A DNA stretch of 64,000 bases, taken from positions 64,001-128,000 of the IMG/VR virus record IMGVR_UViG_3300029904_000001; one strand, 5' to 3'. The notes under the pieces were generated by a model that ran no database searches, was not told the DNA's origin, and worked only from the letters and a program-made list of their open reading frames with translations. Made by a program: the position numbers and the translations under genes. Shown in pieces: positions 1 through 64,000 of the stretch. Source of the stretch: a virus (Duplodnaviria; Heunggongvirae; Uroviricota; Caudoviricetes). How positions within the stretch are numbered: the first letter of the stretch is position 1; the number at the start of each line of letters is the position of its first letter.

Positions 1-41
1 TCTAAAATTGCATTCTATAATGCTTAAAATTTGGTATAATT

Positions 42-368
42 ATGAATAGTAAATTTAGTAAATTTGTCGGTTTATCTGAATCTCAATTTAATCGATTAAA
101 AACCGAGTTAGATTTAGATGACAAATTAATGCAAGAAATAATATCAGATAAAATTTTTACAGGATCAGGGGGATTACTAAAAGCAACTTTATACGCATTA
201 ATTAGACGAGATGTTAAAGGAAATGCTGATTTTACTAATAATCTTTTTTACGCATTACGTTCAGATAATCTTAGTTATTTAGAAGCCGTTAAAAATGAAT
301 ACGGACAATTAGCAATATTTTTATATAATAAATATAAACCATATTTTGAAAACGATAAGTTTATTTAA
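42..368 (+). CDS. Hypothetical protein (108 aa)
   Basis: ATG..TAA ORF that overlaps the start of the next gene; no recognisable motif. Confidence 0.6.
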   Translation: MNSKFSKFVGLSESQFNRLKTELDLDDKLMQEIISDKIFTGSGGLLKATLYALIRRDVKGNADFTNNLFYALRSDNLSYLEAVKNEYGQLAIFLYNKYKPYFENDKFI

Positions 369-1380
369 TTTTAACGTCATTCCTTTATACGATACTATAA
401 AACACGCTAAAATATCAGACGAAGAGTATTTCTCTAATAAATATAAACAATGTATATCTAATAGTAGGCTCAAACTGATAGATACAGAAGAAGGTGGAAG
501 TCCAGAAAAGTATAAAACTGGGCTGAAATCTTCTTTTAATCCTAGTTTTCAGCTAGGTTCGGCAGTTCATGAGTTAGTATTGCAGCCAGAAGAGTTTACC
601 TTACATCCAAAGTGTGAAAAGGCATCTGCTAAACAGGGATATTGTATTGATTTCATTAAAAAGTATCGAAAGCAAGGTTTATCTATTAGAAATAGTATAG
701 ATAAAGCAAGAATTGATGCAGATTATTATGCAAAAGCTCCTTTAGATAAAGTAATAGAGAAAATTAATACTCCTGAAAACAAACGTTATTATCTAAATAC
801 AAGAAAATTAGAAAATAATGTAATATTGCTTTGTGATTCAGACTGAGATACAGTTAATGAGTGTGTTTTATCTATAAAGTCAAATCGTCAGATTCAGAAA
901 AAGTTACATCCAACTGATGAATTTGGAATTGAGCTTCCTTCATTTAACGAGGATACTTTTTTCATGGATTTTAAAGTAACATATAAAGATAAAGAAGTTA
1001 TTCTTCCATTTAAAATGAAAGCTGATAACTGAACTATTGATATAGAGAATAAAAAAGTTACTTTGAATGATTTAAAGACTACTGGACATTGGTGTAGTAA
1101 GTTTATGAGTACTTCTTTTTGCGAATACCACTACTACCGCCAATTCTATGTCTATGCTTTAATTCTTTGTGGTTATTGTCGTAAAGAATATGGCTATGAT
1201 AAGAGTTGAACATTTGATTGTAATGTCTGTGTAGTCGAAACTGATTCAGATCATCGTTCTGCTTGTTTTAATATACCAAGATCTGAATTAATTAAAGGAA
1301 TGAATGAGTTTAATAGGCTATTATCTGAGGTAGCTTATTATGAAATGTTTGGATATGAGGAGCAAGTAGAATTTATATAA
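346..1380 (+). CDS. PD-(D/E)XK exonuclease (DUF3799/RecE ExoVIII-like), 344 aa with TGA=Trp
   Basis: The frame stays open through TGA at 844 and two later TGAs to TAA at 1378-1380. Motifs: GSAVHELVL, KADNW...LNDLKTT, YYRQFYVY. TTG start per the ORF track. Confidence 0.8.
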
Positions 1381-1392
1381 AAGTTCAAAAAA

Positions 1393-1424
1393 TTTGGAGA
1401 ATTAAAAAATTTATCCTATATTTG
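1393..1424 (+). promoter_or_regulatory. Bacteroidota sigma-A-type promoter (-33 TTTG / -7 TAnnTTTG)
   Basis: TTTG at 1393-1396, 20-nt spacer, TATATTTG at 1417-1424. Confidence 0.75.
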
Positions 1425-1471
1425 TATCCTCGTTCTCAAAGAAATATGCAATAAAAATTATTAAAAATAAA

Positions 1472-1503
1472 TTTGCATATTTAAAAATTTTAATCTATCT
1501 TTG
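1472..1503 (+). promoter_or_regulatory. Second tandem Bacteroidota-type promoter
   Basis: TTTG at 1472-1475, 20-nt spacer, TATCTTTG at 1496-1503. Confidence 0.75.
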
Positions 1504-1567
1504 TATTCAAAGAGATAGATAATAGATAAGAAATAATATGTTTAACAATTTTAAAAATTAATGTTTT

Positions 1568-2095
1568 ATGAAGAAATTTGAAATTAAAGCGTACAGCCTT
1601 GATGAGGCAAAAGAGAAAGCAGCAGAGATGGGTATGACAGTTATTCGTAATGTAACACAGTCTTGGAAAAATGCACAGTCTCCCATTTCAGATAAGGATT
1701 TTAAGTTGTTTGCAGTAGATCAGCTGGCAGATAAGAATCTTACTAATGCTGAGGGTGTTGGTCTTATCGTATGTATGATGCCTGGATCTAAGGATACACG
1801 TCAGCGTCCTTTTAAGTTTATTAATAATGTAACTGAGGGTAAGAAGCAGGTAGAGCGTGTATTTGAGGTTCGTAGAAAGGATAATAACGAGCTTATTGCT
1901 ACTGCTAATCTGAAGGCTGATGCTGAGGAAGCTGCTAAGAACGCAATGCCTACTGTAAAGGCTGATATGTATTGCGAGATTGTATATCGTGTTAAGGAAG
2001 GTAAGGCTCTCGCATTTGAATTGGAGTATACACCTTCTATTAATACAACTCTTGGTACATACATTGTGTTTGGTAACGAAAAGGCTGATTTCTAA
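1568..2095 (+). CDS. Hypothetical protein, probably highly expressed (175 aa)
   Basis: Clean ORF with distinct codon usage (many AAG, GAG, CGT, GCT), flanked by two promoters and a terminator. Confidence 0.8.
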   Translation: MKKFEIKAYSLDEAKEKAAEMGMTVIRNVTQSWKNAQSPISDKDFKLFAVDQLADKNLTNAEGVGLIVCMMPGSKDTRQRPFKFINNVTEGKKQVERVFEVRRKDNNELIATANLKADAEEAAKNAMPTVKADMYCEIVYRVKEGKALAFELEYTPSINTTLGTYIVFGNEKADF

Positions 2096-2122
2096 TTATT
2101 AGAAGTCATGTTAACAAATATT

Positions 2123-2158
2123 AGGAGAATAGAAATTAAAAATCTATTCTCCTTTTTT
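2123..2158 (+). terminator. Rho-independent terminator
   Basis: AGGAGAATAGA-9 nt loop-TCTATTCTCCT followed by a T run. Confidence 0.85.
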
Positions 2159-2165
2159 GTTTATA

Positions 2166-2720
2166 ATGGATTTAATTCTATCATCTAAAGGTAAAGTATC
2201 GAAACAAGGTTATGTTGTAACACAACACACACTTGACCTTCATAAAATATATAAAAGACCCAGTTTACTAGATGAATGAGATAAATATCAATCCTATAAT
2301 GTTTTTGATAGGAATGTATATTTATTTGTAGATAAAAGATATGTATGAAACGAAGAACTTCCATTTAATATTAACTTAAAATATCGTCCTATTTATATTG
2401 GAAAGGGTTACTTTGATTCTCAAAAGGATGAAGACTCCAGAGCTTTAAATCACCATAATGATCTGTTAGCCAGATGTTTGTCGGTGAGTCCAGATCGTTA
2501 TGAATGTTTGTTGTTTGGAGGAGGAATGACTGAAAATGAAGCTTCTTGTTTAGAAGCATATTTAATATGGTATTTAGTAACACAGAAAAATTATTCTTTA
2601 TCCAGACAAGATAGAATAGGAGATTTAATTAATAAGAGACGCGAAAGAAAATGGGAATCGCACATTACACAATTTTTAAATGTTGATAATCAATGGAAGT
2701 TACCCTCGACTTTGCTTTAA
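2166..2720 (+). CDS. GIY-YIG (LEM-3-like) nuclease-domain protein, 184 aa with TGA=Trp
   Basis: ATG at 2166 is in frame with ORF 2478-2720 through two TGAs. Motifs: VYLFVD...PIYIGKG...SRALNH...EASCLEAYLI. Confidence 0.6.
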
Positions 2721-3460
2721 AAGGAAAAAGCACAATTATTAAAAATCGAAATTATCTTTCGACTAAAGAATACATAGAACCATTTATCGATTCTATGTCT
2801 AAATTTACAGATGATTTTATTATTAGAGTTCAAACTCCAAATCAGATGACTATTACTGACAATGATCAAGATTTAACGTTTAATAGAGTTTGAATTCAAG
2901 CATTAATGCCAGAAGACCATTGTATAGATAATCATAGAGAATGTTATCATCTTATATATGGTCTTGATGTTAAGAAACCAGTTTATAAAATTGCACGTGG
3001 ATATTTAAATATGGCTTGTACTAATTTATGTGTTTTTGATCCACAGTGGTTATCTGTTTATGAATTGGAACCTGAGAAATCTTTTGTTTATGATATTAAA
3101 CATTTAATGGAAATTACATCTGATTTTGAGGTTAAGTTAAAGAAAATGAAAAACACATTTTTATCTTCCAAAATAGAAGATAAACAACAACTATTAGGAT
3201 CTATGATTGAGAAAGCTCTATTGTATGAAAATGTTAATGCAGCAGGTAAAGTTAAATTAAGTCCTAATATGATTGTTAAAGCCTATGAAAATGTATATTA
3301 TAATACCGATTCTCCATACTATGTAAAAGATTCGGAGGAATGTTCAGTATTTAATTATTATAATGCATTTACTGAACTTATAAGAGATGCTAATAAGAAA
3401 GATCTTATGACTGGATATGAGAAGACTCTTTTAGTTAGTCAATTATTTAATATTGTTTAA
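2693..3460 (+). CDS. DUF932-like protein (255 aa with TGA=Trp)
   Basis: ORFs 2693-2893 and 2906-3460 share a frame and join as FNRV-W-IQALMPED. The GYLNMACTNLCVF motif resembles DUF932-family proteins. Confidence 0.55.
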
Positions 3461-5921
3461 ATATATGATTTCACAAGAACTTTTAGATTATTTTAATGGA
3501 GATGAACTAGCTGCTTCAACTTGGTTAAATAAATATGCATATAAGGATGAAAAAACTCCAGAAGATATGCATCGCAGAATGGCTAAAGAGTTTGCTCGAA
3601 TTGAGAAAAACTATAAAGATTCTCTAACTGAAGACGAAATATTTGAATTGTTTAATCAATTTAAATATGTAATTCCTGGAGGTTCCGTAATGGCTGTATT
3701 AGGAACAGATATGCAATCTTCTCTATCTAATTGCAGTGTTATTGCATCTCCAAAAGATAGTGTATCTGGAATTATGGATACCGCCAAAAATGCAGCTAAT
3801 CTGTTTAAAAGAAGATTTGGCGTTGGCTTTGATATATCTACCCTTAGACCAGATGGTGCAGCTGTAAATAACTCAGCTAAATATTCAACTGGAGCAGCGT
3901 CTTTCATGGATTTATTTAGTAATGTTACCAATACTATTAGTCAGAAAGGCCGTAGAGGGGCATTGATGCTAACTATTTCCATTAATCATCCAGATGTATT
4001 AGAATTTATAACAAAGAAACAGGATTTAACTAAAGTTACTGGAGCTAATATATCAGTAAAGGTAACGGATGAGTTTATGAGAGCTGTTGAGAATGATGAA
4101 GATTATCTTCTGAGATGGCCAGTTGATTTTGAACCGCATCCAAACCAAATTAACGAAATTTCAGAATATAACACTTTAATTAGACTTGGAGAGAATTTTG
4201 ATCCTGAACACAGAGTTTACTTTAAAAAAATTAAAGCAAAAGAACTTTGGAAAACTCTAATGCATTGTGCATGGAATACAGCAGAACCTGGTATTATATT
4301 TGAAGATAGAATGATAGATTACGCTCCAGATGGTGCATATCCAGATTATAAGATGATATCAACTAATCCATGCTCAGAGATAGCCATGGGAGCCTTTGAT
4401 AGCTGCCGACTAATACATGTAAATCTTACTAGCTTTGTCAATAATCCGTTTAAAGACAATGCTACGTTTGATTATGACAAGTTAGCTCAAGTAGCATATA
4501 AAGCGACTAAATTAGCAGACGATTTAGTTGATTTGGAGATCAATGCTCTTGAAAGTATTAAAAATAAAGCAGAATCTGATGAATTAGAGTTAATTCGAAA
4601 GTTTATTGATACTGGTAAACAAACACGTAGACTTGGAGTTGGATTTACAGGTTTAGCAGATACACTTGCTATGTTAAATATACCTTTTTCTGATTCTTTT
4701 GATACTGTAGAGCAAATAATGTCTACTATGTTTGAAGCTGAATTAGAAGCATCCATCAATATGGCTATAGAGCGTGGTCCATTTAAAGGATATGATCAAG
4801 ATCTTGAAAATGAGATTGATAACAAATGGAATCAACTAGTAAGAGTAGAGTTTAACGAGTTATACAAGAAAATGCAAGCTCATGGACGTAGGAATATTAG
4901 TTTTTCAACTGCTGCTCCTACCGGCACCGTGTCCTTGTTGGCAAGATGTTCCTCTGGAATCGAGCCTGTATTCTTACCTTATTACACAAGACGTAGAAAG
5001 GTTCAGAATGATTCAGATAGAGTTGATTTTACTGATGTAACTGGACAAAAATTTACTAATTTTAAAGTAATCCATCCAAATCTTGTTAAATGTTTAAATA
5101 TTCTATTTCCAGATAAAGATATTAACATTCTTACAGATAAAGAACTAGACGAATTAATATCTAAAACTCCATATAATGAACAATTTGCTGGAGATATAGA
5201 TTATCATAAACGTATTAAGCTTCAAGGTATTTGTCAGGAATATATAACACATAGTATATCTAGTACTATAAATCTTCCAGAAAACACAACAGAAGAAGAT
5301 ATAGCTGACATTTATATAGAAGCTTGGAAAGCAGGAAACAAAGGCCAAACAATATATAGACAGGGTTGTAGAGATGGAGTTTTAGTTAAGAATGATGCAG
5401 CAATTAAACAGATTACATCTACACAAGCTCCAAAACGTGGTAAAAAGTTAGTTGCAGATTATTATGAAACAAGAGTAAAAGGAGAAACTTTTATTGTTCT
5501 TGTTGGTTTAATGGATAATCGTCCTTATGAGATATTTGCATTTAGGCCCAATCTTGATGCACATTTTCCTAATCATCAAGGTGTAATAGTTAAACAGAAG
5601 AAAATGCATTATAGTTTTGTATCCGATAAACTAACTATACCGGATCTTCAATTAGCTAATGAAAATATAGAAGAGAGAGCTACTACTTTATATGCTTCTA
5701 TGTTACTTAGACATGGAGTGGATATTAAATATATTATTAAGACTGCTAAGAAAGTCAATGATAATATTGTTTCATTCTCATCTGCTATGTGTCGTATATT
5801 AAGTAAATATGTAGCTAAGGAAGAAGTAAAGGGAGAGATATGTCCAGAGTGTGGTGGCAAATTAATTAAAGAAGGAGGCTGCATCAAGTGTCTAGATTGC
5901 GGCTGGTCACGTTGTGAATAG
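3453..5921 (+). CDS. nrdJ: Class II (B12-dependent) ribonucleotide reductase with C-terminal TSCPD and Zn-ribbon domains
   Basis: Motifs SLSNC, GRRGALM, NPCSE and APTGT, with terminal CPECG..CLDCG. Ends in TAG. Confidence 0.95.
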   Translation: MFKYMISQELLDYFNGDELAASTWLNKYAYKDEKTPEDMHRRMAKEFARIEKNYKDSLTEDEIFELFNQFKYVIPGGSVMAVLGTDMQSSLSNCSVIASPKDSVSGIMDTAKNAANLFKRRFGVGFDISTLRPDGAAVNNSAKYSTGAASFMDLFSNVTNTISQKGRRGALMLTISINHPDVLEFITKKQDLTKVTGANISVKVTDEFMRAVENDEDYLLRWPVDFEPHPNQINEISEYNTLIRLGENFDPEHRVYFKKIKAKELWKTLMHCAWNTAEPGIIFEDRMIDYAPDGAYPDYKMISTNPCSEIAMGAFDSCRLIHVNLTSFVNNPFKDNATFDYDKLAQVAYKATKLADDLVDLEINALESIKNKAESDELELIRKFIDTGKQTRRLGVGFTGLADTLAMLNIPFSDSFDTVEQIMSTMFEAELEASINMAIERGPFKGYDQDLENEIDNKWNQLVRVEFNELYKKMQAHGRRNISFSTAAPTGTVSLLARCSSGIEPVFLPYYTRRRKVQNDSDRVDFTDVTGQKFTNFKVIHPNLVKCLNILFPDKDINILTDKELDELISKTPYNEQFAGDIDYHKRIKLQGICQEYITHSISSTINLPENTTEEDIADIYIEAWKAGNKGQTIYRQGCRDGVLVKNDAAIKQITSTQAPKRGKKLVADYYETRVKGETFIVLVGLMDNRPYEIFAFRPNLDAHFPNHQGVIVKQKKMHYSFVSDKLTIPDLQLANENIEERATTLYASMLLRHGVDIKYIIKTAKKVNDNIVSFSSAMCRILSKYVAKEEVKGEICPECGGKLIKEGGCIKCLDCGWSRCE

Positions 5922-5934
5922 TTAAATATAATAT

Positions 5935-6372
5935 ATGGTAAAAGTACAAGTATATAATAAATCTAATAATCCTCTGCCAAAATATGAAACTGAATTTGCA
6001 GCAGGATGTGATGTTCGTTCAACAATAGATACAATTATTTATCCAAACGAACGTAAGTTAATACCAACGGGATTACATGTTGCAATTCCAGTAGGTTATG
6101 AAATACAAGTTAGACCAAGAAGTGGATTGGCGTTTAAGAATGGTATCACTGTTTTAAACACCCCTGGTTGTATAGATGCAGATTTCAGGGGAGAAATAGG
6201 CGTTATTCTAATAAATCACGATATTGTTCCATTTGAAGTTAAAGCTGGAGATCGGATTGGTCAACTAATATTAAATAAGGTAGAACAAATTAATTGGATT
6301 AAAGTAGATAATAAAGATGATTTGCCGAAAACAGATAGAGGAGAAGGTGGTTTTGGCAGTACTAAAGTTTAA
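5935..6372 (+). CDS. dut: Trimeric dUTPase
   Basis: Motifs AAGCD, RPRSG, GCIDADFRGE, RIGQL, RGEGGFGST. Confidence 0.97.
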   Translation: MVKVQVYNKSNNPLPKYETEFAAGCDVRSTIDTIIYPNERKLIPTGLHVAIPVGYEIQVRPRSGLAFKNGITVLNTPGCIDADFRGEIGVILINHDIVPFEVKAGDRIGQLILNKVEQINWIKVDNKDDLPKTDRGEGGFGSTKV

Positions 6373-6422
6373 GTATTGGTTTATTCATCTCACTTATAAT
6401 TAACAATATTTTTGGATTTAAT

Positions 6423-6719
6423 ATGGAAGATCAAATTTTAAAACAAGTAACAGAAAATATTACTAAAAATCCATTTTATGAACAATATTATATAAGAAAA
6501 TACTTTGGAGATCAATCAGTAGATTCTTATATTCCAATTCGTATGATGGAAATACTTCCAGATAAATCGATAGCTTTAGGATTAAAAGATAGTGAACTTT
6601 TAGAGCTTTTGTTATATCGAGTTGATACGATTTATCATAATGATATGAACCAACGTGAATTAACAGAAGTTTTAATGAAAGCACTTGATTATTTTGTAGA
6701 AGCAGAAGAACGTGGCTAA
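6423..6719 (+). CDS. Hypothetical protein (98 aa)
   Basis: ORF in operon context with an 8-nt overlap into the ligase gene. Confidence 0.6.
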   Translation: MEDQILKQVTENITKNPFYEQYYIRKYFGDQSVDSYIPIRMMEILPDKSIALGLKDSELLELLLYRVDTIYHNDMNQRELTEVLMKALDYFVEAEERG

Positions 6720-7917
6720 AGAACAGGATATACTAATAAATAGAGACGCAAATGGAAAAATACGAGTAGTAGATATATCGTTAGATTGAAACGATGATTT
6801 ACATTCGTATTTAATTCAACGTAAAACTTCAGTTTATGGTGGAAAAATCACCGAACAACCTTTGATAGAAATTAAACGCGGGAAGGCTGGAAGAAGTGTG
6901 ACTGAGCAGAGCTTACTAGAATATAATTCTAACAAGAAAAAATATCTAGATAAAGGATATAAAAATATTAAAGATCTTGGATATACTTCTTTAGATGAAT
7001 TTAATCCAAATGAAGTTTTAGGGGATAATCAAACTGATTCTAATGGATTTAAAAAACACATGCTTGCTAAATCATCAAATGATGTAGCGTCAAGTGTCTT
7101 TGAACGAATTCCATTCTGATGGGGAAGTCGTAAGATTGATGGTTGTAGATGTTCTTTTTATTGAAAAGATGATAAAATACATACGGCTTCTCGTGGTGGC
7201 GGAGATTATGATGCAGCTTGTCAAGATTTTATAAACAATCCTACTTTTATTACTTTCTTTCAAAAACATCCAGATATTATATTAGATGGAGAAATGTATA
7301 AATTTGGATTATCTCTTCAACAAATTTCTGGTTGTATTAGAACAGAATTAAGTGAGGGTAAATACGATCTTGAATACTATATTTATGATACAATGACGGA
7401 AAATAAAACATTTAATGAACGTCTTGAAGAACTAGAAATGATTAAAAATGAACTTAATTTAGATTTCCAACCAGAAAGAGAATGGGAAGAAGGAGCATTA
7501 AGAATTCAAATAGTTCCTCATGAAAAAGTATCAGGATGAGCAAGTATTAAGAAATTACACGATAAATATGTAAATGAAGGTTGAGAAGGACTAGTTATTA
7601 GAGATCCAAACAAAACTTATAAATACGGTGGACGTTCTAATAATATGATTAAAATTAAAGAACGACAAGAAGAAACATTTACTATAATTGGATATGAATT
7701 AGGTTTAAGAGGTGTAGAAGATATGGTATTTATAATGAAAACTCAAGGTAATATCCAATTTAAAGCTAAACCAATGGGCAGTAGAGAAGTTAAAGAGAAT
7801 TATATGAAAAATATAAATTCTTTAATTGGACAAAAAGGCGAATGTACGTTCTTTTATTTATCAGATGATGGAACTCCGCTTCAACCTGTTTTTAAGGCTG
7901 TTAGAATAGATTTATAA
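6712..7917 (+). CDS. ATP-dependent DNA ligase (401 aa with TGA=Trp)
   Basis: GTG at 6712. Three track ORFs share one frame joined by 5 TGAs. Motifs SRKIDGCR (KxDG), LDGEMY, WEGLVIR, MIKIK, and a C-terminal OB fold (QPVFKAVR). Confidence 0.92.
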
Positions 7918-7923
7918 AAATTA

Positions 7924-7955
7924 TTTGGATAATTCACAAATATTCTATATCTTTG
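7924..7955 (+). promoter_or_regulatory. Bacteroidota-type promoter upstream of the free-standing homing endonuclease
   Basis: TTTG at 7924-7927, 20-nt spacer, TATCTTTG at 7948-7955. Confidence 0.75.
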
Positions 7956-8001
7956 TATAGTTATTAAAAATAAGTTTAACTATATAAAATATTAAAGAAA
8001 T

Positions 8002-8976
8002 ATGATTGAATATCCAAAAATTACACCGATTGAAAATCCTAAGATTGTCGAGAAAGATTATCTAATAGGTACTGTTTATTGTTTTATTAATAAAATTAAT
8101 AATAAGATTTATATTGGAGAAACAGTAAAATGTAATTACAAAACTAGGTTTATCGAACATCAAAGTAAATCTAAAACCGTTAATAATTATTTCTATAAAG
8201 CTATTAGAAAATACGGATGAGAAAATTTTGAAAGTTTTGTGTTATTTCAAACAGAAGAAGTATTATTAAATACCCCAGAAAATAAAGAAATCTTAAATGA
8301 TATAGTTAATAAAAAAGAGATAGAGTATATTGCATTATATAAATCAACTGATCATCAATATGGATATAATTTAACTATTGGTGGAGACGGTGTATCTGGA
8401 TATACTTTTTCTAAGGAAGCTAAAAAACATTTATCAGAAATACGTTCTGGAGAAAATCATTGAAATTATGGTAATTTTAACAATAAAACTTCTAAACCTA
8501 TATTGCAATTTGATTTAGATGGTAATTTTATTAAAGAATGATCTTCTGGTAATGAAATTAATCGTCAATTACATTATAATGCTAATAATGTTACGAATTG
8601 TTGTAGAGATAAATTACAAACATATCAAAATTATATTTGAATTTTTAAATCAGATTACGAAAATGGAAAACGTCCTAATACTAATACATTAACAAAACAA
8701 TTTGGACACGGAGTAAGAAGTAAAGCTGTACTACAATATGATTTTTTAGGTAATTTTATAGCAGAATATAAGTCTTGTGCAGAAGCTGGAAAAGCTTTAG
8801 GAAAAGGTACTCCAAGTAAAGCTGCGACCGGTAAAGAACCTCAATTACACGGATACATTTGAATCTATAAAGATGATTATTCCGACGAATTACTAAAAGA
8901 TAAAATAGAAAAAATTAAAGCTAAGTCTTTTTATCATAAAACTCTTGTTGAACAAAAATTGATAAAGAATGACTAA
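8002..8976 (+). CDS. Free-standing GIY-YIG homing endonuclease with NUMOD-type repeats (324 aa with TGA=Trp)
   Basis: Motifs GTVY..KIYIGET and GYNLTIGGDG, plus two repeats of the form [IL]LQ[FY]DxxGNFIxE. Open through 5 TGAs to TAA at 8974. Confidence 0.88.
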
Positions 8977-9229
8977 AAAACAAACACTATATAAAATTCT
9001 AAATACTTATCAGGATGCTGAAGATATAGTTCGGCATCTTGATAAAGAATTTGGAATATGCCTATATGATTCAAACACGGAATCTTTTTATCATAAATAT
9101 AATTATATAATAAGAAAATTATTCGAACAATTATATGGGGATAAAAAAGCAGATTTAATTGAATCATATGTTTTTGATAATACAAATATGACATTTGACG
9201 AACTTTATTATATATTAGAAAATGAGTAG
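8969..9229 (+). CDS. Hypothetical protein (86 aa)
   Basis: ORF with 8-nt overlaps at both ends. Confidence 0.6.
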   Translation: MTKKQTLYKILNTYQDAEDIVRHLDKEFGICLYDSNTESFYHKYNYIIRKLFEQLYGDKKADLIESYVFDNTNMTFDELYYILENE

Positions 9230-9641
9230 CTTCACCGAATACATTGATACTCAAATTCAAGTTCAAATGAGACTTGGATATACTCAAGATGTTAAACAAT
9301 TAACCGGACTTAGAAATATTAAATCGGATTATAACTATATTCACTCAAAGAATCCAAATAAATCCGAAGTTGAGATTCTAAAGTCTATGTATAAGGAAAG
9401 AGAAGAAAATTCTCAAAGTTATGAACAGGGATCAGATCTTTATATGCAGGAAATAATTGAAATGAATATATTAAAACAATTCATTCCAACCGCTCCTCCT
9501 GATTCTGATGTTCTTGATTACTTAGCATCTTTAAATTATGAAAAATCTAAACGAAATTTCAAGAGATTTCAAGATGCTTGTGAAAATCAATTTGGACAAA
9601 AAGTAAATTCACAACTTATACTTAACTATATAAATAGTTAA
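9222..9641 (+). CDS. GatB/YqeY-like protein
   Basis: Pattern LRNIKS...EILKSMYKEREEN..SY...EMNILKQFIP resembles YqeY. Confidence 0.5.
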   Translation: MSSFTEYIDTQIQVQMRLGYTQDVKQLTGLRNIKSDYNYIHSKNPNKSEVEILKSMYKEREENSQSYEQGSDLYMQEIIEMNILKQFIPTAPPDSDVLDYLASLNYEKSKRNFKRFQDACENQFGQKVNSQLILNYINS

Positions 9642-9741
9642 ATTTCTAACAAAAACCTAGTTTTTAGACACTTTTATATTAAAGTCATATAACTAGTCTA
9701 TTTATGTTTAAAACTCGCTAAAATCGATTAAAATTAAATAT

Positions 9742-10503
9742 ATGATACATTTATATAGAACATATAATAAAGCAAAAGATGTCTTTGTTAAACCTAAATT
9801 ACATTGGAAATTTGGTTTATGGAAAAATGATCCCTGTCTTCCAGTTTGGAGAAGAGGTCCTGTTTGGAGGATTGGAGGTTCTAGTTATAAAGCAAATTCA
9901 AAATGTTATCAAATTTATAATCAAGTTCCAATTAAAATACATAATAGAGGTGATTTAAAACCTGACGGTACAGTTTATAAATTTGATTATTATGAATCAT
10001 CTGTGCATAAACTTCCAGGAAATTTAAAGCCTTGGGATACAGTTTGGAAAAGTAAATATCGTAGATTATTTAGAAAATTTGGTTTAAAGATAGCTAAAGC
10101 ATATATACAACTTCCAATGTTATTTAGTTTTCATATATTTAATAGAGATATAATGTGGAAAACTAAATGGACTAACTATGATATTAGATATGAATTTCCA
10201 CCTCAATTTACAATTGTATTTTTTGGATTATCACTTTCTTTTTGGTTAAATCCAGAAATTAAAGATAAAGAAACAGAAAGTTTTGATCATTATTGGGAAT
10301 CTCTTCTTAAATACGTTTATGGTAAATATAAAGGAGATTTGTTACAAACTGTTATTAGTTGTGGTAAATGGAGAAATCTAAATAAAAATACATCTTATTT
10401 CCAAGTTTCTAAAAATTATATTAAACCAAAATATTGGAATCAATATGACGAAGCTATTGAATTATATAAAGAATTAGAAGATAAAAATGATAACAACGAG
10501 TAA
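9742..10503 (+). CDS. Trp-rich hypothetical protein (253 aa)
   Basis: Clean ORF with 12 Trp, all encoded by TGG. Confidence 0.75.
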   Translation: MIHLYRTYNKAKDVFVKPKLHWKFGLWKNDPCLPVWRRGPVWRIGGSSYKANSKCYQIYNQVPIKIHNRGDLKPDGTVYKFDYYESSVHKLPGNLKPWDTVWKSKYRRLFRKFGLKIAKAYIQLPMLFSFHIFNRDIMWKTKWTNYDIRYEFPPQFTIVFFGLSLSFWLNPEIKDKETESFDHYWESLLKYVYGKYKGDLLQTVISCGKWRNLNKNTSYFQVSKNYIKPKYWNQYDEAIELYKELEDKNDNNE

Positions 10504-10660
10504 AATACAAGAAGCAGCACTAAAAGCCGAAGACATGATGAATGATAGATATGGTAATAGTTGGCTTATTGAATTAGAAAATGGTAATCTTGAAATTAAA
10601 GAAGGTTACGAAATGGAATACGATTATTATTTTGATAAATTTATGTATGGAATTAAGTAA
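10487..10660 (+). CDS. Small hypothetical protein (57 aa)
   Basis: ATG at 10487 to TAA at 10658 fills the gap and overlaps both neighbours. Not in the ORF track. Confidence 0.5.
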   Translation: MITTSKIQEAALKAEDMMNDRYGNSWLIELENGNLEIKEGYEMEYDYYFDKFMYGIK

Positions 10661-12005
10661 GTCAAAGAATGCTAATATTAATTATTTAGCAAAAATAGTT
10701 AAAATAGAATCTTTTATACCTCATCCGGATCCAGAGACTACAAGATTGAAAATAGCTCAAGTTGATGGTTATAACATTATAGTTAGTATTGATTCAGAAC
10801 CAAGTGTGTATGTTTATTTTCCAACATCTTGTGAAATAAATCCACAGCTTCTTTCATATGCTAATTTATATAGAGATAATATAAAAAACAATAATCCTGA
10901 TATAACTGGGTTTTTTGAAAATAATGGAAGAGTTCATGCTATTAGACTTAGAGGTGTAGTATCTGAGGGATTTTTAATGGATTTACAGTTATTTATTAAT
11001 TTTTTAATAGATAATGTGAATCAAGCTCCAAGTAGAATTCCAATGAACTTTGAATTTGATTCTGTGAAAGATGGAGATAAAGAATTTTGGATTTGTAGAA
11101 AATATGTAATTCCTGTTAATCCTATTCAATCTTCCGCTCAATCAAGATATCAAAAAAGAGTCAAAAAGTATAATCGTGTTATCGATACTCAGTTTAGATT
11201 TCATTATGAAACTACTTTAATACGTAAAGTACCTAATGCTATTCTTCCAGATGATCTAATATCTGTGTCAAATAAGCTTCATGGAACCTCACTTTGTTCT
11301 GCTTATGTTCTTTGTAAGAGACCTAAGAAATGGTATGAGTTTTACAAGAAGGAAGATCCAATAGAATACGATTATTTATACTCTTCTAGATCTGTAATTA
11401 AAAATTCTAATTATAATCCAAAAAGAACAGCTGGATATTTTGGTTGTGATGTATGGTATTATGCAAATGAGTATCTGAAGCCGTATTTACAGAAGGGAAT
11501 GACCATATATTCCGAGATTGTAGGATTTCTTCCAAATGGTAAATATATTCAAAAGAATTACGATTATGGATGTGTTCCACCTAAGAATGAACAAGACTAT
11601 AAACCAGAAATTAACTTTAAAGTTAGACCGTATCGTATAACTTTAACAAATGTAGATGGTTATGTACATGAATTTTCAGCTAAAGAAGTACAACAATGGT
11701 GTCAATATCATAGCCTTACTCCTGTAACTGAATTTTATTATGGATACGCAAAGGATCTATATAAAGATTTAGATGTATCTAATCATTGATATGAAAACTT
11801 TTTGGAGAGACTTGCAAACGATAAGAATTTCTATATGGAAATGAACTCTCCAGACTGTAACAATAAAGTGCCTCATGAAGGTATTGTAATTAAGAAAGAG
11901 AATATGAGACCTGCTGCCTTCAAGCTTAAATGTTGGAAGTTTCTTAATAAAACTGAGCAAGAAGCATTGGATGCAGGAGAATCAAATATTGAAGATAATA
12001 ATTAA
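10647..12005 (+). CDS. RNA ligase (Rnl2/DRB0094-like with N-terminal OB fold), 452 aa with TGA=Trp
   Basis: N-terminal OB fold (PHPD..RLKIAQV, RLRGVVSEG), motif I NKLHGTS, YSEIVG, EGIVIK, FKLK. Joined through TGA at 11787. Confidence 0.88.
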
Positions 12006-12018
12006 AATAAGAATTAAT

Positions 12019-12453
12019 ATGAAACAGTTGTTTGTTGATATACTTACTAAACTTACTCCTAAAACAGTAACATCAGAGTCTATTAAATATACACTTAATA
12101 CTAATCCTGAAACAGAAGTTACTATTATGTGGAGATATATTAAAGAAGATCAGAATCCAAAAATGGAGTTTGTACTTCCCTTTGCAGAAGATATAGATTT
12201 CGGAACTCATAGAAAATTAGGAGATTATCATAAGAAAGCATATATTATGTTTATTAATAGCATGGGATATTATATAGATCTAAATCCAGTAGAAATGTGC
12301 GAGATTGATCGAATTGTATATAATATCTTTGCTAATTATCAAAGTAATACTCTAAAATCTATTAGAAGTTATATAGATAATCTAACAAATAAACCATTAT
12401 CTCCAGATCAAAGATTTGAAGAAGCTCAGGAAGCAATAGCTAATAATGAATAA
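12019..12453 (+). CDS. Hypothetical protein (144 aa)
   Basis: ATG at 12019 after an AT-rich leader; lies within the RNA-repair cluster. Confidence 0.65.
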   Translation: MKQLFVDILTKLTPKTVTSESIKYTLNTNPETEVTIMWRYIKEDQNPKMEFVLPFAEDIDFGTHRKLGDYHKKAYIMFINSMGYYIDLNPVEMCEIDRIVYNIFANYQSNTLKSIRSYIDNLTNKPLSPDQRFEEAQEAIANNE

Positions 12454-13078
12454 ATATCTAGAACATTTAATAGGAGATCCTTTGGTATATTACGTATATC
12501 AAAGAGGATCTTCTATTTATGGTTTAAATACTGAAGAAAGTGATATAGATTATTTAGTTGTAATTGATTCTAAATATAAACTTCCTAAAGAGTTTGTTGA
12601 ATATGAGTTTAATTCTGGATGTTTAAATGCAAGAGAAAACATAAAATATGAAAATTGCGATTTTATGTTTATAAATATTCAAGATTGGTTTAATTTAGTT
12701 ATTAATAATGATATTCAAGCTTGGGAATGTGCTTGTTTAAATAAAAAATTTATTAAAAAAGAATATGTGAAATTAATTATTAAAACAGATCCAATTTTGT
12801 TAATAAAAAATATATTTAAACAAAGCTCTATTCTTGATAACTCTTTAGATTATAAACATCTTTGGTATTTTGGAAAAGACATTTTATTTACTCAACAAAT
12901 ATTAGATTTTCATAAAATTGTTGATTTTCAAGAAGCAAACGGATTATATTATGACATTCAAGCTCAATCTAATGCTAAAATAGCTCAAGATATAGTTAAA
13001 GAAGTATTTCAACAATTTTATGAGAAAAACAAAGGTCAGTACGAACAATATATTAAATCTATAAAACAAAATGAGTAA
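12446..13078 (+). CDS. Pol-beta superfamily nucleotidyltransferase (RlaP-like)
   Basis: RGSSIYG-LNTEESDIDY matches the GS...DxD signature. Confidence 0.75.
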   Translation: MNKYLEHLIGDPLVYYVYQRGSSIYGLNTEESDIDYLVVIDSKYKLPKEFVEYEFNSGCLNARENIKYENCDFMFINIQDWFNLVINNDIQAWECACLNKKFIKKEYVKLIIKTDPILLIKNIFKQSSILDNSLDYKHLWYFGKDILFTQQILDFHKIVDFQEANGLYYDIQAQSNAKIAQDIVKEVFQQFYEKNKGQYEQYIKSIKQNE

Positions 13079-13943
13079 AATATTAGTACTTCAGGGACCT
13101 CCGGCAGCGTCTAAGTCTACGTGGGCTAGAGAATTTGTTAAAGATAAAACAGATTGGGTTATAGTTAATAGAGATTCTTTACGTGAAGGAAGAGGAGAAT
13201 ATTGGATTCCGAGTCAAGAAGATTATATTTCTGATTTGGAAGAATTTTCTGTAAAGGCTGCCATTAATAGAGGATTAAATGTTATTATAGATGCAACTAA
13301 TCTTAATCCAAAAACTATTGATAAATGGAATAAATTAGCTAAAAGTACGAAATCGACAATTGAATTTAAAGAGTTTTATATTCCATTTAAAGAAGCTCTT
13401 GAACGCGATAAAAAGAGAGAAAGATCAGTTGGAGAAAAAGTTCTTAAACGATTTTATAAACAATATTATCCAGATGAATACGCAAGAGAATGTACAGATA
13501 ATAGATATATTCTAGAACAAGATAAATCCCTTCCTAAATGTATTATTGTCGATTGTGATGGAACTGTATGTCTTCATCAAGGTAGAGATGCTTTTGAGTA
13601 TGATAAAGTATTAACAGATAAACCTAATACACCATTAATTGATCTTATTACTGTTTTAAGCGCGTCTATCGATATAATCTTTTTCTCTGGTAGAGAAGGA
13701 ACAAAACAGTGTCGAGAAGATACCTGCAAATGGTTAAATCAACATACTAATTTTCCTTATCAATTATATATGCGAGCCGAAAAGGATTATAGACCGGATG
13801 AAATAATTAAAGAGGAGTTATTTAACACTCATATAAAAGATAAGTACTATTGTGTTGCCATTTTTGATGATCGGGATCGCGTGATTAAAAAATGAAGATC
13901 GATGGGACTGTTAGCTAATCAAGTATACGAAGGTAATTTTTAG
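13071..13943 (+). CDS. pseT: Polynucleotide 5'-kinase/3'-phosphatase (T4 Pnkp-like), 290 aa with TGA=Trp
   Basis: P-loop GPPAASKS, VIIDATNL, HAD motif DCDGT, SGR, FDDR. Reading through TGA at 13893 gives KKWRSMGLLANQVYEGNF-TAG, matching the T4 Pnkp C-terminus (MWRRIGVECWQVASGDF). Confidence 0.92.
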
Positions 13944-13944
13944 T

Positions 13945-14259
13945 ATGAACATATATCAAGAAATAAAAGATGCTTTAGAATCATATAAAAATACTAGAAT
14001 AGAGACTAATACTCCATTTGCTCCTCTATGTATGTATCAAGACGTTCTTCGTGATGAAGGCTATTATAGAGTATCTGATTGAGATCCAAATGGATGGGAA
14101 GTAGAATTTTGAGATGATTACTATAATCCAGATACAAAAGATTGGGTTATGTTAACAGGTTCGTTATATTACGGTGATTTTAAATTTGATAATGTAACGT
14201 TTCCTGATTCATATACTCAAGAATATCTTAATAGTGTTATCAAAAATTATGCTTATTAA
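13945..14259 (+). CDS. Hypothetical protein (104 aa with TGA=Trp)
   Basis: ATG at 13945, open through 2 TGAs (DWDPNGWEVEFW) to TAA at 14257. Confidence 0.65.
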
Positions 14260-14500
14260 TGAAACTGAATTTGGAGCACCTTGGAACGACCAATGTTATA
14301 TTGTTACATTCTATTTAACTATTACATTTAGAGATATTTTATTTAAATCTTCTGAATTGCATATTGAAATTTGTTTAAGAGGACCAAAAAAATATTCAGA
14401 AATAGAATTGGAAGAATACGCTCAAACTGCAATAATAGAAGAGTATAAAGATTTGTTTGATTATGATAATTTTATAGTTCATATATTAAATATATCATAA
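14249..14500 (+). CDS. Hypothetical protein (83 aa)
   Basis: ATG at 14249 (MLINETEFGAPWND); 11-nt overlap with the previous gene. Confidence 0.6.
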   Translation: MLINETEFGAPWNDQCYIVTFYLTITFRDILFKSSELHIEICLRGPKKYSEIELEEYAQTAIIEEYKDLFDYDNFIVHILNIS

Positions 14501-14501
14501 T

Positions 14502-14774
14502 ATGAGTGTAGAAGATCAGATAAAAGAAATATTATCAAATAGAGGATTGGAACTTAATTATAAAGAAACTTATCCTTCTTCTAAAGATGATATTTATGAA
14601 ATGAATATTTGGTTTGAAGATAGAAATCTTACTAAGTATCCATTTCATAATATTTTTATTAGACCTGTAAAAGAAGAGAATCCTAACTATAAACAAAAGG
14701 CTTTTGAGATACTTTTGAATACAATTATAGAAGGATATTTTGATAATTTAAATATAAATAATGAAGTTAGTTAA
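14502..14774 (+). CDS. Hypothetical protein (90 aa)
   Basis: ORF in operon context. Confidence 0.6.
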   Translation: MSVEDQIKEILSNRGLELNYKETYPSSKDDIYEMNIWFEDRNLTKYPFHNIFIRPVKEENPNYKQKAFEILLNTIIEGYFDNLNINNEVS

Positions 14775-15636
14775 TCCGTCAGCACAATTTATAGAACAAG
14801 AAGATTCGATTATAGGAGCATTTAAAAATGTTGAATTGGCTGGAAGAATAGCATATAAATCAGAAGACAAGATTACAGAAGATTCATGATTGAAATTTGC
14901 TAAGATGTTAATGGATAAGAAACATTATTCTCCATTTGAATTTGGAACTATTTATTTAACATTAGATGTTAATTCTCCATTAGAGGATCAGGAGTATGTA
15001 AGTAAAAAGAATATGCATACTTTTTATAAAAAGAATCCATATTCTAAAATTGTAACTAAAGCTTCAAATTATCATACAACTTATTATATAACCACCAATC
15101 TTAGAGTAATTATTGAAAACGATAGATGGGATGATTTAAAATATCAAACTGAACGTACTGAACATACACCTAGAATATGTGTGAAAATAGTTACTTCAAG
15201 GGATATATCACATGAATTTGTACGTCATCGTGCGTTTAGTTGGCTTCAAGAGAGCAGTAGATACTGTAATTATAGTTCAAGTAAATTTGACAATAATGTT
15301 ACGTTTGTAATACCTGCTTGAATGACTAATATTTTGAAGGAGGGAATGTACAGTGAATCAATTCCAGATAAAATTGATATTACAGATCCCATTGTTCAGA
15401 CATTTTTGAATAGTCTTTTAGACGATGAAAGTTATTACTTCGATCTTCTAAATTATGGTTGGAAACCTCAACAAGCAAGACAAGTTCTTCCAAATGCTCT
15501 TAAAACCGAGTTAATGATGTGCGGTTATCCAAAAGATTGGGATAATTTCTTTAAATTAAGATTAGCTCCAAATGCACATCCTTCAGCTCAGCAATGTGCA
15601 GAATTAATTACACAAGCAATAAATTATGGAAATTAG
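14761..15636 (+). CDS. thyX: FAD-dependent thymidylate synthase (291 aa with TGA=Trp)
   Basis: ATG at 14761. Motifs AGRIAYKS, HYSPFEF, RHRAFSWLQESSRY, ARQVLPN, FFKLR..AHP. Joined through TGAs at 14887 and 15319. Confidence 0.95.
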
Positions 15637-15829
15637 TAAAGTAAAAACGGTTTTTGAGTCATTAAATAAGTTTGATTATTTAAGTAAAGACAGTGATTAT
15701 ATTACAGTAACAGAATGGGCTAATGGAGAAGGTTGGGATATTTGTATAAATAACAATACCTTTCAACTTACTCTTGGACAACTAGAAGCTATAAATTATC
15801 TTACAAAAACTTTAGAATATGACAAATAG
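15626..15829 (+). CDS. Hypothetical protein (67 aa)
   Basis: ORF with 11-nt overlaps. Confidence 0.6.
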   Translation: MEISKVKTVFESLNKFDYLSKDSDYITVTEWANGEGWDICINNNTFQLTLGQLEAINYLTKTLEYDK

Positions 15830-16145
15830 TTTTAACGTTTTGATATGGGATGTTAATCATGATGAATTAACGTATTATGATGTCATCCCATATCTTTTAA
15901 GACAATATAATGAGACTAAGAAAATGGATTCCTATAAAGAAACTCCGAAGACTGGAGATGAGTTTAAAGAGTTTATTAAGAAAGAAGCTATGTATCAATG
16001 GTGGTCTCGTTGTGAATATGAAATAATAATATCAGATTGGCCTTGTCAAAAACATCAAGTAAAAATCGATGTTTACGATCAGGTATTAATGAATCTTGAT
16101 GTTATAACTGATATTATAATAAATATAGTTGAAAATGAGCACTAA
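15819..16145 (+). CDS. Hypothetical protein (108 aa)
   Basis: ORF with a YQWWSRCEYEIII motif of the kind seen in phage hypothetical proteins. Confidence 0.65.
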   Translation: MTNSFNVLIWDVNHDELTYYDVIPYLLRQYNETKKMDSYKETPKTGDEFKEFIKKEAMYQWWSRCEYEIIISDWPCQKHQVKIDVYDQVLMNLDVITDIIINIVENEH

Positions 16146-16674
16146 CAGTAATATTATAATTCAGGTTTCTGATAGTTTTATTAATACAGTACACCAGTTT
16201 GCTCCTACTGCACTTCCATTTCCAGAATCTCAATGGGATAGTCATGGTGAATATAGAGATTCTGATAAATCACAACCTGTAAAAATAATTAAACCTTTTT
16301 TAGGTATTTATTGTCATTGGGATGGTTATCCAGATGTAGTTGGTAAAGCATTAATAACACAGTTTGATACTTTTGAGAAAGCTTTTAATCTAATTATAGG
16401 TGGAGATTGTTCTGTTATTACAGACGATCAAGTATTACGATATGCTACACGTCCAGCTGAAGAATGGAAAAACATTCAACCTAAGCAATTAGATAAAGTA
16501 CAGAAGTTTACTGAGTGGGCACATTATGTATATGTATTTAAAAATGATCATTGGTATCTTTATACAGGTGATCTCTTGTTAATATTACCAAAAGATGTTT
16601 CGTCTCTAAATGATTATATACGAGGATACGAAGATGGTGTAGAAGATGGTATTACTTTCGCTCGATTTAAATAA
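16135..16674 (+). CDS. Phage hypothetical protein with a YCHWDGYP motif
   Basis: ATG at 16135; contains GIYCHWDGYPDVVG. Confidence 0.65.
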   Translation: MSTNSNIIIQVSDSFINTVHQFAPTALPFPESQWDSHGEYRDSDKSQPVKIIKPFLGIYCHWDGYPDVVGKALITQFDTFEKAFNLIIGGDCSVITDDQVLRYATRPAEEWKNIQPKQLDKVQKFTEWAHYVYVFKNDHWYLYTGDLLLILPKDVSSLNDYIRGYEDGVEDGITFARFK

Positions 16675-16679
16675 TAATT

Positions 16680-16973
16680 ATGCCAAATAAACCACTTTCC
16701 GATGATTTTAAAGATAGAATAATAAAATTCTATCAAGCTCTTGATTGTAAATATTTCGTATTTAAAATAGACGATTTAATTAATTCAATAAATGAAGAAG
16801 ATTATCTTGTGCTTATAAATATGATGGAAAAATATAATAATTATAGAGTCGAAAATGATAAACAAGAAAATAAATATTTTGTTATAAATAGAGATGAACT
16901 TCCTAGATTTAGGAAATTTGAGGAGTTTCATACTTGGTTAACATCTAAAAACAATCAGAGTAAATCTGAATAA
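16680..16973 (+). CDS. Hypothetical protein (97 aa)
   Basis: ORF in operon context. Confidence 0.6.
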   Translation: MPNKPLSDDFKDRIIKFYQALDCKYFVFKIDDLINSINEEDYLVLINMMEKYNNYRVENDKQENKYFVINRDELPRFRKFEEFHTWLTSKNNQSKSE

Positions 16974-16984
16974 ATAAAGATTAT

Positions 16985-19292
16985 ATGGATCTCGAAAAAG
17001 CATTAAAAAAATTAATCTATAAGGATCCGTTCTATGGTCTATTTTTACTAAATCTAGATAAACAATATAGTACAGAAATTGAAACAGCAGCTGTTGCTAG
17101 AAATGGCATCAACTGTCGTTTACTTATTAATAAAGAATATTGGGATAGTTTATCGGACGAGAATCAGCTATTTTTACTTAAACATGAGGTTAATGTGTAG
17201 CCTCTTTATATAGTAATATATAAATAAAACGGCTTAAATTGCGGGAAACTCCTTAGAGCTTTTATTACAAACTTATTATAGTAATATAAATAAGGGCTGA
17301 AGTAATTACTCGGAGATTGTAAAAAGATAAAAGATTGGACAATCCGCAGCCAAGTTTCTATAAAATATTTTGAAATTTAAAATTAATTTTATATATTTGT
17401 GTTAATAATTGGACATAAGTTTAACTTTAAAATTTAATAATTATGTATAAAAAAGAATTAACTCAAAAACAAAAAGAATTAATTTTAGATTGTTATTGTA
17501 ATCAAAAATTATCAATTCCAAAAACATCAGAAAAATTAAATATTACAACGTATTTAATTTCTAAATTTTTAAAAGAAAACAAATTAACTAGAATAGCTGG
17601 TACAGAAAGAAAATATTTTCATAATGAATCGTATTTTGAAAATATTACAACTGAAAGACAAGCGTATTGATTAGGTGTATTATATGCAGATGGTTGTGTT
17701 AGCAAAGATAATTCTAATACAGGTATTTTACGATTTAGTTCAATTGATAAAGAATGAGTCGAACAATTTAAAATAGACATAAATGCTTCAAATCCTGTTT
17801 TAGAAGAAATACATAAAAAATTTAATAAATCTATTTGAAAAATTCGATTAAGTAGTACAAAAACTTTTAATGATTTATGTAATTATGGGTGTGTTCCTAA
17901 TAAATCTTTGATTATTAAGTTTCCTAAATTGCCCGATGAATTGATTCCTCATTTTATAAGAGGTTATTTTGATGGAGATGGATGTATATCGGAAAAGAAA
18001 TATATTTCTGGAAAAAATTATACAACTCTTAAAACTAGTTTTTGTACAGGATCTAAAGAATTTATTGAAGAATTATTAAAATTTTTACCAGTTAAGCACA
18101 AACTAATAGAAAAAAGAAAAAATAGAAATTTATACGAATGTCGTTTTTCTGTGAATGATAGTGCTAGTTTATATCATTTTATGTATAAAAATAGTACAGT
18201 TTGATTACAACGTAAAAGAAATAAATTTGAAAAATATTTTATAGAAAAAGGTTCAACGACTATAATAGCCCATCCAAATTAAAAATTTGGATGAAGGTAT
18301 AGTCTAGTTTTATGTAGAAATATATAAATATTCGTGGACATATAATGTTTAAGCACTTTTTTATTATGAGTGACTGTTCTAATCATACAGTAGCTAATAT
18401 TGCGGAGGACGTCGAGATAAATAATTATGTGGATCCCTCCAGACAATTTCTTGGCAAGTATTGGTATCCAGAATCAATAAATCAGCCTGAAAAATTAGGT
18501 TCTCGTGAATATTATCGTAGGATAATGAATAATGAAACTCCAATTCAAGTTGTTAGTGTTGGAATTAAAGGATCAAATGGAGAACAAATGGTTGATGATC
18601 ATTCGAAATGGGGTTCAGATAAAGAAGATGGATTTGAGGATTTATCAGATGCAGAAAGAGAATTAATCGCACAACAAATAGACCATATTGCGAAACAAAC
18701 AGCGGAACAAACAATTAAACAACATGGCACAATTCCAGGATGTTTCAAAGATTATATAGAAGGTTTGTTTAAACAAAAACCTGCTATTTTTAATTGGAAG
18801 AAATATTTTAGAAGACTAATTGGAACTGCTATATCAATAGATTTAAAGAAAACACGTAAAAAAGAATCTATTAGATTTCCCGATAGTTCTGCTGTTAAAT
18901 ATAAAAGAAAATCAAAAATATTAGTAGCAATCGATACTTCTGGATCAGTAAATGATAAAGAATTATGCGATTTCTTTAGTGAAATAAATCACATTTGTAA
19001 ATCTAATGTCGATGTAGATGTTTGTGAATGCGATACACAAATAGATCGTATTTATAAATATAATGGTAAATGAGATGGGTCAATATCAGGTCGTGGCGGT
19101 ACCGCATTTGAGCCTCCCATAAAATATTTTAACGAGCATCGAGATTATACAACTATAGTTTATTTTACAGATGGATATGCTCCACTTCCATCGATTAGAG
19201 TTAGAAACAACCAAATAATCTGGGTTATTACTTCAAATGGAGATCATAAAGAATGGCCAGGTTATGCAATATACATACCAAATGAACATTAA
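16985..19292 (+). CDS. DUF2201-type metallopeptidase + vWA domain protein (387 aa after splicing)
   Basis: Exons 16985-17190 and 18335-19292. Splicing restores LKHEV-GH (HExxH). The vWA MIDAS motifs DTSGS, RGGT and FTDG appear after reading through TGA at 19071. Confidence 0.88.
17369..17399 (+). promoter_or_regulatory. Intron-internal Bacteroidota-type promoter for the LAGLIDADG gene
   Basis: TTTG at 17369-17372, 19-nt spacer, TATATTTG at 17392-17399. Confidence 0.7.
17443..18282 (+). CDS. Intron-encoded double-motif LAGLIDADG homing endonuclease (279 aa with TGA=Trp)
   Basis: Motifs AYWLGVLYADGCV and PHFIRGYFDGDGCI. Contains 4 TGAs. The 3' end (KGSTTI) overlaps intron element R. Confidence 0.9.
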
Positions 19293-22266
19293 TACAATAA
19301 CGTTAGAAGAATTTAAAGATATTTGTAACTACTTGCTCGATAATAATAGGAGACTTGTAGATGAAGGTAAAAATCCGACTGCCGTTGGTGTAATAGGAGA
19401 AGCTGGATTAGGTAAAACCTCGGTTATACAGCAAATAGCTGAAGAAAGAGGTATGACGTTTGTTAAATTAAATCTTAGTGAGCTTGAAGAGGTCTCAGAT
19501 CTTACTGGTTTCCCCATTAAGGAGTATAAGCTTAGAGTAAAGAATTCTGAAGGCAAATTTGTTGATACCTGGGTTGCACATGACCTTTTAGACTTATATC
19601 TTCGTTCAGCTTGTGAGGATTTTGAGTTAACAGATCAAGTTAGAATGAGTTACGCTACTCCAGCTTGGCTTCCAAGAGAAGAAAATGAGAATGGTACTAT
19701 CCTGCTACTTGATGATTATTCGCGTAAAATTAAATAAAAATCTCAACAAAAATCATCAAGAAATATTTGTTTATTTTAAAATTTTGTGTATCTTTGCATA
19801 ATTAACCAAATAAAAATATTAATTATGTGAAAATTAACAAAAGAAAATTTAAAATTACCAGAAGTTAAAGGTAAATCTGGAGTTTATCGATTCTGGTGTA
19901 ATGATCATTCCTACATTGGAAGTGCAAAAGAATTTAAACATAGATTATCTACCCATATAAATACTATGAAGCGTGGTACACATCATAATCACACCGTTCA
20001 AAATGTATTTAATAAATATGGATTAGATTTATTTACGTTTGAAATTTTAGAATATTGTCCAATTGAAGATTTATTGGTTAGAGAAACATACTATATTAAA
20101 ACTCTCAAACCAGACATGAATCATATTTTAGATGCAGTAAGAATAGAACGAGATCAAGAGACTATCGAAAGAACAAGAATTTCACAATTAAAATATTATG
20201 AAACACATCGTCCAACTAATATTAAAAAGGTTTACCAGTACGATTTAGATGGAAATTATTTAAATGAATATGATTCAATTGTTGATGCTGCCAAATCTAT
20301 TGGAACTAATAAACACGGATCGATTTCACAATGTTGTAATGGAAAAACCAAAACGGCAAATGGATATCGATGGAGTTTTAAGAAATACTCACAATTGCCA
20401 AAATTAGTTAAAAATTGTAAATTTAAAACAATTTATCAATTGGATAGTAATAAAAAATTAGTTGGAATATGATACAAATTAACTGATATTGAACGTGATT
20501 TGCATATTATGCGAAATACAATAAAACTTTATTTAAATAAAGATGAATTATATAAAACTTGTTATTGGACAACTATTCCTCCAGAAGATTTAACTATCGA
20601 ACCAGGAATAAATCCGGTTTTAACTTTACCAGAATTCATCCCAAATTTAAAAGCTTCAGTAAAAGTTTATCAATATGATTTAGATGGAAACTATATCGCT
20701 GAATTTCCCTCTGCTGCAGAAGCAGATAGACAAATGGGAGCTACATCAATAGGAGCAGTTTCTAGTGCTGCTAGAGAGGATACAAATAATAAAACAGCGT
20801 TTGGATATCAATGAAGTTATAAAAAAGCAGATAAAATACCACCTTACGTTAATAATAGTTCAAAAGCAAAAATTGTATCTATTTATATATTTGATATTTT
20901 TAACAATAAACATCTTCAATTCGAAAGTATCGCAGAAGCTGTAAGAAATTTAACAAATAATGATAATTTTGACTCAGATTGTGCTACCATGTCTAGTTGT
21001 GCTAAATTAGGTGCGATATTCAAGTGCAAATATTTAGTTAGTTATTCGTCTGATTTCAAACTTCCAAAACGTAAAACAATTATTTATAATTCACTTCAAG
21101 ATACATTTTATTCTAATGCTAAAGTTGCAGCGGAACAAAACCATCTATCAGAATATAAAATTAAACAAAGTTGCATAGATCAAAATAATGTTGAGTGGGT
21201 CTATGTAGTCGATTGTGCGCGAAAAAAACTCAGTGAATCTGGAAAACTCCTTGAAGAAGGACAATCCTAATCCAAGCTTTGTAGAAATACAATGAAGGAT
21301 CAACGACTAGATAAAGTAATCTGACCGAGTGGTGTCGAAGATGAAATATCCACGAGTGCTGAGCAACAATTTATACTTACCGAAGTTAAACGATTGTTGA
21401 AGAGATAGTCTGAACTATATAGTAATATATAGAAGTATCAGATAAAGAACTGGTACGATAACAATACTAAAATGGCAAATTCTTTGTTTATGCAAGCTGT
21501 AATGGAACTCATCTATACAGGCAAATATATTAGTTGGAAATTACCTAAATATACTTCCGTGATGCTGAGTTCAAATCCTGATGACGGCTCATATCAAGTA
21601 AGTTCTCTTGATGCTGCACAAATGTCAAGAATGGTTAACTTTCCAATTAAATTTGATATTAAGGTTTGGGCCGCGTGGGGAGAAAAAGCACAATTAGATA
21701 ATAGGGCTCTAAATTTTGCTCTAATGTATTCTAATGAAATATTTGAACAAGAAAACAATCGCACAATTAATCCTCGTTCTTATACTACTTTCTGTAATGC
21801 TATTTCTGGATTAAAGGATTGGTCTAATACTAAGGATTTAGCAATGATATTAAATATAGCTAAAGGATGTTTTGATGATAAAGATAACATTGTTGGAAAT
21901 CTATTTACTATGTTTATAGCTAATAAATTGGATAAACTTATATCTCCAGAAAGATTGTTAACAGGTGATTGGAAAGAAGTAAGTGAAGAAATAAAACAAT
22001 GTGTGTATGATGAACATGGAAATTATCGTCCAGATATAGCAAGTGTTTTATCTACAAGACTTCTTAATTATACGAGTTATTATTTTGAGCAAAAAGGTTC
22101 TAAATCAGATTCAGTTCAAAAACGATTACTAGAAATTATCGATTCTCCAGAAATGCTATTTTCTGAAGATTTAATATATAATGTAATTAAACAACTTGCT
22201 ACTAATTATGCTAGTAGAATGAATAAAGTTATTATACATCCAAAAATTCGTAAAAAATTATTATAA
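19282..22266 (+). CDS. MoxR-like AAA+ ATPase (411 aa after splicing)
   Basis: Exons 19282-19725 and 21475-22266. Walker A GEAGLGKTS. Splicing joins Walker B LLLDDYSR to ANSLFMQAVMELI. Also SSNPDD and the Arg-finger SRM. Confidence 0.9.
19767..19797 (+). promoter_or_regulatory. Intron-internal Bacteroidota-type promoter for the GIY-YIG gene
   Basis: TTTG at 19767-19770, 19-nt spacer, TATCTTTG at 19790-19797. Confidence 0.7.
19825..21270 (+). CDS. Intron-encoded GIY-YIG homing endonuclease with NUMOD1-type repeats (481 aa with TGA=Trp)
   Basis: Begins ATG-TGA-AAA at 19825. Motifs SGVYRF..SYIGSA, and repeats VYQYDLDGNY. Three track ORFs share this frame. Confidence 0.87.
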
Positions 22267-23252
22267 TGAGAGATATTATAACAAATAAATTATATTTAAA
22301 TTTTGTAACATCTTCTAGAAGAAGTCATCTTAACAAATCTGCAAGTTTATCCGAAATAAGGTCTCAACATGAAGAAAGATTTGGAAGATGGGAGAGTTAT
22401 GGTTATCCAAATGTGTCTTTTAAAGATGTAAACGATAAACTTAATTCATTATTAATAACTGGTCTTTCAAGTATTAATCGTTCTGCTACTTTATATTTTG
22501 ATAAGTCTTGTACTTTTCCTAGATATAAACTTCAAGGTACGGATTTTAAACGTTGTATTAAATTAGATAAAGCAGATTATATTGTTATTCCGGATATTAA
22601 AAAATTCAGACTATATGATGTCCCTGCCTCTTTTGATTATATGCTAACAATAGACGATAATATTTATTTATATAGTAATAGTTTTTATGAATATTACGAT
22701 GAATTAAAACAAGGAGTTTCTAGTAATATTACACATTTTTTAGAGTGTTATTCACAATCTGCATTAACAACAGTTATAAGTATTGCACTGGAATATAATA
22801 AACCATTGATTTATGAAGCTGATTTAGATAAAATTATATCTAAAGATCTAGAAAAATTGGATGATGAATCATTAATGTCTATTTTTGAAATGATGAGTTC
22901 ACAAGATGAAACATCTATCGAACTAGGATGTAAATTACTAGCTTCTTATGATGTTTATGAAACTAAGTTAGCGTCCGCTATGTTACTATTTTTAACTCAA
23001 AAGAATTGGATTAGAAATAAAGGTGCTAAATCTGTAAGTTTTAAATCTATGCTTCAAAATCTTAAATATCCACATTACGGATTCTCAAATGTAGACTATA
23101 TATTTCAAAATTTTCCAATTTCTTCTGATAAAGATAAACATTTAGCACAACTATTAGTAGAACCTTGGATTAAACAAATAATAGAAGAAGCGACACAGTT
23201 TAAGATTGAAAAGTGTCCGTTTAAAATTGAATTAAATATAGAAATTGAATAA
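22266..23252 (+). CDS. Hypothetical protein coupled to the MoxR ATPase (328 aa)
   Basis: TAATG 1-nt overlap with the AAA gene; no confident motif. Confidence 0.75.
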   Translation: MRDIITNKLYLNFVTSSRRSHLNKSASLSEIRSQHEERFGRWESYGYPNVSFKDVNDKLNSLLITGLSSINRSATLYFDKSCTFPRYKLQGTDFKRCIKLDKADYIVIPDIKKFRLYDVPASFDYMLTIDDNIYLYSNSFYEYYDELKQGVSSNITHFLECYSQSALTTVISIALEYNKPLIYEADLDKIISKDLEKLDDESLMSIFEMMSSQDETSIELGCKLLASYDVYETKLASAMLLFLTQKNWIRNKGAKSVSFKSMLQNLKYPHYGFSNVDYIFQNFPISSDKDKHLAQLLVEPWIKQIIEEATQFKIEKCPFKIELNIEIE

Positions 23253-23964
23253 TGTAATTGCCATCAGTGGGTTAAAAAATTCGGGTAAAGACACAACAGC
23301 GTCAATGCTTGAATTTCTTTTAAATACTCCAAAAATATTTCATTCTTATTTCTGGTTTAAACACAAATATTTAGTTCCTAAAAAACATAATTATAAAACA
23401 GTAGCTTTTGCTGATCCAATTAAAGAAATGTTATCTAGTTTCTTAAATATGGATAGAAAAGAATTTGAATCTAGAGATATTAAAGAACATTATTTAATAA
23501 ATTTTGCAACTTTTGATCAAGTTTACGATAAAGCTGCATATTGTGATGTATATAAAACACTTCCAGATTCTAAATTTGCTAAGTTGGCAAAAGAATGAAA
23601 TCCAGAATTATCTAAACAATATTTTTTATCTATAAGACAGATTATGCAGTTGTTTGGAACTGAAATAATGCGTAATCGATTAGATGATAAAATTTGGATT
23701 AACTGTATTTTAGGAAGAGCACAAAATCAAAATATTATTATTTCTGATTTAAGATTTGTAACAGAATTTGAAGAAATAAAGAAAAGAAATGGATTTGTTA
23801 TTTATATAGATAGAGGATTAACTCCCGGATCACATAAAAGTGAGTCGGAAATGCAAACTCTTTTAGATCAAAATAAATTTGATTTGATTATAGATAATAA
23901 AGATATTTCTCTAAAAGAATTATTTAATAAAATAAAGAATAATTTAAATATAATACTAACTTAA
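23245..23964 (+). CDS. Deoxynucleoside monophosphate kinase (239 aa with TGA=Trp)
   Basis: Motifs ISGLKNSGKDT, AFADPIK, RQIMQLFGTE, ISDLRF..E. Joined through TGA at 23596. Confidence 0.85.
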
Positions 23965-23975
23965 ATAAATAAGAA

Positions 23976-24016
23976 AAGCCCTAGGTGTCGTAATGACGCT
24001 TAGGGCTTATTTTTTT
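23976..24016. terminator. Bidirectional intrinsic terminator at the strand convergence
   Basis: AAGCCCTAGGTGTC-GTAAT-GACGCTTAGGGCTT with a T run on the right and an A-rich run on the left. Confidence 0.85.
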
Positions 24017-27000
24017 AATTTTCTCAGGTTCTAACCATACCTTGAAATTCTCTTACGGCTCCAATATTACTTGTAACAGCTCTTGCTAAAGTCATATCAC
24101 CAGTAATCAATCCAATTGATGTATCAACTAATTTCTTCATTGAACTAATTAAAGGAGGATTAACATCAGAGAACATATCCATAACAATTTGAGTAAATGG
24201 ACCATCTTGAAATGCTCCCATTGCTACTTTGTATGATCATTGTGTTCACCAATTTTCATCTCTAATTTCTTGACGAGTTTTTGATTTACTTAGAATGTTT
24301 TCTTGACCAATCGCAGTAGAGAATAAAGCATTAATTATTAACATAATAATAGAAGCTAAAACCATATCGTTTAAAGCTAATATTAAGTTAGCTTTTTTCA
24401 TAGGGTCTTTAATTATCTCTCTAAGTTCTTGTCCATCCATATTTCTAATGGCTTTTGCAAATGACATAGTGGATTGTCACATACCTTCCATAGGAGCACC
24501 CTCTCATCTCATATAAGGTTCATAATTTCCAGATTTTTTATCTTCTTCTGTTAATTGTGATTCTCTTATAATGGTTCGAGTTGGGATTCCAATATTATTC
24601 CCATCTTTATAGTCAACTTTGATATAAAGTTTTTCTTTAGTTACAGGATCATATTGTTGTTTTAATAATTCCGTATTATATATACCAGGCTTCATTACCC
24701 ATTGCTCTAATTTTGCCGTAATGAATGTTTTATATTGCAAGAAAAAAGAACCTATAAAAGTATCATTAATCAATGCTCTAGATTCATCATCATAGTGTCC
24801 GTATAATAAGTCAGCAAAATTTTTAAATGTTTGTTGTTCTCTTGGTGGATAAGCTATTGGAAGATCATCTCCCTCTTGATATTGTGTGCCATCTTCTTTT
24901 GTATATCCAATACGATTATATTCACGAATGTAATTTAAATATAATGCACGTTGTTCAAAATATGCTGGGTCATCTGTCTTATTATTAACATATGCTTCAA
25001 ATCGTTTATCTTTTTTTCAATCATATTTTAACACTCCATCTTTATCTAAAGAATGTGCCTCTCACGATCCATCTTGCATCATTTTACCTACCAAAATAGA
25101 CATTCTATGTTGAAAATCAGGTGCAGAAGATGTTCAGAACAAAGTATCTGTACTTCAATTACGAATTCCAAATCTATTAATTTTTCTTTGTCTAGCTAAA
25201 TTAGATAAAGACATATTGGCCATACCATATTGAGTGTTTAATTGCTGTAATAGACTTACGGATGAAAAATTTTTATGTGCTTCTTTAATAACATGGCCAG
25301 CACCAGCTATATAGTGTTTTGCATCCAAGCCATCAATCAGTTTAACTCCAGAACGTGTAAATCCAATAAATGTACCTTGTAATAACTCTCTAAACATTGA
25401 ATTGAAGTTTAAACCAAGAGTCATCATAGAGAATCCTTTTTTAAGTAAATTTAAATATCTTCAAACAGCACGTAAATCTTCTTTCATGATAGGCTCTCCA
25501 TAAAACTTACTATCTAAGAATTTATCAAACGTTTCTAAGATTGCTTCATTCTTTTGTTTACCGTATTGTTGTGCATGTTGAAGTGATAAACGCATAGCTT
25601 GAAAAGTTGGAACATATTTTTTAGATAAATCTTCTTTAACATAAGCAGTTAATGCTTGATTAAATACTTCCTCAACATCCATACTAAAAAATCCAACACC
25701 GTGATCTTTTAATTTTTGAGCACGTGTATCGCTATCTAGTCGAAATTTATTATATACAGAATTAGCTTTTACTCTTTGAACAACTTTTGATATACCTTTT
25801 TTATCTTCATCTTCGGCAAACACTCCTTCGTGTAACGTTTGATATTCTTTTCATTTATTTTTAAACGCTTGTTTAACACTTAATCTACGAGCTTGTTGAC
25901 CAAATCTAGCTTCTGTTAAAGGAATTTCAAATAATGTTTCATCGTCGTTATCTCACATTTCTTGAATTGCTTCATCAGTAAAGCCTCGAAGTTTTGCCAT
26001 TACATTAATAAATTCTATAATAGCGGCTTTAGCTTTTGGTTGTGCATTAAATTCAGCAGAATATGGGTTTTTAATTAAAAATTTTGGATTTATTTCTCCA
26101 TTGGGTAAAGTTCTAAACCAAGATTCAAATAATTTATCATTTACTAAATGTGGATTTTTAGCTTGTTCTTCATCTATATAAGCTCTAACTAAACCTTGAA
26201 ATTTTTGTCCCATTATTTGAACTTTATTTCTTACTTCAGCTACGTATTGATCGTGTACTTGAGCTAAAATTCTAATATTTGCAGATGGAGAATACTGACC
26301 AGCTGATATTTGTAATCCACTAAGATTTATGTTAGAATTAGCAAATATCTCTCCTGGTGACATTTCATTTACTGTATATAATCCTTTAAGAGCCAATAGA
26401 GCTTTAGTTAAATACAAATAAGCTTGTCACACTGGAGAAGTTTCACTGAACATTTCTTCATTGTGTAATTCTGGATGCTTTGATTTTAGCTCTTTAATTT
26501 TATCAGAAATTCACTGTTCGTTATATCCAGCACTTTGAGCATTTGGAACTAATTGAAAATCAATTCAACCAGTATCAAGAGTTTCCATTTTAGAATAAGC
26601 AATACTAAGTAATCCTGTAACATCATCCCAAAATAAATCATCGTTTACTTGTTTTAAATCTAATTCAGGATTCTGCATTACTATCATATTTCAATTATGG
26701 ATAGCACTTGAATTTAACATTGAAACCATACGATTGTGATCAGATCAAGGATTTATAGCTCTGATTTCAGCAATACGAAACTGTTTAAACATATCTGAAT
26801 GCTCAGAAATATAATACATTGCTTTCATGATTTCAATGTTACCATAATTAGCATCGAAAATTTCTTTTGAATTGACGTTAGCGTTAGCTACTTTTTTACC
26901 TAATAAACTAGTGCCCATTCCAAGATTTAAAGTTTGTAACAACTGTTGATTTGTTAACATTAATATCTCAGAAACTCCATTACGTCTAAAGATAAAAAAT

Positions 27001-28607
27001 CCTAAAGAATTTAAATTATCATCTTGAATAAAATCCCAACCTTCATCAAAATACCGTTTTAATTCATGTGTAATAAAAGCTCTATTTTCTGCAGGAAACG
27101 AATCAGCAATATTTTCTCAATTTAATTCTTCTTTAAATACATCTCGAATATTATCTGCAAAAACACGTAATTCATTAGTACGAATATTATTTAAATCCTC
27201 AACGTATTTTTCAAGAGCTTGTTGTAACTCTTCTTCTGAACGAACATTAACCCATCTACGATTAGGTAAACCATTTGTTTTAAAACTATAACGATATCCT
27301 CCATTTTTTTCATTATATAAAGGACTATCTGGAGTTAATTTCTTTAATTGAATAACTTCTGGATGTTTCCTAAAATATTCTACTGAAGCCTCTCTTCTTT
27401 GTACATTACTTCTTAAATCAGAATTTGGAAATATTTCATTCATCTTTTCAACAGTTTTAATTGATTCTTCACTAGAAGATTCAATTTTAGCTGGAACCAT
27501 TGATATTCAATTATTATAATCACGTCCGTTTTTTGTTCCAGGAACATTATAAATAATAGGTGCTTGTGTAGCAGTAAAATCAAAAGTTTCTGTTCCGTCT
27601 GCTTGTTTAATTTTTCTAATACGTGATTTATCTACATTATCCCATTGTACGTCTAATTTAATTGGAATAATGTTACAAGATTTAGCCATTAATCCATACT
27701 GTCGTAATATAGCATTATAAGCTGCTAACTGATTGGTAGCTGAACGTTTCTTGGTTGAATGGACTAATTGATGTTTCTCACGTTCACGATTACTTTCTAT
27801 TATTCAATCTTCTCTTGTTCCAAAATTCTTTTTAGATACTTTATAATCAAATAAATGAATATCTCCAGACTGATCTACAATAATTAAATCGACTTTACCG
27901 TTTAAAGAATTGATACCAGCTTTTTCTAAAAGAACTTGAATTTCTGGTGCTAATTCTTTACTTTTAATCGCAAATTCTGTAAGAAACTTTGCGTTTTCTC
28001 CGTATTTTGCTTTAAATGTAGATTTTAAAGCTTGTGCTTGTACTGTAATGTTTTGAATTTGCTCACTAGATAAATATTTTAATTTAGGAATCTCTTTATC
28101 TGAAAAGACACACTCATATATTTTGTGGATATCTGTACCAAAATCTGTTAATTCAGGTCACAATTCTTCACTAAGTTCTGTTAATAATGCTTCGGCTTCA
28201 TCTGCTGTTTTTCCAACACGCATTAATTCTAATTTTTGCTTATTTTTCCATCCATTTAAATCAAATGGAGGACAAATAGGTTGAGATCAATCTCCAGCTA
28301 AACCATGTGTTGATATATATTTAGTAACACCCATTGAATTAGGGACTTTATATATAGTTTCTGATATTTCTGGATCTGAATCATCACGAAAAACTTCTAC
28401 TTGTACGTTTTCTACTGCAATTTTTGCTTCATTTAATTTTGCAATTGCTCCAGCCTGCATATCAACAGAAAGTGTTCTGTCTATTTTATCTATTTTGAAG
28501 TTATCTGTATTGGAGTTTAAGAAAGCATCCAAATCTTGTTCAGATTGGAATACTTTCTCTTCTCCATTTATATTTAATTTATATATACATCCTTTTCCTA
28601 ACCACAT
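24015..28607 (-). CDS. Large virion-associated protein with a RecB-like PD-(D/E)XK nuclease domain (~1530 aa with TGA=Trp)
   Basis: Ten track ORFs share one frame and end at TAA 24015-24017. Near 27700-28150: GTDIH...TEFAI...GKVDLIIVD...HLFDYK...NQLAAY. Confidence 0.8.
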
Positions 28608-28610
28608 AGT

Positions 28611-31600
28611 TTATGCTTTTGAACAATCTTCAGTTAAATTTTTATTTTTTACTAATATATCTTTAATAGTTGCTGCTTTTTGTGCTAATAAAATAAGATT
28701 TTTATCAATACTTTCTTTTCTATTGGCAGTAATAGTGTCCATTATTTCGCGTGTAATTTCCTGTATCGCTGTAGCAAATGTATAAGGTCCATTATTTACT
28801 TTATCTGTAAACTGTCTTACAAAATCATTTAAAGTAGCAACAATAGCTTGATTATCTAAACCTAAATCTATATCACTATATTGATATCCACGCATTTCCA
28901 TCTGCATTAGTTTTAACAACACCTCTTCTTGTAAATCCGAACCATGTTTATTTGGATAATAACTAGCAATTTCTTGGAATCTTGGACTTTCCATAACTGT
29001 ATTTAACATTTTATAATACTGTTCTGGAGTTCTCTGTTTAATAGTAGCTAATATACCATGACCGATTTCATGGAATAAATCAGTAGTATCTGCTTTAGCC
29101 ATATTAATATAAAATTCTCCATTTTCTATATAAGCAGATTCTTCTCCATTTGGATCATTAATTAAATGAAGATTGGTTAGATTATCATTAACATAATTTA
29201 CATAAGGCACTAATATATCAGCCGATGAAAAAATAGGTTGATAATAAGAATCAGTATCTACTGGTGTCTGAGTATCTACATCTTCTTTAACTACTATAAA
29301 GTTTCCATTTTCGTCAAATGGTAAATCAAAAGTGAAATACGCTGGATCATAAGTATAAGTATTAGGATCAGCTTTAATTTTTGAATTAGGTAGTTTAGAT
29401 AATCTATAATTAATATTTTGTAGGTTTATATTAATTTCACGTTTATTATTATCTAAATCTGCTATATACTGATAGAATCGATTTATTAAACTACTACTAT
29501 TTTTCGATAAAACTAAATTTTCAAACAATCTAGTAAACGAATCGTTTCCAAACGCATCTTTATTAACTATAAGATTATATAGATAAAATAAATCTGCGAT
29601 TTTTCATCCATTTATAGAATGATTTGCAATTGCATCAAAATCAGTTAATATGCCTTCATACATCGTTTGTGTTTGTTGTGATTCAGCAATATTCATCATT
29701 TGAAGAATCAATCTTCATTGAAATTTAGTTTTATTAGTTGCTTTATCTTCTTTTATAGCTCTTGTTAATGCCTGTACAAATTTATTACTATCTTTATATT
29801 TCGCAATAATCTCAGGAATAATTGATTCATCCATTAATTTTTTAAAATTCGCAATATTTATAACCGAATCAAGTTTTATTGGATCGGTAGTATCAGTAGC
29901 CTCAGCAAAATTATTAGGTGTGCTATTAATATATTTAAATCCTTTTGGAACTTGAATTTCTAATCCTAAAGACTTAATCCAATTAACAATAGTTTGATCG
30001 TATAGAGTATTACGAATAGTTTGAAACATTGTTTTATCGACACTTATATGTTTCTTAGGATTTTTAGCTTCATAATCCGCTTTTACACTTTTTATAATAT
30101 CTCTTTCTAATTCATAGATAAAACTAAATTGTTTAAGCATCGATTCTCCTAAACCAATTGTTCTAAACATCGCACTAAAATGAGGAACAGAATCGATAAC
30201 ATCTAAAATATTATATGTTACTTTGCCCGCGTTATATAACTCAATATAATCTTGTCTATATTTTGGATTAAAAGCAAATTGTTGTAAAGATATATAAGGA
30301 ACTTCATTAGGTATTTTGCCATTTATAAAATTTTCAATTCTATTAATATAAGCATAACGTTCTTGATCATTTGTTTTTTGACCTTGATTAATGCCTAACA
30401 TAGCACCTAAAGTTTCCATTTCTTTCATTGCTGGATAAATATTATCACGAATTTTTGTTAACATGATTAATTGTTGTTCATTGTTAGGTAAATTCTTTAA
30501 AAATATTCTTCTATCAGCAACTTTATGTAAATAGTTAATAACAGAATCTATTTCTGCCGATGTAGCAGGATTTAAAGCTAAATTTCTACCTTTAAATGCA
30601 GCTGGATTTTCTTGCATAGCTTGATTTACTTCATTAATAGCGTCACTTGAAACATGAACACCTTTTGCTCTCGCTATATATAATTTATCTAAAGCGGTAC
30701 GAAGATCTTGTTCATCTCTAATACGATCTTTTGCAAATCAAGCATTAGTTTCTGGAGATAATTTAAACTGATCTGCCAAAAGAGGGTTTTTATCTCGAAT
30801 ATTCTTTAAGATAATCGCTATTGATTTACTTGTATATTTAGCTTTATCATAATTTCTTGTTACTCGTTTTAAAGTATTTAAAATAATATCTGTCATTCCA
30901 GGAATTTGAGTTATTTGTTCTCAAGTATATTCTTTAACTGGAACAAATTCTTCAAATACTTTTTGATCAATGCCAGGAAATAAACTTTCATCAATATAAA
31001 AATCTAAGGCTGATTTTAAATCAAATCTTGATGTAGATTTATCAAAAATGTTTGTTTCAGTTAATTTAACTACTTCGTTAAATATTGGAGATTTCATTAT
31101 ATCAGCAATTTGTCCAAACGGAATTCCAATAGTTAATAAATAAGTATAAATATCAACAAACTTAGATGTAGCGTTGATTTTACTTAATATCAGCTCTTTA
31201 GCATTCGTGTGTGTTAACTTATACTCACGTATAAGATCAGACTATATCTTTGTGTATAATACACATTCGGTACTTCCGAAATATTCGTACTCCTTACGGA
31301 TAGTCGTTGCTCCTAGTTTATAAGTATATAAACTTTGGATCAGGATTGTCTCATTTGAGAGTTTCCCTGAGTTAGCCGATTATTTTATCCTACAGACTCT
31401 GCTAAAACATACGTCTAAAACATCAATTTAGAATCTGTAGCCGCCGATAACAAACTAGATAGCACTAAGGCACTATCTACTCGATTTGCTTTATCCTGTA
31501 GTATATGTAATAATGAAGATAAAGTAATAGGAGTAGCTCCTTTAGCTGGATCTCCAAATTGATCAGCAAACCGTGATTCAAATCTTACATTTAAACTATG

Positions 31601-34600
31601 TGGATTTATCTGGAAATTAGCTAAAACTGGATTACTATCAACTAAATCAATTAATTTTTCAAAATTTAAATTAGAATAACAAGTCAATGTGTCATCTAAT
31701 GGATTTATTATGAATAATTTATTTAAAGTATTATAGATAATATCAGAAGCAACTCTAACGTATTTTTCTTCAGGACTTCTAGTTAAGCCAGTTTCTTCAA
31801 TTTCTTCTAGACTTAATCCTTGTTTTAAAGTTTCATTAACATTTTCACTCGATTTTTCAATTTCTTCTGGCAACTTAGTTAAATCATTAGCGGCTTTATC
31901 TATAATATTATTATAATAAGTACTAACAGCAAAGAATGTTTTAAGTGATACTGCAGTAATACCAATAACTTGTTTACCTACCATATTTTGCACCTGCATC
32001 ATATACTTAACAAATGGATTGTCAGATGTAACATGTTTAACAGCTTCTCCAGCTTTCGAATCTTCTGCTGCTTTTTGAGGTTCATTCATATCTACAGGCA
32101 TGTGTAGATTTATTTGATTACGTGCATTTCTTGTTATATTTAATATATTATCAACTACTTTGTTTTGTAATGCTATTTCTCTTGTTCTTTGATTTTTTGA
32201 GTCGATATTAGTAAGAATGTTTCCACTATTACTAATGTTATAACTCATTATATATAATTTATCTATCATTTATGTTAACTATATATCGCTATATAGATCA
32301 GATTATCTCTTTGTGAATAATCACATTCTCCATTTCTTTTTATAATACTCCTTACGGATAATCGTTGAACCTTTCTTTAAAGATTTGGCTGCGGATTGTC
32401 TACTAGAGAGTTTCCCGCAATTAAGAGAATTTTACTACGACAAGATATTTATCGTAATCTGAGCCCTCTAGCCAAGTTTGAACGCGAGGAACGTATATAT
32501 CGTTTATTTTTGAGTTTGTTAGCATTACAACCTTCATAGGCATGTAAGATTGCATACCCTGAGTAGGAATACGTGCTCCAACTAAGTATAAAGATTTTTG
32601 GAAAGCATCAAATCGTTTTTTAGCTAAATGTTTGAATTTTCTTTGAAGTTGATACTCTTCTTCTTTAATAAACTTACGTTGATCTTGATTTTGGAGATTT
32701 ATATCATATTGGAAATTAGGATTTTGAACTAAACTATCTCTGTTTAATTCAGCTAATTTTCTCCAATTTTTACTTTGATAATTAGTTCTAGCTAATTCAA
32801 CTTGTTGATTATTAACTAATTCTTGAATTCTATCTAAAGTATTAACAGTAATTACGTGATGTCTATGTCCGGCATTATCTAAGAAACTATAAAAATTTTT
32901 GCCATCTGGTGATGTAAACTCTTCTCCTTTAAAATAAACTTTATTCTCGTTTATTTGGAAATCTTCGTTTTTAGAAAAACCTGCAACTTTAGCAAATTGT
33001 TGTTGAATTTCTTGTTCACTACCATATTTTACTAGTATTTGTTCTCCCTCGTCTGTATATAATACAACATCGTATAAATCAGAATTAACTTCTGGTAATT
33101 GATATTGCCAATTTAATTTGCTAATAAAAAATTCTTCACCTTTTGCTAATACATCAGAAATATTTTCATCATCTTCTAAACCAAACTTAGCAGCATCTTT
33201 ACGTCCAATTATAATTTCAGCTGGATCTACCGTATATTCATTAGTTTGAAATGTATCGTTTCCATCTCCAAACACATAAATATCTGAAATTGCTGTTTTA
33301 TTTTCAAGTGCTTTTAAAAATTCTTCAGTTCCTTTTCGAGCTGTTTTTAATAATTCTCCCTTTGAAACTTTATCAACATTGAATTTATCTATAACTTGAT
33401 TACGATAATTCATAATAAATGGAAGTATTTCTAAGTCAGATATTCCAAAAATATCTTTAGTAAGTTTTATAATCTCATCAGAAGGATTATTCTGTAAATA
33501 GTGAGATACTCTAACAGAGTTAATGTCATAAATACTATATCAGTCAGCTCCTACTTTAAAACGAGTATTTGATTGTTTAAGATTTTTGGGTTTAGTGGTT
33601 CAATTATAGAAAGTAAATCTATTACCATATTGTGTTAAAAAATTTTTTAGATAATCATATTTATCCCAAGAATCTATATATACGGTATGTAATTTTTTAG
33701 TTTCTGTATCAAACACAACAATGGTATCCTCAAAATCTGCTTGTCAAACAGTATTCAATCTATTTAAAAATGGGTTACGAACAACGTTTCCATTTGTATC
33801 CGGTAAAAAAGCTTTGTTGATAAAATCATCAATTTTAGCATTTATTCAAGGATTATTTGGCTGATTTAAACGTAAATCTTCTCTAACATTATATATACGT
33901 TTAGCTAAAGTATTATAATCCATTGTAGAATCTCCAATTCGATAATATTGTATATAGTTATACGAAGGATTTAATACTCCTGCAAAACCAGAATATTTAC
34001 GTCTAATTCCACTTTTATTTATTAAAGATATAATAGTAGCAATAAAAGCACCATTAATGGTAGGAGCACTAAATGGAATTCGATACTGTAAACTGTTATC
34101 TTGTAACGATTGATTTGCTTTCATTACAAAGGCTTGTGCTAATCCAATAGTATCCCGATCATTATTAATAAACGCATCAACAAGAGCTTGTCCTAAAAGT
34201 CGATAAAGTTTTACAGAATCTTTATCATTTATAGCATCGTAAAAATCTCCAAGTGCTTCAACAACTAATTTTCCGATATCATTATAAACGTTATTCACAA
34301 TACCTAAACTATATCCGTTTTGTACTAATGAACTTAACATCTGAGTCATTTCAGTAACTTCTGCTTCATCAATTTCATGATCTGCGTTCATTTGTACTCC
34401 TCCAAAAGCAGTAGACATAGTAATAGTATCTAAATTACTATCATCCATTCAATGCGAAGTATCATTAACGTTACCAGCTCCTACTTTAATTGCCGATTTA
34501 TTAACAGCATAAGCAATAAATTTATCTTTAAGATCTTCATCGGCAACAATATTCATTAATATATCTAAATTTGTTTCAGCATATACTAATTTTTGATTAG

Positions 34601-37600
34601 AATCAAGTTCAGCAGTATACGCTCCTCCAAATAGTTGGTCAATATCATATAAAGTGATATCTTCAGGTTTCTTAGTAATAACTTCTACTGGAATAACATT
34701 GTCAATATCTAAAATAGTTCCATTTCTGTCTGTAACTAACTCCATTCGAGTGTACGAAACAGTTCCATCAGAATTTTCTTTTTTTACAATACCTTGAATA
34801 TATCTCCAAGTTTGAGTTTCTTTATCAAAATAATATAAATCTTTATTTTTAGTATTAAAATAACGAACCAAATCTATTTTCTTACCAATAGGAATGTTGT
34901 GCATCTTTTTAAATAATTGTTCACCACTCATATTGGAAGTTTGAGACATTTGTCTACGAGCGTTAGTTAGTGCGTATACAGCCCATTTAAGAAGAGTTGG
35001 ACGACCATAAATAGCATCTACGTCTCCCATAATTGTTTTCTTATCGTAGCCAACATTAGCATCACATAAAGAAACATTCTCCATTCTGGCTTGTAATGGA
35101 CTAGAAATACCAGATCCATCCATAGAATCTAAATCTCGTTTTTCCTCTCCAATCATGTTTCAAACAGTAGCAGGAATATCTTTTAAGACAGCTATATTTA
35201 TAGTTTCTGCAACTCCATGTTTCATTCCTTGTAAAAATGGATGATACGTCGCTCCCATAATTACAGCACGCTTATTTTGAGCTATAAGACGATTGGCCTC
35301 GCTATATTCAAAATAATCGTCTTTATATAAACCGCCTTCTTTATTCTTATTTGGATGTGCGTATACTTCACCTAATGTTAGGGAATTATATTCATTAGAG
35401 AGTATAATATCAGATAAGAAATAAGCTTCTAATAATGGATTAAGTACAATTTCCATTTCTGGATCATTAGCTAAAAACTGCGCAATATTATATTTAGTAA
35501 TTTTTTCGCCTTTTTTGGTTTTAGCTAATATCATATCGCCAGAATTCTGATAAAATCAAGTACTGAAGTTAGAATTTCCAGATAATTGATAGGCACTATT
35601 ATTTCTAAACTTATTAAATGTAATATCGTTATCTAATAATTGTTGTAAAAAGATACGTTTTTGATTATTTAAACGTTTCTTAACTTTTTCAGGATTATTA
35701 AAGGTATTATATCAATTATAAATAGTTTCATTCATTAGTATTTTCTTAGATTTACCGTCTTTATAATAATGAATATTTTCGAATAAGTCAATGTGTGCGT
35801 CTTTAAAGGCTTTCTGAATATCTGCTTCAGAGAGTTGATTATTTACTATAAAAGAGTTAATACTATCTAAGGAAGTAAAAGTTTGACCAAAAGCATCACT
35901 TCAATCCTGTAAAATATTAGTAACTACTTTTTCCATTTTAGTAGCACGTAAAGTAGAATATACTCGAACTAAACCTGTATTATCACCATTATTTATACAG
36001 TTTTGAATTAATTCTTTTATATTTACTCACGTGCCATTAACATCCACATCATCCTTAATATTAAATGGAATAACATAATGAGTTCCTTTATCTGCAAAAG
36101 TTGTACTTTGAAATTCTACCTTATCTTTATCTATATTATTATAAAAATCACTAAAAATAGCAATATTCATCAATTCTGTAGTAGTTAAATCACTTGGAGA
36201 TTTAACTTCTCCTCCAATTTCAATATTAGATCTAATATAAGGTTGTCCAATCATTTCCCTATTTCTCACAATTAGATTATCCTCATACATATTATATCTT
36301 TCTTTACCAGTACGTTTTTGATGTTGATCAACAGCATCTTCGAGATGATTCATCATTGCTGGTACATTTTGAGCAAGACTAATTAGTTGAGTAGTAGGGA
36401 CGCTATTTCCTTCTAGATTCTTAATTACACTTATAGTATCCGAACCAAATAATACACTTAATGTATTAGCTATTCCATCTAAAGTTGTATGATAACTTTT
36501 AAAATCAAATAAACCGGATTTAGTTCATTCGTAATTTAGTTTAGAATTTATATTTCCAGCAGTTATAATCATTCCTAATACTGGAGCAAATGCCTTAAAA
36601 ATCGAAGTATTCTGAGAGTTAATTTGTTCTGATATACGTTGATAATCATCCGGTAATACATAAGAAACTAAATCTTGAATTATTTTTTTGGTAGTAGCTT
36701 CATCTAAATCATCGCTAGTACGAAAAGTGTATCTTCCATTGTTATATTCATAAGAAATAGTAGCTTCATCTCCTTCATCAGTTGTAAATGTTATTTTACC
36801 TTTACCATCATCAACGATATTATAATCAGTTAATAACTTCTTAAACTTATTTGGATCTTTTCTAAAAACTGCAATAGAAGATGCAATAACATCTTGTAAA
36901 CGATATTTTTGAATATTGACAAGACTATCCCGTAAATTCTTACCTTCAATTAAATTTGTAGTTGGATCTAATTGATACGAAACATAAGTAATAGGAACAT
37001 TTTTAAAAAACATTGCTGTAAACATGTCTTTTATATCTTGATCAATATCAGATTCATAAATATTCTTTTTAATTGAACGTAATTTAGAAATAAGATATGT
37101 CTTACGTCTATCGTTTACATTTGAAACATTACTTACTCAATCAATATATTGAGTTAACACATTAGACATATCCATCTGTGCTCCTTTCTTTAATTCTTTA
37201 GATAATGTTTGTAGTTCTGAAGGTGGATACATCAAAGTAGTCTTTAACGAAGCCATTGCTGAAGTAAAACCTTGTAATCCAATAGATGTATTAGGAATAG
37301 GTATATTACGAGCATCTAATTCAGGAAATATATCTAATAGAATATCTGCTAAATCAGAGGCTTGTTCAAATGCATCTGCATACTCACTAGATGAGAATTT
37401 ATAGAAATGTTCTACATTTGGTCCAGTATATTCATATTGATCAATGTGTTGATATTCTGAATCTTGATAATTACGTTTTGTTCTAATAAATGGAGTATTA
37501 CTTTTAATTAAATCATCAAATTTAGATAAAATCGAATATGTATCACGTAATGTATTCTTTTTATCTTCACTTGCGTTTTCATATAATAATTTAGCACTTT

Positions 37601-38105
37601 CAATTAGAGCACTAAATTCTTGTCCACTAATAGTATAATCTTTTGGAATTGAGTCTCCTTGAATTTCTAAATATATTTGATTTATAAGATCATATTTGTA
37701 CTTAGCGATATTCTTATTTAGATTATTTAGATTTGGAACATCACTAGGTCCATTAGCAGATACAAATCTTGTTTCTTTTAAATTATAAATAGATGATTCG
37801 ACAATTTTTTTAGCAAAAGTTCTACGTAAATTATTTAAATCTTGTGATTTACCTATATATAAACTAGTAAGAGAATCTTTATCAGATGATTCTATAGTTC
37901 TATTTAATGATTTTTCTTCTGGAGCTTTTGGTTGAGATTCTTTTTTGCCAGCTCCTAAATTGCTTTGAAATTCAGATATAACTTGATCCGCATTTTCAAA
38001 TTTTTGTTCTACAAAAGATTTAAAATCTTCTGGAGACAAAGATTGACTCAATGTCTCCAAAAGATATTTAAATTTATTTGAATATGTACATTTTTTAGCA
38101 CTCAT
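28611..38105 (-). CDS. crAss-type virion RNA polymerase (single chain, two-barrel) with a C-terminal zincin domain (~3027 aa after splicing)
   Basis: Exons 38105-32451, 32266-31433 and 31205-28611. Splicing restores GARIPTQ...WLEGSDYD-IDK and LSAATD-NAKELIL. DGSGISSP..EN.SL and KSAIKVG occur upstream. The C-terminal region contains FHEIGH. Confidence 0.92.
31206..31432 (-). ncRNA. ORF-less group I intron (227 nt) in the RNAP gene
   Basis: P1 is exon CTACAGAT paired with GTCTGTAG. P AACTCAGGGAAAC, Q AATCCTGATC, R GCAACGACTAT, S AAGATATAGTCT. Terminal G at 31206. Removal restores the reading frame. Confidence 0.92.
32267..32450 (-). ncRNA. Minimal ORF-less group I intron (184 nt) in the RNAP catalytic DxDxD motif
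   Basis: P1 is exon TACGAT paired with GTCGTA. P AATTGCGGGAAA, Q AATCCGCAGC, R GTTCAACGATTA, S AGAGATAATCT. P3 ATTCTC/GAGAAT. Terminal G at 32267. Confidence 0.92.
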
Positions 38106-41100
38106 AATTTTCTAAATTCTCATTTAATCTATCTTGCAAATGTTTAACTAAACGTTCTTTAAACCCATTAAAAATCTCCAGATTAATAACCATAGTTGAA
38201 ACAGCATTTTCTATACTTACATCAATATTATCATTATATAATTGGCCAATATAATTTAATAACGTTGTTTTAGCTGCGTTATCTAAATCAGCGTCTTTTA
38301 TAAATTGATACAACTCATTTCATGTTTGATAAGTATATGTTCTTTGAACTATAGCTCGATTGCCATCGTATTTATAAACTCAATACTCAGCATTATTAAT
38401 ATTTAATTCTTCAGTTTGCATACCATCTTCGTTTACTTTATCTGTAATCGCAAATATTGCAAATGGAACATCTTTAGATGCTTTAATATTAGTTAAAGGT
38501 ATTACGTGTGTAGGATCAACATCTATAATTTCATCTGTAAACATAGTATTTATAAAAGAATTAAATACACTTCTTCCATAGCGTTCTAGTTTTCCATCTT
38601 GTCCAATAATAGGATAGGTTTGAGAGGTTGTATGATTTTTAAATGTTTGATTAATTTTACTTATGGTATCATTTCATACTTCCTGTGTTCAAATATTTGG
38701 ATTAAGTAGAGTATCTAGATTATACGGATATTTTAAATCAGTTAAAGTCTGTTTTAAAGTATTAATTCTCTCGCTAAAATCATCAACTTCTTCTACTGGA
38801 TCACTATTTGGCTGAGATACTGTTTCAACAATAATTTTCGATTCATCTAATTGATAAATTGGAAAAGTTCAAGTATCAGCATCAGTTATATATCCTTCTT
38901 TATTACCTCTAAATTGACGATAAAATTTAGATCCACTATACCAATCTCCAGCTCTATCGTTTACAAATACTCCATATTTAAAAGCTTCTTCATCTTTTAA
39001 CAATTCATCAATGTTATTAATATTAGATACTCCTTTAAATATATCTGTAATTGTTTGATTAGCAGTATGAGTACTTAAACGTAAAGTATTATTGACTACA
39101 TAAGTATGTGTAAAATAAACTTTAGCTTCTGAAAAATCAATACCAGAACTACGCAAATCATTAAAAATGTTTGTTCCTTGTGGTTTAAATTCTTGTATTT
39201 TATTACCAATTGTGTATGTTTTTGTGTCAAAAGCAAACACTTCATAAACATTACTATCGGTATTAAACTGAATAAGTGCATCTAAAGTAGGACTTATTAA
39301 AAGTAATCCGTTTTTATTATTCTTTTTATCGGGTTTCTGTTTAACAAAATCCGATATATTACTATTTAATTCTTTACGTAAAGTTTCATCTTTAAAATCA
39401 CTTATTAAAATAGATTTGACTAATTCTCCCAATCTATCAGAAGGAATGATTTGTACGCTATAATCGTCAATATTTCTACGTCTCCAGAGAGCGTATTCGC
39501 CTTGTTGTGCTGGTTCAACAATATTTCCAAAAGCAGTAGGATCACCTAATAACTTGAAAACACTATTATCTTTAAGAATTCCATTAGAATCATATACTAA
39601 ACCTAAAGTTGCTAAGAATTCTGGAGTAAACTCTTTTCTAAGTTTACTCATTTTAGCTTGCATAGCAAAAGCAAAAGGAATTACGTTTGATAATTTATCT
39701 CGTTTATGGATACCTATTAACGGTATTTGCTCATGATGAGAATATGATCAATTAAACTTTACTTCATTACCCTCGTCATCTCTCTGTATATCTTCTTCTA
39801 TACCTTCACGCCAAAAAGATCTTAATTTCTGATCAGTATCAAGTTTATTTGAGGCAACCATTACCATCACCTTACCTTTATTAACAGCAACTAACGTTTT
39901 AGTTCTATCTGTATAATTAGGATCATTTTCTATATCAGGACGACCAACAATAGCTCAATCTTTACCAATATGTAAGGCTGGATACTTCTGTTGTAATTCA
40001 CTCAAACTTATTCAGTTACCAGATTTACTAAACGATAATCTTTGGACTTGAGTTAATTGACCAGTATATCTTCCAAATTTACCTTGAGTATCAACAAAAG
40101 ATATTGGAACAGTATATTTATTAGTAGGAGTTTCAATTACTAAAGATAATAAACCTTTACCATTATATGGCGTTACTTCCATATAAGTATTAGTGTCATT
40201 GTCCTTTAATATAGTAACTAATTTATTTATTTCCTCTTGTTCTTTGGGACTAGATCCACGGAATAAATCTCTAATAGCTTGATGATAGTTTTTTACATCT
40301 TCGTTATATTTAACAATCGATCCAAGTAATCAAACGAGATCTTTATAACGATCGGCTGTTATATTCTTATTAAACAAATTTAATAATGAATTTGGATTTC
40401 CGATTTCAAAATTAATAAAATTTTCTGAGAAAAGAAAATCATAATAATCATTATCATTTGTACTAAAAGAATAATCTTTAGATGTTTTAGATGTTTTTGG
40501 AGTATTGGTTTCTGGAACAGAGTTTATATGATCTCTTTTATATAATTCAACAAAATCATTTCATAAGAATCTGCCACTATTTTTTCAAGCTTTTGGTCTA
40601 TTAAAGAACGATGAATAAATATCGGTAGCTTGTTTTAAAATTTCCGATTCATGTTCTTTCCAATATTTTCCATCTTGATATTTAGAATTAGATTGTAATC
40701 ATTCTAATCACTTATTTTTTACTTGATCCTTTAGTTCAGCAATTTGCTCTTCCGCACTTTTAGTCGGTTTTAGTGATTCATATTTATTATTAACAACTGA
40801 TTGTAGTCGATTACGATAATCGTTTTTAAATTTATCGTCTATGTATTTAAATGCATTGAGATAATTATTTATCTTTTCAAAAACATCTCTAACCTGATTT
40901 GGATCGTAAGTAGTAATTTGATTAGTAAAAATATCTACATTAGTAGCCCAAGCATCTTCTAAAATCACTTGATCAAATTCTGCTTTTAATGGACGATTAA
41001 TCTTACTTATTTGTTTTTCAATATACTTTTGAGCTTCTTTAGATAATTCAGGATATTCGTCTAATTTTTTCCATAAACTATCTTTAAGATTTTTAACTAA

Positions 41101-44100
41101 ATCATCATATGAATGTTGGAAACTTTCAATAGGTAAACTTTTTGCATAATCATCAACTATTGGTTGTAATATACTATCTCAAACATTCTTTGCTTCATCT
41201 AAAGAAAGTTGTGGATTCACTGGCATATATTTAGCTTGAACCGCTCCTAATGCTTTAGCTATATCAGTTTTAAGATGCTTATAAACCTCTGTACTTAAAG
41301 GAAAATTAGCTTCAACAATCGATTCAATATCATACCATGTATTTGGATCTGATAAATTAATATTAGGATTATTTTCTAACGATTCTATAAACTTAGATAT
41401 AATATCATTTTTATGAAATAATGCTACACTTTCTGGACTATGAGTAAGCATTAAATTCATTCGTGCTTCTTCTCAAGCAGATTTTCCTGCAGTTTCCCAT
41501 GTTACTCCATCATAATTACTGTTAAATTTAATACGTAATTTATCTTCATGCTCTTTAGATAAATATTTAGCTCAGAAATTAGGATCGCTGAGTTCTGTGT
41601 CAGAATGTTTATTTTCTATGTTTCTAATAGTATTATCAATAAATTCTTGACGTTTACTATCAGTCCATTCTTGCGGAGTAATAGACAATTTTACTTTTGG
41701 AGCAGGAGGATTGCCTGGAGGAGGTGTATTATTGGAAGAATTATTCCCAGTTGGTATATTATTATTTGGATGAGGTGTATTACCAGAATTTGCATTATTA
41801 GCTACTTGTCTATGAGCATCATCAGCTGCAAAACTTTGATCAAAATGAGAACTTGGTTTTATATTTTTAAGACCTTGTAATCTTCATGTTTTAAATGTAT
41901 CAAATGATGTTTTAGACATATTAAGTGGAGCACCAGCATTAGCACTATTTTCTACATTTATATTTAAGTAATATGTTCCTCTTCCATCTTTAATTAAACC
42001 GTTATTTACAAAAACAGTAGCCATTTTAGAACGTTGACTAACTGTATAAAGATCTTGTAATAAAGTAAAATTATTTAAATCACCTCCAACAGTAGCTCGT
42101 TTCTTCCAATCTATATCTATAAAAGCATAATCATATTCTCCACCGTTAATATTATCAGCAGGTAATATTTCAACATTCTTTTTATCAGCAAACGTTGCGT
42201 ATTTACTTGGATTATCGGTATATATAGCGATAGTTCCATCTTTAAATCCTAACACTTTATTAATATCAACAATTAAAGCATCAGAATCTTTTACCATCTT
42301 ATCTCCAACTAAACGATTATTTCCATCATAATATTTAAGAGTAATTCCCGAAGATAAAGCCAATGTTGTAGCATTAGATATATCGGCAGAAGTCCATTCT
42401 GGATGATTTTGATACTCATCTAATACACTTGATAATTTAGTATCTAATATATAATAATTATCTAATTTGGCTACATTAGATGGACGTAAAGAAGCTGTTA
42501 AGAATGGAGATTTAATATGAAGTGTATCTTCTAAACCACTATAATCAGTAATAGTTCGAGTAGTGCCATCAACAGTTGTTTGATATGTTATTTTAGCAGA
42601 AGTTTGTTTTGGATCTCCTAATCCAATTATTCTAGCTCCAACTTTTTGTGCATATTGAGATAACAAATCTAATTGTACCGAATTTGCAACTGCAACCTCA
42701 TCAATAATAATATATTTATGTTTAGCTCCTTCTGTAAATAGCGGATCCAAATCTTTAATATTTATATCTTTTGGTCTAGCATAACGTAAACCTTTTGGAT
42801 AATAAATATTTCTAGCTTCTACACCATTAGGATTATCTGTTATCTCTTTAAAAACTTCATCAAGTGTTTTAGCCGTTGCTTTATCTAATCCTGTTTCTTT
42901 TTGAAGTTTATCTACTTGTTTTTGACTTGGAGCGAGCAATACTATTTCAGCAGCTGGATCATCAACCATTTTAGATATTAAACGAGCCATTACTACTGTT
43001 TTTCCAACTCCTGCTCCACCAAATATAAACGAAGTATTATACAGAGGTGTTTTATTTTTTATTACATCCGGTAGATCTTCAATTGATTTTAATTTATCTA
43101 ATAATTTATTAAATTTAACTGGATGTAAAGCAGCAGCAACACTTATACGTACATCGAACTCTTGTCCATATAAAGGAGCTACATTAAAATCTGGAGATTC
43201 AATAATACTTTTTAGTTTAACGTAATAATCGTTAGAATCTAATGATATTAATGTAGTTAAATATACAGCTAAATCATAAGAAGATAATTTTTCATCTTTA
43301 TTATCAGTTAACTTACTAGATACCATTTTCGCAGTATCAATAGTTAACAACTTATCATAAAGTGTATCTAATTGATCTTCTGTAAGATTATGTAATTTAT
43401 CATAAACAAGAGATTCAAATTTAATAAAGGTTTCTTCTTTATCGGTGTAATTCGATTCGTTAATATCATTCCAATCCCAAGAATCGGGTTTAACGTTATC
43501 TTCAAATTCTTGTACTAAATCAATTCCCGTTGCTTCTTTAATAACGTCTGAATAGAGTGGATCTAAAAGTGTTTTAACAAATTTAGGACGCATATTAGCT
43601 GCTATTTTCTTTTGAATCGTAAATTTATTTTGTCCATTATTTTTACTAATTTGCAATAATGTTATTATACGATTCTTAAGTGCTAATATTTCATCTCCAA
43701 TTAGTTTAGCGGAATGATCAGATAAAATTCCAAGAGTTGGTTTTTGTAATTGTTTACGATACTTATTAGCTGTTGCATTTAAACCATCGTAGGCTCCAGA
43801 AATCATTCCTGTAAAGATATCTAATAATTGTTGTGCATTTTCTAATTGTTGTACGACAAGAGGATTTTCGATAGTATAATCTTGTAAAGATTGTACGCTT
43901 CCTAAACGCAATTCTTCACTTTTAACTAAATCTAATATTGGCATTTTTTCTCCAGTAAGTTCTACGGTTAGTTGATTAAATAAATCACTAAATGGAGAAT
44001 ATAATACATCTTTACGCATATCATCCATTTCTTTCATAAAATCAACAATAGATTGTGTTCCTACTACTGGTGTAAGATGGTCTATTAAAGCTTTAATATC

Positions 44101-47100
44101 AGCTTCTTCAAGATTTGTTTGTTCTTTAAGAAAATTATTTAACTCTTCATAAATTTCTAATGCACGTTTATTATCTTTACCAAATAGATTTATAAATTCA
44201 TCAAACTTAGCTGCAAATTCTTTTTGAATATCTGAAGTATCATCATATCGAAATATATCGCGAGAGGCATCTCCGGTTTTACTTATCCTTTGAGTAATAG
44301 CATCATCATCGTATCCAAATTCAGGTTGGTTTGCTCTTCAGTTTTGTCCATATTGAAATAATTGATCAAGTATTAATCCACGTTTTTTATAATCTTCTCT
44401 AACTCAGTCATAAAATCTATCTAATTCAGCATCATTAAATAAAAGAGTTTGAGATTTCTTGTATTCGTTATAAATATTTTTAATTGTATTTGCAACTAAA
44501 GCTATATCTTCAGATTGATCGTCTAAAATACGTTGTAATTTCTCAATTTCTGAATTAGGAGCACCTAAAAACTCTAAAAATAAACCTGGATTTTGATCGT
44601 ACTTTTCAATTTGAGTTTTAAGTTTCGCAACTTCTGTTTCTAAATCTAACAATTTTTGCTGTTCTTCATTAGTACGTTCAGACTCCGGTTTGCTATTTAA
44701 CTTATTTATCTCATCAACAATTTTATTACGTTCTTTAACTAAATCGTCTCTCTTTTTACTGTATAGTTCTTTACTATATTGTGTATTACGTTTTTTATTT
44801 TGGAGAATTTGATCTAGTTGATTAATTTGAGGAGCATATCGTTCAGATAATTTATCATAAGCATTAAAAGCAATATCTCATAAATATTGCCCTTTTTCAG
44901 CCATAAAATCATTATATTCTTCATCAATTTGAGCTTTCTGATCATCCTTTAAAGAAGAATAATTAATACCATGATATGTTTGAGCAAACGATTCTTTAGA
45001 TATATTTCCAAATAAGGAAGAAGTTGCTCCATCCAATCTAAATAAACCTCTTTCGACATAATAATCGTTACGTTCTCCATTTAAAATAGCATCACGTTCA
45101 GTACGAAGTTTTAATAATTGATCTTGTAGTTTTTTAATTTGGAGATTATTATTTAACTTTTCCTGTACTTCAGCTTGAGCTTCTTTAGAATCATTTTGAG
45201 CTGAAGAACGAATTGATTCTGTTAGTCTTTGTAATTCAGCACGAGTTTTAATTAATTTAGCTCCTAATCTAGAGAAATCGCGTAACATTCCTCCTTGTGC
45301 AGCAATTTGATTAACAATACTTGCTCTTACAAAAGGATCGTCTAATTTATCAGTATCAATTTGTAATAATTTTGGAAGTTTTTTAGAGAAATCCGTTAAA
45401 CCTTCCTCATTAATAAGATTTTCAAGATAATTAAGATGATTAGTAACAGCTCTATAAACTGCATCATTTTGAGTATATTTAGAATCAACATTAGCAGTCC
45501 ATTCTCCTTCTTTACCTGGAAGTTTTAATGTACTACCTTTATCTGCTGACAAATTGGTACTTCCTAATCTACCTTGTTGATACCATTTATCATAATAAGA
45601 TTGTATTTCATTTTTACGACCATTTGCTATAAAATAGGTCATTTTTTCTAAATCATCTAAATTATCTCAAGCTGCAGCAGCTGATTCTGGATGTAAAAAT
45701 TTCTCTCATTTGCCAAAACCTTGAAAAATAGCTCCACCAATAACACCACCTCCAAAAGTCATTGCATAACGAGATAAAATTTCATTCCAAGAATATCCAA
45801 AATCTAAATCTTGATCTCCAGTATTAATACCAAGGGCTTCTAAACCAAGAGTGAAAACTTTAGATAAATCAGAAATATTCTCTTCCATTATCTCTTCTAC
45901 ACCTTCTGCAATAGAACGTTGTCTAAACTCACTACTTTTAACAGTATTTTTAATTCCATCTTTTAAACTCTTAGAAAATTTTTCTGTAAGAGATTTAAAT
46001 AATTTCTTTGAACCAGCTTGAGTACCATCTTCAGCTGCTTGTTGAGCTGTTTGTTGAACAGTTTGTTTAGTAGCTTGTTCTGTACCCTCTTTAACTACAC
46101 CCGTTAATTCATCACGATACATTTTAGCAACATTTAAAGATGGGGTTTTAACAACACTATCGTCAAGATAAGAACCTCGGAAAATACTCTTTCTAAAATA
46201 ATCGATATTCATTAACTTTCAAAGAGCAAAAATATTAGCAGCCATAGCAATACCTGCAGTCCTATCATTAGCTCCAGCTTCTTTAAATGCTTGATATGTT
46301 TCTCTAGCTGACGTCGCAGCCATATAAGCTTGAGCTAAATTTTGTCCGGCTCTAGTATTAGTTGTAATATTTCCATATTTATTTAAAAGTCTTGGAATAG
46401 CTCCTACCACACGTTGTTCAAACAATTGTCCTCCAATAGCATTAATCATGGAACCTAAATTCTCAACAGAAAACATTTTTTGTCTTCCTGCATCACTAAC
46501 ACTAGAATTAAATCTAGAAGTTCAAGATTCTAATCTATTTAAAGTAGAATCAATTTCTGTTTCTTTGTCTCCAGAAATGATGGAATCAAGTGTTTTTCCT
46601 AAAATTGGAAGTATTTGAGCAGTTGCTATACTAGCTCTAATAGCTCCATAAACAGGACCGACTCCAGGTATAAGTAAAGGTCCCATTGTAAGAGCGGTTT
46701 TCATTAAAGTACCGCCGATAGATTTAGTTAATCCATCGTTATCAAAAACATCGATGGCATTGAGACCCTTTCCATCTATAGTTAAAGTATCAGTATAATG
46801 AAGTAAATCTTTTCCATACATTTCACGATCTCCAAGTAACTCATAATATGGACGTCCGTCTTCGTTATATTTTAAATCTCCCTTTTTATGAGAAACGATT
46901 TTACCATCCACTTCATGAGTTCCATCTTCATCATATTGAGCTAAAACTAGAGTTGGCCTAAATAATCCTTTAAATAGACCTCCTTTATCATTTGGAGACC
47001 AATCTAATTCATTTCCATTCTCATCATGTACTTTTTCTCTTTGAGCAATTTCACGAACGCTATATTGGCTTGGACCGTTATACAAAATACCTTTTATTCC

Positions 47101-47466
47101 TTGTGATTCTCCTAATGGATTTTTGCCCAATACAATACTAGCTCCAACTTCTCTAAATGTTTGATTACCGGGTGTATACCATTCGTATGGATCGTGAACA
47201 TATGCTTCTACTAATCTTTTTTCTACTTCATCGTTGTCATATTGATTATATAAAGCTAATGAAGTATTATAAAAATCGTTAAATTTCTTTTCGTCAAATC
47301 GTCCAGACTTATCTTTAAATACTTCTTGAACTTCAGGCAGATTTTTATATTCATCTGCTGATTTCATTGTAGAATTATCTGGAGTTATATTATGCGCGTA
47401 AAAATCAACAAGTGTAAAATCTGGTTGAAATAAACGTGCCGCAAACCAATCATTTACTTTTGCCAT
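38095..47466 (-). CDS. Giant virion cargo protein with an internal SF1 (RecD/UvrD-like) helicase domain (~3123 aa with TGA=Trp)
   Basis: Nine to ten track ORFs share one frame. Motifs GGAGVGKT, IIIDE, LGDPKQ, GGEYD and YTVSQRS lie within 41884-44037. Confidence 0.8.
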
Positions 47467-47469
47467 AAA

Positions 47470-49290
47470 TTAAAAATTCGTTCGAGGTTTTTCTCCTTGT
47501 TGTATTTGTCTTGTATATTTATTTGCTTCTAATTGTGCTGTTGTATTTTGATATCTACTAGCAGGTGCTACATCATTATTATATATTAAGGTTCCAGCTA
47601 ATGCATTATCAATAGGAATAAAGATATTACCCATGTAGAAATTTTTCTTTTTGCCCACTCTGCCAACATCATTTACTTCATCTTTAGCTTCATAAGGACT
47701 ATGATATTTAACAATATTTTCATATAATGATTTTACATCTCTACCTTCAGAACGTTCTAAATTATATAGATAAGGAGAATCTTTATCAATATCTACTAAT
47801 TTCGTATTAACAATAGCTCCAAAAGTTAAAAATGCCATTGTATTTTTAAAATCAATGGTTCCAGTTTGTGTATTATAAGTTGCACTACCCTGAAAATAAT
47901 CATCTACTAGTTGAGCAATATATCCTGGATCGGTAATACCTTGTGCTTCTATTTCATCTTGTAATTGTTGAGCTAATTCTTGTTTATCAAAATCTGGAAC
48001 AATTCTTCCACCAACATCTTTATATGGTAACATAACTCTATATAAAGGTGTAGACGAATCATACATTACTTTATCATAATCTGTTGGATTAAGTAACTGA
48101 TCTCCAAATGAAATAGAGTCTTTACGTGTTATACCTCCAATACCTAAACTATCTGTTAATACATTAGCTAATGTAGTAGAAGGAAGTGGTGTTTTTCCAT
48201 CTTTATCCATAATAGTTTGAGCAGATTGACCTCATGCTAATAAGTGAACAGTGGATTCTCTTGGGGTAATTCTAATCATTTGATGTTCTCCTAATCCATT
48301 TCCGTCAACATATCTTTCAGGTAAAGTTCTTTCTACAGTCTTGCCAGAAGTAGTAACATTAGCATATCTTGGATCACTAGCTGTAGCAGTAGAATCATAA
48401 TCAACTGAAGTACTACTATCTAAATGATTCGATAAAGCTTGTATAAGTAAATCGGCTGAGTGTAAATTAGGATCTTGACCTTCTGCTGCAGTTTTAGCTC
48501 TTAACAATTGTTTCATGTTAGTTGGAAGAGCATTATAGATATAATTAATTGCTTGTTGTGCTGTTGAATTATCTATTTGAGCTTCTTGTTTAAACTTATA
48601 ATAACCTTGAGGTCCTCCGGCAATTAATCCATATAACGATTCTTCCATTTTGGCTAATTCTGAATTAGTATAACCAGAAATAGAACGAGTTCCAAAATCT
48701 AGTATTATACTTTTAGCATAATCTACTATATCGTTAACTCCAATTGAACCAGACATAGAATTTAAAACTGAACTATCAAAAGGTGTAGCTTGTGAACGAT
48801 ATTCTAATATATAATTATTAGTTAAAGGACTATATTTTTTCTGATTCTTATAATATTCATCTGGATTAATAGCAGAAACTTTTCCTTCTTTATCCATTAC
48901 ATACATTTGTCCTCTATCATTTAAAGCTATCTCATTTCAATTTCCAGTTTCTGTTAAATGTTGAGTAGCAGCATCATATAAACCTTTATTATGTGCTACC
49001 ATATTAGCCATAGCTTGAACACGAGCAAAATCCGACATAGATCATTCTCCAGTCATTTCTGCTCTTCTTAAGAAACTAGTAGCTTTATTTAAAAATAGAT
49101 TTACATCGCTTGGTAGTCCATTTTCCTGTAATACTTCAAGAATTTCTTTTTGTATATCTCCAATTTTACCAGTGTTTGTTTCAGTTTCTTGTGTTGGAGT
49201 TTGACTTGCATTATCTTGATAAGAAGGCAGAAAGGGAGTATAAATTATACCCCCTACCTGTTTCTTCTCTATTTTTTGACGTATTTTCAT
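47470..49290 (-). CDS. Putative virion cargo protein (606 aa with TGA=Trp)
   Basis: Three track ORFs share one frame; N-terminal KQVGG motif. Confidence 0.75.
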
Positions 49291-52200
49291 TTAAGAAATA
49301 GATTTCATAAATAATTTAATAACCGCATCATGTAACTTTTCTAAAGCTTTTGCAGTTTCTTTATTTCTATTAATTCAGATCGCTTCATCGGGTTTTTGTC
49401 CAGTATGACGTTGTTGATATTTTAAAGTTCCACCCTTTTTAGCAAGAATAGTTGGTATTCTATATGGCCATTGTACATCTAATCCACGATTGTGTAATCT
49501 AGCATTTTGTAGATCTTTAAATAAACGAGTTTGATTTTCCTGGAAATGTCGAGGATTAGTTCTTTGCCAATAATCCATCCAATCTACATAAGGACTTTTA
49601 TCTTCCAAAGCCATATAAGCATCATAAAAGTCTTTACCGGCATTTCTCATACCTAATTCATAGTCGTTTTGAGCAACTGCATTCTCATATTGAGAAATAG
49701 CTTGTAAAGCACGTTGTCTATTCTGATGGAACCAGTTTCTACCTTCCATAGCAAAGTTAGCAATAGACTGATTATTAGCTGCAATTCTACCTTGATCTAT
49801 TTGAGCATCACGTAGTAGTTTATTTAACATTTCCTGTCTATTAAATAGAGCTGTTTCTCGTCTATCTTGTGCATAAGCTCTACGTGCAGCTAAATCGTTT
49901 TGTAACCACTGTGAATATTGTTCAGAAGCTTTAAGATTACCTTCTAATTCCAATTGCCTAGCTTGATCCTCATTCGTTTGACGCATAGCATAATTAGTTA
50001 ACACATCAGTAGAAGTTGGAACAAAGAATTGTCTCTTTTGCTGAGCAGCATTTTGATAAGCTGGAGTTATATGGTCTTGGTAACGATCATATATTTCAGT
50101 AGGCATTTCTTTTTGAATAGGCTTATTAGCTTCTTTCATTTTCTTGAACATGTAGTTATTAGTAGCAATACTACGTGCTAATTCAGCCGCTCCAAATAAT
50201 AATTGAGGATCAAACGTATTAACTTTTGGTTTATAAGATGAAGGATTTAAGCCATCTTCTATAATTCGTCCGTTCTCATCAACATAATTAGCTGTTAATT
50301 GTGGTACCGATAAATTTAAATCCTCAATTTCTACTTGTAAGTCTTCATCTGGAATCTCAATAGAATCAATATTAATTTCAGGAGCATTAGGCAATTGTGT
50401 AGGCTTATAAATTCTTCCAAAAGCATCGTTATATAAATCATGAGCATATCCTAATCTCTTATCATTAGTTAGTCTTTCAAACTCTTCTAAAGACATATCA
50501 TAAACAGTTGATATAGTAGGATCACTTAAATTATAAGCATCAGGATTGATAGAAACGGATTTACCTGTTTTAGGATCTGTTTTTATATAAGATTTATTTA
50601 AAGAACCTGATTTTACTCCTTTTTCTTGTAATTGCTTTAAATATGCTTGTTTTGCTGCTTGAAATTCTGGATTATACCAATTATCTATATAATATTGACG
50701 ATAATTCATATAATCACTATTGTTTCCATAAGTGGCAATTCAATCTACATTACCATTAGAATCAAATTTAATACCACCACGTTCGTAATTAAAATAAGGA
50801 TTAGTATTGGTATTATTCATAACTAATGTAAAAGGTTGCGTTGTAGCTTGAGAACTAGAAGACGGAGAACTAGTCGATTGAGTTACAGGAGGATTATTAA
50901 ATGTATTCATTTCTGGATTTACAGAATAAAAATGCCCATTTCTAAATACAACATTATCTCAATTACCAGAGTTGGTTCCACCTTGTGCTTTAATTATACC
51001 ACCTTTTTTAAATGAAAGATTAAATCGTTTAATAAAGTCATCGATTCCAGTACCATGGAAATATCTGTCTTGATCAATATGATGTTGAATCATGTCACGC
51101 AACTCTGGACGAGCTTTAATAGCAGCATCAAATCTATTTGATAATATCTCTCCATTATATTCTCTTCCTCTAAACCCAACATCCATTACTAAATTTCTAG
51201 TTCCTTCAGATGATTTAATATTACGAATTTTATGTAACAATTCAGCTATGGATTTACGTAATTGTTGTTCTTCTGAGGTTCTAGACGTAATACGAGTTGG
51301 AACAGCGGGTGTAGAAACAGCTGGTGTAGAAGCAGGAGTTGAAGTTGGAGTATGAACATTTCATTGTAATTGATCGTTTTTAAATGGATTGGTTACTGGA
51401 ATTCCAAAAAAAGTTCTATTGGATCTTGGCATTACAGATCTACCAAATTGGCTTATAATCGTTTGATGTGCAGCAGGATTAGTTGCTAAACCATATCTAT
51501 AAGCTCTAGCTGCACGATTTCCTCAATAACCTAAATTGTCTTTTTGTAAAGTTTCAAATAATTTACTATTAGTTAAAGCTTGCTCATCAAATACATCCCA
51601 TTTTGCTGGTTTATTTTGTTTTACTTTACGAGCATCTTTTTTAAATATACCAATAATACCTTTTTTATCAGCCTTAATACCAAACGTTTCCATTAGTTTT
51701 GAAACATCTGTATCTTCTAATTTTATACCAGTTGATTCTACTTTTTGTTTTAAGAAATCAGTAGCTTGTTTAGTTGTTTTTCCATTAAGTTGTATTAAGT
51801 CTTCTACTGTTAAAGTGACAGATTTACCGTTAATAGTCTTCGTAATAGGTTGAATAGTATTTTCAACACCTAATTTCTTTTGTAAAGCTTTTAATGCGGT
51901 TCTGTCCAATTTTCTCGATATACCTCGACCTAGCAAAGCTCCACTTATTAAACCGGTGGCAATAGAAGACATTTCATCAGTAGTAATCTCTCCATCTTTG
52001 GCAGCATCGATAGTAGCGTTTATACCACTTATTGTACCAATTGCAGGAATTGCGATTTCTGAGGCTCTACCTAACTTTTGTGCTTTCTTTCCGAGTTTAA
52101 TACCACCAACGTTACCAAAAATATCGGTACTAGATAAAATATCTTCTGTTTTCTTAGTTGCTTCTGCAATTTTTTTAGCATTTTTACCTGCTTTTATAGC

Positions 52201-54492
52201 AGTTTTACCGGCTTTAGCCATTTTAGCAGCTTTAGCAGCACTACCAGCAATAGGAACTAAGGTAAGAGCATCTAAACCAAGATTCATTGCAAGTCTACCT
52301 AGATCTCCACCATCAAAGCCATCACGTTTAATATCAGAAACAAATCTAGATATTGTCCCTCCAAGTCCAGTAACAGCTCCAGCAATATTACCTAAACCTG
52401 GTATAAAAGATGCTCCAAGAGAAGCAGTATCTAAAGCAGTAGCAGCAGTAGCCCATTTATCTGAAGCATCTGTAAGTCCAGGACCTCCTCCAACTTTATG
52501 TAGTGTACCAATAGGGTCATCTGTATCGGCGCCTTTACTAATATTAGTAATTACATTAGAATATTTACCACCATATTGCAAAATTGGAATACTTCCTCCT
52601 TTTTTAAATCCTAATATATCATCGTACTGATGTTGTTGATACATTCAACTATTAGGATCAAAAGAAAAATCATTTCCATTTCATTTTTTATTAATCGTTC
52701 TTCAATAATTTCAACGATCTTCTATATCTCAACCTTTTTCATATTCTTTTTGAGTAATAGGTTGCCCAGTAGTAATTCTATCCATTAATTTAGTTCCATA
52801 AATTGGATAAAATTCACCATTTTTTCCTTTAAAATAATAACCACCACTATCGTCTATATAAATAGGCTGATTGCTAATGCCATCTGAGGTTTGTACTTTT
52901 GCAGCAACTTTGGATTTTGTATAACGTTTTCCCTTATCATCAAATTCGTAGTTAGGTTGAAATATTGGATCAGTTGGAGTTCTAATACCTTCAACTGGAG
53001 TAACTGGAGTTGTTAATCCGCTTAAATAATTTTGAAGTTTTTCTTGATTAGTAAAAATTTCATCTGCATAATTACTAACAGCAAACCGTTCGATTGGACG
53101 TCCATCTTTATCTCGATTTGTTGGATCAATAAAACTAATAATTTTCATTCCTTCTGGAACAGTATATTCAGAAGAAATATCTCTAAAATAGAAAGGATTT
53201 GTTATATATTCAAATCCTGGAAGTCTCGATAAATTAGAATTTTGATAACCAACAAATGAATTTGGTTGATCCATTCCAGCATATATTCAGCCAGAATTTT
53301 TTAAAGCATTTGAATATACTTCTGGAGTTCAATTTCCATTTTCATCGGTTGCATAAGCTGCATTTACATAGGATTGAAATGCACGATTAGCTTCATTATC
53401 TTCGTTTCATAATTGATTTTGAGTTCAGAATTTTCCACCTACAACAGCACCACCGGCTCAGTCGGTATTAGCGGCTCAATCCATATCCCTTAGATAGATG
53501 TTAGAAGTAACAGGAACTAATTCACCGTTTGTGTTAGTTGTATACAGATAAGTATTTCCATCCTCTCCTTTTCGTACATAATAACCAGATTGTTCAAGTA
53601 AATCGTCATTAAATCCAGAACCTTCTCAAGAACGAGAAACTACTGTTTGTTGAGCTGAATCAGTATCAGTTTCTCTGGAATCTTTATCAAATCCCATCCA
53701 TTTAAGCCAATCTAAATCAGTCTCGTTTAATTGATTAGCTCGAATACGCTCAATTAATCCAGAAAAAGTAAATGGATTTTCAGATGTTTGATTAGAAGCT
53801 CAAGCTGTACGTAAATCTTGAATATAACGATCGTTTTCGTCATCTCAACTATACTGTTTGTCAGCTTCGTCTTCAGGTAAATTTAAAAAAGTTTCAAAGT
53901 TTTTTAATCTTTGTAGATAACCAGCATTTTCAGGACCCGTTGAGAATGTTACGTTTCCTTTATCATCAGTATTATAATCAAACCAACTACTTTCATCTCC
54001 ATATAAAGCTGTTCTATTATCTTCAGAAGTTGTTTCTATTTGTTGAGATTGAATTGGATTGAAATTATAACGCATGGCTTCTTGCATACCAGTCATTCAT
54101 TGTTGTCTAGCATCTCCACGTCTATAATCTCTTCTTGCCCAACGCCTTTTTTGTCTCTCAGCTTGTCTTTGATTAGGATTAGTACGATTTAGATTTAAAT
54201 CATCAATAATATCTTGATTTGTTCAATTAACTCCAGTAAAAGTATTTTTTAAAGAATTATAAGAAACATTGTTTCCACGTTTAATTGAACTAATAACGTC
54301 ATTTAACCCAATTCTTTGCTGACTATTTGTACTAGTCGAATAAGCATTTGCTCAATTGGCTAAATCTTGATCGTCTAATTCTTGAACAACTCCATCGATA
54401 GTAATTCTATATGGTTTATGTTTAGTAGAAGTTTGATTGGAAGAGGATTCCGGATTTCCTCCACCTTGTGCAAATTTTCTAACTTGTGACAT
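49291..54492 (-). CDS. Large putative virion cargo protein with a Gly/Ala-rich hydrophobic segment (~1733 aa with TGA=Trp)
   Basis: ATG at 54492 (MSQVRKFAQGG). Five track ORFs share the frame down to TAA at 49291. Hydrophobic segment near 51950-52450. Confidence 0.78.
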
Positions 54493-54512
54493 ATATCGAT
54501 ATATATTATAAT

Positions 54513-54550
54513 AAAAATGAGAGACTAGCACAATATCTAATCTCTCATTT
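54513..54550 (-). terminator. Intrinsic terminator between the small Gln-rich gene and the giant cargo genes
   Basis: On the minus strand: AAATGAGAGATTAG-loop-CTAGTCTCTCATTT followed by T residues. Confidence 0.75.
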
Positions 54551-54576
54551 ATCTATTTATTTTATGAGGGACTATC

Positions 54577-54945
54577 TTATTTCTTCATAGTTCCACCACC
54601 GCAGTTCTTAGCTACTTTGCCACCACTGCAATCTTTCTTTACTTTTTTACGTTTACAAAGTTTTCCACCTTTCTTAAATACTGGTTCACCTTGAGGTTCT
54701 CCAACAGGCTCTGCTCCACCACCTTGTGCTTGCTGTAGAAGCATTAGAAAAGCTTGAGCACCTTGAGCTAGCATTTCACAATTTTGAGTTTGTAGACCCT
54801 GCATGAATATTTGGGCAATTGAAAGCAATGGATCTTGTTCTCCACCAGGTTGTGCTTGTTGAGCCATTGCAGGATCTTGAGGCATAGGAGCGGATCCCCC
54901 TTGCTGGAAACGTTGTACACGATCAGAATTTTTAACTATTTTCAT
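54577..54945 (-). CDS. Small Gln/Gly-rich protein with a basic C-terminal tail (putative virion/core protein)
   Basis: 122-aa ORF with its own promoter and terminator. Contains FQQGG and FKKGG and a Lys-rich tail. Confidence 0.75.
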   Translation of the reverse strand: MKIVKNSDRVQRFQQGGSAPMPQDPAMAQQAQPGGEQDPLLSIAQIFMQGLQTQNCEMLAQGAQAFLMLLQQAQGGGAEPVGEPQGEPVFKKGGKLCKRKKVKKDCSGGKVAKNCGGGTMKK

Positions 54946-55009
54946 AAATAAATAATTAATTTAACGTTAAACTATAATAAAATCTAATTTGTTATTTCTC
55001 GACTCGATT

Positions 55010-55041
55010 CAAAAATAGAAAAAATATTTGAAAAATCCAAA
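55010..55041 (-). promoter_or_regulatory. Bacteroidota-type promoter on the minus strand
   Basis: On the minus strand: TTTG (55041-55038), 20-nt spacer, TATTTTTG (55017-55010). Confidence 0.65.
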
Positions 55042-55064
55042 TGAACTTGTTATTTAATTTTAAT

Positions 55065-55095
55065 TTTGGAATTTTAATATTTTTAATTATCTTTG
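55065..55095 (+). promoter_or_regulatory. Bacteroidota-type promoter driving a short transcript
   Basis: TTTG at 55065-55068, 19-nt spacer, TATCTTTG at 55088-55095. Confidence 0.7.
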
Positions 55096-55192
55096 TATTG
55101 CAATCTAATATTGAATTCGAGAGAGTAGGCGTTCTGGATATAAATCACTCAGAAACCACTTTAATTATTTTATGTTTATTTTAAAGATTGTT

Positions 55193-55220
55193 AGGCGGGT
55201 AGTTAGTACTCGCCTTTTTT
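55193..55220 (+). terminator. Intrinsic terminator
   Basis: AGGCGGGT-AGTTAGT-ACTCGCCT followed by TTTTT. Confidence 0.75.
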
Positions 55221-55318
55221 ATTTTTATAATGTTATGTAAAATTTTTATAATGGATATGGTTGTCCAGTATAACAAAAGAGTTACGACAGGGTTGTAAAT
55301 TATAAAATTTAAAATAAT

Positions 55319-55350
55319 TTTGGATTTTAAAAATTTTTGTTTTATATTTG
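55319..55350 (+). promoter_or_regulatory. Bacteroidota-type promoter for the SF2 helicase-like gene
   Basis: TTTG at 55319-55322, 20-nt spacer, TATATTTG at 55343-55350. Confidence 0.72.
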
Positions 55351-55451
55351 TATTGATAGATACGACATATTGTACCTATTGGGTGACTCCAATAAAGAAG
55401 TTTCCACTGATAGATACACTATAAAATTTTTAACATTAAAAATCGAAAGTT

Positions 55452-56975
55452 ATGAAACAAATTATTAAAGCAAATCAAAATTCAAAGTTTTTATCTGATG
55501 TCATTGATAATTTACCATCCAAATGTTTATTTAATAAAGGTATAACTGGATGTGGAGGTACTACGCTAGAGATAGAATCGAAACGTGACTCTATAATTCT
55601 TGTACCTAATATAAATCTTGTTATAAATAAAACCTTTGTATATCCAAATTTAATTGGAGTATGAGGTGAAACTACTCAAACTGAGTTCAAAAGTAAACTG
55701 GATAAACATCTATTTAATAAGATAATTGCCACATATGACGCACTTCCAAAATTAATTGAATGACTTGGAGATACAATATATGATTATTTTCTATTAGTCG
55801 ACGAATATCATATTCTATTTAATAGCTATGCCTTTAGATATAAAGCTATCTCCTTTGTATTACAAAATTATACTAAATTTAATGATTATTGTTTTATGAC
55901 TGCAACTCCTTTAACTGATTATAATATATTAGAAGAAATCAAAGACCTTCCTCAAATTGAAGTACAATGAGAAGCAGCAATTCCAGTTAATGTGACAGTT
56001 AAAAATACTTATTTTACTAGCAAAGAACTAACTTCCATTATAAATAATAGTTTAAATGAAGATTATAATTGACATATCTTTATTAATTCAATAAACACAA
56101 TTAGGAGTATAATTAAAAATATTAATACTACTGATTATCGTACCATCTGTTCAAAAGAAGCCGCAAGTAAAGATAAATCAGAAGGAAAATTAAAAGTTAA
56201 ATCTATTAATTCTCCAGTTTGTAAAATAAATTTCTATACAGCAACTGCATTTGAAGGAGTTGATATTTACGATCCTAAAGGCAAAACAATAGTTATTTCG
56301 GATACTAATATAGCTCAATCTTTAGTAGATATTTCTACTTTATTTATACAAATTTGTGGAAGATTACGAGATTCTATATATAAAAATGAAGCATTATTTA
56401 TATGTAATACTAATAATCATCGTTATCTTAAATATAAAACAGAAGATGATTTTATAAAAGCAAGTAATGAAATAGAAAGAAAAGCCAAAATATTTGAACA
56501 AGATTATCTTAAATCTGAAATAGAATCTCAAGAAATAACTCAATCTTCCTGAGATTCTAATCCAGTATTTTATCAAAGCGTTTATCTTGGAAAAAGTAAT
56601 CAGAATGTATTTTATGATCCAAATCTTAAGAAAACGGATAAACAAAATTTTGATGTAATTACCAAAGTATTTTCTAGTACAGTAAATGTATTAAATAATT
56701 TAAATAACCAAGCTAATGTTATAGCTAAAATAGAAATTCCAAATTATGATTTATATAAAGAATTTTTTGATTTACTTCCAGACATTCAAGTAAAATCAAT
56801 TGATTTATTTGAACATTTAGCCAAATTTTTTAAAAAACACAAACTTATTTCTACTAAAGCAAAATCTGATTTTCTTAGTATTTGTTCTAATAAAAAAAGA
56901 ATAGAAGAAAATGGAGAAAGATTTTGAATTTACGATTTTACTAAACTAAAGTCTATAATAGGAAAAGGAGAGTAA
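55452..56975 (+). CDS. SF2 (DExH) helicase-like protein, 507 aa with TGA=Trp, antisense to the cargo cluster
   Basis: Translated codon by codon: GITGCGGTT, LVPNI, LLVDEYH, FMTATP, IFINS, YTATAFEGVDI, QICGRLR. Six TGAs; TAA at 56973. Confidence 0.85.
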
Positions 56976-56992
56976 TTAGCTCTCCTTTTTTA
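56963..56992. terminator. Bidirectional terminator between the convergent helicase and DUF192 genes
   Basis: AAAAGGAG...CTCCTTTT inverted repeat followed by a T run. Confidence 0.75.
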
Positions 56993-57000
56993 TTTTCTAT

Positions 57001-57588
57001 TTATTGTTGCACATATTCAGGTTCATTAGAATCTTGCTTACGTAAATACTCAAATATTTTCTTACCCAATCGTTTATAATCAGACTCTTTTTTGGTTGTA
57101 TAAGCTCTCTTAGCCATTCTAACTAGTGTTTTCGTATTTTTTATACTGAAAATGCGCTCAGAACCCTGTAAGACGGCTTGTACTTCTCCATCAGATCCAT
57201 AAACATACATTTTATTAGTTGGGAGATCTTTTCCTGGACTTAATTCATCATCTTCTACATCTATTTCATCTCCAGGTTTAACTCCAGAATTTTGATTTAA
57301 TTCTAGTACATATTGAACGTTATCTTCACTTAAAATAGTTTCATCATAAGGCATTCCCTTCTTTACAGATATTACTTCTCAATCTGAGTTGATAAATATT
57401 ACGTCTAAAGGGATACTGGTTCGATACATTCAGAATTCAGCCTTATGTGGATAATTATATACAAATAACATTCCCTCATCTGGGTCCATTTCTTCAACAT
57501 TCATTAAACCTTGCTCCTTTTCAATCTCTGTTTGAGCTACTAGAACATTATATTCTTTGTCATTAATTTCAAGATTAATTGTTTTCAT
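57001..57588 (-). CDS. DUF192 (COG1430) domain protein with a C-terminal extension (195 aa with TGA=Trp)
   Basis: AQTEIEKEQGLM...GMLFVY...EFWMYRTSIPLDVIFI...YVLEL; the Trp of the conserved FWM is encoded by TGA. Confidence 0.82.
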
Positions 57589-58849
57589 TTATTTTTCCTC
57601 CTTGTTTTAAATGTGGATCTGGATTGTTTCAATCAGGCATAATTCTAAAATCGTATGGATATAAAGATTTGCCATAAAATTTATCTGGATGCCCTCCAAC
57701 TTTTGGATAAACATGATACGGATCGATAATTTTAATATTTCCAAATTCATCTCATCCAACATTAGCAGGACGTACATCACTTATCTTTATCCCATTAGGT
57801 AATAATAATCAATCTTCAATAGTGTTTATTGCACCTTTTGCATTTAATTCTTTTCTGATACGATTAAAGAGTTCTTTCTCATGAATCATTGCATCTCTGA
57901 GAGAAGGTACATTGATTTTTCTTTGAGAAAAAATAAATGATTTATCAGTCTCTGGTCCAAAAGATCCTTCAAACCTTAAAGGTTCTCCAAATTCTCCTAA
58001 AACATTTTTACCCATATGTTGATTATAGATTCTTCGTCCAATATTATCATTAATATGCCCTCTAATTCCTATAACTTTTAATACTCTATCGCCATCAATA
58101 AAAACACTAGCTTCTCCTCCACCTAAAGACGTAGGTTTAATTGTTTCTCCATTATCAGAAATAATTTGCTGTATTTCTTTTGAAACATCTTTTCGTAAAG
58201 GTTGTCCAGCATCAATAGTGCCATCTAAAATTCTTTTTTGTCTTTCGAGAGCCAAAATTACATCTTGATCTAAAACATCTTCTGGAAGTTGATATAATTT
58301 ACGAACCTCTTTAATTTGTTCTGGAGTAATATAGCCTGTTGGCAAACTAAAATCTCTAACTTTATCTAACATTATTTTAGCATCCTTACCTAAACGCCTA
58401 GATATTTTAACAGCACTTCCTCCTGGAGCTAATCCAATTAATCCTAATCCAGCCATAGATAAACCAGCTCCAAATCCATCTTCTATTCCAGCTTTAATAG
58501 GATCTCAAGTCAAACCCTTTATATCTCCTATAACAGGAGTAAAATCTATAGCTGTTTCTACTACATCTCCTAATATCTGACGATTCCGTTTAAGTCTTTC
58601 ATCAACATTAGTTGGAACTTGATCTGTATGTGTATTATGTTGTACAGATTGTACAGTTCCAGTAGCATCTCTAGCGGGAATTATTGGTTTAATTTGTAAT
58701 GGCTGTGAAGTAAAATCTGGTAAACTAATTCTTTGTCTTCCATTTACCGACTGTTGTAAAGGAGAAGTAGCTCTTTGAACTTGCTGTTCTGGAGTTTTAG
58801 GTCCAGATTGTAACAAAGTTAATATTGGCGAATTAAATATTGTCGGCAT
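57575..58849 (-). CDS. Pre-toxin-like N-terminal region fused to a protein-kinase-like domain (424 aa with TGA=Trp)
   Basis: N-terminal DFTPVIGDIKG...AGLGLIGLAPG. Kinase-like motifs LGGGEASV, VLKV, DVRPANV, IIDP. TAA at 57575-57577. Confidence 0.65.
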
Positions 58850-60494
58850 CTATCACTCCTCCCTTATTATCAACAGTATTATCTATAATCTCTTCTGCAA
58901 ATAACATTCCAGCTTGAATTGCTGCTTCATCAGAACCATCTTTATATAAAGCTTCAAGTTTTTCAGTTAATTCTTTAGTTAAGATTAATTCTCCAACTTC
59001 TATTTCTGCAACTTGAGTTTTTACACCATCTGGATCTTCAGTAGCTACTGGAATTCCTTTTGGAGTCATATCACTTAACTCAGGATTTATTTCATCTAAA
59101 TGATTTTTATGAGCATGATAAGCTCCTTCAACAATTACATTAGATTCTATACCTGGTTGTCCAAGTTTTCCTCCATCCTTAAACTTAGCTAATAAATTTC
59201 TAGCTCAATTTAATTTAGGCATTTTCATACCTTCTTTTCCAATAGCAAATTGCTGTCCGGTTATTCCTCCATATCTATTTCTATTTTGTTGAGCCAAATC
59301 AGCAGCTGCAGAAGAAGCACCTTCTTTTCTCATTCGTTGTACATCCGAAATTCCTGTCATTATGTCTCGTTTTCTATTTTGTTCTTGAATAAAACTATTA
59401 ACTTTACTTGTTTGACCTAAGAATTTACCTCCAGATAAATCTTCAGCAGAGTCAAAAGTACTCATATCGTAAGCACTTCCAACATTTGCTAATCTGCTTC
59501 TATCAATATCAAATTCATCAGATTTTTGAGCAAATGCGCCTAAAATTGATCCAACACCAGGTATTGTCGCTACTACATTATTTAAACCTCTATTTAAACC
59601 AGCATCTTCAGCTGCATCTTTAGATATACTAGACATTTGACTTCCAAGCATCTTACCTAATCCATCTGTTATCTGTAATCCTGCGGAAATTAAAGGTCCT
59701 CAACCAGGAATCGCAGAAACCGCGCCATATATACCAGAACGTACAGCTTCTTGCGTTTCATCTAATTGTTGAGCTGTTGGTCTATCAGCATATTGTCCTA
59801 CAGAATTTCCAAGAACATTAACTGCACCTCCAACTAATCCAGCAACAGCGCTAACAGCTTGTCCTGCTCCAGAGTTCATAAATTCTCCAGCTGAAACAGT
59901 ACCATCTCCATTAGTATCTCGTCTTGCGATTCTGTCAGCTTTTCTTGCAGCTTGTTTTTGTTCTCTAGCTAATCCTCGGAGTTCTTTTGCACTCGGACCT
60001 GTATTTTCTATACCTCGTAAACTTAAAGTATTTATAATTTGCGAATTAACTGGTTGTTGACCAATAGAATTAGTTGAATCTACGGATTCGATTCTTTCTT
60101 CTGGATTAGTAATAGCCCCTCTAGTAAAACCTAAAGATCCATCATCATGACGAATTAAACCAGGAGTTTTTGCATTTTGTTGCTGTTGAGTTAGATCTTG
60201 ATATGAGGGCGATGATGTATCGAGATCTAACTGACCAAAATTTTGTTTTTGAATTGTAGGAGGCGCTATATTAGTATCAATATATTTAGTATTAGCATTA
60301 AATTCAGAGTAATTTCTATTAATATTAGGAGTTTTGCCTAATACTCCATTTTGAAAATCTGGCATTTGTAATTTTGGCATTATACTACCTAATATATCTG
60401 TTTGTAATGGAGATACATTAGGTAGAAATGATGCCAAAGATACATTAAAACCACTTCCAACTTGACCAGCAGCTTGTTTTATATTCTCGTACAT
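58833..60494 (-). CDS. Putative virion cargo protein directly downstream of the muzzle gene (553 aa with TGA=Trp)
   Basis: Three track ORFs share one frame. Gly/Ala-rich hydrophobic stretch. C-terminal FKDGG..EGAYHAHKNH..GIPV..AEIEVGE. The position matches crAss cargo genes. Confidence 0.72.
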
Positions 60495-60497
60495 ATC

Positions 60498-63400
60498 TTA
60501 TGCATAACTAGTCATTATCATAGTTTTAATAGCTGATATTAAAACTAAATCTTTTCCTGTATATTTTATTCTAATCTTACATCACTTATCTCTAATACGT
60601 GTTGACTTCCAATCTTGTCTCTTAGTATCTATATCATTATTTCCAGTTACTCCATATTCTGCATTTTCTGCATCTGCTTTTCTAAATAGAATTGGATCTA
60701 TAGTTAGATATCAAACATCTTCTTTATATGTAATATTACCTCTCATACGTCCATATTCTTTAATATCATAACACTTTTGATTAGTTTTAAGAAGATATTG
60801 ATTCAATATTGGATCTCATTCAACAGTAGTATTTTTAAACTCTTCTGAGGTTTTAATTGGATTATCTTTAATTCAAGGTAATCTTTGAGATCCGTTTGTA
60901 GGATTTTTACCTTCATCTTTAATAGGATATTCTGGAATAAACGGCTCTCCTTCTTTAGGAAGTAATTTAACTGGAGTATTATAATTATCTCATTCTTTAG
61001 AAGAAATCGGATTTTCCCGTTTTTCTCAATAATCCTGATTATATTTCCAGAATATTCCAGCTTTATTAAATCCATAAACATCTCCAACAATTTCATATTC
61101 AACTTCAGAAGGTTGAACGTTATTAGAAATAATTACAAGATTATTAAATATTTTATGTAATCCAGCGGGTTCGTTAACTACAAATTCAAACTCAAATGGT
61201 TCTTGTTTATCATATCATACAGTTGGAAGAATTTCATTTGTTCTATCTTCATCAAAATAATTAATTTCATCAAAAATTCCTGCACGACCATGAACATAAA
61301 ATCCGTTTTTCATAAGTTTATCGTAAGCATCTTTATCCGCTTGATTTGACAATTTGGAATAATCAGCAACAATACCAAAAACCGTTTTAAATGTATCACC
61401 AACTGTTATTTTCTTTTCTTTAGTAATAGCATCTTCTACTTCTGTATAAGGAGTTGCTTTTACAATAAAATATAAATAATACAATTGATGTCCATTATAA
61501 GTCATAAGATTTGCAGGTAATTCGAATTGTCCATTAATATACGGAGTTAATTCTTTTCCCTCAGCCAATGTTCCAGATAATACTAATTTCTCTATTTTTT
61601 TACCTGTTTCTGGATCTTCTACTGACACTAAATCGACATTTAATAGTGTTTTAATATCAGTAGTAGGCTGAGAGATAAAAATTTCTGTTCCATTTTCATC
61701 TAAATAAGAAGACTTAATATCTTCTATTTCATAATGAAAATATTTAAAGAAATCGTATGCATTAACTTTTAAAGTTATAGTGTGATTTTTATTTAAATCT
61801 GTTCATAGATTGCTAGATGTATCTTTTGTATTAACACTTACAATACCCGCAGTAGCATTAATATTATCATAAATATAAGCTAATATTTCAGCTCGTTTTT
61901 TATCTAAAGAATAATAAATATTATTTACATTTTCAGAATAAAGAGGAACCCAAGAATATCTTGTCGATCATTTATCTAAACGTTCGTTATAACAAATGTT
62001 CCACTCTTCATCTTCTGTGTCATTATAAAACGTAAACATTATATCACCTTTATAATTATTATAATGTGATTTTACATTTCTTAATGCAATAGTTGGATAT
62101 TTATCTTTTTCTTTTAGTTTTATATGATCATTTAAATAACGTTGAATCTTAGCATCAGATATTAATTCTAATCCATTATTTTGAGAGAATCTTCATATTT
62201 TTTTAGCATATGTATCAACACCATAAACGCCAAGAGGAGTTCTTATTATCGATTCTTGCCAAATTGAACCATAATCTTGAGAAATAATACTCATTTGATT
62301 TTGTAATACCCCAGCACCATACATATGTATAGATTGTCCTGTTGTAGTAGCCATTAATGCTTTTTCATTAACTGGAATAATAGTAATACCATGTTCAAAT
62401 ATAGCTAAAAGACTCGTTCCTCATGATATTAACTTAACCAACCCTCCATATTGTCGATCCATATCTTTATAAGACAATCCTTGGAATATTCTATAGGCAT
62501 TTTGGAAAGCATCATCTTGCTGTACATTAGAGAACATTATACGGGTATCAAAAATATCTCTAGTATATGGAATATCTTGTACTGGTAGGAATGATTTTCT
62601 TCCAACAGTTGAAGAATAACCATCGTTAAGTTTTCAGGAATCTTCCAATTTATTTCCAGCAGAAGTAAAAGCACCAGTATTAGGATAGAATGAACGAGGA
62701 TTACCCATTAATGCCATCTCTTCAACATTAGTGTAATCTAAAGCTCTTAATCCAAGATTATAATTACTTAAACATTTTCAAGTAATTCAAGATCCAATTG
62801 GTACGGTATTAACATCACCTCTGTTTATCGATAATCAAGCGTCTTCATCTGTAGTATTATATCCATCATAATTATCTTTTCATGTATTTGGATCAATAAT
62901 TATTTCATTTACAGGAACATCTGAATCAACAAAATTACGTTGCAATCGTATTGATACAGTACATGTATAACAATCCCCACGCATAGCTCATATGGAAGCA
63001 TTTGGATCATCTCATTTTTTATCATCTAATGCTCATCTATCTGTAATAGCAAAGAATGGAGAATTATCGTTACCACGTATTTTAAAATATTCTTGTTCAA
63101 ATACAGATGAAAAATTACGTATTTTTACATTATATAGATACGCATCTTTTAGTTCTCCAGATAATCCTAAAAATGGACACCATATACCACGTAATAAATT
63201 TTTATTATCACTTGCATAATCTTGTTCACTAAAGAAAGCAATCTGTTTTACTTCTTCAGCAGCTCCAGCTCTTGTAGAAAAAGCTTGATTATTCATATAT
63301 TTTGTTGGAATATCACTTCCAACATAAATTGTTCCTAATTTATTAGATATATTGCTAATCTCTTTTGTGTCGGCTTCAGCAGTAAAAATTCTGTCATTTG

Positions 63401-64000
63401 TAGAATCTTGATGAATTTCTCTTGATTCAAATTCTTGAAATACAAATTCAGAACCATCAAAAGTAGATTGTAAAATAGGAGCGATACAAGGATCTATTGT
63501 TAATAACGCAGAAGTAGCTTTAAAATTAGTACTTTTCTTTTTAAAATTAGTACTTAATGTACCATTATCATCAATAAAACCTTCTGTTATATATAATGGT
63601 TTATTAGAACCTTCTGCACTTACTATTGGTAAGATAGGCACATGACTGGTTCTATCAATACCAACAGATAAACCTTGACATAACGTAGTCGGAATTCTTT
63701 TTTGTCTTACAATAAAAAATCCTTTAATTCCTAATTGTTGTAATCTTTCCCTTAAACGAGATTTCATACTTATTGTAAAGCCATACGGTTTTATAGTATA
63801 ATTTTTATGATCGTAAATCGCTAATCGTGTTGGAAGTTTAAACACTCCCATAATATTATCAAGATTGCTTCCATTAACTATAAAATCTTCTTTAGGAATA
63901 TAGTTTAATTTAACAGAGTCTCAACTACCTTCAACGGGTTTTGTTCTATGTCCACTTTCATCCAATTCATATTCAACAATTGGATTACCATTTTGTTCGA
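60498..64000 (-). CDS. Tail stabilisation/muzzle protein (P22 gp10-like), 5'-truncated by the window edge
   Basis: One frame is open from the window end to TAA at 60498. C-terminal RIRDKWCKIRIKYTGKDL..ISAIKT and internal WSTRYSW resemble crAss tail stabilisation proteins. Confidence 0.7.

Follow-up and report, generated by a model that had tools for sequence, protein, structure and literature searches.

In the phage studied here, TGA appears to be read as tryptophan, and we consider it quite likely, on the strength of the sequence comparisons below, that this recoding is served by a tRNA-Trp(UCA) whose gene is split by an intron and which would act as the decoder. The DNA analysed (the window) is a stretch of 64,000 nucleotides that corresponds to positions 64001-128000 of the phage genome; the candidate decoder gene lies outside it. 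Recoding of TGA to tryptophan has already been published for Zeta crAss-like phages (PMC7886860, PMC12386605) and is therefore unsurprising on its own. What seems new here is the intron-split suppressor tRNA and the conserved second CCA loop that it carries; our literature search, whose coverage excluded most subscription journals, found no description of an intron-split or a two-anticodon suppressor.

The phage and its use of TGA

The source virus record is 176,910 bp long, with direct terminal repeats and 30% GC. The sequencing runs that contain a nearby stretch of the genome in full are chicken-gut metagenomes and may be the source of the phage. TerL and portal match the PHROG terminase and portal families and show homology to crAss-like phages (~25-40% identity), the nearest annotated TerL relatives being crAss-like phages and phages of Bacteroides and Flavobacterium. 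Large RNA polymerase genes with the DxDxD motif, a further mark of Crassvirales, were recovered once window positions 32267-32450 were removed; the PHROG search gave no match for these genes and left the large virion genes without names. Similar to the opal Zeta phages (Yutin et al., PMC7886860; Lera and relatives, PMC12386605), whose genomes span 145-192 kb, the phage combines a genome within this size range with a high density of introns and with late-gene recoding of TGA to Trp, and an Rfam scan of the genome returned three group I introns over the cut-off and several more scoring below it. Placed by size and intron load as described in PMC7886860, it fits an intron-rich, Zeta-like crAss-like phage; a first-pass annotation of the window had noted that stop codons are reassigned in some Crassvirales.

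The same annotation had proposed that TGA is reassigned in the window and had suggested a comparison of coding densities. Coverage by stop-to-stop frames of at least 200 codons in the window was 0.43 under code 11, 0.87 with TGA as a sense codon and 0.45 with TAG as a sense codon; for frames of at least 100 codons in the whole genome the values were 0.54, 0.85 and 0.58, respectively. Density thus increased with TGA but not with TAG read-through, as expected for code 4, which confirms the proposal. In-frame TGA was found in 24 window genes of at least 90 aa, on both strands and up to 24 times per gene. Genome-wide, genes of at least 100 codons hold 380 TGA and 363 TGG codons, and the base following TGA showed no clear bias relative to the base following TGG (p value 0.09). 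The same coding gain was obtained in all 36 TerL loci taken from relatives (55-81% identity), so that it is due neither to an assembly artefact nor to pseudogene decay. The earlier statement that no resolved gene needs TGA as its stop fits these data; it is partly circular, because gene 24015-28607 has a TGA two codons ahead of its TAA and three ATGA overlaps beyond the window are ambiguous as to a TGA stop.

To assign the residue, locally conserved contexts of the phage's codons were aligned to four relatives. Opposite its TGA codons the relatives carried TGA 100 times and a sense codon 145 times (among these W 59, Y 33, F 22, C 1, and neither G nor S), while opposite its TGG codons they carried W 137, TGA 63, Y 29 and F 16 times; these reciprocal counts indicate that TGA and TGG are interchangeable. 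Code 25, in which TGA encodes Gly, is excluded by the complete lack of Gly among the 145 aligned sense codons, and the assignment of TGA to tryptophan in this phage holds as far as alignments can tell. All four motifs that had been put forward as conserved Trp sites (in Pnkp, DUF192, LAGLIDADG and ligase proteins) are present with an in-frame TGA. For Pnkp and DUF192 the conserved Trp was corroborated, since TGA stands opposite W of T4 PNK and Pnkp1 (PDB homologues) and opposite W in two solved DUF192 homologues. At the ligase site, distant ligases have Y or G opposite TGA, so that this site does not discriminate the residue. Nor was the residue discriminated in the PDB alignment of ThyX.

Use of TGA is uneven along the genome. 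Its share of Trp codons was 0.16 at 16-44 kb (small genes), a value that is probably overestimated as some wrong-strand frames are included, 0.36 at 44-88 kb (replication block) and 0.64 at 88-168 kb (virion block), with a p value of about 1e-16 for early against virion genes (0.16 vs 0.64). Early genes mostly avoid TGA, whereas those for virion proteins, RNA polymerase and endonucleases rely on it, as do several replication genes. Within the replication block, the ribonucleotide reductase has 0 TGA; translation of ligase, ThyX, Pnkp and RNA ligase, too, requires read-through, from which we infer that the switch would take place before or during replication. Borges et al. (10.1101/2021.08.26.457843) likewise described a bias of TGA towards structural genes and intron endonucleases in gut phages that recode this codon; unlike in that pattern, core enzymes of replication (ligase, ThyX, Pnkp) depend on the switch here as well.

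Table 1 Features of the recoded region and of the candidate decoder (window positions unless stated otherwise).
Feature	Position	Strand	Remarks
Whole recoded region	346..64000	both	
Replication and nucleotide-metabolism block	346..23964	+	scattered in-frame TGA; exonuclease, ribonucleotide reductase, DNA ligase, RNA ligase, Pnkp, ThyX, dNMP kinase
ATP-dependent DNA ligase	6712..7917	+	5 in-frame TGA; longest code-11 piece 124 aa; motif EG[TGA]EG at 7582
Homing endonuclease	8002..8976	+	5 TGA, 0 TGG
Polynucleotide kinase/phosphatase (Pnkp)	13071..13943	+	TGA at 13893, motif KK[TGA]RS
LAGLIDADG endonuclease	17443..18282	+	4 TGA, 0 TGG; motif AY[TGA]LG at 17668
Virion and RNA-polymerase block	24015..64000	-	heavily recoded, at most 24 TGA per gene
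RNA polymerase subunit, first exon	32421..38105	-	12 TGA; DxDxD restored by removing 32267-32450
DUF192 protein	57001..57588	-	TGA at 57432, motif EF[TGA]MY
Bacteroidota-type promoter	1393..1424	+	
Further Bacteroidota-type promoters	1472, 7924, 17369, 19766, 55065, 55319	+	start positions
Further Bacteroidota-type promoter	55041	-	start position
Candidate tRNA-Trp(UCA)	genome G000:C1 34520-34838 (= L002 15520-15838)	+	outside the window, 29 kb upstream of it
tRNA-Trp(UCA), 5' exon	genome 34520-34552	+	
tRNA-Trp(UCA), group I intron	genome 34553-34779	+	classed by hand reading
tRNA-Trp(UCA), 3' exon	genome 34780-34838	+	with CCA-loop variable arm

A candidate tRNA-Trp(UCA) split by an intron

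A tRNA scan confirmed that the window itself holds no tRNA. It had been argued that the phage must supply or induce UGA decoding and that the full genome should be scanned for tRNA-Trp(UCA), TrpRS or RF1, a search that succeeded for the tRNA by hand and came back empty from the programs. ARAGORN (default and relaxed settings) and Rfam RF00005 gave no credible UCA tRNA in the genome, the eight or nine tRNAs called all having other anticodons, and the intron-containing tRNA calls obtained with relaxed ARAGORN settings were noise. Profiles for RF-1, PCRF and tRNA-synt_1b detected no release factor and no TrpRS in the genome, and an RF-1 search of five relatives was empty, so the Jade code-change module of the Borges et al. 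set, with TrpRS and RF1 beside the suppressor, has no counterpart here.

The split tRNA-Trp was found by reading the tRNA cluster by eye, and is the one candidate decoder in the genome. Removal of 34553-34779 yields a 92-nt cloverleaf (-35.0 kcal/mol) with a 7-nt anticodon loop and the anticodon UCA, which forms only when this 227-nt intron is taken out; shifting the cut by one base either way leaves a loop of 6 or 8 nt. The interruption of the gene explains why ARAGORN and Rfam miss it. All bacterial tRNA-Trp elements considered (A1-U72, G2-C71, G3-C70 and G73) are present. The molecule departs from a canonical tRNA-Trp, which has a CCA anticodon and a short variable loop, in its UCA anticodon and its 25-nt variable region, and its T loop (GGCAGAA) is non-canonical. 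It also lacks the 8-bp acceptor and extended D stem of tRNA-Sec, having a 7-bp acceptor and a 4-bp D stem. With the tRNA-Sec and allo-tRNAs described in PMC5389517 it shares a long variable arm, and with tRNA-Sec the UCA anticodon; it differs from them in its 7/5 acceptor branch, which is 8/5, 8/4 or 9/3 there, and in its assignment to Trp instead of Sec or Ser. The tRNA-Trp(UCA) of code-4 bacteria (Mycoplasmatales; Eggerthellaceae, PMC13462651) combines the same Trp acceptor identity with UCA; these bacteria have lost RF2, unlike the presumed host here. At the loci of three close relatives, no tRNA cluster was found near groEL.

These features also bear on whether TGA might stand for a different amino acid (Gly, its meaning in code 25; Ser, by way of G73 and the long arm; or Sec), or whether the element might be a tmRNA-like RNA, given that the insert holds a short acidic open frame. 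Such readings are refuted at the sequence level: Gly and Ser are missing and Cys occurs once among the aligned sense codons, the 7-bp acceptor stem is unlike that of tRNA-Sec, and the insert, which contains a group I core, is missing or replaced in relatives and lies at a locus where neither ARAGORN (default) nor Rfam called a tmRNA.

The insert in tRNA-Trp(UCA) has the features of a group I intron, namely a guide (TTGGAG) complementary to the spliced junction, with a U at the 5' splice site paired to a guide G, a terminal G, the helices P2, P3, P4, P7 and P9, of which P3, P4 and P7 form the core, and the G-binding pair. Two-sided changes in P2, P7 and P9 were observed in the introns of G007 and a syntenic relative. 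Rfam RF00028 does not match the insert, so that the group I class rests on hand reading; this match is a library score and not a defining feature of the chemistry. BLAST matched the intron over short stretches only, in an intron of a Staphylococcus phage and in a tRNA intron of a jumbo phage, and a first DNA pattern for the intron had three matches, all by chance. The group I intron of cyanobacterial and plastid tRNA-Leu(UAA) lies between anticodon positions 34 and 35 and has a short P1. The phage intron shares this insertion point, the short P1 and similar 5' and 3' ends, and differs from it in residing in a suppressor tRNA and in a core diverged enough to miss RF00028.

The split gene was present in 9 of 28 relatives searched, and ~17 distinct tRNA variants, whose introns measure 183-706 nt, have the same splice site. 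As the anticodon exists only after splicing and the intron is kept at one site across many Zeta-like relatives, it could be thought of as a selected timing gate, in which splicing delays the suppressor and hence the late genes. We consider this unlikely. No intron interrupts the tRNAs of G002, G004 and G006, all of them recoded relatives, or some 45 further phage tRNAs, different intron cores occupy the same tRNA site among relatives, the longer ones carrying endonuclease-like ORFs (judged by eye) that mark homing, and introns abound elsewhere in the genome. Endonuclease-like ORFs and intron-less recoded relatives are more in keeping with homing than with a switch for timing, and the tRNA intron is most likely a tolerated mobile passenger.

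An intron that hides the suppressor from standard tools bears on the apparent lack of a suppressor tRNA in the majority of TGA-recoded phages. Borges et al. (10.1101/2021.08.26.457843) found a suppressor in only 35% of code-4 genomes and suggested non-canonical tRNAs as the reason, and several opal Zeta phages (PMC7886860, PMC12386605) are listed without a detectable suppressor; here, a candidate has been located that is both intron-split and equipped with a second anticodon-like arm.

The CCA loop of the variable arm

The 25-nt variable region in the 3' exon forms a 5-bp hairpin with a 7-nt loop in which CCA occupies positions 3-5, the same placement as in the anticodon loop of a normal tRNA-Trp. 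This dual-arm tRNA occurs widely among viral contigs, whether or not it carries the intron. As the first pattern scans demanded the CCA loop, its conservation was judged from a control scan run without this demand; most bacterial matches of one loop-requiring scan were due to chance or were tRNA-Sec-like with another loop register. The 80 loci listed from the control scan comprised 45 tRNAs, 24 with a long arm, 9 with a short arm and 12 Sec-like. Among these listed matches, the CCA loop was found in all 24 long-arm tRNAs (7-bp acceptor), that is, in 24 of 33 non-Sec phage UCA tRNAs, and in this register in none of the 12 Sec-like tRNAs; one long-arm exception (L332) lies outside the 80 loci. 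The four outer pairs of the arm stem were paired in 148 of 152 cases compared to 90 +/- 5 after shuffling (38 distinct arms), a figure that is not a probability since the arms are related and the test overstates their independence. Up to six pair types occurred per stem position over the 38 arms, and a fixed loop on such a freely varying stem indicates selection.

The anticodon and G73 are the major identity elements for TrpRS (PMC9976931). Because the UCA anticodon lacks C34, the spare CCA loop is most simply explained as restoring TrpRS binding, and we lean slightly towards the view that it helps TrpRS to accept a tRNA whose anticodon has lost this base. Among near-complete phages, TrpRS was encoded in 2 of 7 with a short-arm tRNA and in 0 of 19 with the dual-arm form (p value 0.065). 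G004 and G006, two recoded relatives, carry a short-arm tRNA(UCA) and lack TrpRS, which means that the CCA arm is not a general requirement. In E. coli extract, 13 phage tRNA(UCA) inserted Trp unaided and 11 of 31 were near background (PMC12636597).

The hairpin might tentatively be given another job instead, as a decoy for anticodon nucleases or modifying enzymes, as a second, UGG-decoding arm in an alternative fold, or as a relic of arm duplication. Short-arm relatives function without the CCA arm, the phage has an RNA-repair module (RNA ligase, Pnkp) consistent with nuclease pressure, and the 4-5 nt linker after the hairpin resembles a normal variable loop, so that a fold that places the CCA arm where decoding takes place can be drawn. 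A relic would not keep its loop while the stem varies freely, however, and a second decoder would be needless because a UCA anticodon can usually read UGG as well; the weak TrpRS pattern, in turn, points to charging. A role of the CCA loop in recognition by TrpRS would offer a concrete mechanism by which the host enzyme could charge a tRNA without the anticodon identity base. The fuller proposal is of a two-anticodon tRNA in which the UCA arm decodes and the CCA arm is presented to the host TrpRS and spares the phage a synthetase of its own, the tRNA gene being hidden here by a self-splicing intron, which would explain part of the "missing suppressor" problem; in our judgement the case for and against it is evenly balanced. 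If true, a single tRNA would keep decoding apart from recognition by the synthetase, a property that would benefit the design of suppressors. Both the apparent lack of suppressors in recoded phages and the charging of a tRNA that has lost C34 become testable with the 92-nt RNA.

Proposed switch and host

In the mechanism we propose, the host would be a Bacteroidota bacterium that uses the standard code, and the crAss-like phage would switch UGA from stop to Trp during infection. The tRNA cluster would be transcribed from a host-type promoter, a copy of the promoter motif being located immediately ahead of it, after which the group I intron would splice itself out, creating the UCA anticodon, and host enzymes would mature the tRNA ends. 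Host TrpRS would then charge the tRNA through A1-U72, G2-C71, G3-C70 and G73, possibly aided by the CCA loop, and the spliced tRNA would compete with host RF2 at UGA.

The first-pass annotation had also described the promoters as Bacteroidota-type. A search with the bipartite motif TTTG-N17-22-TAnnTTTG bore this out: 13 of 24 matches in the genome were intergenic, compared to an intergenic share of 13% of the sequence (p value about 2e-6), and eight intergenic matches lie within the window. This enrichment and the avoidance of TGA by early genes favour a standard-code Bacteroidota host, as do the nearest phages; a GroEL homologue search returned no host names. It is very improbable that the host itself uses code 4 (Mycoplasmatales or a recoded Eggerthellaceae gut bacterium), in which case TGA would be the host's own Trp codon and the phage tRNA a supplement. 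Code-4 gut Eggerthellaceae do exist (PMC13462651), some opal Zeta phages have Holdemanella or Faecalibacillus as predicted hosts and not Bacteroidota (PMC12386605), and the dual-arm tRNA, whose variable arm is not mentioned in the text of PMC13462651, occurs on two Coriobacteriia MAG contigs, one of them with TGA inside ORFs. Against this stand the promoters enriched between genes, an early TGA share of 0.16 that a code-4 host would not require, and the nearest annotated phages, which infect Bacteroides or Flavobacterium.

In-frame TGA codons and interrupted genes

The RNA ligase and Pnkp genes each carried a single in-frame TGA, close to the C terminus. Three further genes each overlapped the following gene at an ATGA whose TGA was in frame and might have kept its function as a stop. 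Removal of 184 nt at window positions 32267-32450 brought the DxDxD motif of the RNA polymerase back into frame. Group I introns scoring above or close to the Rfam cut-off were located within the window (one) and downstream in the virion block, where one adjoined the portal gene.

Coordinates of the features discussed in this part
Feature	Position	Location
RNA-repair module (RNA ligase and Pnkp)	10581-13943	window
Three genes with in-frame TGA in an ATGA overlap	163897-165039; 146666-147004; 21408-21626	genome
Group I intron	21193-21432	window
Group I introns	139045-141949; 162230-162443	genome
Weak YrlA-like Rfam matches, T arm ahead of D arm	L002:12572-12682; L002:13410-13527	genome about 31570-32530
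tRNA-Leu-like gene split by group I intron	L047:1305-1600	735-kb phage LR756501
Dual-arm tRNA(UCA)	L380:4634-4665; L458:4061-4092	Phoenicibacter and Coriobacteriia MAG contigs

Introns in tRNA genes and the tRNA cluster

At four loci in relatives (L252, L089, L141, L093), the tRNA-Trp introns measured 600-700 nt and held endonuclease-like ORFs of 165-176 aa with a TGA among the first ten codons, so that each ORF depends on the tRNA that it interrupts. The group I intron in the tRNA-Leu-like gene of LR756501 had a similar 3' end. Within this phage's tRNA-cluster stretch (L002), the YrlA-like elements are possibly permuted tRNA genes. The tRNA-Pro 5' end was also duplicated, with a second copy near L002:16751.

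UCA tRNAs outside this phage

A dual-arm tRNA(UCA), with a long variable arm bearing a CCA loop, as found on the two MAG contigs, may be the decoder in the code-4 Eggerthellaceae of PMC13462651, the text of which does not mention the variable arm. Two phages of 167 and 223 kb (L378, L379) combined a short-arm tRNA(UCA) with a full class Ic synthetase gene (PF00579), which we infer to encode TrpRS; they resemble the published Jade module. Bacterial tRNA-Sec-like genes (L382, L388, L466, L474; where named, mostly from Alphaproteobacteria) carried TCCAAA in the variable arm in another register, which calls for caution in pattern searches. Four ORFs adjoining the L380 tRNA contained in-frame TGA.

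Follow-up and report, generated by a model that had tools for sequence, protein, structure and literature searches.

Avoidance of TGA tryptophan codons in particular gene classes of a recoded crAss-like phage, and a candidate intron-split opal suppressor tRNA

The use of TGA as a tryptophan codon was analysed in a 64,000-nt window (the whole stretch of DNA under study, positions 64,001 to 128,000 of its record) of a complete, gut-type crAss-like phage genome of 176,910 bp, and in related genomes. Sequence comparisons support a gene-class bias that is real and maintained by selection across relatives, and its probable cause is selection that removes TGA from genes required ahead of suppression or in large amounts, with drift elsewhere. 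Gene-class-biased recoding in crAss-like phages has been published previously and is not new; the published pattern is re-read here, for this clade, as avoidance in some genes and not as late-gene enrichment. As the signal is one of avoidance, UGA decoding looks costly, and any switch would precede replication.

Genetic code and relatives of the phage

Under code 4, coverage by ORFs of at least 80 aa rises from 0.69 to 0.96, and the residues opposite 169 aligned TGA codons in relative G001 are led by W (73), then Y (20) and F (13). Fragments of a Crass-type major capsid protein (MCP; genome positions 144199, 142907 and 141416) match an intact ORF of G010 (49-62%) whose homologues carry PF23898 (Crass_capsid), the MCP identity resting on this orthologue. 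TerL and portal are related to those of crAss-like phages (PHROG 6681 and 6547), the best named matches of TerL being cr-series phages (27-28%). The size of 177 kb and the intron load would fit a placement in the Zeta group of crAss-like phages. Large late genes lie at the place expected for virion RNA polymerase/cargo genes; neither a family match nor a catalytic motif of a virion RNA polymerase was found among the cargo ORFs scanned. No match to the RF-1 or TrpRS families was obtained across five genomes. Bacteroidota-type promoter motifs in the genome, together with TGA avoidance in early genes, point only indirectly to a host on the standard code.

With nrdJ as query no close relatives were retrieved, and with PolA and a capsid-operon gene they were. 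The resulting comparison set pools eight genomes, namely this phage and seven relatives (G001, G007, G009 and G010 among them).

TGA and TGG in the window

Positions in this section are those of the window, and counts are given as TGA/TGG. On the + strand, only TGG is used by nrdJ, a class II ribonucleotide reductase of an avoiding class (3453..5921; 0/7), by a Trp-rich protein of unassigned function (9742..10503; 0/12, likewise 0/12 in G007 at 76% identity), by four small genes (15626..16973; 0/12) and by a MoxR-like ATPase (19237..22266; exons 19237-19737 and 21472-22266, 0/2 and 0/5), between whose exons lies a group I intron (RF00028 match at 21193-21432). On the same strand, TGA alone is found in a free-standing GIY-YIG/NUMOD endonuclease of the permissive class (8002..8976; 5/0), in a LAGLIDADG intron endonuclease (17443..18282; 4/0) and in a lone + strand gene within the late block (55452..56975; 6/0). 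The protein of the last, labelled a helicase in the preliminary description, has no Pfam or PHROG match; only a DEYH motif hints at that putative function. An ATP-dependent DNA ligase (6712..7917, +) stands at 5/2, a count that changes from relative to relative (G007, at 83% identity, has 1/6). All of these counts for the window are exactly those of the preliminary description, which also correctly described the cargo genes as containing many TGAs: the large late-strand genes at 24015..54531 (-), presumed virion cargo/RNA polymerase subunits on position and size without a family match, total 87/47. Their TGA share is lower than the rate at which their Lys/Glu/Gln codons end in A (0.87). Presumed tail genes at 57001..64000 (-) are TGA-rich as well (2/0, 4/0, 2/0, and 24/7 in a gene running beyond the window end).

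The TGA-only use described for the free-standing GIY-YIG and the LAGLIDADG enzymes does not extend to a GIY-YIG intron endonuclease (19786..21270, +; 3/4) that had been omitted. Also omitted were thyX (14761..15636, +; 2/4), an exonuclease VIII-like replication/recombination gene (346..1380, +; 3/1, and 4/1 in G007), each TGG-only in four distant relatives, and a 3123-aa cargo gene (24/19). Single C-terminal TGAs do occur, as described, in RNA ligase (10581..12005, +; 1/6, codon 403 of 474), in Pnkp (13071..13943, +; 1/5, codon 275 of 290) and in a vWA-like (DUF2201) gene that flanks the LAGLIDADG intron ORF (16985..19292, +; exons 16985-17200 and 18345-19292; 1/6, codon 243 of 315 of the second exon), but they are unconserved, the same sites being TGG in five relatives, three relatives and relatives, respectively. 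C-terminal placement of rare TGAs was rejected as a general feature (median position 0.54 versus 0.48, p=0.44), and no positional bias of TGA was found (p=0.86 and 0.44). There was no clear difference in 3' context between TGA and TGG (p=0.10), and a search for TGA as a true stop in early genes gave no convincing case.

The dependence of TGA use on gene class, as proposed in the preliminary description, is evident between the + block (31/85, 27% TGA) and the late block (121/53, 70% TGA; Fisher p=6e-13). In permutation tests, genes are heterogeneous overall (p=5e-5) and inside the + block (p=1e-4), and not inside the late block (p=0.24). An explanation of the TGA share by local AT content and nothing else, which that description had named as a possible refutation, has almost no probability left. 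TGA share is related to GC3 when all window genes are taken together (rho -0.51), but the relation is absent inside the + block (rho -0.11, p=0.65), and genes whose Lys/Glu/Gln codons are 87-94% A-ending were found to lack TGA altogether; in the 9742 gene the rate is 94%, yet TGA stands at 0/12 (p=2e-15). These per-gene counts refute local AT as the sole cause.

Gene classes across related genomes

Classes were defined by strict, annotation-only gene lists pooled over the eight genomes, replacing lists drawn partly after counts had been seen; as the genomes are related, the pooled counts are not independent. The TGA share of Trp codons is high in permissive classes (replication enzymes 0.58, 131/225; terL and portal 0.62; endonucleases 0.82) and low in avoiding ones (nucleotide metabolism 0.05, RNA repair 0.07, chaperones 0.03). 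MCP belongs with the latter (0.05, 2/41 across the eight genomes), as does the capsid operon (9/115), and the early small-gene block is nearly devoid of TGA (8/102). Lys/Glu/Gln codons are A-ending at a rate of 0.75-0.85 in permissive classes, where the TGA share is equal or lower; it exceeds this rate in no class. The phage's own TGA shares track distant-relative values (rho 0.67, p=4e-7). On the late strand, TGA share drops as an expression proxy (C-ending two-fold codons) rises (rho -0.50, p=0.005); the same proxy fails to split avoiding from permissive genes on the early strand (rho 0.13, p=0.39).

Site-by-site alignment separates the two kinds of gene further. In permissive genes, whether a conserved Trp site is TGA or TGG is nearly random from genome to genome (odds ratios 0.8-3.7, six of the seven without significance), and Lys/Glu/Gln sites behave likewise. 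In avoiding genes compared with G007, only 9 of 119 Trp sites differ, against 297 of 1143 Lys/Glu/Gln sites (p=1.5e-6), and TGG in these genes is therefore kept by selection and not by lag. PolA switches class among genomes (6/6, 0/11 in G001, 9/2), as does the ligase.

An opal suppressor tRNA with a split anticodon

A gene for an opal suppressor tRNA-Trp(UCA) is located at genome positions 34520-34838, outside the window; it belongs to the early strand and precedes the replication genes. Six genomes hold this region, and in each of them a UCA tRNA precedes RNase H by 5-12 kb, on the same strand. Its anticodon is split by a 227-nt group I intron. ARAGORN and Rfam detected no UCA tRNA in the genome, and a first pattern search returned four matches, all of them chance; the gene emerged from reading the tRNA cluster. 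The intron possesses a P1 with a U.G at the 5' splice site, a terminal G and a P3/P4/P7 core in order, the core arising in 2 of 1000 shuffles, and an intron-less orthologue in G007 shows the predicted splice junction. Among six introns compared, 91% of cells are paired (27-47% in slid controls), and 11 of 22 pairs show two-sided change; Rfam RF00028 gave no match over its cut-off to this intron. From the sequence we infer that the intron is spliced. The motif ACTTAYAAT is enriched in the tRNA cluster, with no tie to gene class established. Six RNA runs contain 6-12% of the sequence words of the tRNA region and were not counted as evidence.

The predicted spliced tRNA is about 92 nt long, with a 7-bp acceptor, a 5-bp T stem and a long extra arm ending in a 7-nt loop with CCA. 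This arm is present in 32 of 32 non-Sec long UCA tRNAs, a count from a search that did not assume the CCA loop, and 13 Sec-type matches lack that loop. Identity as tRNA-Sec was rejected, since the acceptor is 7 bp and not 8 bp and the T stem 5 bp. Identity elements of bacterial tRNA-Trp include G73, A1-U72, G2-C71, G3-C70, G4-C69, G5-C68 and A9 (PMC9976931), all of them present here. The tRNA-Trp anticodon C34 C35 A36 is missing from the decoding arm, which shows UCA; CCA is found in the second arm, which may let host TrpRS charge the suppressor. A literature search, outside which most subscription journals lay, returned no intron-split phage suppressor and no two-anticodon tRNA.

It is tentatively proposed, at slightly under an even chance, that this is a tRNA with two anticodon arms, the UCA arm decoding and the conserved CCA arm allowing charging by unmodified host TrpRS, that the anticodon intron hides such genes from tRNA finders, and that the code switch gates DNA replication, not lysis, in this clade. 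If true, the two arms and the hiding intron would explain part of the questions of the missing suppressor, and of what charges it, in TGA-recoded phages. A hidden suppressor would bear on two points raised in the work of Borges et al. and of Pfennig et al., namely the seeming lack of a suppressor tRNA in most TGA-recoded phages and the way in which a UCA tRNA is charged when the phage supplies no synthetase. For tRNA engineers, too, a natural molecule that decodes with one arm and is charged through another would be of interest.

Probable avoidance of a costly codon, and alternative explanations

In the favoured explanation, the phage would decode UGA as Trp through its own suppressor tRNA(UCA). 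As no phage release factor or TrpRS was found, this decoding is probably delayed, inefficient and in competition with host RF2, and purifying selection would therefore strip TGA from sensitive genes. These would be genes translated before the suppressor accumulates (the early small genes) and those whose product is needed in bulk or whose truncation is intolerable: the major capsid operon and probably GroEL, MoxR/vWA, RNA repair and nucleotide enzymes. For gene timing, crAss001 and phi14:2 (PMC10136315) serve as models in place of this phage, and expression levels are likewise presumed. In the remaining genes (replication enzymes, terminase, portal, tail, cargo and endonucleases), Trp codons would drift to an AT-driven equilibrium, and dependence on UGA decoding would be a by-product that starts at DNA replication rather than at late genes. 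Two observations run against this explanation. TGA is avoided in genes for nucleotide metabolism, RNA repair and chaperones even though TGA-rich replication genes precede them, for which own early promoters or abundance may account; and late genes of G009 carry far fewer TGAs than equilibrium predicts (replication 24/9, cargo 5/50, tail 8/26), which neither part of the model covers.

The preliminary description, like the model of Borges et al., took TGG-only genes to act before UGA decoding and virion genes and nucleases to be locked by favoured TGA until later. The TGA-rich late block accords with such a designed lock, as do the genes with at least one TGA (36/45 on the late strand versus 27/88 on the early strand) and the endonucleases, some of which have host-type promoter motifs. 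The near absence of TGA from the early small-gene block is also as expected, but TGA is scarce in the MCP operon too, replication enzymes use TGA freely, and the pattern is reversed in G009. Late genes, taken together and not split into a lysis class, show no TGA excess over neutral, those without TGA match the binomial expectation (2 observed versus 2.3), and TGA sites wander without positional bias. A late lock is accordingly unlikely, and the claim that virion and nuclease genes are held back by it is not supported. A replication checkpoint, in which TGA is actively retained in the replication core so that replication awaits the host's switch to code 4, appears about equally improbable. It would suit a replication core that is TGA-rich in all six genomes (in G009 despite its TGA-poor late genes), a suppressor gene always just upstream of it, and four sites at which all aligned genomes have TGA (codon 88 of RNase H, codon 229 of the SF2 helicase and two in unannotated genes). 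By a hand estimate, however, about 2 of 23 such sites are expected by chance at the observed share, the TGA share of 0.58-0.67 is not above the A-ending rate of 0.76, and PolA and ligase flip between classes.

Lag after recent acquisition, with TGG-only genes derived from standard-code donors and drift still pending, is very improbable. It finds agreement in G001 PolA and in nrdJ, which lacks an orthologue in seven close relatives and has its best matches in standard-code crAss-like phages (55-59%), and for nrdJ and other singletons it could still hold. For shared genes it is refuted: RNA ligase, Pnkp, MoxR, vWA, GroEL and MCP keep their synteny and their TGG-only state between genomes of 35-65% identity, although synonymous sites of other kinds have turned over there. 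Avoidance of a costly codon remains the preferred reading.

Comparison with known systems

Group I introns occur in the anticodon loops of bacterial tRNAs, such as cyanobacterial tRNA-Leu(UAA). The phage intron resembles that type in being short, in its position after U34, and in its U.G pair in P1, terminal G and P3/P4/P7 core; it differs in that it interrupts a phage opal suppressor and that RF00028 gives no score. With bacterial tRNA-Sec and class II tRNAs the phage tRNA shares the UCA anticodon, the length of about 92 nt, the long extra arm and G73, whereas its acceptor, which has 7 bp and bears Trp identity pairs, and the 7-nt CCA loop of its extra arm are unlike tRNA-Sec.

Code-4 gut phages (Borges et al., bioRxiv 10.1101/2021.08.26.457843) likewise read TGA as Trp in some of their genes, with enrichment in structural genes and in an intron endonuclease, a phage suppressor tRNA and a proposed role in timing; a TGA suppressor was present in only 35% of those genomes, and charging by host TrpRS was left open. 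Their crAss-like and Agate examples keep replication genes in standard code, and enrichment is what that work stresses; in the present phage TGA is used by replication enzymes and avoided by the capsid, with no enrichment over neutral. Dual coding found with Mgcod (Pfennig et al., bioRxiv 10.1101/2022.06.29.495998) is similar in its early block readable in either code, its recoded late block and its suppressor gene upstream of recoded genes (a TCA suppressor being detectable in no more than 3 of 17 code 4/11 genomes); here, unlike those blocks, the pattern is gene by gene within each strand, with a boundary inside the early strand. Crass-like phages of the Zeta group, of 145-192 kb and intron-rich, are likewise described as reading TGA as Trp, chiefly in late genes (Yutin et al. 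2021, PMC7886860). The passages of that paper considered here mention individual cases, namely an MCP free of in-frame stops and a PolB rich in TGA, and suppressor tRNAs that often went undetected; they differ from the present analysis in containing no gene-class statistics and no intron-split or two-arm suppressor.

Genetic code and TGA usage in the window

The record that carries the window (at its positions 64001-128000) is 176,910 bp in length with direct terminal repeats, and its TerL, portal and Crass-type capsid protein place the phage among the crAss-like phages. ORF coverage of the window rose from 0.69 to 0.96 when code 4 was applied, and tryptophan was the commonest partner of in-frame TGA in alignments with a relative, G001 (73 of 169 aligned TGA codons). 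Genes for metabolism, RNA repair and chaperones lie on the + strand up to 24 kb of the window, with presumed cargo and tail genes on the - strand.

The per-gene TGA and TGG counts of the preliminary description were all exact on recount. The late block contains 121 TGA and 53 TGG codons versus 31 and 85 in the + block (p=6e-13); heterogeneity between genes exceeded chance only inside the + block (p=1e-4; late block, p=0.24). To control for local AT content, each gene's own A-ending rate at Lys, Glu and Gln codons served as the reference. Against this rate, TGA was deficient in a Trp-rich gene at window 9742-10503 (0 TGA/12 TGG, p=2e-15), the second MoxR exon (0/5, p=6e-6) and nrdJ (0/7, p=2e-4), and local AT alone therefore fails to explain the bias. 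The gene-class bias first described thus stands, with counter-examples that had been omitted (an intron GIY-YIG gene, 3/4, and an exonuclease, 3/1).

Bacteroidota-type -33/-7 promoter motifs were observed 5' of three endonuclease genes (window 7924-8001, 17323-17442 and 19740-19800). The sole + strand gene within the late block (window 55452-56975) possesses a DEYH motif, with no family match and no full-length orthologue among the relatives, and is possibly a mobile insert. ORFs at 32421-38105, 31415-32269 and 28611-31097 each match portions of a single 3069-aa protein of relative G001, and window 28611-38105 is probably one gene broken by introns or other interruptions.

Conservation of the bias among related phages

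Trp codons were counted in aligned orthologues from seven related TGA-recoded records. Across 45 genes, the TGA share found here predicts that of the orthologues in distantly related phages (rho 0.67, p=4e-7). Pooled shares for classes assigned from annotation only, whose counts are not phylogenetically independent although synonymous sites are near saturation between distant genomes, were 0.82 for endonucleases, 0.62 for terminase and portal, 0.58 for replication enzymes, 0.07 for RNA repair, 0.05 for both nucleotide metabolism and the major capsid protein, and 0.03 for chaperones. Broader classes gave 0.67 (tail), 0.63 (cargo), 0.08 (capsid operon) and 0.04 (early small genes). PolA (L003:13750-15762, a piece of this phage) has equal counts here (6/6). 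The G001 protein, 72% identical, is 0/11 and that of relative G009 is 9/2; relatives G007, G010 and G011 have no PolA. Polymerase swapping is known in crAss-like phages, and this variation is in agreement with it.

The signal is avoidance of TGA in some genes, not enrichment in others. None of the TGA-rich classes exceeds its own A-ending rate at Lys/Glu/Gln codons (0.75-0.85), TGA and TGG exchange freely at conserved Trp sites between relatives, and late genes devoid of TGA number two, with 2.3 expected by chance. No positional bias of TGA within genes was found. Avoiding genes keep Trp as TGG despite turnover at other synonymous sites: compared with G007, Trp codons differ at 9/119 sites versus 297/1143 Lys/Glu/Gln sites (p=1.5e-6). 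The preliminary description had proposed a timing lock in which TGG-only genes act early and nuclease and virion genes late. This proposal is only partly supported: the bias is retained across relatives, but avoidance in the capsid gene, TGA use in replication genes and the lack of enrichment speak against a late-gene lock. The lone TGAs of the RNA ligase, Pnkp, vWA and capsid genes are recent variants rather than gates, since every relative aligning there has TGG. Among late-strand genes, an expression proxy correlates negatively with TGA share (rho -0.50, p=0.005); no such relation was found on the early strand, which leaves room for timing there.

Suppressor tRNA and its intron

Family matches in five genomes identified no encoded release factor or TrpRS genes, and standard tools (ARAGORN, Rfam) listed no UCA tRNA for the genome. 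Reading of the tRNA cluster outside the window revealed a split tRNA with a 227-nt insert (break at genome 34552/34780). It is an opal suppressor tRNA-Trp(UCA) interrupted after U34 and bearing a second arm with a CCA loop (L002:17520-17838, genome 34520-34838, ~29 kb before the window). The joined halves fold as a cloverleaf with loop CU-UCA-AA plus the extra arm (-35 kcal/mol), and their junction is exactly that of an uninterrupted 92-nt orthologue in the close relative G007 (L140:1442-1533, - strand). The insert shows a U.G pair in P1, a terminal G and a P3/P4/P7 core in the right order; this core occurred in 2/1000 shuffles and covaries across six homologues (two-sided change in 11/22 pairs); Rfam gave no scoring match for it. 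From these features the insert is classed as a group I intron, with splicing predicted. Relative G011 has a homologous 213-nt intron at the corresponding position of an ordinary single-arm tRNA(UCA) (L181:1975-2260, - strand), and ~19 metagenome loci, several of them near-duplicates, carry introns of 186-707 nt there. The suppressors of G007, G001, G009 and G010 have no intron, which makes a mobile passenger more likely than a timer. Directly after the split suppressor lies an HNH endonuclease gene with three TGA codons (L002:17942-18529), a possible homing partner, with no homologue among the seven relatives. The six genomes holding the region all have the suppressor on the RNase H strand, 5-12 kb upstream of that gene, in keeping with a code switch before replication.

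In two metagenome contigs, ROOL RNA was seen close to suppressor tRNAs split by introns (L404:935-1536; L397:12309-12883). In this phage, L002:14500-18900 holds several tRNA-like elements in scrambled order, the 3' half preceding the 5' half, that lie within long stems; two weak YrlA matches were seen there, and a tRNA-Pro is nested inside another tRNA's anticodon loop (L002:17044-17210).

The extra-arm loop reads N-U-CCA-AA in this phage and G007; the stem sequences differ and both are paired. A search that left this loop unspecified but fixed the sequence of the first arm, and so returned a sample, found at least 45 long UCA tRNAs. Among the matches listed, 13 were Sec-type, lacking the TCCA loop, and 32 had a 7-bp acceptor and G73, with the TCCA loop in 32/32 (shuffle rate 3.6%); the second-arm stem was 92% paired versus 36-43% in slid controls. 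The bacterial Trp identity set is present in the suppressor's acceptor; C34, too, counts among the Trp identity elements (PMC9976931). The CCA arm may thus serve recognition by the host TrpRS. Its necessity is doubtful, because a plain UCA tRNA suffices in G001, G009, G010 and G011 and because Borges et al. (10.1101/2021.08.26.457843) cite E. coli as a host in which TGA suppressors are charged.

Comparison with known systems

An intron-split, two-arm suppressor tRNA of this kind was not found in the searchable literature. The gene-class TGA pattern is already known, and it is its reading that is corrected here: late-gene concentration of recoded stops, a TGA-biased intron endonuclease and the timing model that the preliminary description had put forward are described by Borges et al., Yutin et al. 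(PMC7886860) and Pfennig et al. (10.1101/2022.06.29.495998). In crAss001, one transcription phase is common to replication and nucleotide-metabolism genes and another to capsid and tail genes (PMC10136315); as each joins TGA-rich and TGA-poor classes, the TGA classes cut across the known phases. In G009 (L165-L170) the published pattern is reversed, TGA being found mostly in replication genes (24/9) and sparse in virion genes (cargo 5/50, tail 8/26).

Follow-up and report, generated by a model that had tools for sequence, protein, structure and literature searches.

A 184-nucleotide ORF-less group I intron inside the catalytic DxDxD motif of a crAss-like phage virion RNA polymerase gene

In a crAss-like gut phage, the virion RNA polymerase gene is split within its catalytic DxDxD motif by a 184-nt group I intron. 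This intron, here called intron A, sits on the minus strand of the window, the stretch of 64,000 nucleotides that we analyzed; the source record is a complete genome of 176,910 bp with terminal repeats. We put at roughly 85% the probability that intron A functions as a group I intron and that the polymerase is restored once it is removed; its catalytic steps, its splicing in vivo and its independence of protein are what we infer from the evidence below. Read from its sequence, the element is best explained as a phage IA-type intron that has no ORF, in a crAss-like phage of the Zeta group that decodes TGA as tryptophan.

The interrupted polymerase gene

The polymerase gene is divided into three exons by two introns:

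32451..38105, minus strand: exon 1 of the virion RNA polymerase, 1885 amino acids (TGA read as Trp), ending ...QTWLEGSDYD
32267..32450, minus strand: intron A, ORF-less group I intron of 184 nt (Rfam, drawn pairs, independent assemblies)
31433..32266, minus strand: exon 2, 278 amino acids, IDKLYIMS...LLSAATD (consensus of intron-less homologues)
31206..31432, minus strand: intron B, group I, 227 nt, P2 and P7.2 present, junction SAATD/NAKELIL
28611..31205, minus strand: exon 3, 864 amino acids (reading frame, homologues)

Exon 1 ends with ...GAG GGC TCA GAT TAC GAT at 32451, giving the C-terminal reading ...VPRVQTWLEGSDYD, and exon 2 starts with ATA GAT AAA at 32266, its opening residues being IDKLYIMSYNISNSG...; the last base of intron A is the G at 32267. 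Reading TGA as Trp opens the polymerase frames. When the frame of exon 1 is read on (protein P0005), it reaches a stop nine codons into the intron, so that a full-length polymerase depends on intron removal, as the original prediction held. Excision of intron A joins ...EGSDYD to IDKLYIMS...; ligation of the exons would join GAUUACGAU to AUAGAUAAA, with ...WLEGSDYDIDKLYIMSYNISNSGNILTNIDSK as the predicted junction-spanning stretch of the spliced polymerase. With introns A and B both out, the product has ~3027 amino acids, a length within the 2895-3264 of its homologues.

Searching with the last 486 amino acids of exon 1 returned 55 homologue clusters. In 33 of these, all without an intron, the motif GSD[YFLM]D[IA]DK is uninterrupted, and the products have 2822-3264 amino acids, with one exception of 2363. 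A stop falls inside the motif in 21 clusters, the window's own counted, and one cluster is ambiguous. The spliced GSDYD/IDKLYIMS corresponds to the continuous sequence of the 33 intron-less clusters, and the predicted GSDYD/IDK junction proved exact. One homologue, P0010, with 44% identity across the 486 query residues, has GSDYDIDKLYVMS / WLQGSDYDIDKLYVMSFS at the motif without a break.

A 91-column profile of the motif region (A7) matched a single PDB entry, 6VR4_A (E 3.4e-7, residues 1328-1386), the solved DNA-dependent RNA polymerase from virions of Cellulophaga phage phi14:2 (gp66 type); the matched part is the beta-prime-like barrel segment with the DxDxD metal-binding motif. The alignment pairs ...GARIPTQ...GSDyDiDKlY with ...GYRIPNQ...GSDFDIDKMY, setting the DYDID of the window on the DFDID of 6VR4. 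In a large library, the same profile found 2768 proteins at E ≤ 0.001. Pfam and PHROGs gave no matches to the exon products, and no polymerase match came from comparing exon 1 (phmmer) and a 737-position profile with the PDB. Foldseek found nothing significant in the PDB for an AlphaFold2 model of the 411-aa motif segment of P0010, whose motif was of low quality (pLDDT ~50) and which we weigh neither for nor against the fold with two double-psi beta-barrels of this polymerase type. Megablast of the region against GenBank phages returned no match. The phi14:2 polymerase is packaged in the virion and transcribes early genes (cited in PMC7886860); by homology, the polymerase described here would also be packaged and transcribe early genes.

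On either side of the polymerase gene lies a further giant ORF, 38095-47466 (minus strand, 3123 amino acids) and 24015-28607 (minus strand, 1530 amino acids), both lengths with TGA read as Trp. The products of the upstream giant ORF in contigs L007, L008 and L069 have AAA_19/AAA_30 helicase-type matches. This neighborhood agrees with the "transcription gene block" known from crAss-like phages.

In a 3-kb scan, the Rfam model RF00028 (Intron_gpI) matched 32460..32279 on the minus strand with 68 bits (gathering score 50, E 1.9e-16), and the alignment spanned the full model (1-253) with P2 deleted. Together with the profile match to 6VR4, this bears out the original prediction that 32267-32450 is a 184-nt group I intron in the DxDxD motif. 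Rfam scans of the full 64,000 nt gave no matches, intron A included, whether cut at the gathering threshold or at E ≤ 0.01, and an RF00028 search of the whole genome missed introns A and B, because of speed filters; both were found in 3-kb scans (intron B at 31431..31218, minus strand, 73 bits). The silence of the whole-window scans on intron A is a filter effect and no evidence against the intron.

Sequencing data bear on the boundaries and on persistence. A contig from RNA run X3 covers 32134-32266 and continues directly with 18 bases that correspond to 32451-32468, with one synonymous change, as predicted for the junction. This contig, the sole record across the junction, has a depth of 2, an 18-base short side and an origin in a strain ~3% different, and its library may contain DNA. 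It may represent an intron-less allele rather than spliced RNA; under either origin it shows where the element begins and ends. Depth over 32306-32453 is close to nil in RNA runs X1-X3, which we did not count as splicing evidence. A relative in X1 carries a 1503-nt insert at the intron A site, and a relative in X2 carries an intron 9 nt upstream of it. The identical 184 nt with their flanks occur in two separate assemblies, L069 (a 174-kb contig) and L070, and the truncated polymerase protein was found on six contigs.

Fold of intron A and its proposed splicing

The splice-site pairings and core helices of intron A are as follows:

32434..32456, minus strand: P1, 8 bp, and P10 guide (sequence, Rfam alignment, script)
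32260..32264, minus strand: P10 partner AGAUA, 3′ exon +3 to +7 (sequence)
32325..32430, minus strand: P3, 7 bp, 32430..32424 with 32331..32325, enclosing P4, P5 and P6
32419..32414 and 32395..32390, minus strand: P4, inside P3
32409..32407 and 32401..32399, minus strand: P5, 3 bp, inside P3
32389..32387 and 32371..32369, minus strand: P6, inside P3
32300..32365, minus strand: P7, A32365 plus GAUUA 32363..32359 with UAAUCU 32305..32300, C32364 bulged
32358..32349, minus strand: P7.1 hairpin, UCC-GUAA-GGA
32313..32324, minus strand: P8, GUGA-UUAU-UCAC, 4 bp
32296..32279, minus strand: P9, 7 bp, GCGA loop, part of 32267..32296
Following P9, minus strand: 12-nt 3′ tail UUAACAUAAAUG, ending in the terminal G 32267

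P1 pairs the terminal exon bases with intron nucleotides 10-17 (32441..32434) over 8 bp and places the wobble U32451.G32441 (U(-1).G10) at the 5′ splice site. The P10 guide UAUCU (intron nucleotides 4-8, 32447..32443) forms, as read from the sequence, a 5-bp helix with its 3′ exon partner (UAUCU/AGAUA). All 39 of the drawn pairs in P3-P9 are standard. Thus the U-G pair of P1, the TATCT/AGATA pairing of P10, the core helices P3-P9 and the absence of P2, which is deleted in the Rfam alignment, stand as first proposed. The helices listed in that proposal were all recovered; the 3-bp P5 and the absence of P7.2 had been overlooked.

Two peripheral elements, P2 and P7.2, are missing. In subgroup IA2, both P7.1 and P7.2 lie between P7 and the 3′ strand of P3; intron A has P7.1, and an 11-nt A-rich linker replaces P7.2, which is present in intron B and most relatives. 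P5 (3 bp) and P8 (4 bp) are minimal. Two conserved GNRA loops are kept, GUAA in L7.1 and GCGA in L9. Intron B and the introns of L005, L065 and L058 have 3′ tails of a like kind. The pair G32363-C32301 lies next to the bulged C32364, a layout conserved in the family, and we take this pair to be the guanosine-binding site, by analogy with G264-C311 of Tetrahymena.

We built a covariance model (R1) from four introns of this phage, and its search yielded 89 matches in 68 loci. The dot-bracket of R1 cross-paired the strands of P3 and P7 (28-60% pairing there) and still worked as a search model; the pair counts cited here use the corrected structure on the alignment fitted to R1, which probably lowered the P3 figure of 65%. 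With the correct P3/P7 pseudoknot, 89.6% of cells pair across the 89 family matches, and in 34 of the 39 pairs both partners vary. None of 500 shuffles reached any of five pairing measures, and slid controls fell to 32-46%. The MFE z-score of the intron A fold is -2.5.

The P7 and J8/7 sequences of intron A depart from the family consensus. P7 is GAUUA/UAAUC, whereas the other introns of the window have GACUA/UAGUC. The third pair is U-A in intron A, whereas all 63 family members in which it is paired have C-G; the change is a true double (compensatory) one that keeps the helix, in agreement with what had been proposed for this pair. The altered C-G pair and the existence of strains lacking an intron weigh against the functional reading. 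Both the departures in P7 and J8/7 and the coexistence in samples of strains with and without introns would also fit a decayed, splicing-dead relic, in a lineage that gets no full-length polymerase out of this gene and relies on co-infecting intron-less strains or uses the two polymerase halves as subunits. We consider such a relic very improbable. The P7 change keeps its pair, 39 of 39 pairs are intact, and the same sequence occurs in the complete 176,910-bp genome and in six contigs. As for separate halves, a cut between the second and third Asp would break the metal-binding triad, which is contiguous in the 33 uninterrupted clusters and in 6VR4.

A model for splicing of a functional intron A is that the transcript would fold into the P3-P9 core and that a guanosine at the G-C pair of P7 would attack after U32451, held by the U.G wobble of P1. 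The freed exon end would then attack after the terminal G 32267, with the 3′ exon aligned by P10, and ligation would restore the catalytic DYDID motif. Intron B would also have to be removed to give the ~3027-aa enzyme.

With P2 and P7.2 missing and P5 and P8 minimal, intron A may fold poorly without help. A real intron that is spliced in vivo might depend on protein for folding at cellular Mg2+ after the loss of P2 and P7.2, the helper being the LAGLIDADG maturase of another phage intron or a host RNA chaperone. This would refine, rather than exclude, the reading of intron A as a functional group I intron, and we think it rather unlikely. The missing peripheral helices, the very short P5 and P8 and a z-score of only -2.5 favor such dependence, as do the further group I introns of the genome (seven matches at E ≤ 0.01) and the LAGLIDADG genes in relatives' introns at the same site. 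However, the core is complete, the GUAA of L7.1 and the GCGA of L9 could make tertiary contacts, and the small Azoarcus intron (205 nt) is known to be very stable. The small introns of Jug phages are spliced in vivo, in a report that is silent on protein help (PMC12880540).

An insertion hot spot and the origin of intron A

Judged from their protein tails, the interrupted clusters (21/55) fall into four groups at neighboring codon boundaries: 16 break after GSDY or GSDF, two after GS, two after GSDYD and one after GSD. At the DNA level, three of these four sites are confirmed, namely GS/DYDIDK in L006, GSDY/DIDK in L001, L007 and L008, and GSDYD/IDK in L005 and the window. LAGLIDADG endonuclease genes are present in most of the interrupted relatives checked (by Pfam; in L001 by sequence reading). 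Where the DNA was read, the interrupting intron carries an ORF in four relatives and none in the window phage. These comparisons show introns repeatedly targeting the DNA for the catalytic triad, a hot spot hit in multiple lineages, which the original prediction had overlooked. In L007 (9715-9744) and L008 (9740-9769), the GSDY/DIDK introns end ~17 nt past the second half of P7 and seem to lack a P9 hairpin.

The intron of L005, a related Zeta phage (cluster P0025, 1630 members), has the same insertion point as intron A (GSDYD/ID). The two are 86% identical over the first 64 aligned bases; their P3′ strands are the same, and their 3′ tails are alike. They differ in length, the L005 intron having ~0.9 kb and intron A 184 nt. 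After the 5′ strand of P7, where intron A has the P7.1 hairpin and the A-rich linker, the L005 intron has a 245-aa LAGLIDADG ORF; it also has a GACUA/UAGUC P7 and a longer P8. Most simply, intron A would be the ORF-less form of the L005 lineage. Since a relative has a homologous ORF-bearing intron at the same site, intron A most likely belongs to a mobile lineage that targets this conserved stretch and has lost its LAGLIDADG gene, loss being the direction that we infer.

Translational hopping, editing or another bypass without RNA splicing would be a further way to express the interrupted gene; a possibility of this kind was raised by Yutin et al. 2021 for breaks within the DxDxD motif of Zeta-group polymerase genes (PMC7886860). 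For intron A we find this barely credible, as a group I intron already explains the site and an extra mechanism is unneeded. Against it stand the full-model group I match with correct splice-site signatures and the group I cores or LAGLIDADG intron ORFs that other interrupted relatives show at this site.

Beyond the reading of intron A as a functional intron, a stronger proposal is that it is a self-sufficient 184-nt ribozyme without P2 and P7.2, its IA-type minimal core being, like the 181-183-nt candidates described below, smaller than the Azoarcus intron, and that the 12-nt DxDxD stretch is a homing hot spot invaded at four positions by several independent lineages. We hold this proposal tentatively, at somewhat less than even odds.

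Intron A is one of several introns in this phage. Contigs from RNA run X1 and from run X5 (library type not on record) lack intron B exactly at SAATD/NAKELIL, and intron B is therefore polymorphic among strains. A third group I intron lies at 21193-21432 (plus strand; 64 bits with Rfam in the genome search, 48 bits with R1), between ORFs 20989-21270 and 21472-22266, in a host gene without a Pfam match. The 3′ part of a fourth lies at 18261-18327 (plus strand), with a partial Rfam match at 18272-18325, and a P4/P5-like motif occurs at 17318-17345 (plus strand); the region ~17318-18327 (plus strand) is probably an ORF-bearing group I intron of ~1 kb. The next ORF, 18345-19073, encodes a VWA-like DUF2201 domain. 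The RF00028 search of the genome gave seven matches at E ≤ 0.01, three of them above the cut-off. Five matches fall outside the window, at these positions of the genome (G000):

141721-141949: 78 bits
162230-162443: 65.5 bits
141187-141451: 47 bits
139045-139156: 31 bits
140490-140522: 22 bits

In total, the phage has at least nine group I introns or intron parts, including the four of the window. Family cores are extremely dense in some other gut-phage contigs, with seven within 5 kb in L058 (900-5720; IMGVR_UViG_3300045988_048611) and six within 10 kb in L011 (1279-10842), where TAG is apparently read as Gln.

Comparison with known introns and polymerases

Phage introns of subgroup IA2 include those of T4 td, nrdB and sunY and of Staphylococcus phage Twort orf142 and nrdE. 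These introns, with lengths of roughly 250-1000 nt, have P2 and P7.2, and most of them have P9 extensions. They share with intron A the core motifs CAACGACUA...GAUAUAGUC, the P7.1 helix and a location in conserved parts of essential phage genes. Unlike them, intron A, a putative IA-type intron, has neither P2 nor P7.2. Its compact IA-type core makes it a reasonable candidate for a minimal ribozyme.

We found no paper devoted to the smallest group I intron. The intron of the Azoarcus sp. BH72 pre-tRNA-Ile, an IC3 intron of 205 nt, is proven to self-splice (PMC3895272). It is natural and, like intron A, very compact, its periphery limited to tetraloop contacts; it differs in belonging to another subgroup, in its location in a tRNA anticodon loop and in having P2, and intron A is 21 nt shorter. 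In the Jug jumbo gut phages, 2513 group I introns have a mean length of ~206 nt, and metatranscriptome reads bear out splicing in 37 cases out of 76 (PMC12880540). As described there and in its preprint (PMC12363816), these introns resemble intron A in being ORF-less, ~200 nt long and located in genes essential to gut phages; covariance models were used to find them, and the phages are predicted to infect Bacteroides or Phocaeicola. The Jug phages are jumbo phages rather than crAss-like ones, and the genes named in the part of the report drawn on here are terL, nrdD and DNA polymerase, with no mention of the crAss-type polymerase.

Two still shorter candidates, both unvalidated and both in the IMG/VR contig L011, are a 181-nt intron at 10670-10850, in a tape-measure-like gene, and a 183-nt intron at 5697-5879; our splice-site script gave several solutions for most other family loci, and we report these two only. 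The original prediction had suggested that intron A may be among the smallest natural group I ribozymes. It is indeed below the 205-nt Azoarcus benchmark, yet it is not uniquely small and sets no record: its novelty in size is weakened because introns with a mean of ~206 nt are published for Jug phages and because of the 181- and 183-nt candidates.

The closest precedent for the interruption itself comes from crAss-like phages. Yutin et al. 2021, who detected introns through endonuclease domains, described Zeta-group polymerase ORFs that break within the DxDxD motif and proposed "additional, yet unknown expression mechanisms" for this disruption (PMC7886860). A 2023 review repeats the view of an unknown mechanism (PMC10136315), and a 2025 paper on Zeta phages does not address the DxDxD disruption. 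The ORF-less form of the intron escapes screens for endonuclease domains and is lost to the filters of whole-genome Rfam scans; in AT-rich phage genomes, such introns will be undercounted by routine annotation. Recurrent targeting of the DNA for a catalytic triad should be useful both for annotating abundant gut phages and for studying intron homing. In the window, the gene, the phage group and the break inside DxDxD are the same as in the disruptions of the 2021 study and the review, and the break is a group I intron, which gives this crAss-like puzzle an ordinary explanation at this site.

Follow-up and report, generated by a model that had tools for sequence, protein, structure and literature searches.

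A 424-amino-acid protein, P0001, encoded in the cargo gene block of a 177-kb crAss-like phage, carries a predicted minimal protein kinase at a spot where sister phages carry unrelated domains, and the cassette that holds this kinase has been replaced by recombination between almost identical flanks in these sister phages. On balance, P0001 is probably a modular accessory effector, composed of an N-terminal delivery part, an exchangeable enzymatic cassette and a tail with an [FYL]xxGGK motif, and would act as a late, virion-loaded kinase that is ejected during infection. Crassviruses are among the most abundant viruses of the human gut and carry megadaltons of cargo protein; to our knowledge, RNA polymerase (RNAP) subunits and two proteins whose activity has yet to be assigned make up the known part of this cargo. 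Finding a hypervariable slot for enzymes in this block would be the first indication that crassviruses inject diversifying effectors as well.

The gene lies on the minus strand at positions 57575-58849 of the window (the whole stretch of 64,000 nucleotides that was analysed) and is read with code 4, in which TGA specifies Trp. A previous sequence-only reading had given exactly these coordinates, with the strand missing, and had described the frame as visible only with TGA=Trp. This is borne out by four in-frame TGA codons (W115, W347, W366 and W407), which encode all Trp residues of the protein, there being no TGG codon in the gene; the frame is open only if they are read as Trp. In relatives that use ordinary TGG codons, Trp or an aromatic residue is aligned at the TGA positions, and W407 aligns with Trp in P0031 and P0030 and with Phe in P0015. 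A natural variant, P0002 (locus L019), is 96% identical to P0001 and differs from it by 19 synonymous and 15 non-synonymous changes, corresponding to a dN/dS of 0.15-0.2 and hence to purifying selection; this low ratio, together with over 30 other relatives, shows that the frame did not arise by chance. All the motifs listed in the sequence-only reading were found, namely DFTPVIGDIKG (residues 102-112), GAGLSMAGLGLIGLAPG (127-143), LGGGEASV (242-249), VLK (256-258), DVRPANV (358-364), IIDP (374-377) and KQGG (415-418), and the low-complexity N-terminus it had noted corresponds to an enrichment of Q, P, T and S over residues 1-85. Searches of PHROGs and PDB sequences with P0001 gave no meaningful match, tblastn against 50,697 GenBank phage records gave zero matches, and a search of IMG/VR returned a single distant module-bearing locus, L001. 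The features of the locus are collected in Table 1.

Table 1. Features of the effector locus, with positions in the window and the basis of each assignment.
Feature	Position	Strand	Basis
Whole gene, putative polymorphic effector protein P0001, 424 aa	57575..58849	-	Code 4; P0002 homologue with low dN/dS
N-terminal leader (residues 1-20), then Q/P/T/S-rich spacer to residue 85	58595..58849	-	Alignment A1, motif count, composition
Conserved N-module, residues 88-148	58406..58588	-	Invariant columns in alignments A1 and A3
Swapped cassette, residues 144-419	57593..58420	-	blastn breakpoints, contrast in amino acid identity
Helical linker, residues 149-232	58154..58405	-	Alignment A2, helices of AF2 model
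Predicted minimal kinase core, residues 233-380, without C-lobe	57710..58153	-	Alignment A2, profile and fold searches
C-terminal tail, residues 381-424, low model confidence	57578..57709	-	AF2 model, motif count
DUF192 gene, downstream, conserved right flank	57001..57588	-	Pfam PF02643 E 2.7e-24, synteny; 14-nt overlap with effector gene
553-aa gene, unknown family, upstream, left flank	58833..60494	-	17-nt overlap with effector gene
Crassvirus muzzle protein gene (extends past window end), cargo-block landmark	60498..63998	-	Pfam crAss_MUZ PF25731 E 1.7e-22

Seven orthologous loci share the same gene order (muzzle, a gene of ~500 aa, the effector gene and DUF192). The sequence-only reading had proposed to check whether such loci carry different C-terminal domains, and they do, with near-identical flanks on either side of unrelated residues 144-419. 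Compared with sister phages, the blastn breakpoints fall at 58420 and 57591; the flanks have ~87% DNA identity, while the cassette is without DNA homology. The contrast is equally sharp at the amino acid level, where relative to L002 and L009 the N-module is 89%, DUF192 91-93% and the upstream 553-aa gene product 63% identical, whereas the C-terminal domain is at ~20%, which amounts to unrelated sequence. Among the clustered relatives of the module and of the kinase there are at least 12 types of C-terminal domain, many of them HExxH zincins, and one module-bearing relative contains an SLT lytic transglycosylase domain. SLT domains occur in internal virion proteins that are ejected, such as T7 gp16. 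With a conserved front end and unrelated enzymes at the same spot in sister phages, the locus therefore looks like a swappable slot, and it shares with polymorphic toxin systems a conserved N-terminal region joined to diverse C-terminal domains that are exchanged by recombination.

This architecture would also suit a genuine polymorphic toxin that is paired with an immunity protein and aimed, in the style of the MuF toxins, at rival bacteria or phages, and not used to take over the phage's own host. Downstream of each HELGH allele (L002 and L009) lies an extra gene of 180-182 aa, the two copies being 88% identical; it is present only with HELGH alleles and missing from all others, the kind of allele linkage expected of an immunity or partner gene. 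However, this extra gene matches no known immunity family, what follows the kinase allele is not a cognate immunity gene but the DUF192 gene, which it overlaps directly, and the window contains no sign of lysogeny; a toxin-immunity pair is in our view very improbable. The MuF toxins themselves are temperate-phage proteins with a conserved virion-associated N-terminal domain and polymorphic toxin domains, for which delivery by the particle has been proposed (Jamet et al. 2017, PMC5576092). They share with P0001 the layout of a conserved N-terminal and polymorphic C-terminal domains, but belong to temperate Firmicutes phages, whereas P0001 belongs to a crAss-like phage, is encoded in the tail/cargo block rather than the packaging module, and has neither an immunity gene nor a MuF domain (no Pfam family, the SPP1 gp7-like MuF domain included, matches its N-terminal part).

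The payload of P0001 is predicted to be a Kinase-PolyVal-like minimal protein kinase of Ser/Thr type with an intact set of catalytic residues; it consists of an N-lobe together with the catalytic and Mg loops and lacks a C-lobe. These comprise the G-loop (G243-G245) with E246, K258, Q309, the catalytic D358 with N363, and the metal-binding D376. In an alignment of relatives of the C-terminal domain (alignment A2), a G.E..V loop, which includes the conserved E246, and a Lys, a Gln (Q309), a D....N motif and a DFG-like Asp are invariant, and G-loop, K258, D358, N363 and D376 are so despite the relatives being only 25-30% identical; a helical linker accompanies the kinase domain in these relatives. 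[quoted passage not shown] 2017, PMC5512222). Three of these four hallmarks are seen in P0001, namely C-lobe loss (the DFG-equivalent D376 is followed by only 48 residues, modelled at pLDDT <50), the G-loop Glu and the N-lobe Gln; the His-to-Asp insert was not recognised. The kinase of P0001 does not belong to a giant polyvalent protein but is fused to a dedicated N-terminal part of ~150 aa in a single-effector slot of a crassvirus cargo block.

The Pfam family Kinase-PolyVal (PF18762) has a gathering cut-off of 27 bits; P0031, found by phmmer from P0001 (E 1.5e-6 among 1.8 billion proteins), scores above it with 31.5 bits, and P0036 reaches 24.5 bits. P0001 gave no match to PF18762 at E up to 1, and a search of its own genome at E up to 10 was likewise negative; the family assignment is therefore a transitive link via P0031, combined with the hallmarks and the fold searches. 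When the A2 profile was searched against the PDB, the best 60 of 258 matches were all protein kinases (best E 0.0086), and the two matches shown residue by residue are aligned at the catalytic loop. Confidence in the AF2 model is middling (pLDDT 61.9, pTM 0.61), and a single-sequence AF2 model of whole P0001 was unusable (pLDDT 34). The best 50 PDB matches in Foldseek (probability up to 0.99) and the best 50 in a wide VIA-align search (Z up to 6.7, with the minimal kinases OspG, HopBF1 and Bud32 among them) are all kinase-fold proteins; most matches in BFVD are kinases, with a 'large polyvalent protein associated domain' protein at the top (E 7e-6) and a 'PolyVal Ser/Thr/Tyr kinase' at rank 8. 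With TM-scores of ~0.3 and Z below 8, a range in which individual matches could be due to chance, the fold searches support a kinase fold because the matches are all kinases and not by virtue of any single score. An Atlas feature search for the kinase ranked Kinase-PolyVal clusters first (score 0.89), and word-indexed profile searches for additional kinase relatives found no new ones. The kinase fold, catalytic motifs and Kinase-PolyVal affinity that had been suggested from the sequence alone are thus upheld by the Pfam score of P0031, the A2 profile, Foldseek, VIA-align and BFVD.

The fold searches also return kinases of this fold that do not act on proteins (WbdD, the macrolide phosphotransferase MPH, AceK and a ChoK-like phage kinase), and the residue two positions after the catalytic Asp differs within the family (K, R or G in A2). 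Both observations would suit a small-molecule or glycan kinase from the protein-kinase-like superfamily (Kdo/WaaP-, APH- or choline-kinase-like) that modifies envelope sugars, lipids or a metabolite. However, the best sequence and profile links lead to Ser/Thr/Tyr-type kinases and Kinase-PolyVal, a group judged to lie nearer to protein kinases by Iyer et al. (PMC5512222), and OspG and HopBF1, the closest minimal structural analogues, are protein kinases; a substrate of this other kind appears quite improbable. The P0001 model was aligned to OspG (4q5h) with a Z of 5.9 and to HopBF1 (6pwd) with a Z of 5.6. Both are small kinases, with solved chains of 169 and 176 residues, respectively, that are without most of the C-lobe and are injected into the target cell. 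OspG/NleH and HopBF1 differ from P0001 in that there is no relation at the sequence level and that type III secretion into eukaryotic cells is their route.

Neither a conserved alphaC Glu nor a conserved HRD-type His was identified in the kinase domain, A2 having no conserved His upstream of D358, and given this the activity of P0001 could be atypical or lost. The kinase-like domain might then be a pseudokinase or binding module within a structural component of an ejectosome or channel, the N-module being part of a trans-envelope conduit and the C-terminal domains acting on the envelope. The N-module is better conserved than the neighbouring genes (89% compared with 63% for the upstream gene) and its glycine-zipper-like segment resembles that of the crAss001 cargo protein gp45, both of which would agree with a channel role, and the SLT and the many HExxH domains in relatives could act on the cell wall. 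On the other hand, the residues for ATP binding and phosphotransfer are invariant across relatives as distant as 25-30% identity and purifying selection acts on the domain, which argues for catalysis; ATP is cytoplasmic, and an active kinase should therefore work inside the cell. A channel component that has no catalytic role thus seems improbable to us.

The part of P0001 that precedes the cassette is shared among the relatives. In the leader, LLQSGPK is a degenerate version of the KFQxGGK motif of the relatives (alignment A1), and the Q/P/T/S-rich spacer is missing in short-leader relatives. The N-module (~60 aa) reads ET.IDFTPVIGDIKGLT.DP, followed by the Gly-rich hydrophobic segment GLGLIGL.PG(VGD), which together form the family signature; it comprises two P-x-x-G-D turns and a glycine-zipper-like segment of moderate hydrophobicity (best 19-residue Kyte-Doolittle mean 1.35). 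Its core, DFTP[VI][IV]GD, is invariant and provides a sequence handle for mining such effectors in metagenomes. The module is positioned directly N-terminal to the variable domain, with the recombination breakpoint at residue 143/144, and the alignments, the orthologous loci and the DNA breakpoints all agree with the earlier proposal of a conserved pre-effector segment followed by a variable C-terminal domain.

The same proposal had likened this segment to PT-TG-type pre-toxins, a family membership that Pfam does not support: Pfam PT-TG (PF14449, cut-off 23.5 bits) has no match on P0001, on its module segment or on its own genome, where the threshold is not reached. Below the threshold, PF14449 is matched by 8 of 24 related module segments (best E 0.026) and DUF4112 by 18 of the 24 (best E 1.2e-4), and 7 of the 40 matches in an Atlas feature search, which uses a language model, are PT-TG clusters (score 0.93), which we regard as a lead. 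The resemblance of the N-module to PT-TG and DUF4112 appears to be weak. PT-TG is a pre-toxin domain of bacterial polymorphic toxin systems (Zhang et al. 2012, PMC3482391) and, as in P0001, a short conserved segment that stands right before exchangeable C-terminal domains; however, the sequence likeness is weak, and PT-TG belongs to secreted bacterial toxins, whereas P0001 is encoded in a phage cargo block, is without a secretion-system leader and stays below the Pfam threshold. TAL effector structures, which the N-module profile matched with an E of 2.5e-18, were rejected as a summed-repeat artefact because each single repeat scores below 8 bits.

At the other end of the protein, LKQGGK (residues 414-419, window 57593-57610) is a terminal [FYL]xxGG[KR] motif. 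In its strict form the motif is carried by 7 of 36 proteins in their first 30 residues and by 11 of 36 in their last 25, compared with expected numbers of 0.23 and 0.14, and nowhere in between; judged by this distribution, the terminal KQGG is part of a protein-level motif that is confined to the two ends of these proteins. An interpretation of KQGGKINENN as the by-product of a Shine-Dalgarno site (AAGGAGGA, 7 nt, ATG of the overlapping DUF192 gene) was rejected, because such sites are rare in the window (2 of 34 genes, both overlying a GG peptide motif) and because the peptide motif is kept in L007, where it is encoded by GGC GGA without an overlapping gene, and in lineage-2 relatives, where there is no gene start nearby. 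The final ENN may be constrained by the 14-nt overlap. The idea that the GG motifs are sites of a GG-specific protease is so far unsupported, because the 177-kb genome has no family match to Peptidase_C48, C39 or C5.

The effector gene is located two genes after the muzzle gene, in a run of tightly overlapping genes that continues to the giant RNAP-associated genes, and this muzzle-to-RNAP placement, which is that of the crAss001 cargo genes, is seen in seven syntenic loci; synteny thereby bears out the sequence-only reading where it had put the gene among virion cargo genes. In crAss001, according to the portion of Bayfield et al. (2023, PMC10172136) used here, the muzzle gene is followed by the genes of gp45 (C1) and gp46 (C2), cargo proteins found in virions, and then by those of the RNAP proteins, and a role as trans-envelope conduit is proposed for gp45. 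The two thus occupy the same genomic slot as the effector gene, after the muzzle and before the RNAP-associated giants, and gp45 has an N-terminal Gly-rich hydrophobic helix, then a basic stretch, comparable to the N-module of P0001. BLASTP against gp45 and gp46 gave best E values of 0.5-0.6 for P0001, hence no similarity, and of 0.066 for the 553-aa protein, in a pairwise comparison that is compatible with remote homology; that portion of Bayfield et al. mentions neither an enzymatic domain nor allelic polymorphism for the two proteins.

P0001 could alternatively be a late-expressed effector that is not packaged and remains inside the infected cell, perhaps held at the membrane by its Gly-rich segment, where the variable C-terminal domains would serve, for example, superinfection exclusion, lysis timing or the late control of host physiology. 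The hydrophobic DUF4112-like segment, which 18 of 24 relatives match below the threshold, would suit a membrane-associated protein, and the lack of BLASTP similarity to the proven cargo proteins gp45 and gp46 would fit as well. We nevertheless consider this unlikely, given that the gene sits within the overlapping run from the muzzle to the giant RNAP-associated genes, whose equivalent in crAss001 is, as far as the source used here goes, a block of virion cargo, and that a conserved N-terminal part with freely exchanged enzymatic C-terminal parts is the pattern of the packaged T4 internal proteins (PMC3012670) and of the MuF toxins (PMC5576092).

Gene position and architecture, and these two only, are the grounds on which we infer that P0001 is packaged into virions and ejected. 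In such an effector pathway, P0001 would be made late and loaded into the virion via its conserved N-terminal part, similar to the T4 internal proteins with their capsid-targeting sequence, and would be ejected with the DNA or ahead of it, the Gly-rich segment possibly aiding passage through the envelope; the kinase would then phosphorylate host proteins before phage gene expression, for the purpose of takeover or counter-defence, and the allele diversity of the slot may reflect an arms race with the hosts. The T4 internal proteins (IPI, IPII, IPIII and Alt), in which a capsid targeting sequence is combined with diverse cargo that is packaged and injected for counter-defence or takeover (PMC3012670), are the best functional analogue, sharing with P0001 a short conserved N-terminal loader and a variable payload. 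They have no sequence relation to P0001, however, in which the conserved part is longer (~150 aa, with a hydrophobic module), a C-terminal motif is added and packaging and processing are putative. With T7 gp0.7 there is already a phage kinase known to phosphorylate translation factors of the host (PMC5512222), but it differs from the delivery proposed for P0001 in being expressed after entry and not packaged.

Polymorphic packaged phage effectors are a known kind, of which P0001 would be a variant in Crassvirales, provided that it is packaged. The slot would combine a conserved delivery part with at least 12 interchangeable payloads, one of them predicted to be an apparently active minimal kinase, and would follow a logic of loader and payload that is known from T4 internal proteins and has been suggested for MuF toxins. 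More tentatively, and with a modest chance of being right, the leader, the module of P-x-x-G-D turns and glycine zipper, and the terminal [FYL]xxGGK motifs could serve as a general code for loading, processing and ejection in this crassvirus lineage, such that any enzyme placed between them is packed and shot into the host. If this were true, the slot would be a natural plug-and-play protein-delivery system, and its alleles (a kinase, several zincins and unknown folds) would form an inventory of the counter-defence repertoire that uncultured gut crassviruses have. In the upstream 553-aa protein, there are Gly-rich hydrophobic stretches as well as an internal KFKDGGK motif.

The virus record is complete (176,910 bp, direct terminal repeats) and has a GC content of ~29%. 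The Pfam match of the muzzle protein identifies the phage as crAss-like, but it is distant from deposited genomes: the muzzle protein shares no more than 34% identity with two human-faecal phage records without annotation. TGA is used heavily as a tryptophan codon in late genes. TGG is absent from the 424-aa gene of interest and from the 606-, 553-, 507- and 195-aa genes, and is the only tryptophan codon in several early genes (the RNR, 264-aa and 328-aa genes). None of the eight tRNAs found by ARAGORN in the whole 177-kb genome has the anticodon UCA.

The frame encoding P0001, the 424-aa protein, is open only with TGA read as Trp, and all four of its Trp codons are TGA. In TGG-using relatives the aligned residues are Trp, Phe or Tyr, which supports the Trp reading over other readings, and every motif listed in the sequence-only reading is found in the protein. 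A natural variant, P0002, is 96% identical; of the differences, 19 are synonymous and 15 non-synonymous (dN/dS ~0.2; for the kinase part 0.15). The gene is real and evolves under purifying selection.

Coordinates of the P0001 locus, its surroundings and the loci compared with it
Feature	Location	Strand	Detail
Replication and nucleotide-metabolism genes	window, up to ~24 kb	plus	
Minus-strand gene run	window, from 24 kb onward	minus	includes giants of 1530, 1894, 3123 and 1746 aa
Crassvirus muzzle protein gene	window's end		Pfam PF25731, E 1.7e-22
tRNAs	whole genome (G000), 31482-36547		ARAGORN, eight found
P0001 gene	window 57575-58849	minus	424 aa
DNA homology to L002 and L009	window, 59944 to 58420; restarts at 57591		~87%
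Exchanged cassette	window 57593-58420		residues 144-419
N-terminal 150 residues	window vs L002 and L009		89% aa identity
Residues 151 to end	window vs L002 and L009		~20% aa identity (unrelated)
DUF192	window vs L002 and L009		91-93% aa identity
Motif-bearing region	window 47470-60494	minus	copies e.g. 57593-57610, residue 438 of 553-aa protein
Match to Gly-rich half of N-module	window 52210-52341	minus	inside 1746-aa gene
507-aa gene	window 55452-56975	plus	
Start of 553-aa gene	window 59945-60491	minus	no DNA homology to L002/L009
Extra 180-182-aa gene	L002:7241-7789 and L009:5218-5760		88% identical to each other
Locus with differing gene order	L007:765-3937		

Homologues retrieved by word-indexed and exhaustive searches share with P0001 no more than residues 1-150 and a few residues at the very end. 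The same gene order is kept in all seven homologue-bearing contigs, namely muzzle, a 500-553-aa gene, the polymorphic gene and DUF192; L005 and L006 have one additional 447-aa gene following the muzzle gene. The proposal of a swappable slot is borne out, as orthologous loci do carry different C-terminal domains: at L002 and L009, closely similar N-terminal parts and DUF192 genes enclose unrelated C-terminal parts. The gap in DNA homology delimits the exchanged cassette, with the left breakpoint within the second P-G-x-G-D turn of the N-terminal module and the right breakpoint just ahead of the DUF192 start. When the C-terminal parts of module and kinase relatives long enough for comparison were clustered, at least 12 unrelated types emerged. 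HExxH motifs occur in several independent groups, an SLT domain is present in one relative, and the kinase cassette is seen behind three different leader classes. Gene order differs at L007, a small contig: DUF192 comes after the muzzle end and a 410-aa orthologue of the 553-aa gene, and the kinase protein P0031, encoded in the standard code, stands after DUF192 instead of before it.

The kinase-like nature of the P0001 cassette emerges from its relatives. Searched directly against Pfam, PHROGs and PDB sequences, P0001 gave no match, and it falls outside strict Pfam Kinase-PolyVal membership. When 1.8 billion representatives were searched exhaustively with phmmer, seven relatives emerged, with 25-34% identity along the C-terminal 200-280 residues. 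Their alignment keeps the G.E..V glycine loop (G243-V249 in P0001) and the VLK lysine (K258); in addition, Gln (Q309), D....N (D358, N363) and the Asp (D376) of a DFG-like I/F-D-P are invariant. Two relatives score 31.5 bits (P0031) and 24.5 bits (P0036) on Kinase-PolyVal, above and below the cut-off of 27, respectively. The alignment profile gave 258 weak matches to PDB sequences, of which the best 60 are all protein kinases (best E 0.0086); in the two alignments printed, sD.K..N.G....GN..I.D is paired with the HRD.K..N...DFG region. The same alignment was used to model residues 150-424 with AF2 (pLDDT 61.9, pTM 0.61), and the model retrieved only kinase folds among the best 50 Foldseek matches in the PDB (best E 1.8e-3, probability up to 0.99) and among the best 50 of VIA-align over 48,161 chains (Z up to 6.7), the latter including the minimal kinases OspG, HopBF1, Bud32 and Ark1. 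BFVD matches are headed by a 'large polyvalent protein associated domain' protein (E 7e-6), with a 'PolyVal Ser/Thr/Tyr kinase' at rank 8, and a language-model feature search of near-identical P0002 placed Kinase-PolyVal clusters first (0.89). Single scores are modest, yet motifs, profile and fold searches all agree with the kinase domain originally proposed, and the C-terminal part very probably adopts a kinase fold.

An affinity to Kinase-PolyVal is likely as well. This group has lost the whole C-lobe and kept the active site; its ATP-binding loop contains a Glu and its last N-lobe strand a Gln, and it has a His-Asp insert. It has been noted in Bacteroidetes phages, stand-alone forms included (Iyer et al. 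2017, PMC5512222). P0001 displays the first three of these four hallmarks, whereas the His-Asp insert was not recognised.

The N-terminal module, single-copy in this genome, has an invariant core that consists, in both module alignments, of ET.IDFTP[VI][IV]GDIKGLT.DP and, ~20 residues further on, Gly-rich MAGLGLIGL.PG(VGD). Its earlier description as PT-TG-type holds as a reasonable resemblance but not as demonstrated family membership: 8 of 24 related module segments match PT-TG below threshold (best E 0.026) and 7 of 40 matches in an Atlas feature search are PT-TG clusters (0.93), behind viral clusters without annotation (0.94), but Pfam PT-TG matches neither P0001 nor the genome. DUF4112 is matched below threshold by 18 of the 24 segments (best E 1.2e-4), the match covering the Gly-rich P-G-x-G-D part. 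Further occurrences of the module are in L001, an IMG/VR contig of a distant phage with the standard code, and in a second phage lineage (L008, L017, L018) with another neighbourhood. In that lineage the slot comprises a ~105-157-aa gene, the polymorphic gene and a ~96-aa gene, with DUF5856 adjacent in two of three loci; the proteins have a different, common leader (MKWNDLTMKERSDLM) and the tail GGKLKKKAKRF, and alleles include a kinase (P0015), the SLT-containing P0025 and a HExxH protein (P0034). Within the 1746-aa gene, a match to the Gly-rich half of the module profile is not significant (E 0.17). Gly-rich hydrophobic segments are also present in the 553-aa protein and in crAss001 gp45, and may be a physical feature common to cargo proteins.

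The terminal KQGGKINENN of P0001 could be a mere Shine-Dalgarno imprint for the overlapping DUF192 gene. Sites of that kind accompany 2 of 34 window genes, both coincident with GG peptide motifs; at L007 the motif is encoded GGC GGA with no overlapping gene; and strict [FYL]xxGG[KR] falls in the first 30 residues of 7 and the last 25 of 11 of 36 family proteins (0.23 and 0.14 expected from shuffling), never between. The Shine-Dalgarno reading therefore fails and was rejected. The motif has five copies in the 1746-aa protein (0.17 expected), two in a 122-aa protein and one each in the 553-aa protein, among whose orthologues it is conserved, and the 424-aa protein; the muzzle protein and the other giants lack it. 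Possible roles are as a signal for packaging, docking or cleavage (processing); peptidases of the C48, C39 and C5 families were not detectable in the 177-kb genome.

Two zincin-like HELGH alleles (L002, L009) are followed by an extra gene of no known family, which runs into DUF192 by the same ...YENN overlap. No other allele, the kinase allele included, has such a gene, a pattern expected of an allele-linked partner, and its product could serve these alleles as a specific partner or immunity protein.

The P0001 gene lies in the muzzle-to-RNAP block and is thus, as first suggested, embedded among cargo-type genes. In crAss001, genes after the muzzle gene encode virion proteins, and gp45, with an N-terminal hydrophobic helix, resides in the tail barrel, poised to be ejected (PMC10172136). 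BLASTP detects no similarity of P0001 to gp45 or gp46, which speaks against packaging. P0001 combines an intact minimal kinase under purifying selection with a strongly conserved N-terminal part, and the cassette is exchanged between near-identical flanks. Kinases, zincins and other folds interchange between ~87%-identical flanks, which argues that the C-terminal domain is not needed for virion architecture and favours a putative accessory effector rather than a structural part. As such an effector, P0001 would be loaded into the particle by its N-terminal part, which would also help it exit via tail and envelope, and the kinase would then target host proteins as soon as infection begins. T-even internal proteins are diverse injected defence proteins with only a capsid targeting sequence in common (PMC3012670), MuF toxins are polymorphic phage toxins for which delivery by virions has been proposed (PMC5576092), and the T7 kinase phosphorylates host translation factors (PMC5512222).

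Kinase-PolyVal, polymorphic packaged phage proteins and crassvirus cargo are known components; what is new is that they meet in one hypervariable effector slot, which lies within a crassvirus cargo block and has a conserved module and terminal motifs of its own. No paper in the literature searched links Crassvirales to polymorphic toxins, or kinases to crAss-like cargo proteins, and none of the 50,697 GenBank phage records searched by tblastn holds a relative.

Variation is also seen next to the slot. The 507-aa gene, without a match in Pfam or PHROGs, is the sole plus-strand gene within the minus-strand cargo block; L011 and L012 have genes of similar size (505-506 aa) there, likewise opposite in strand to the cargo genes, and L002, L009, L003 and L010 lack one, which makes it a variable insertion adjoining the slot. 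The first ~180 residues of the 553-aa gene lie unmatched amid DNA homologous to L002/L009 (94-95% identity at the muzzle end, 87% in the remainder of the gene) and thus form a second variable segment.
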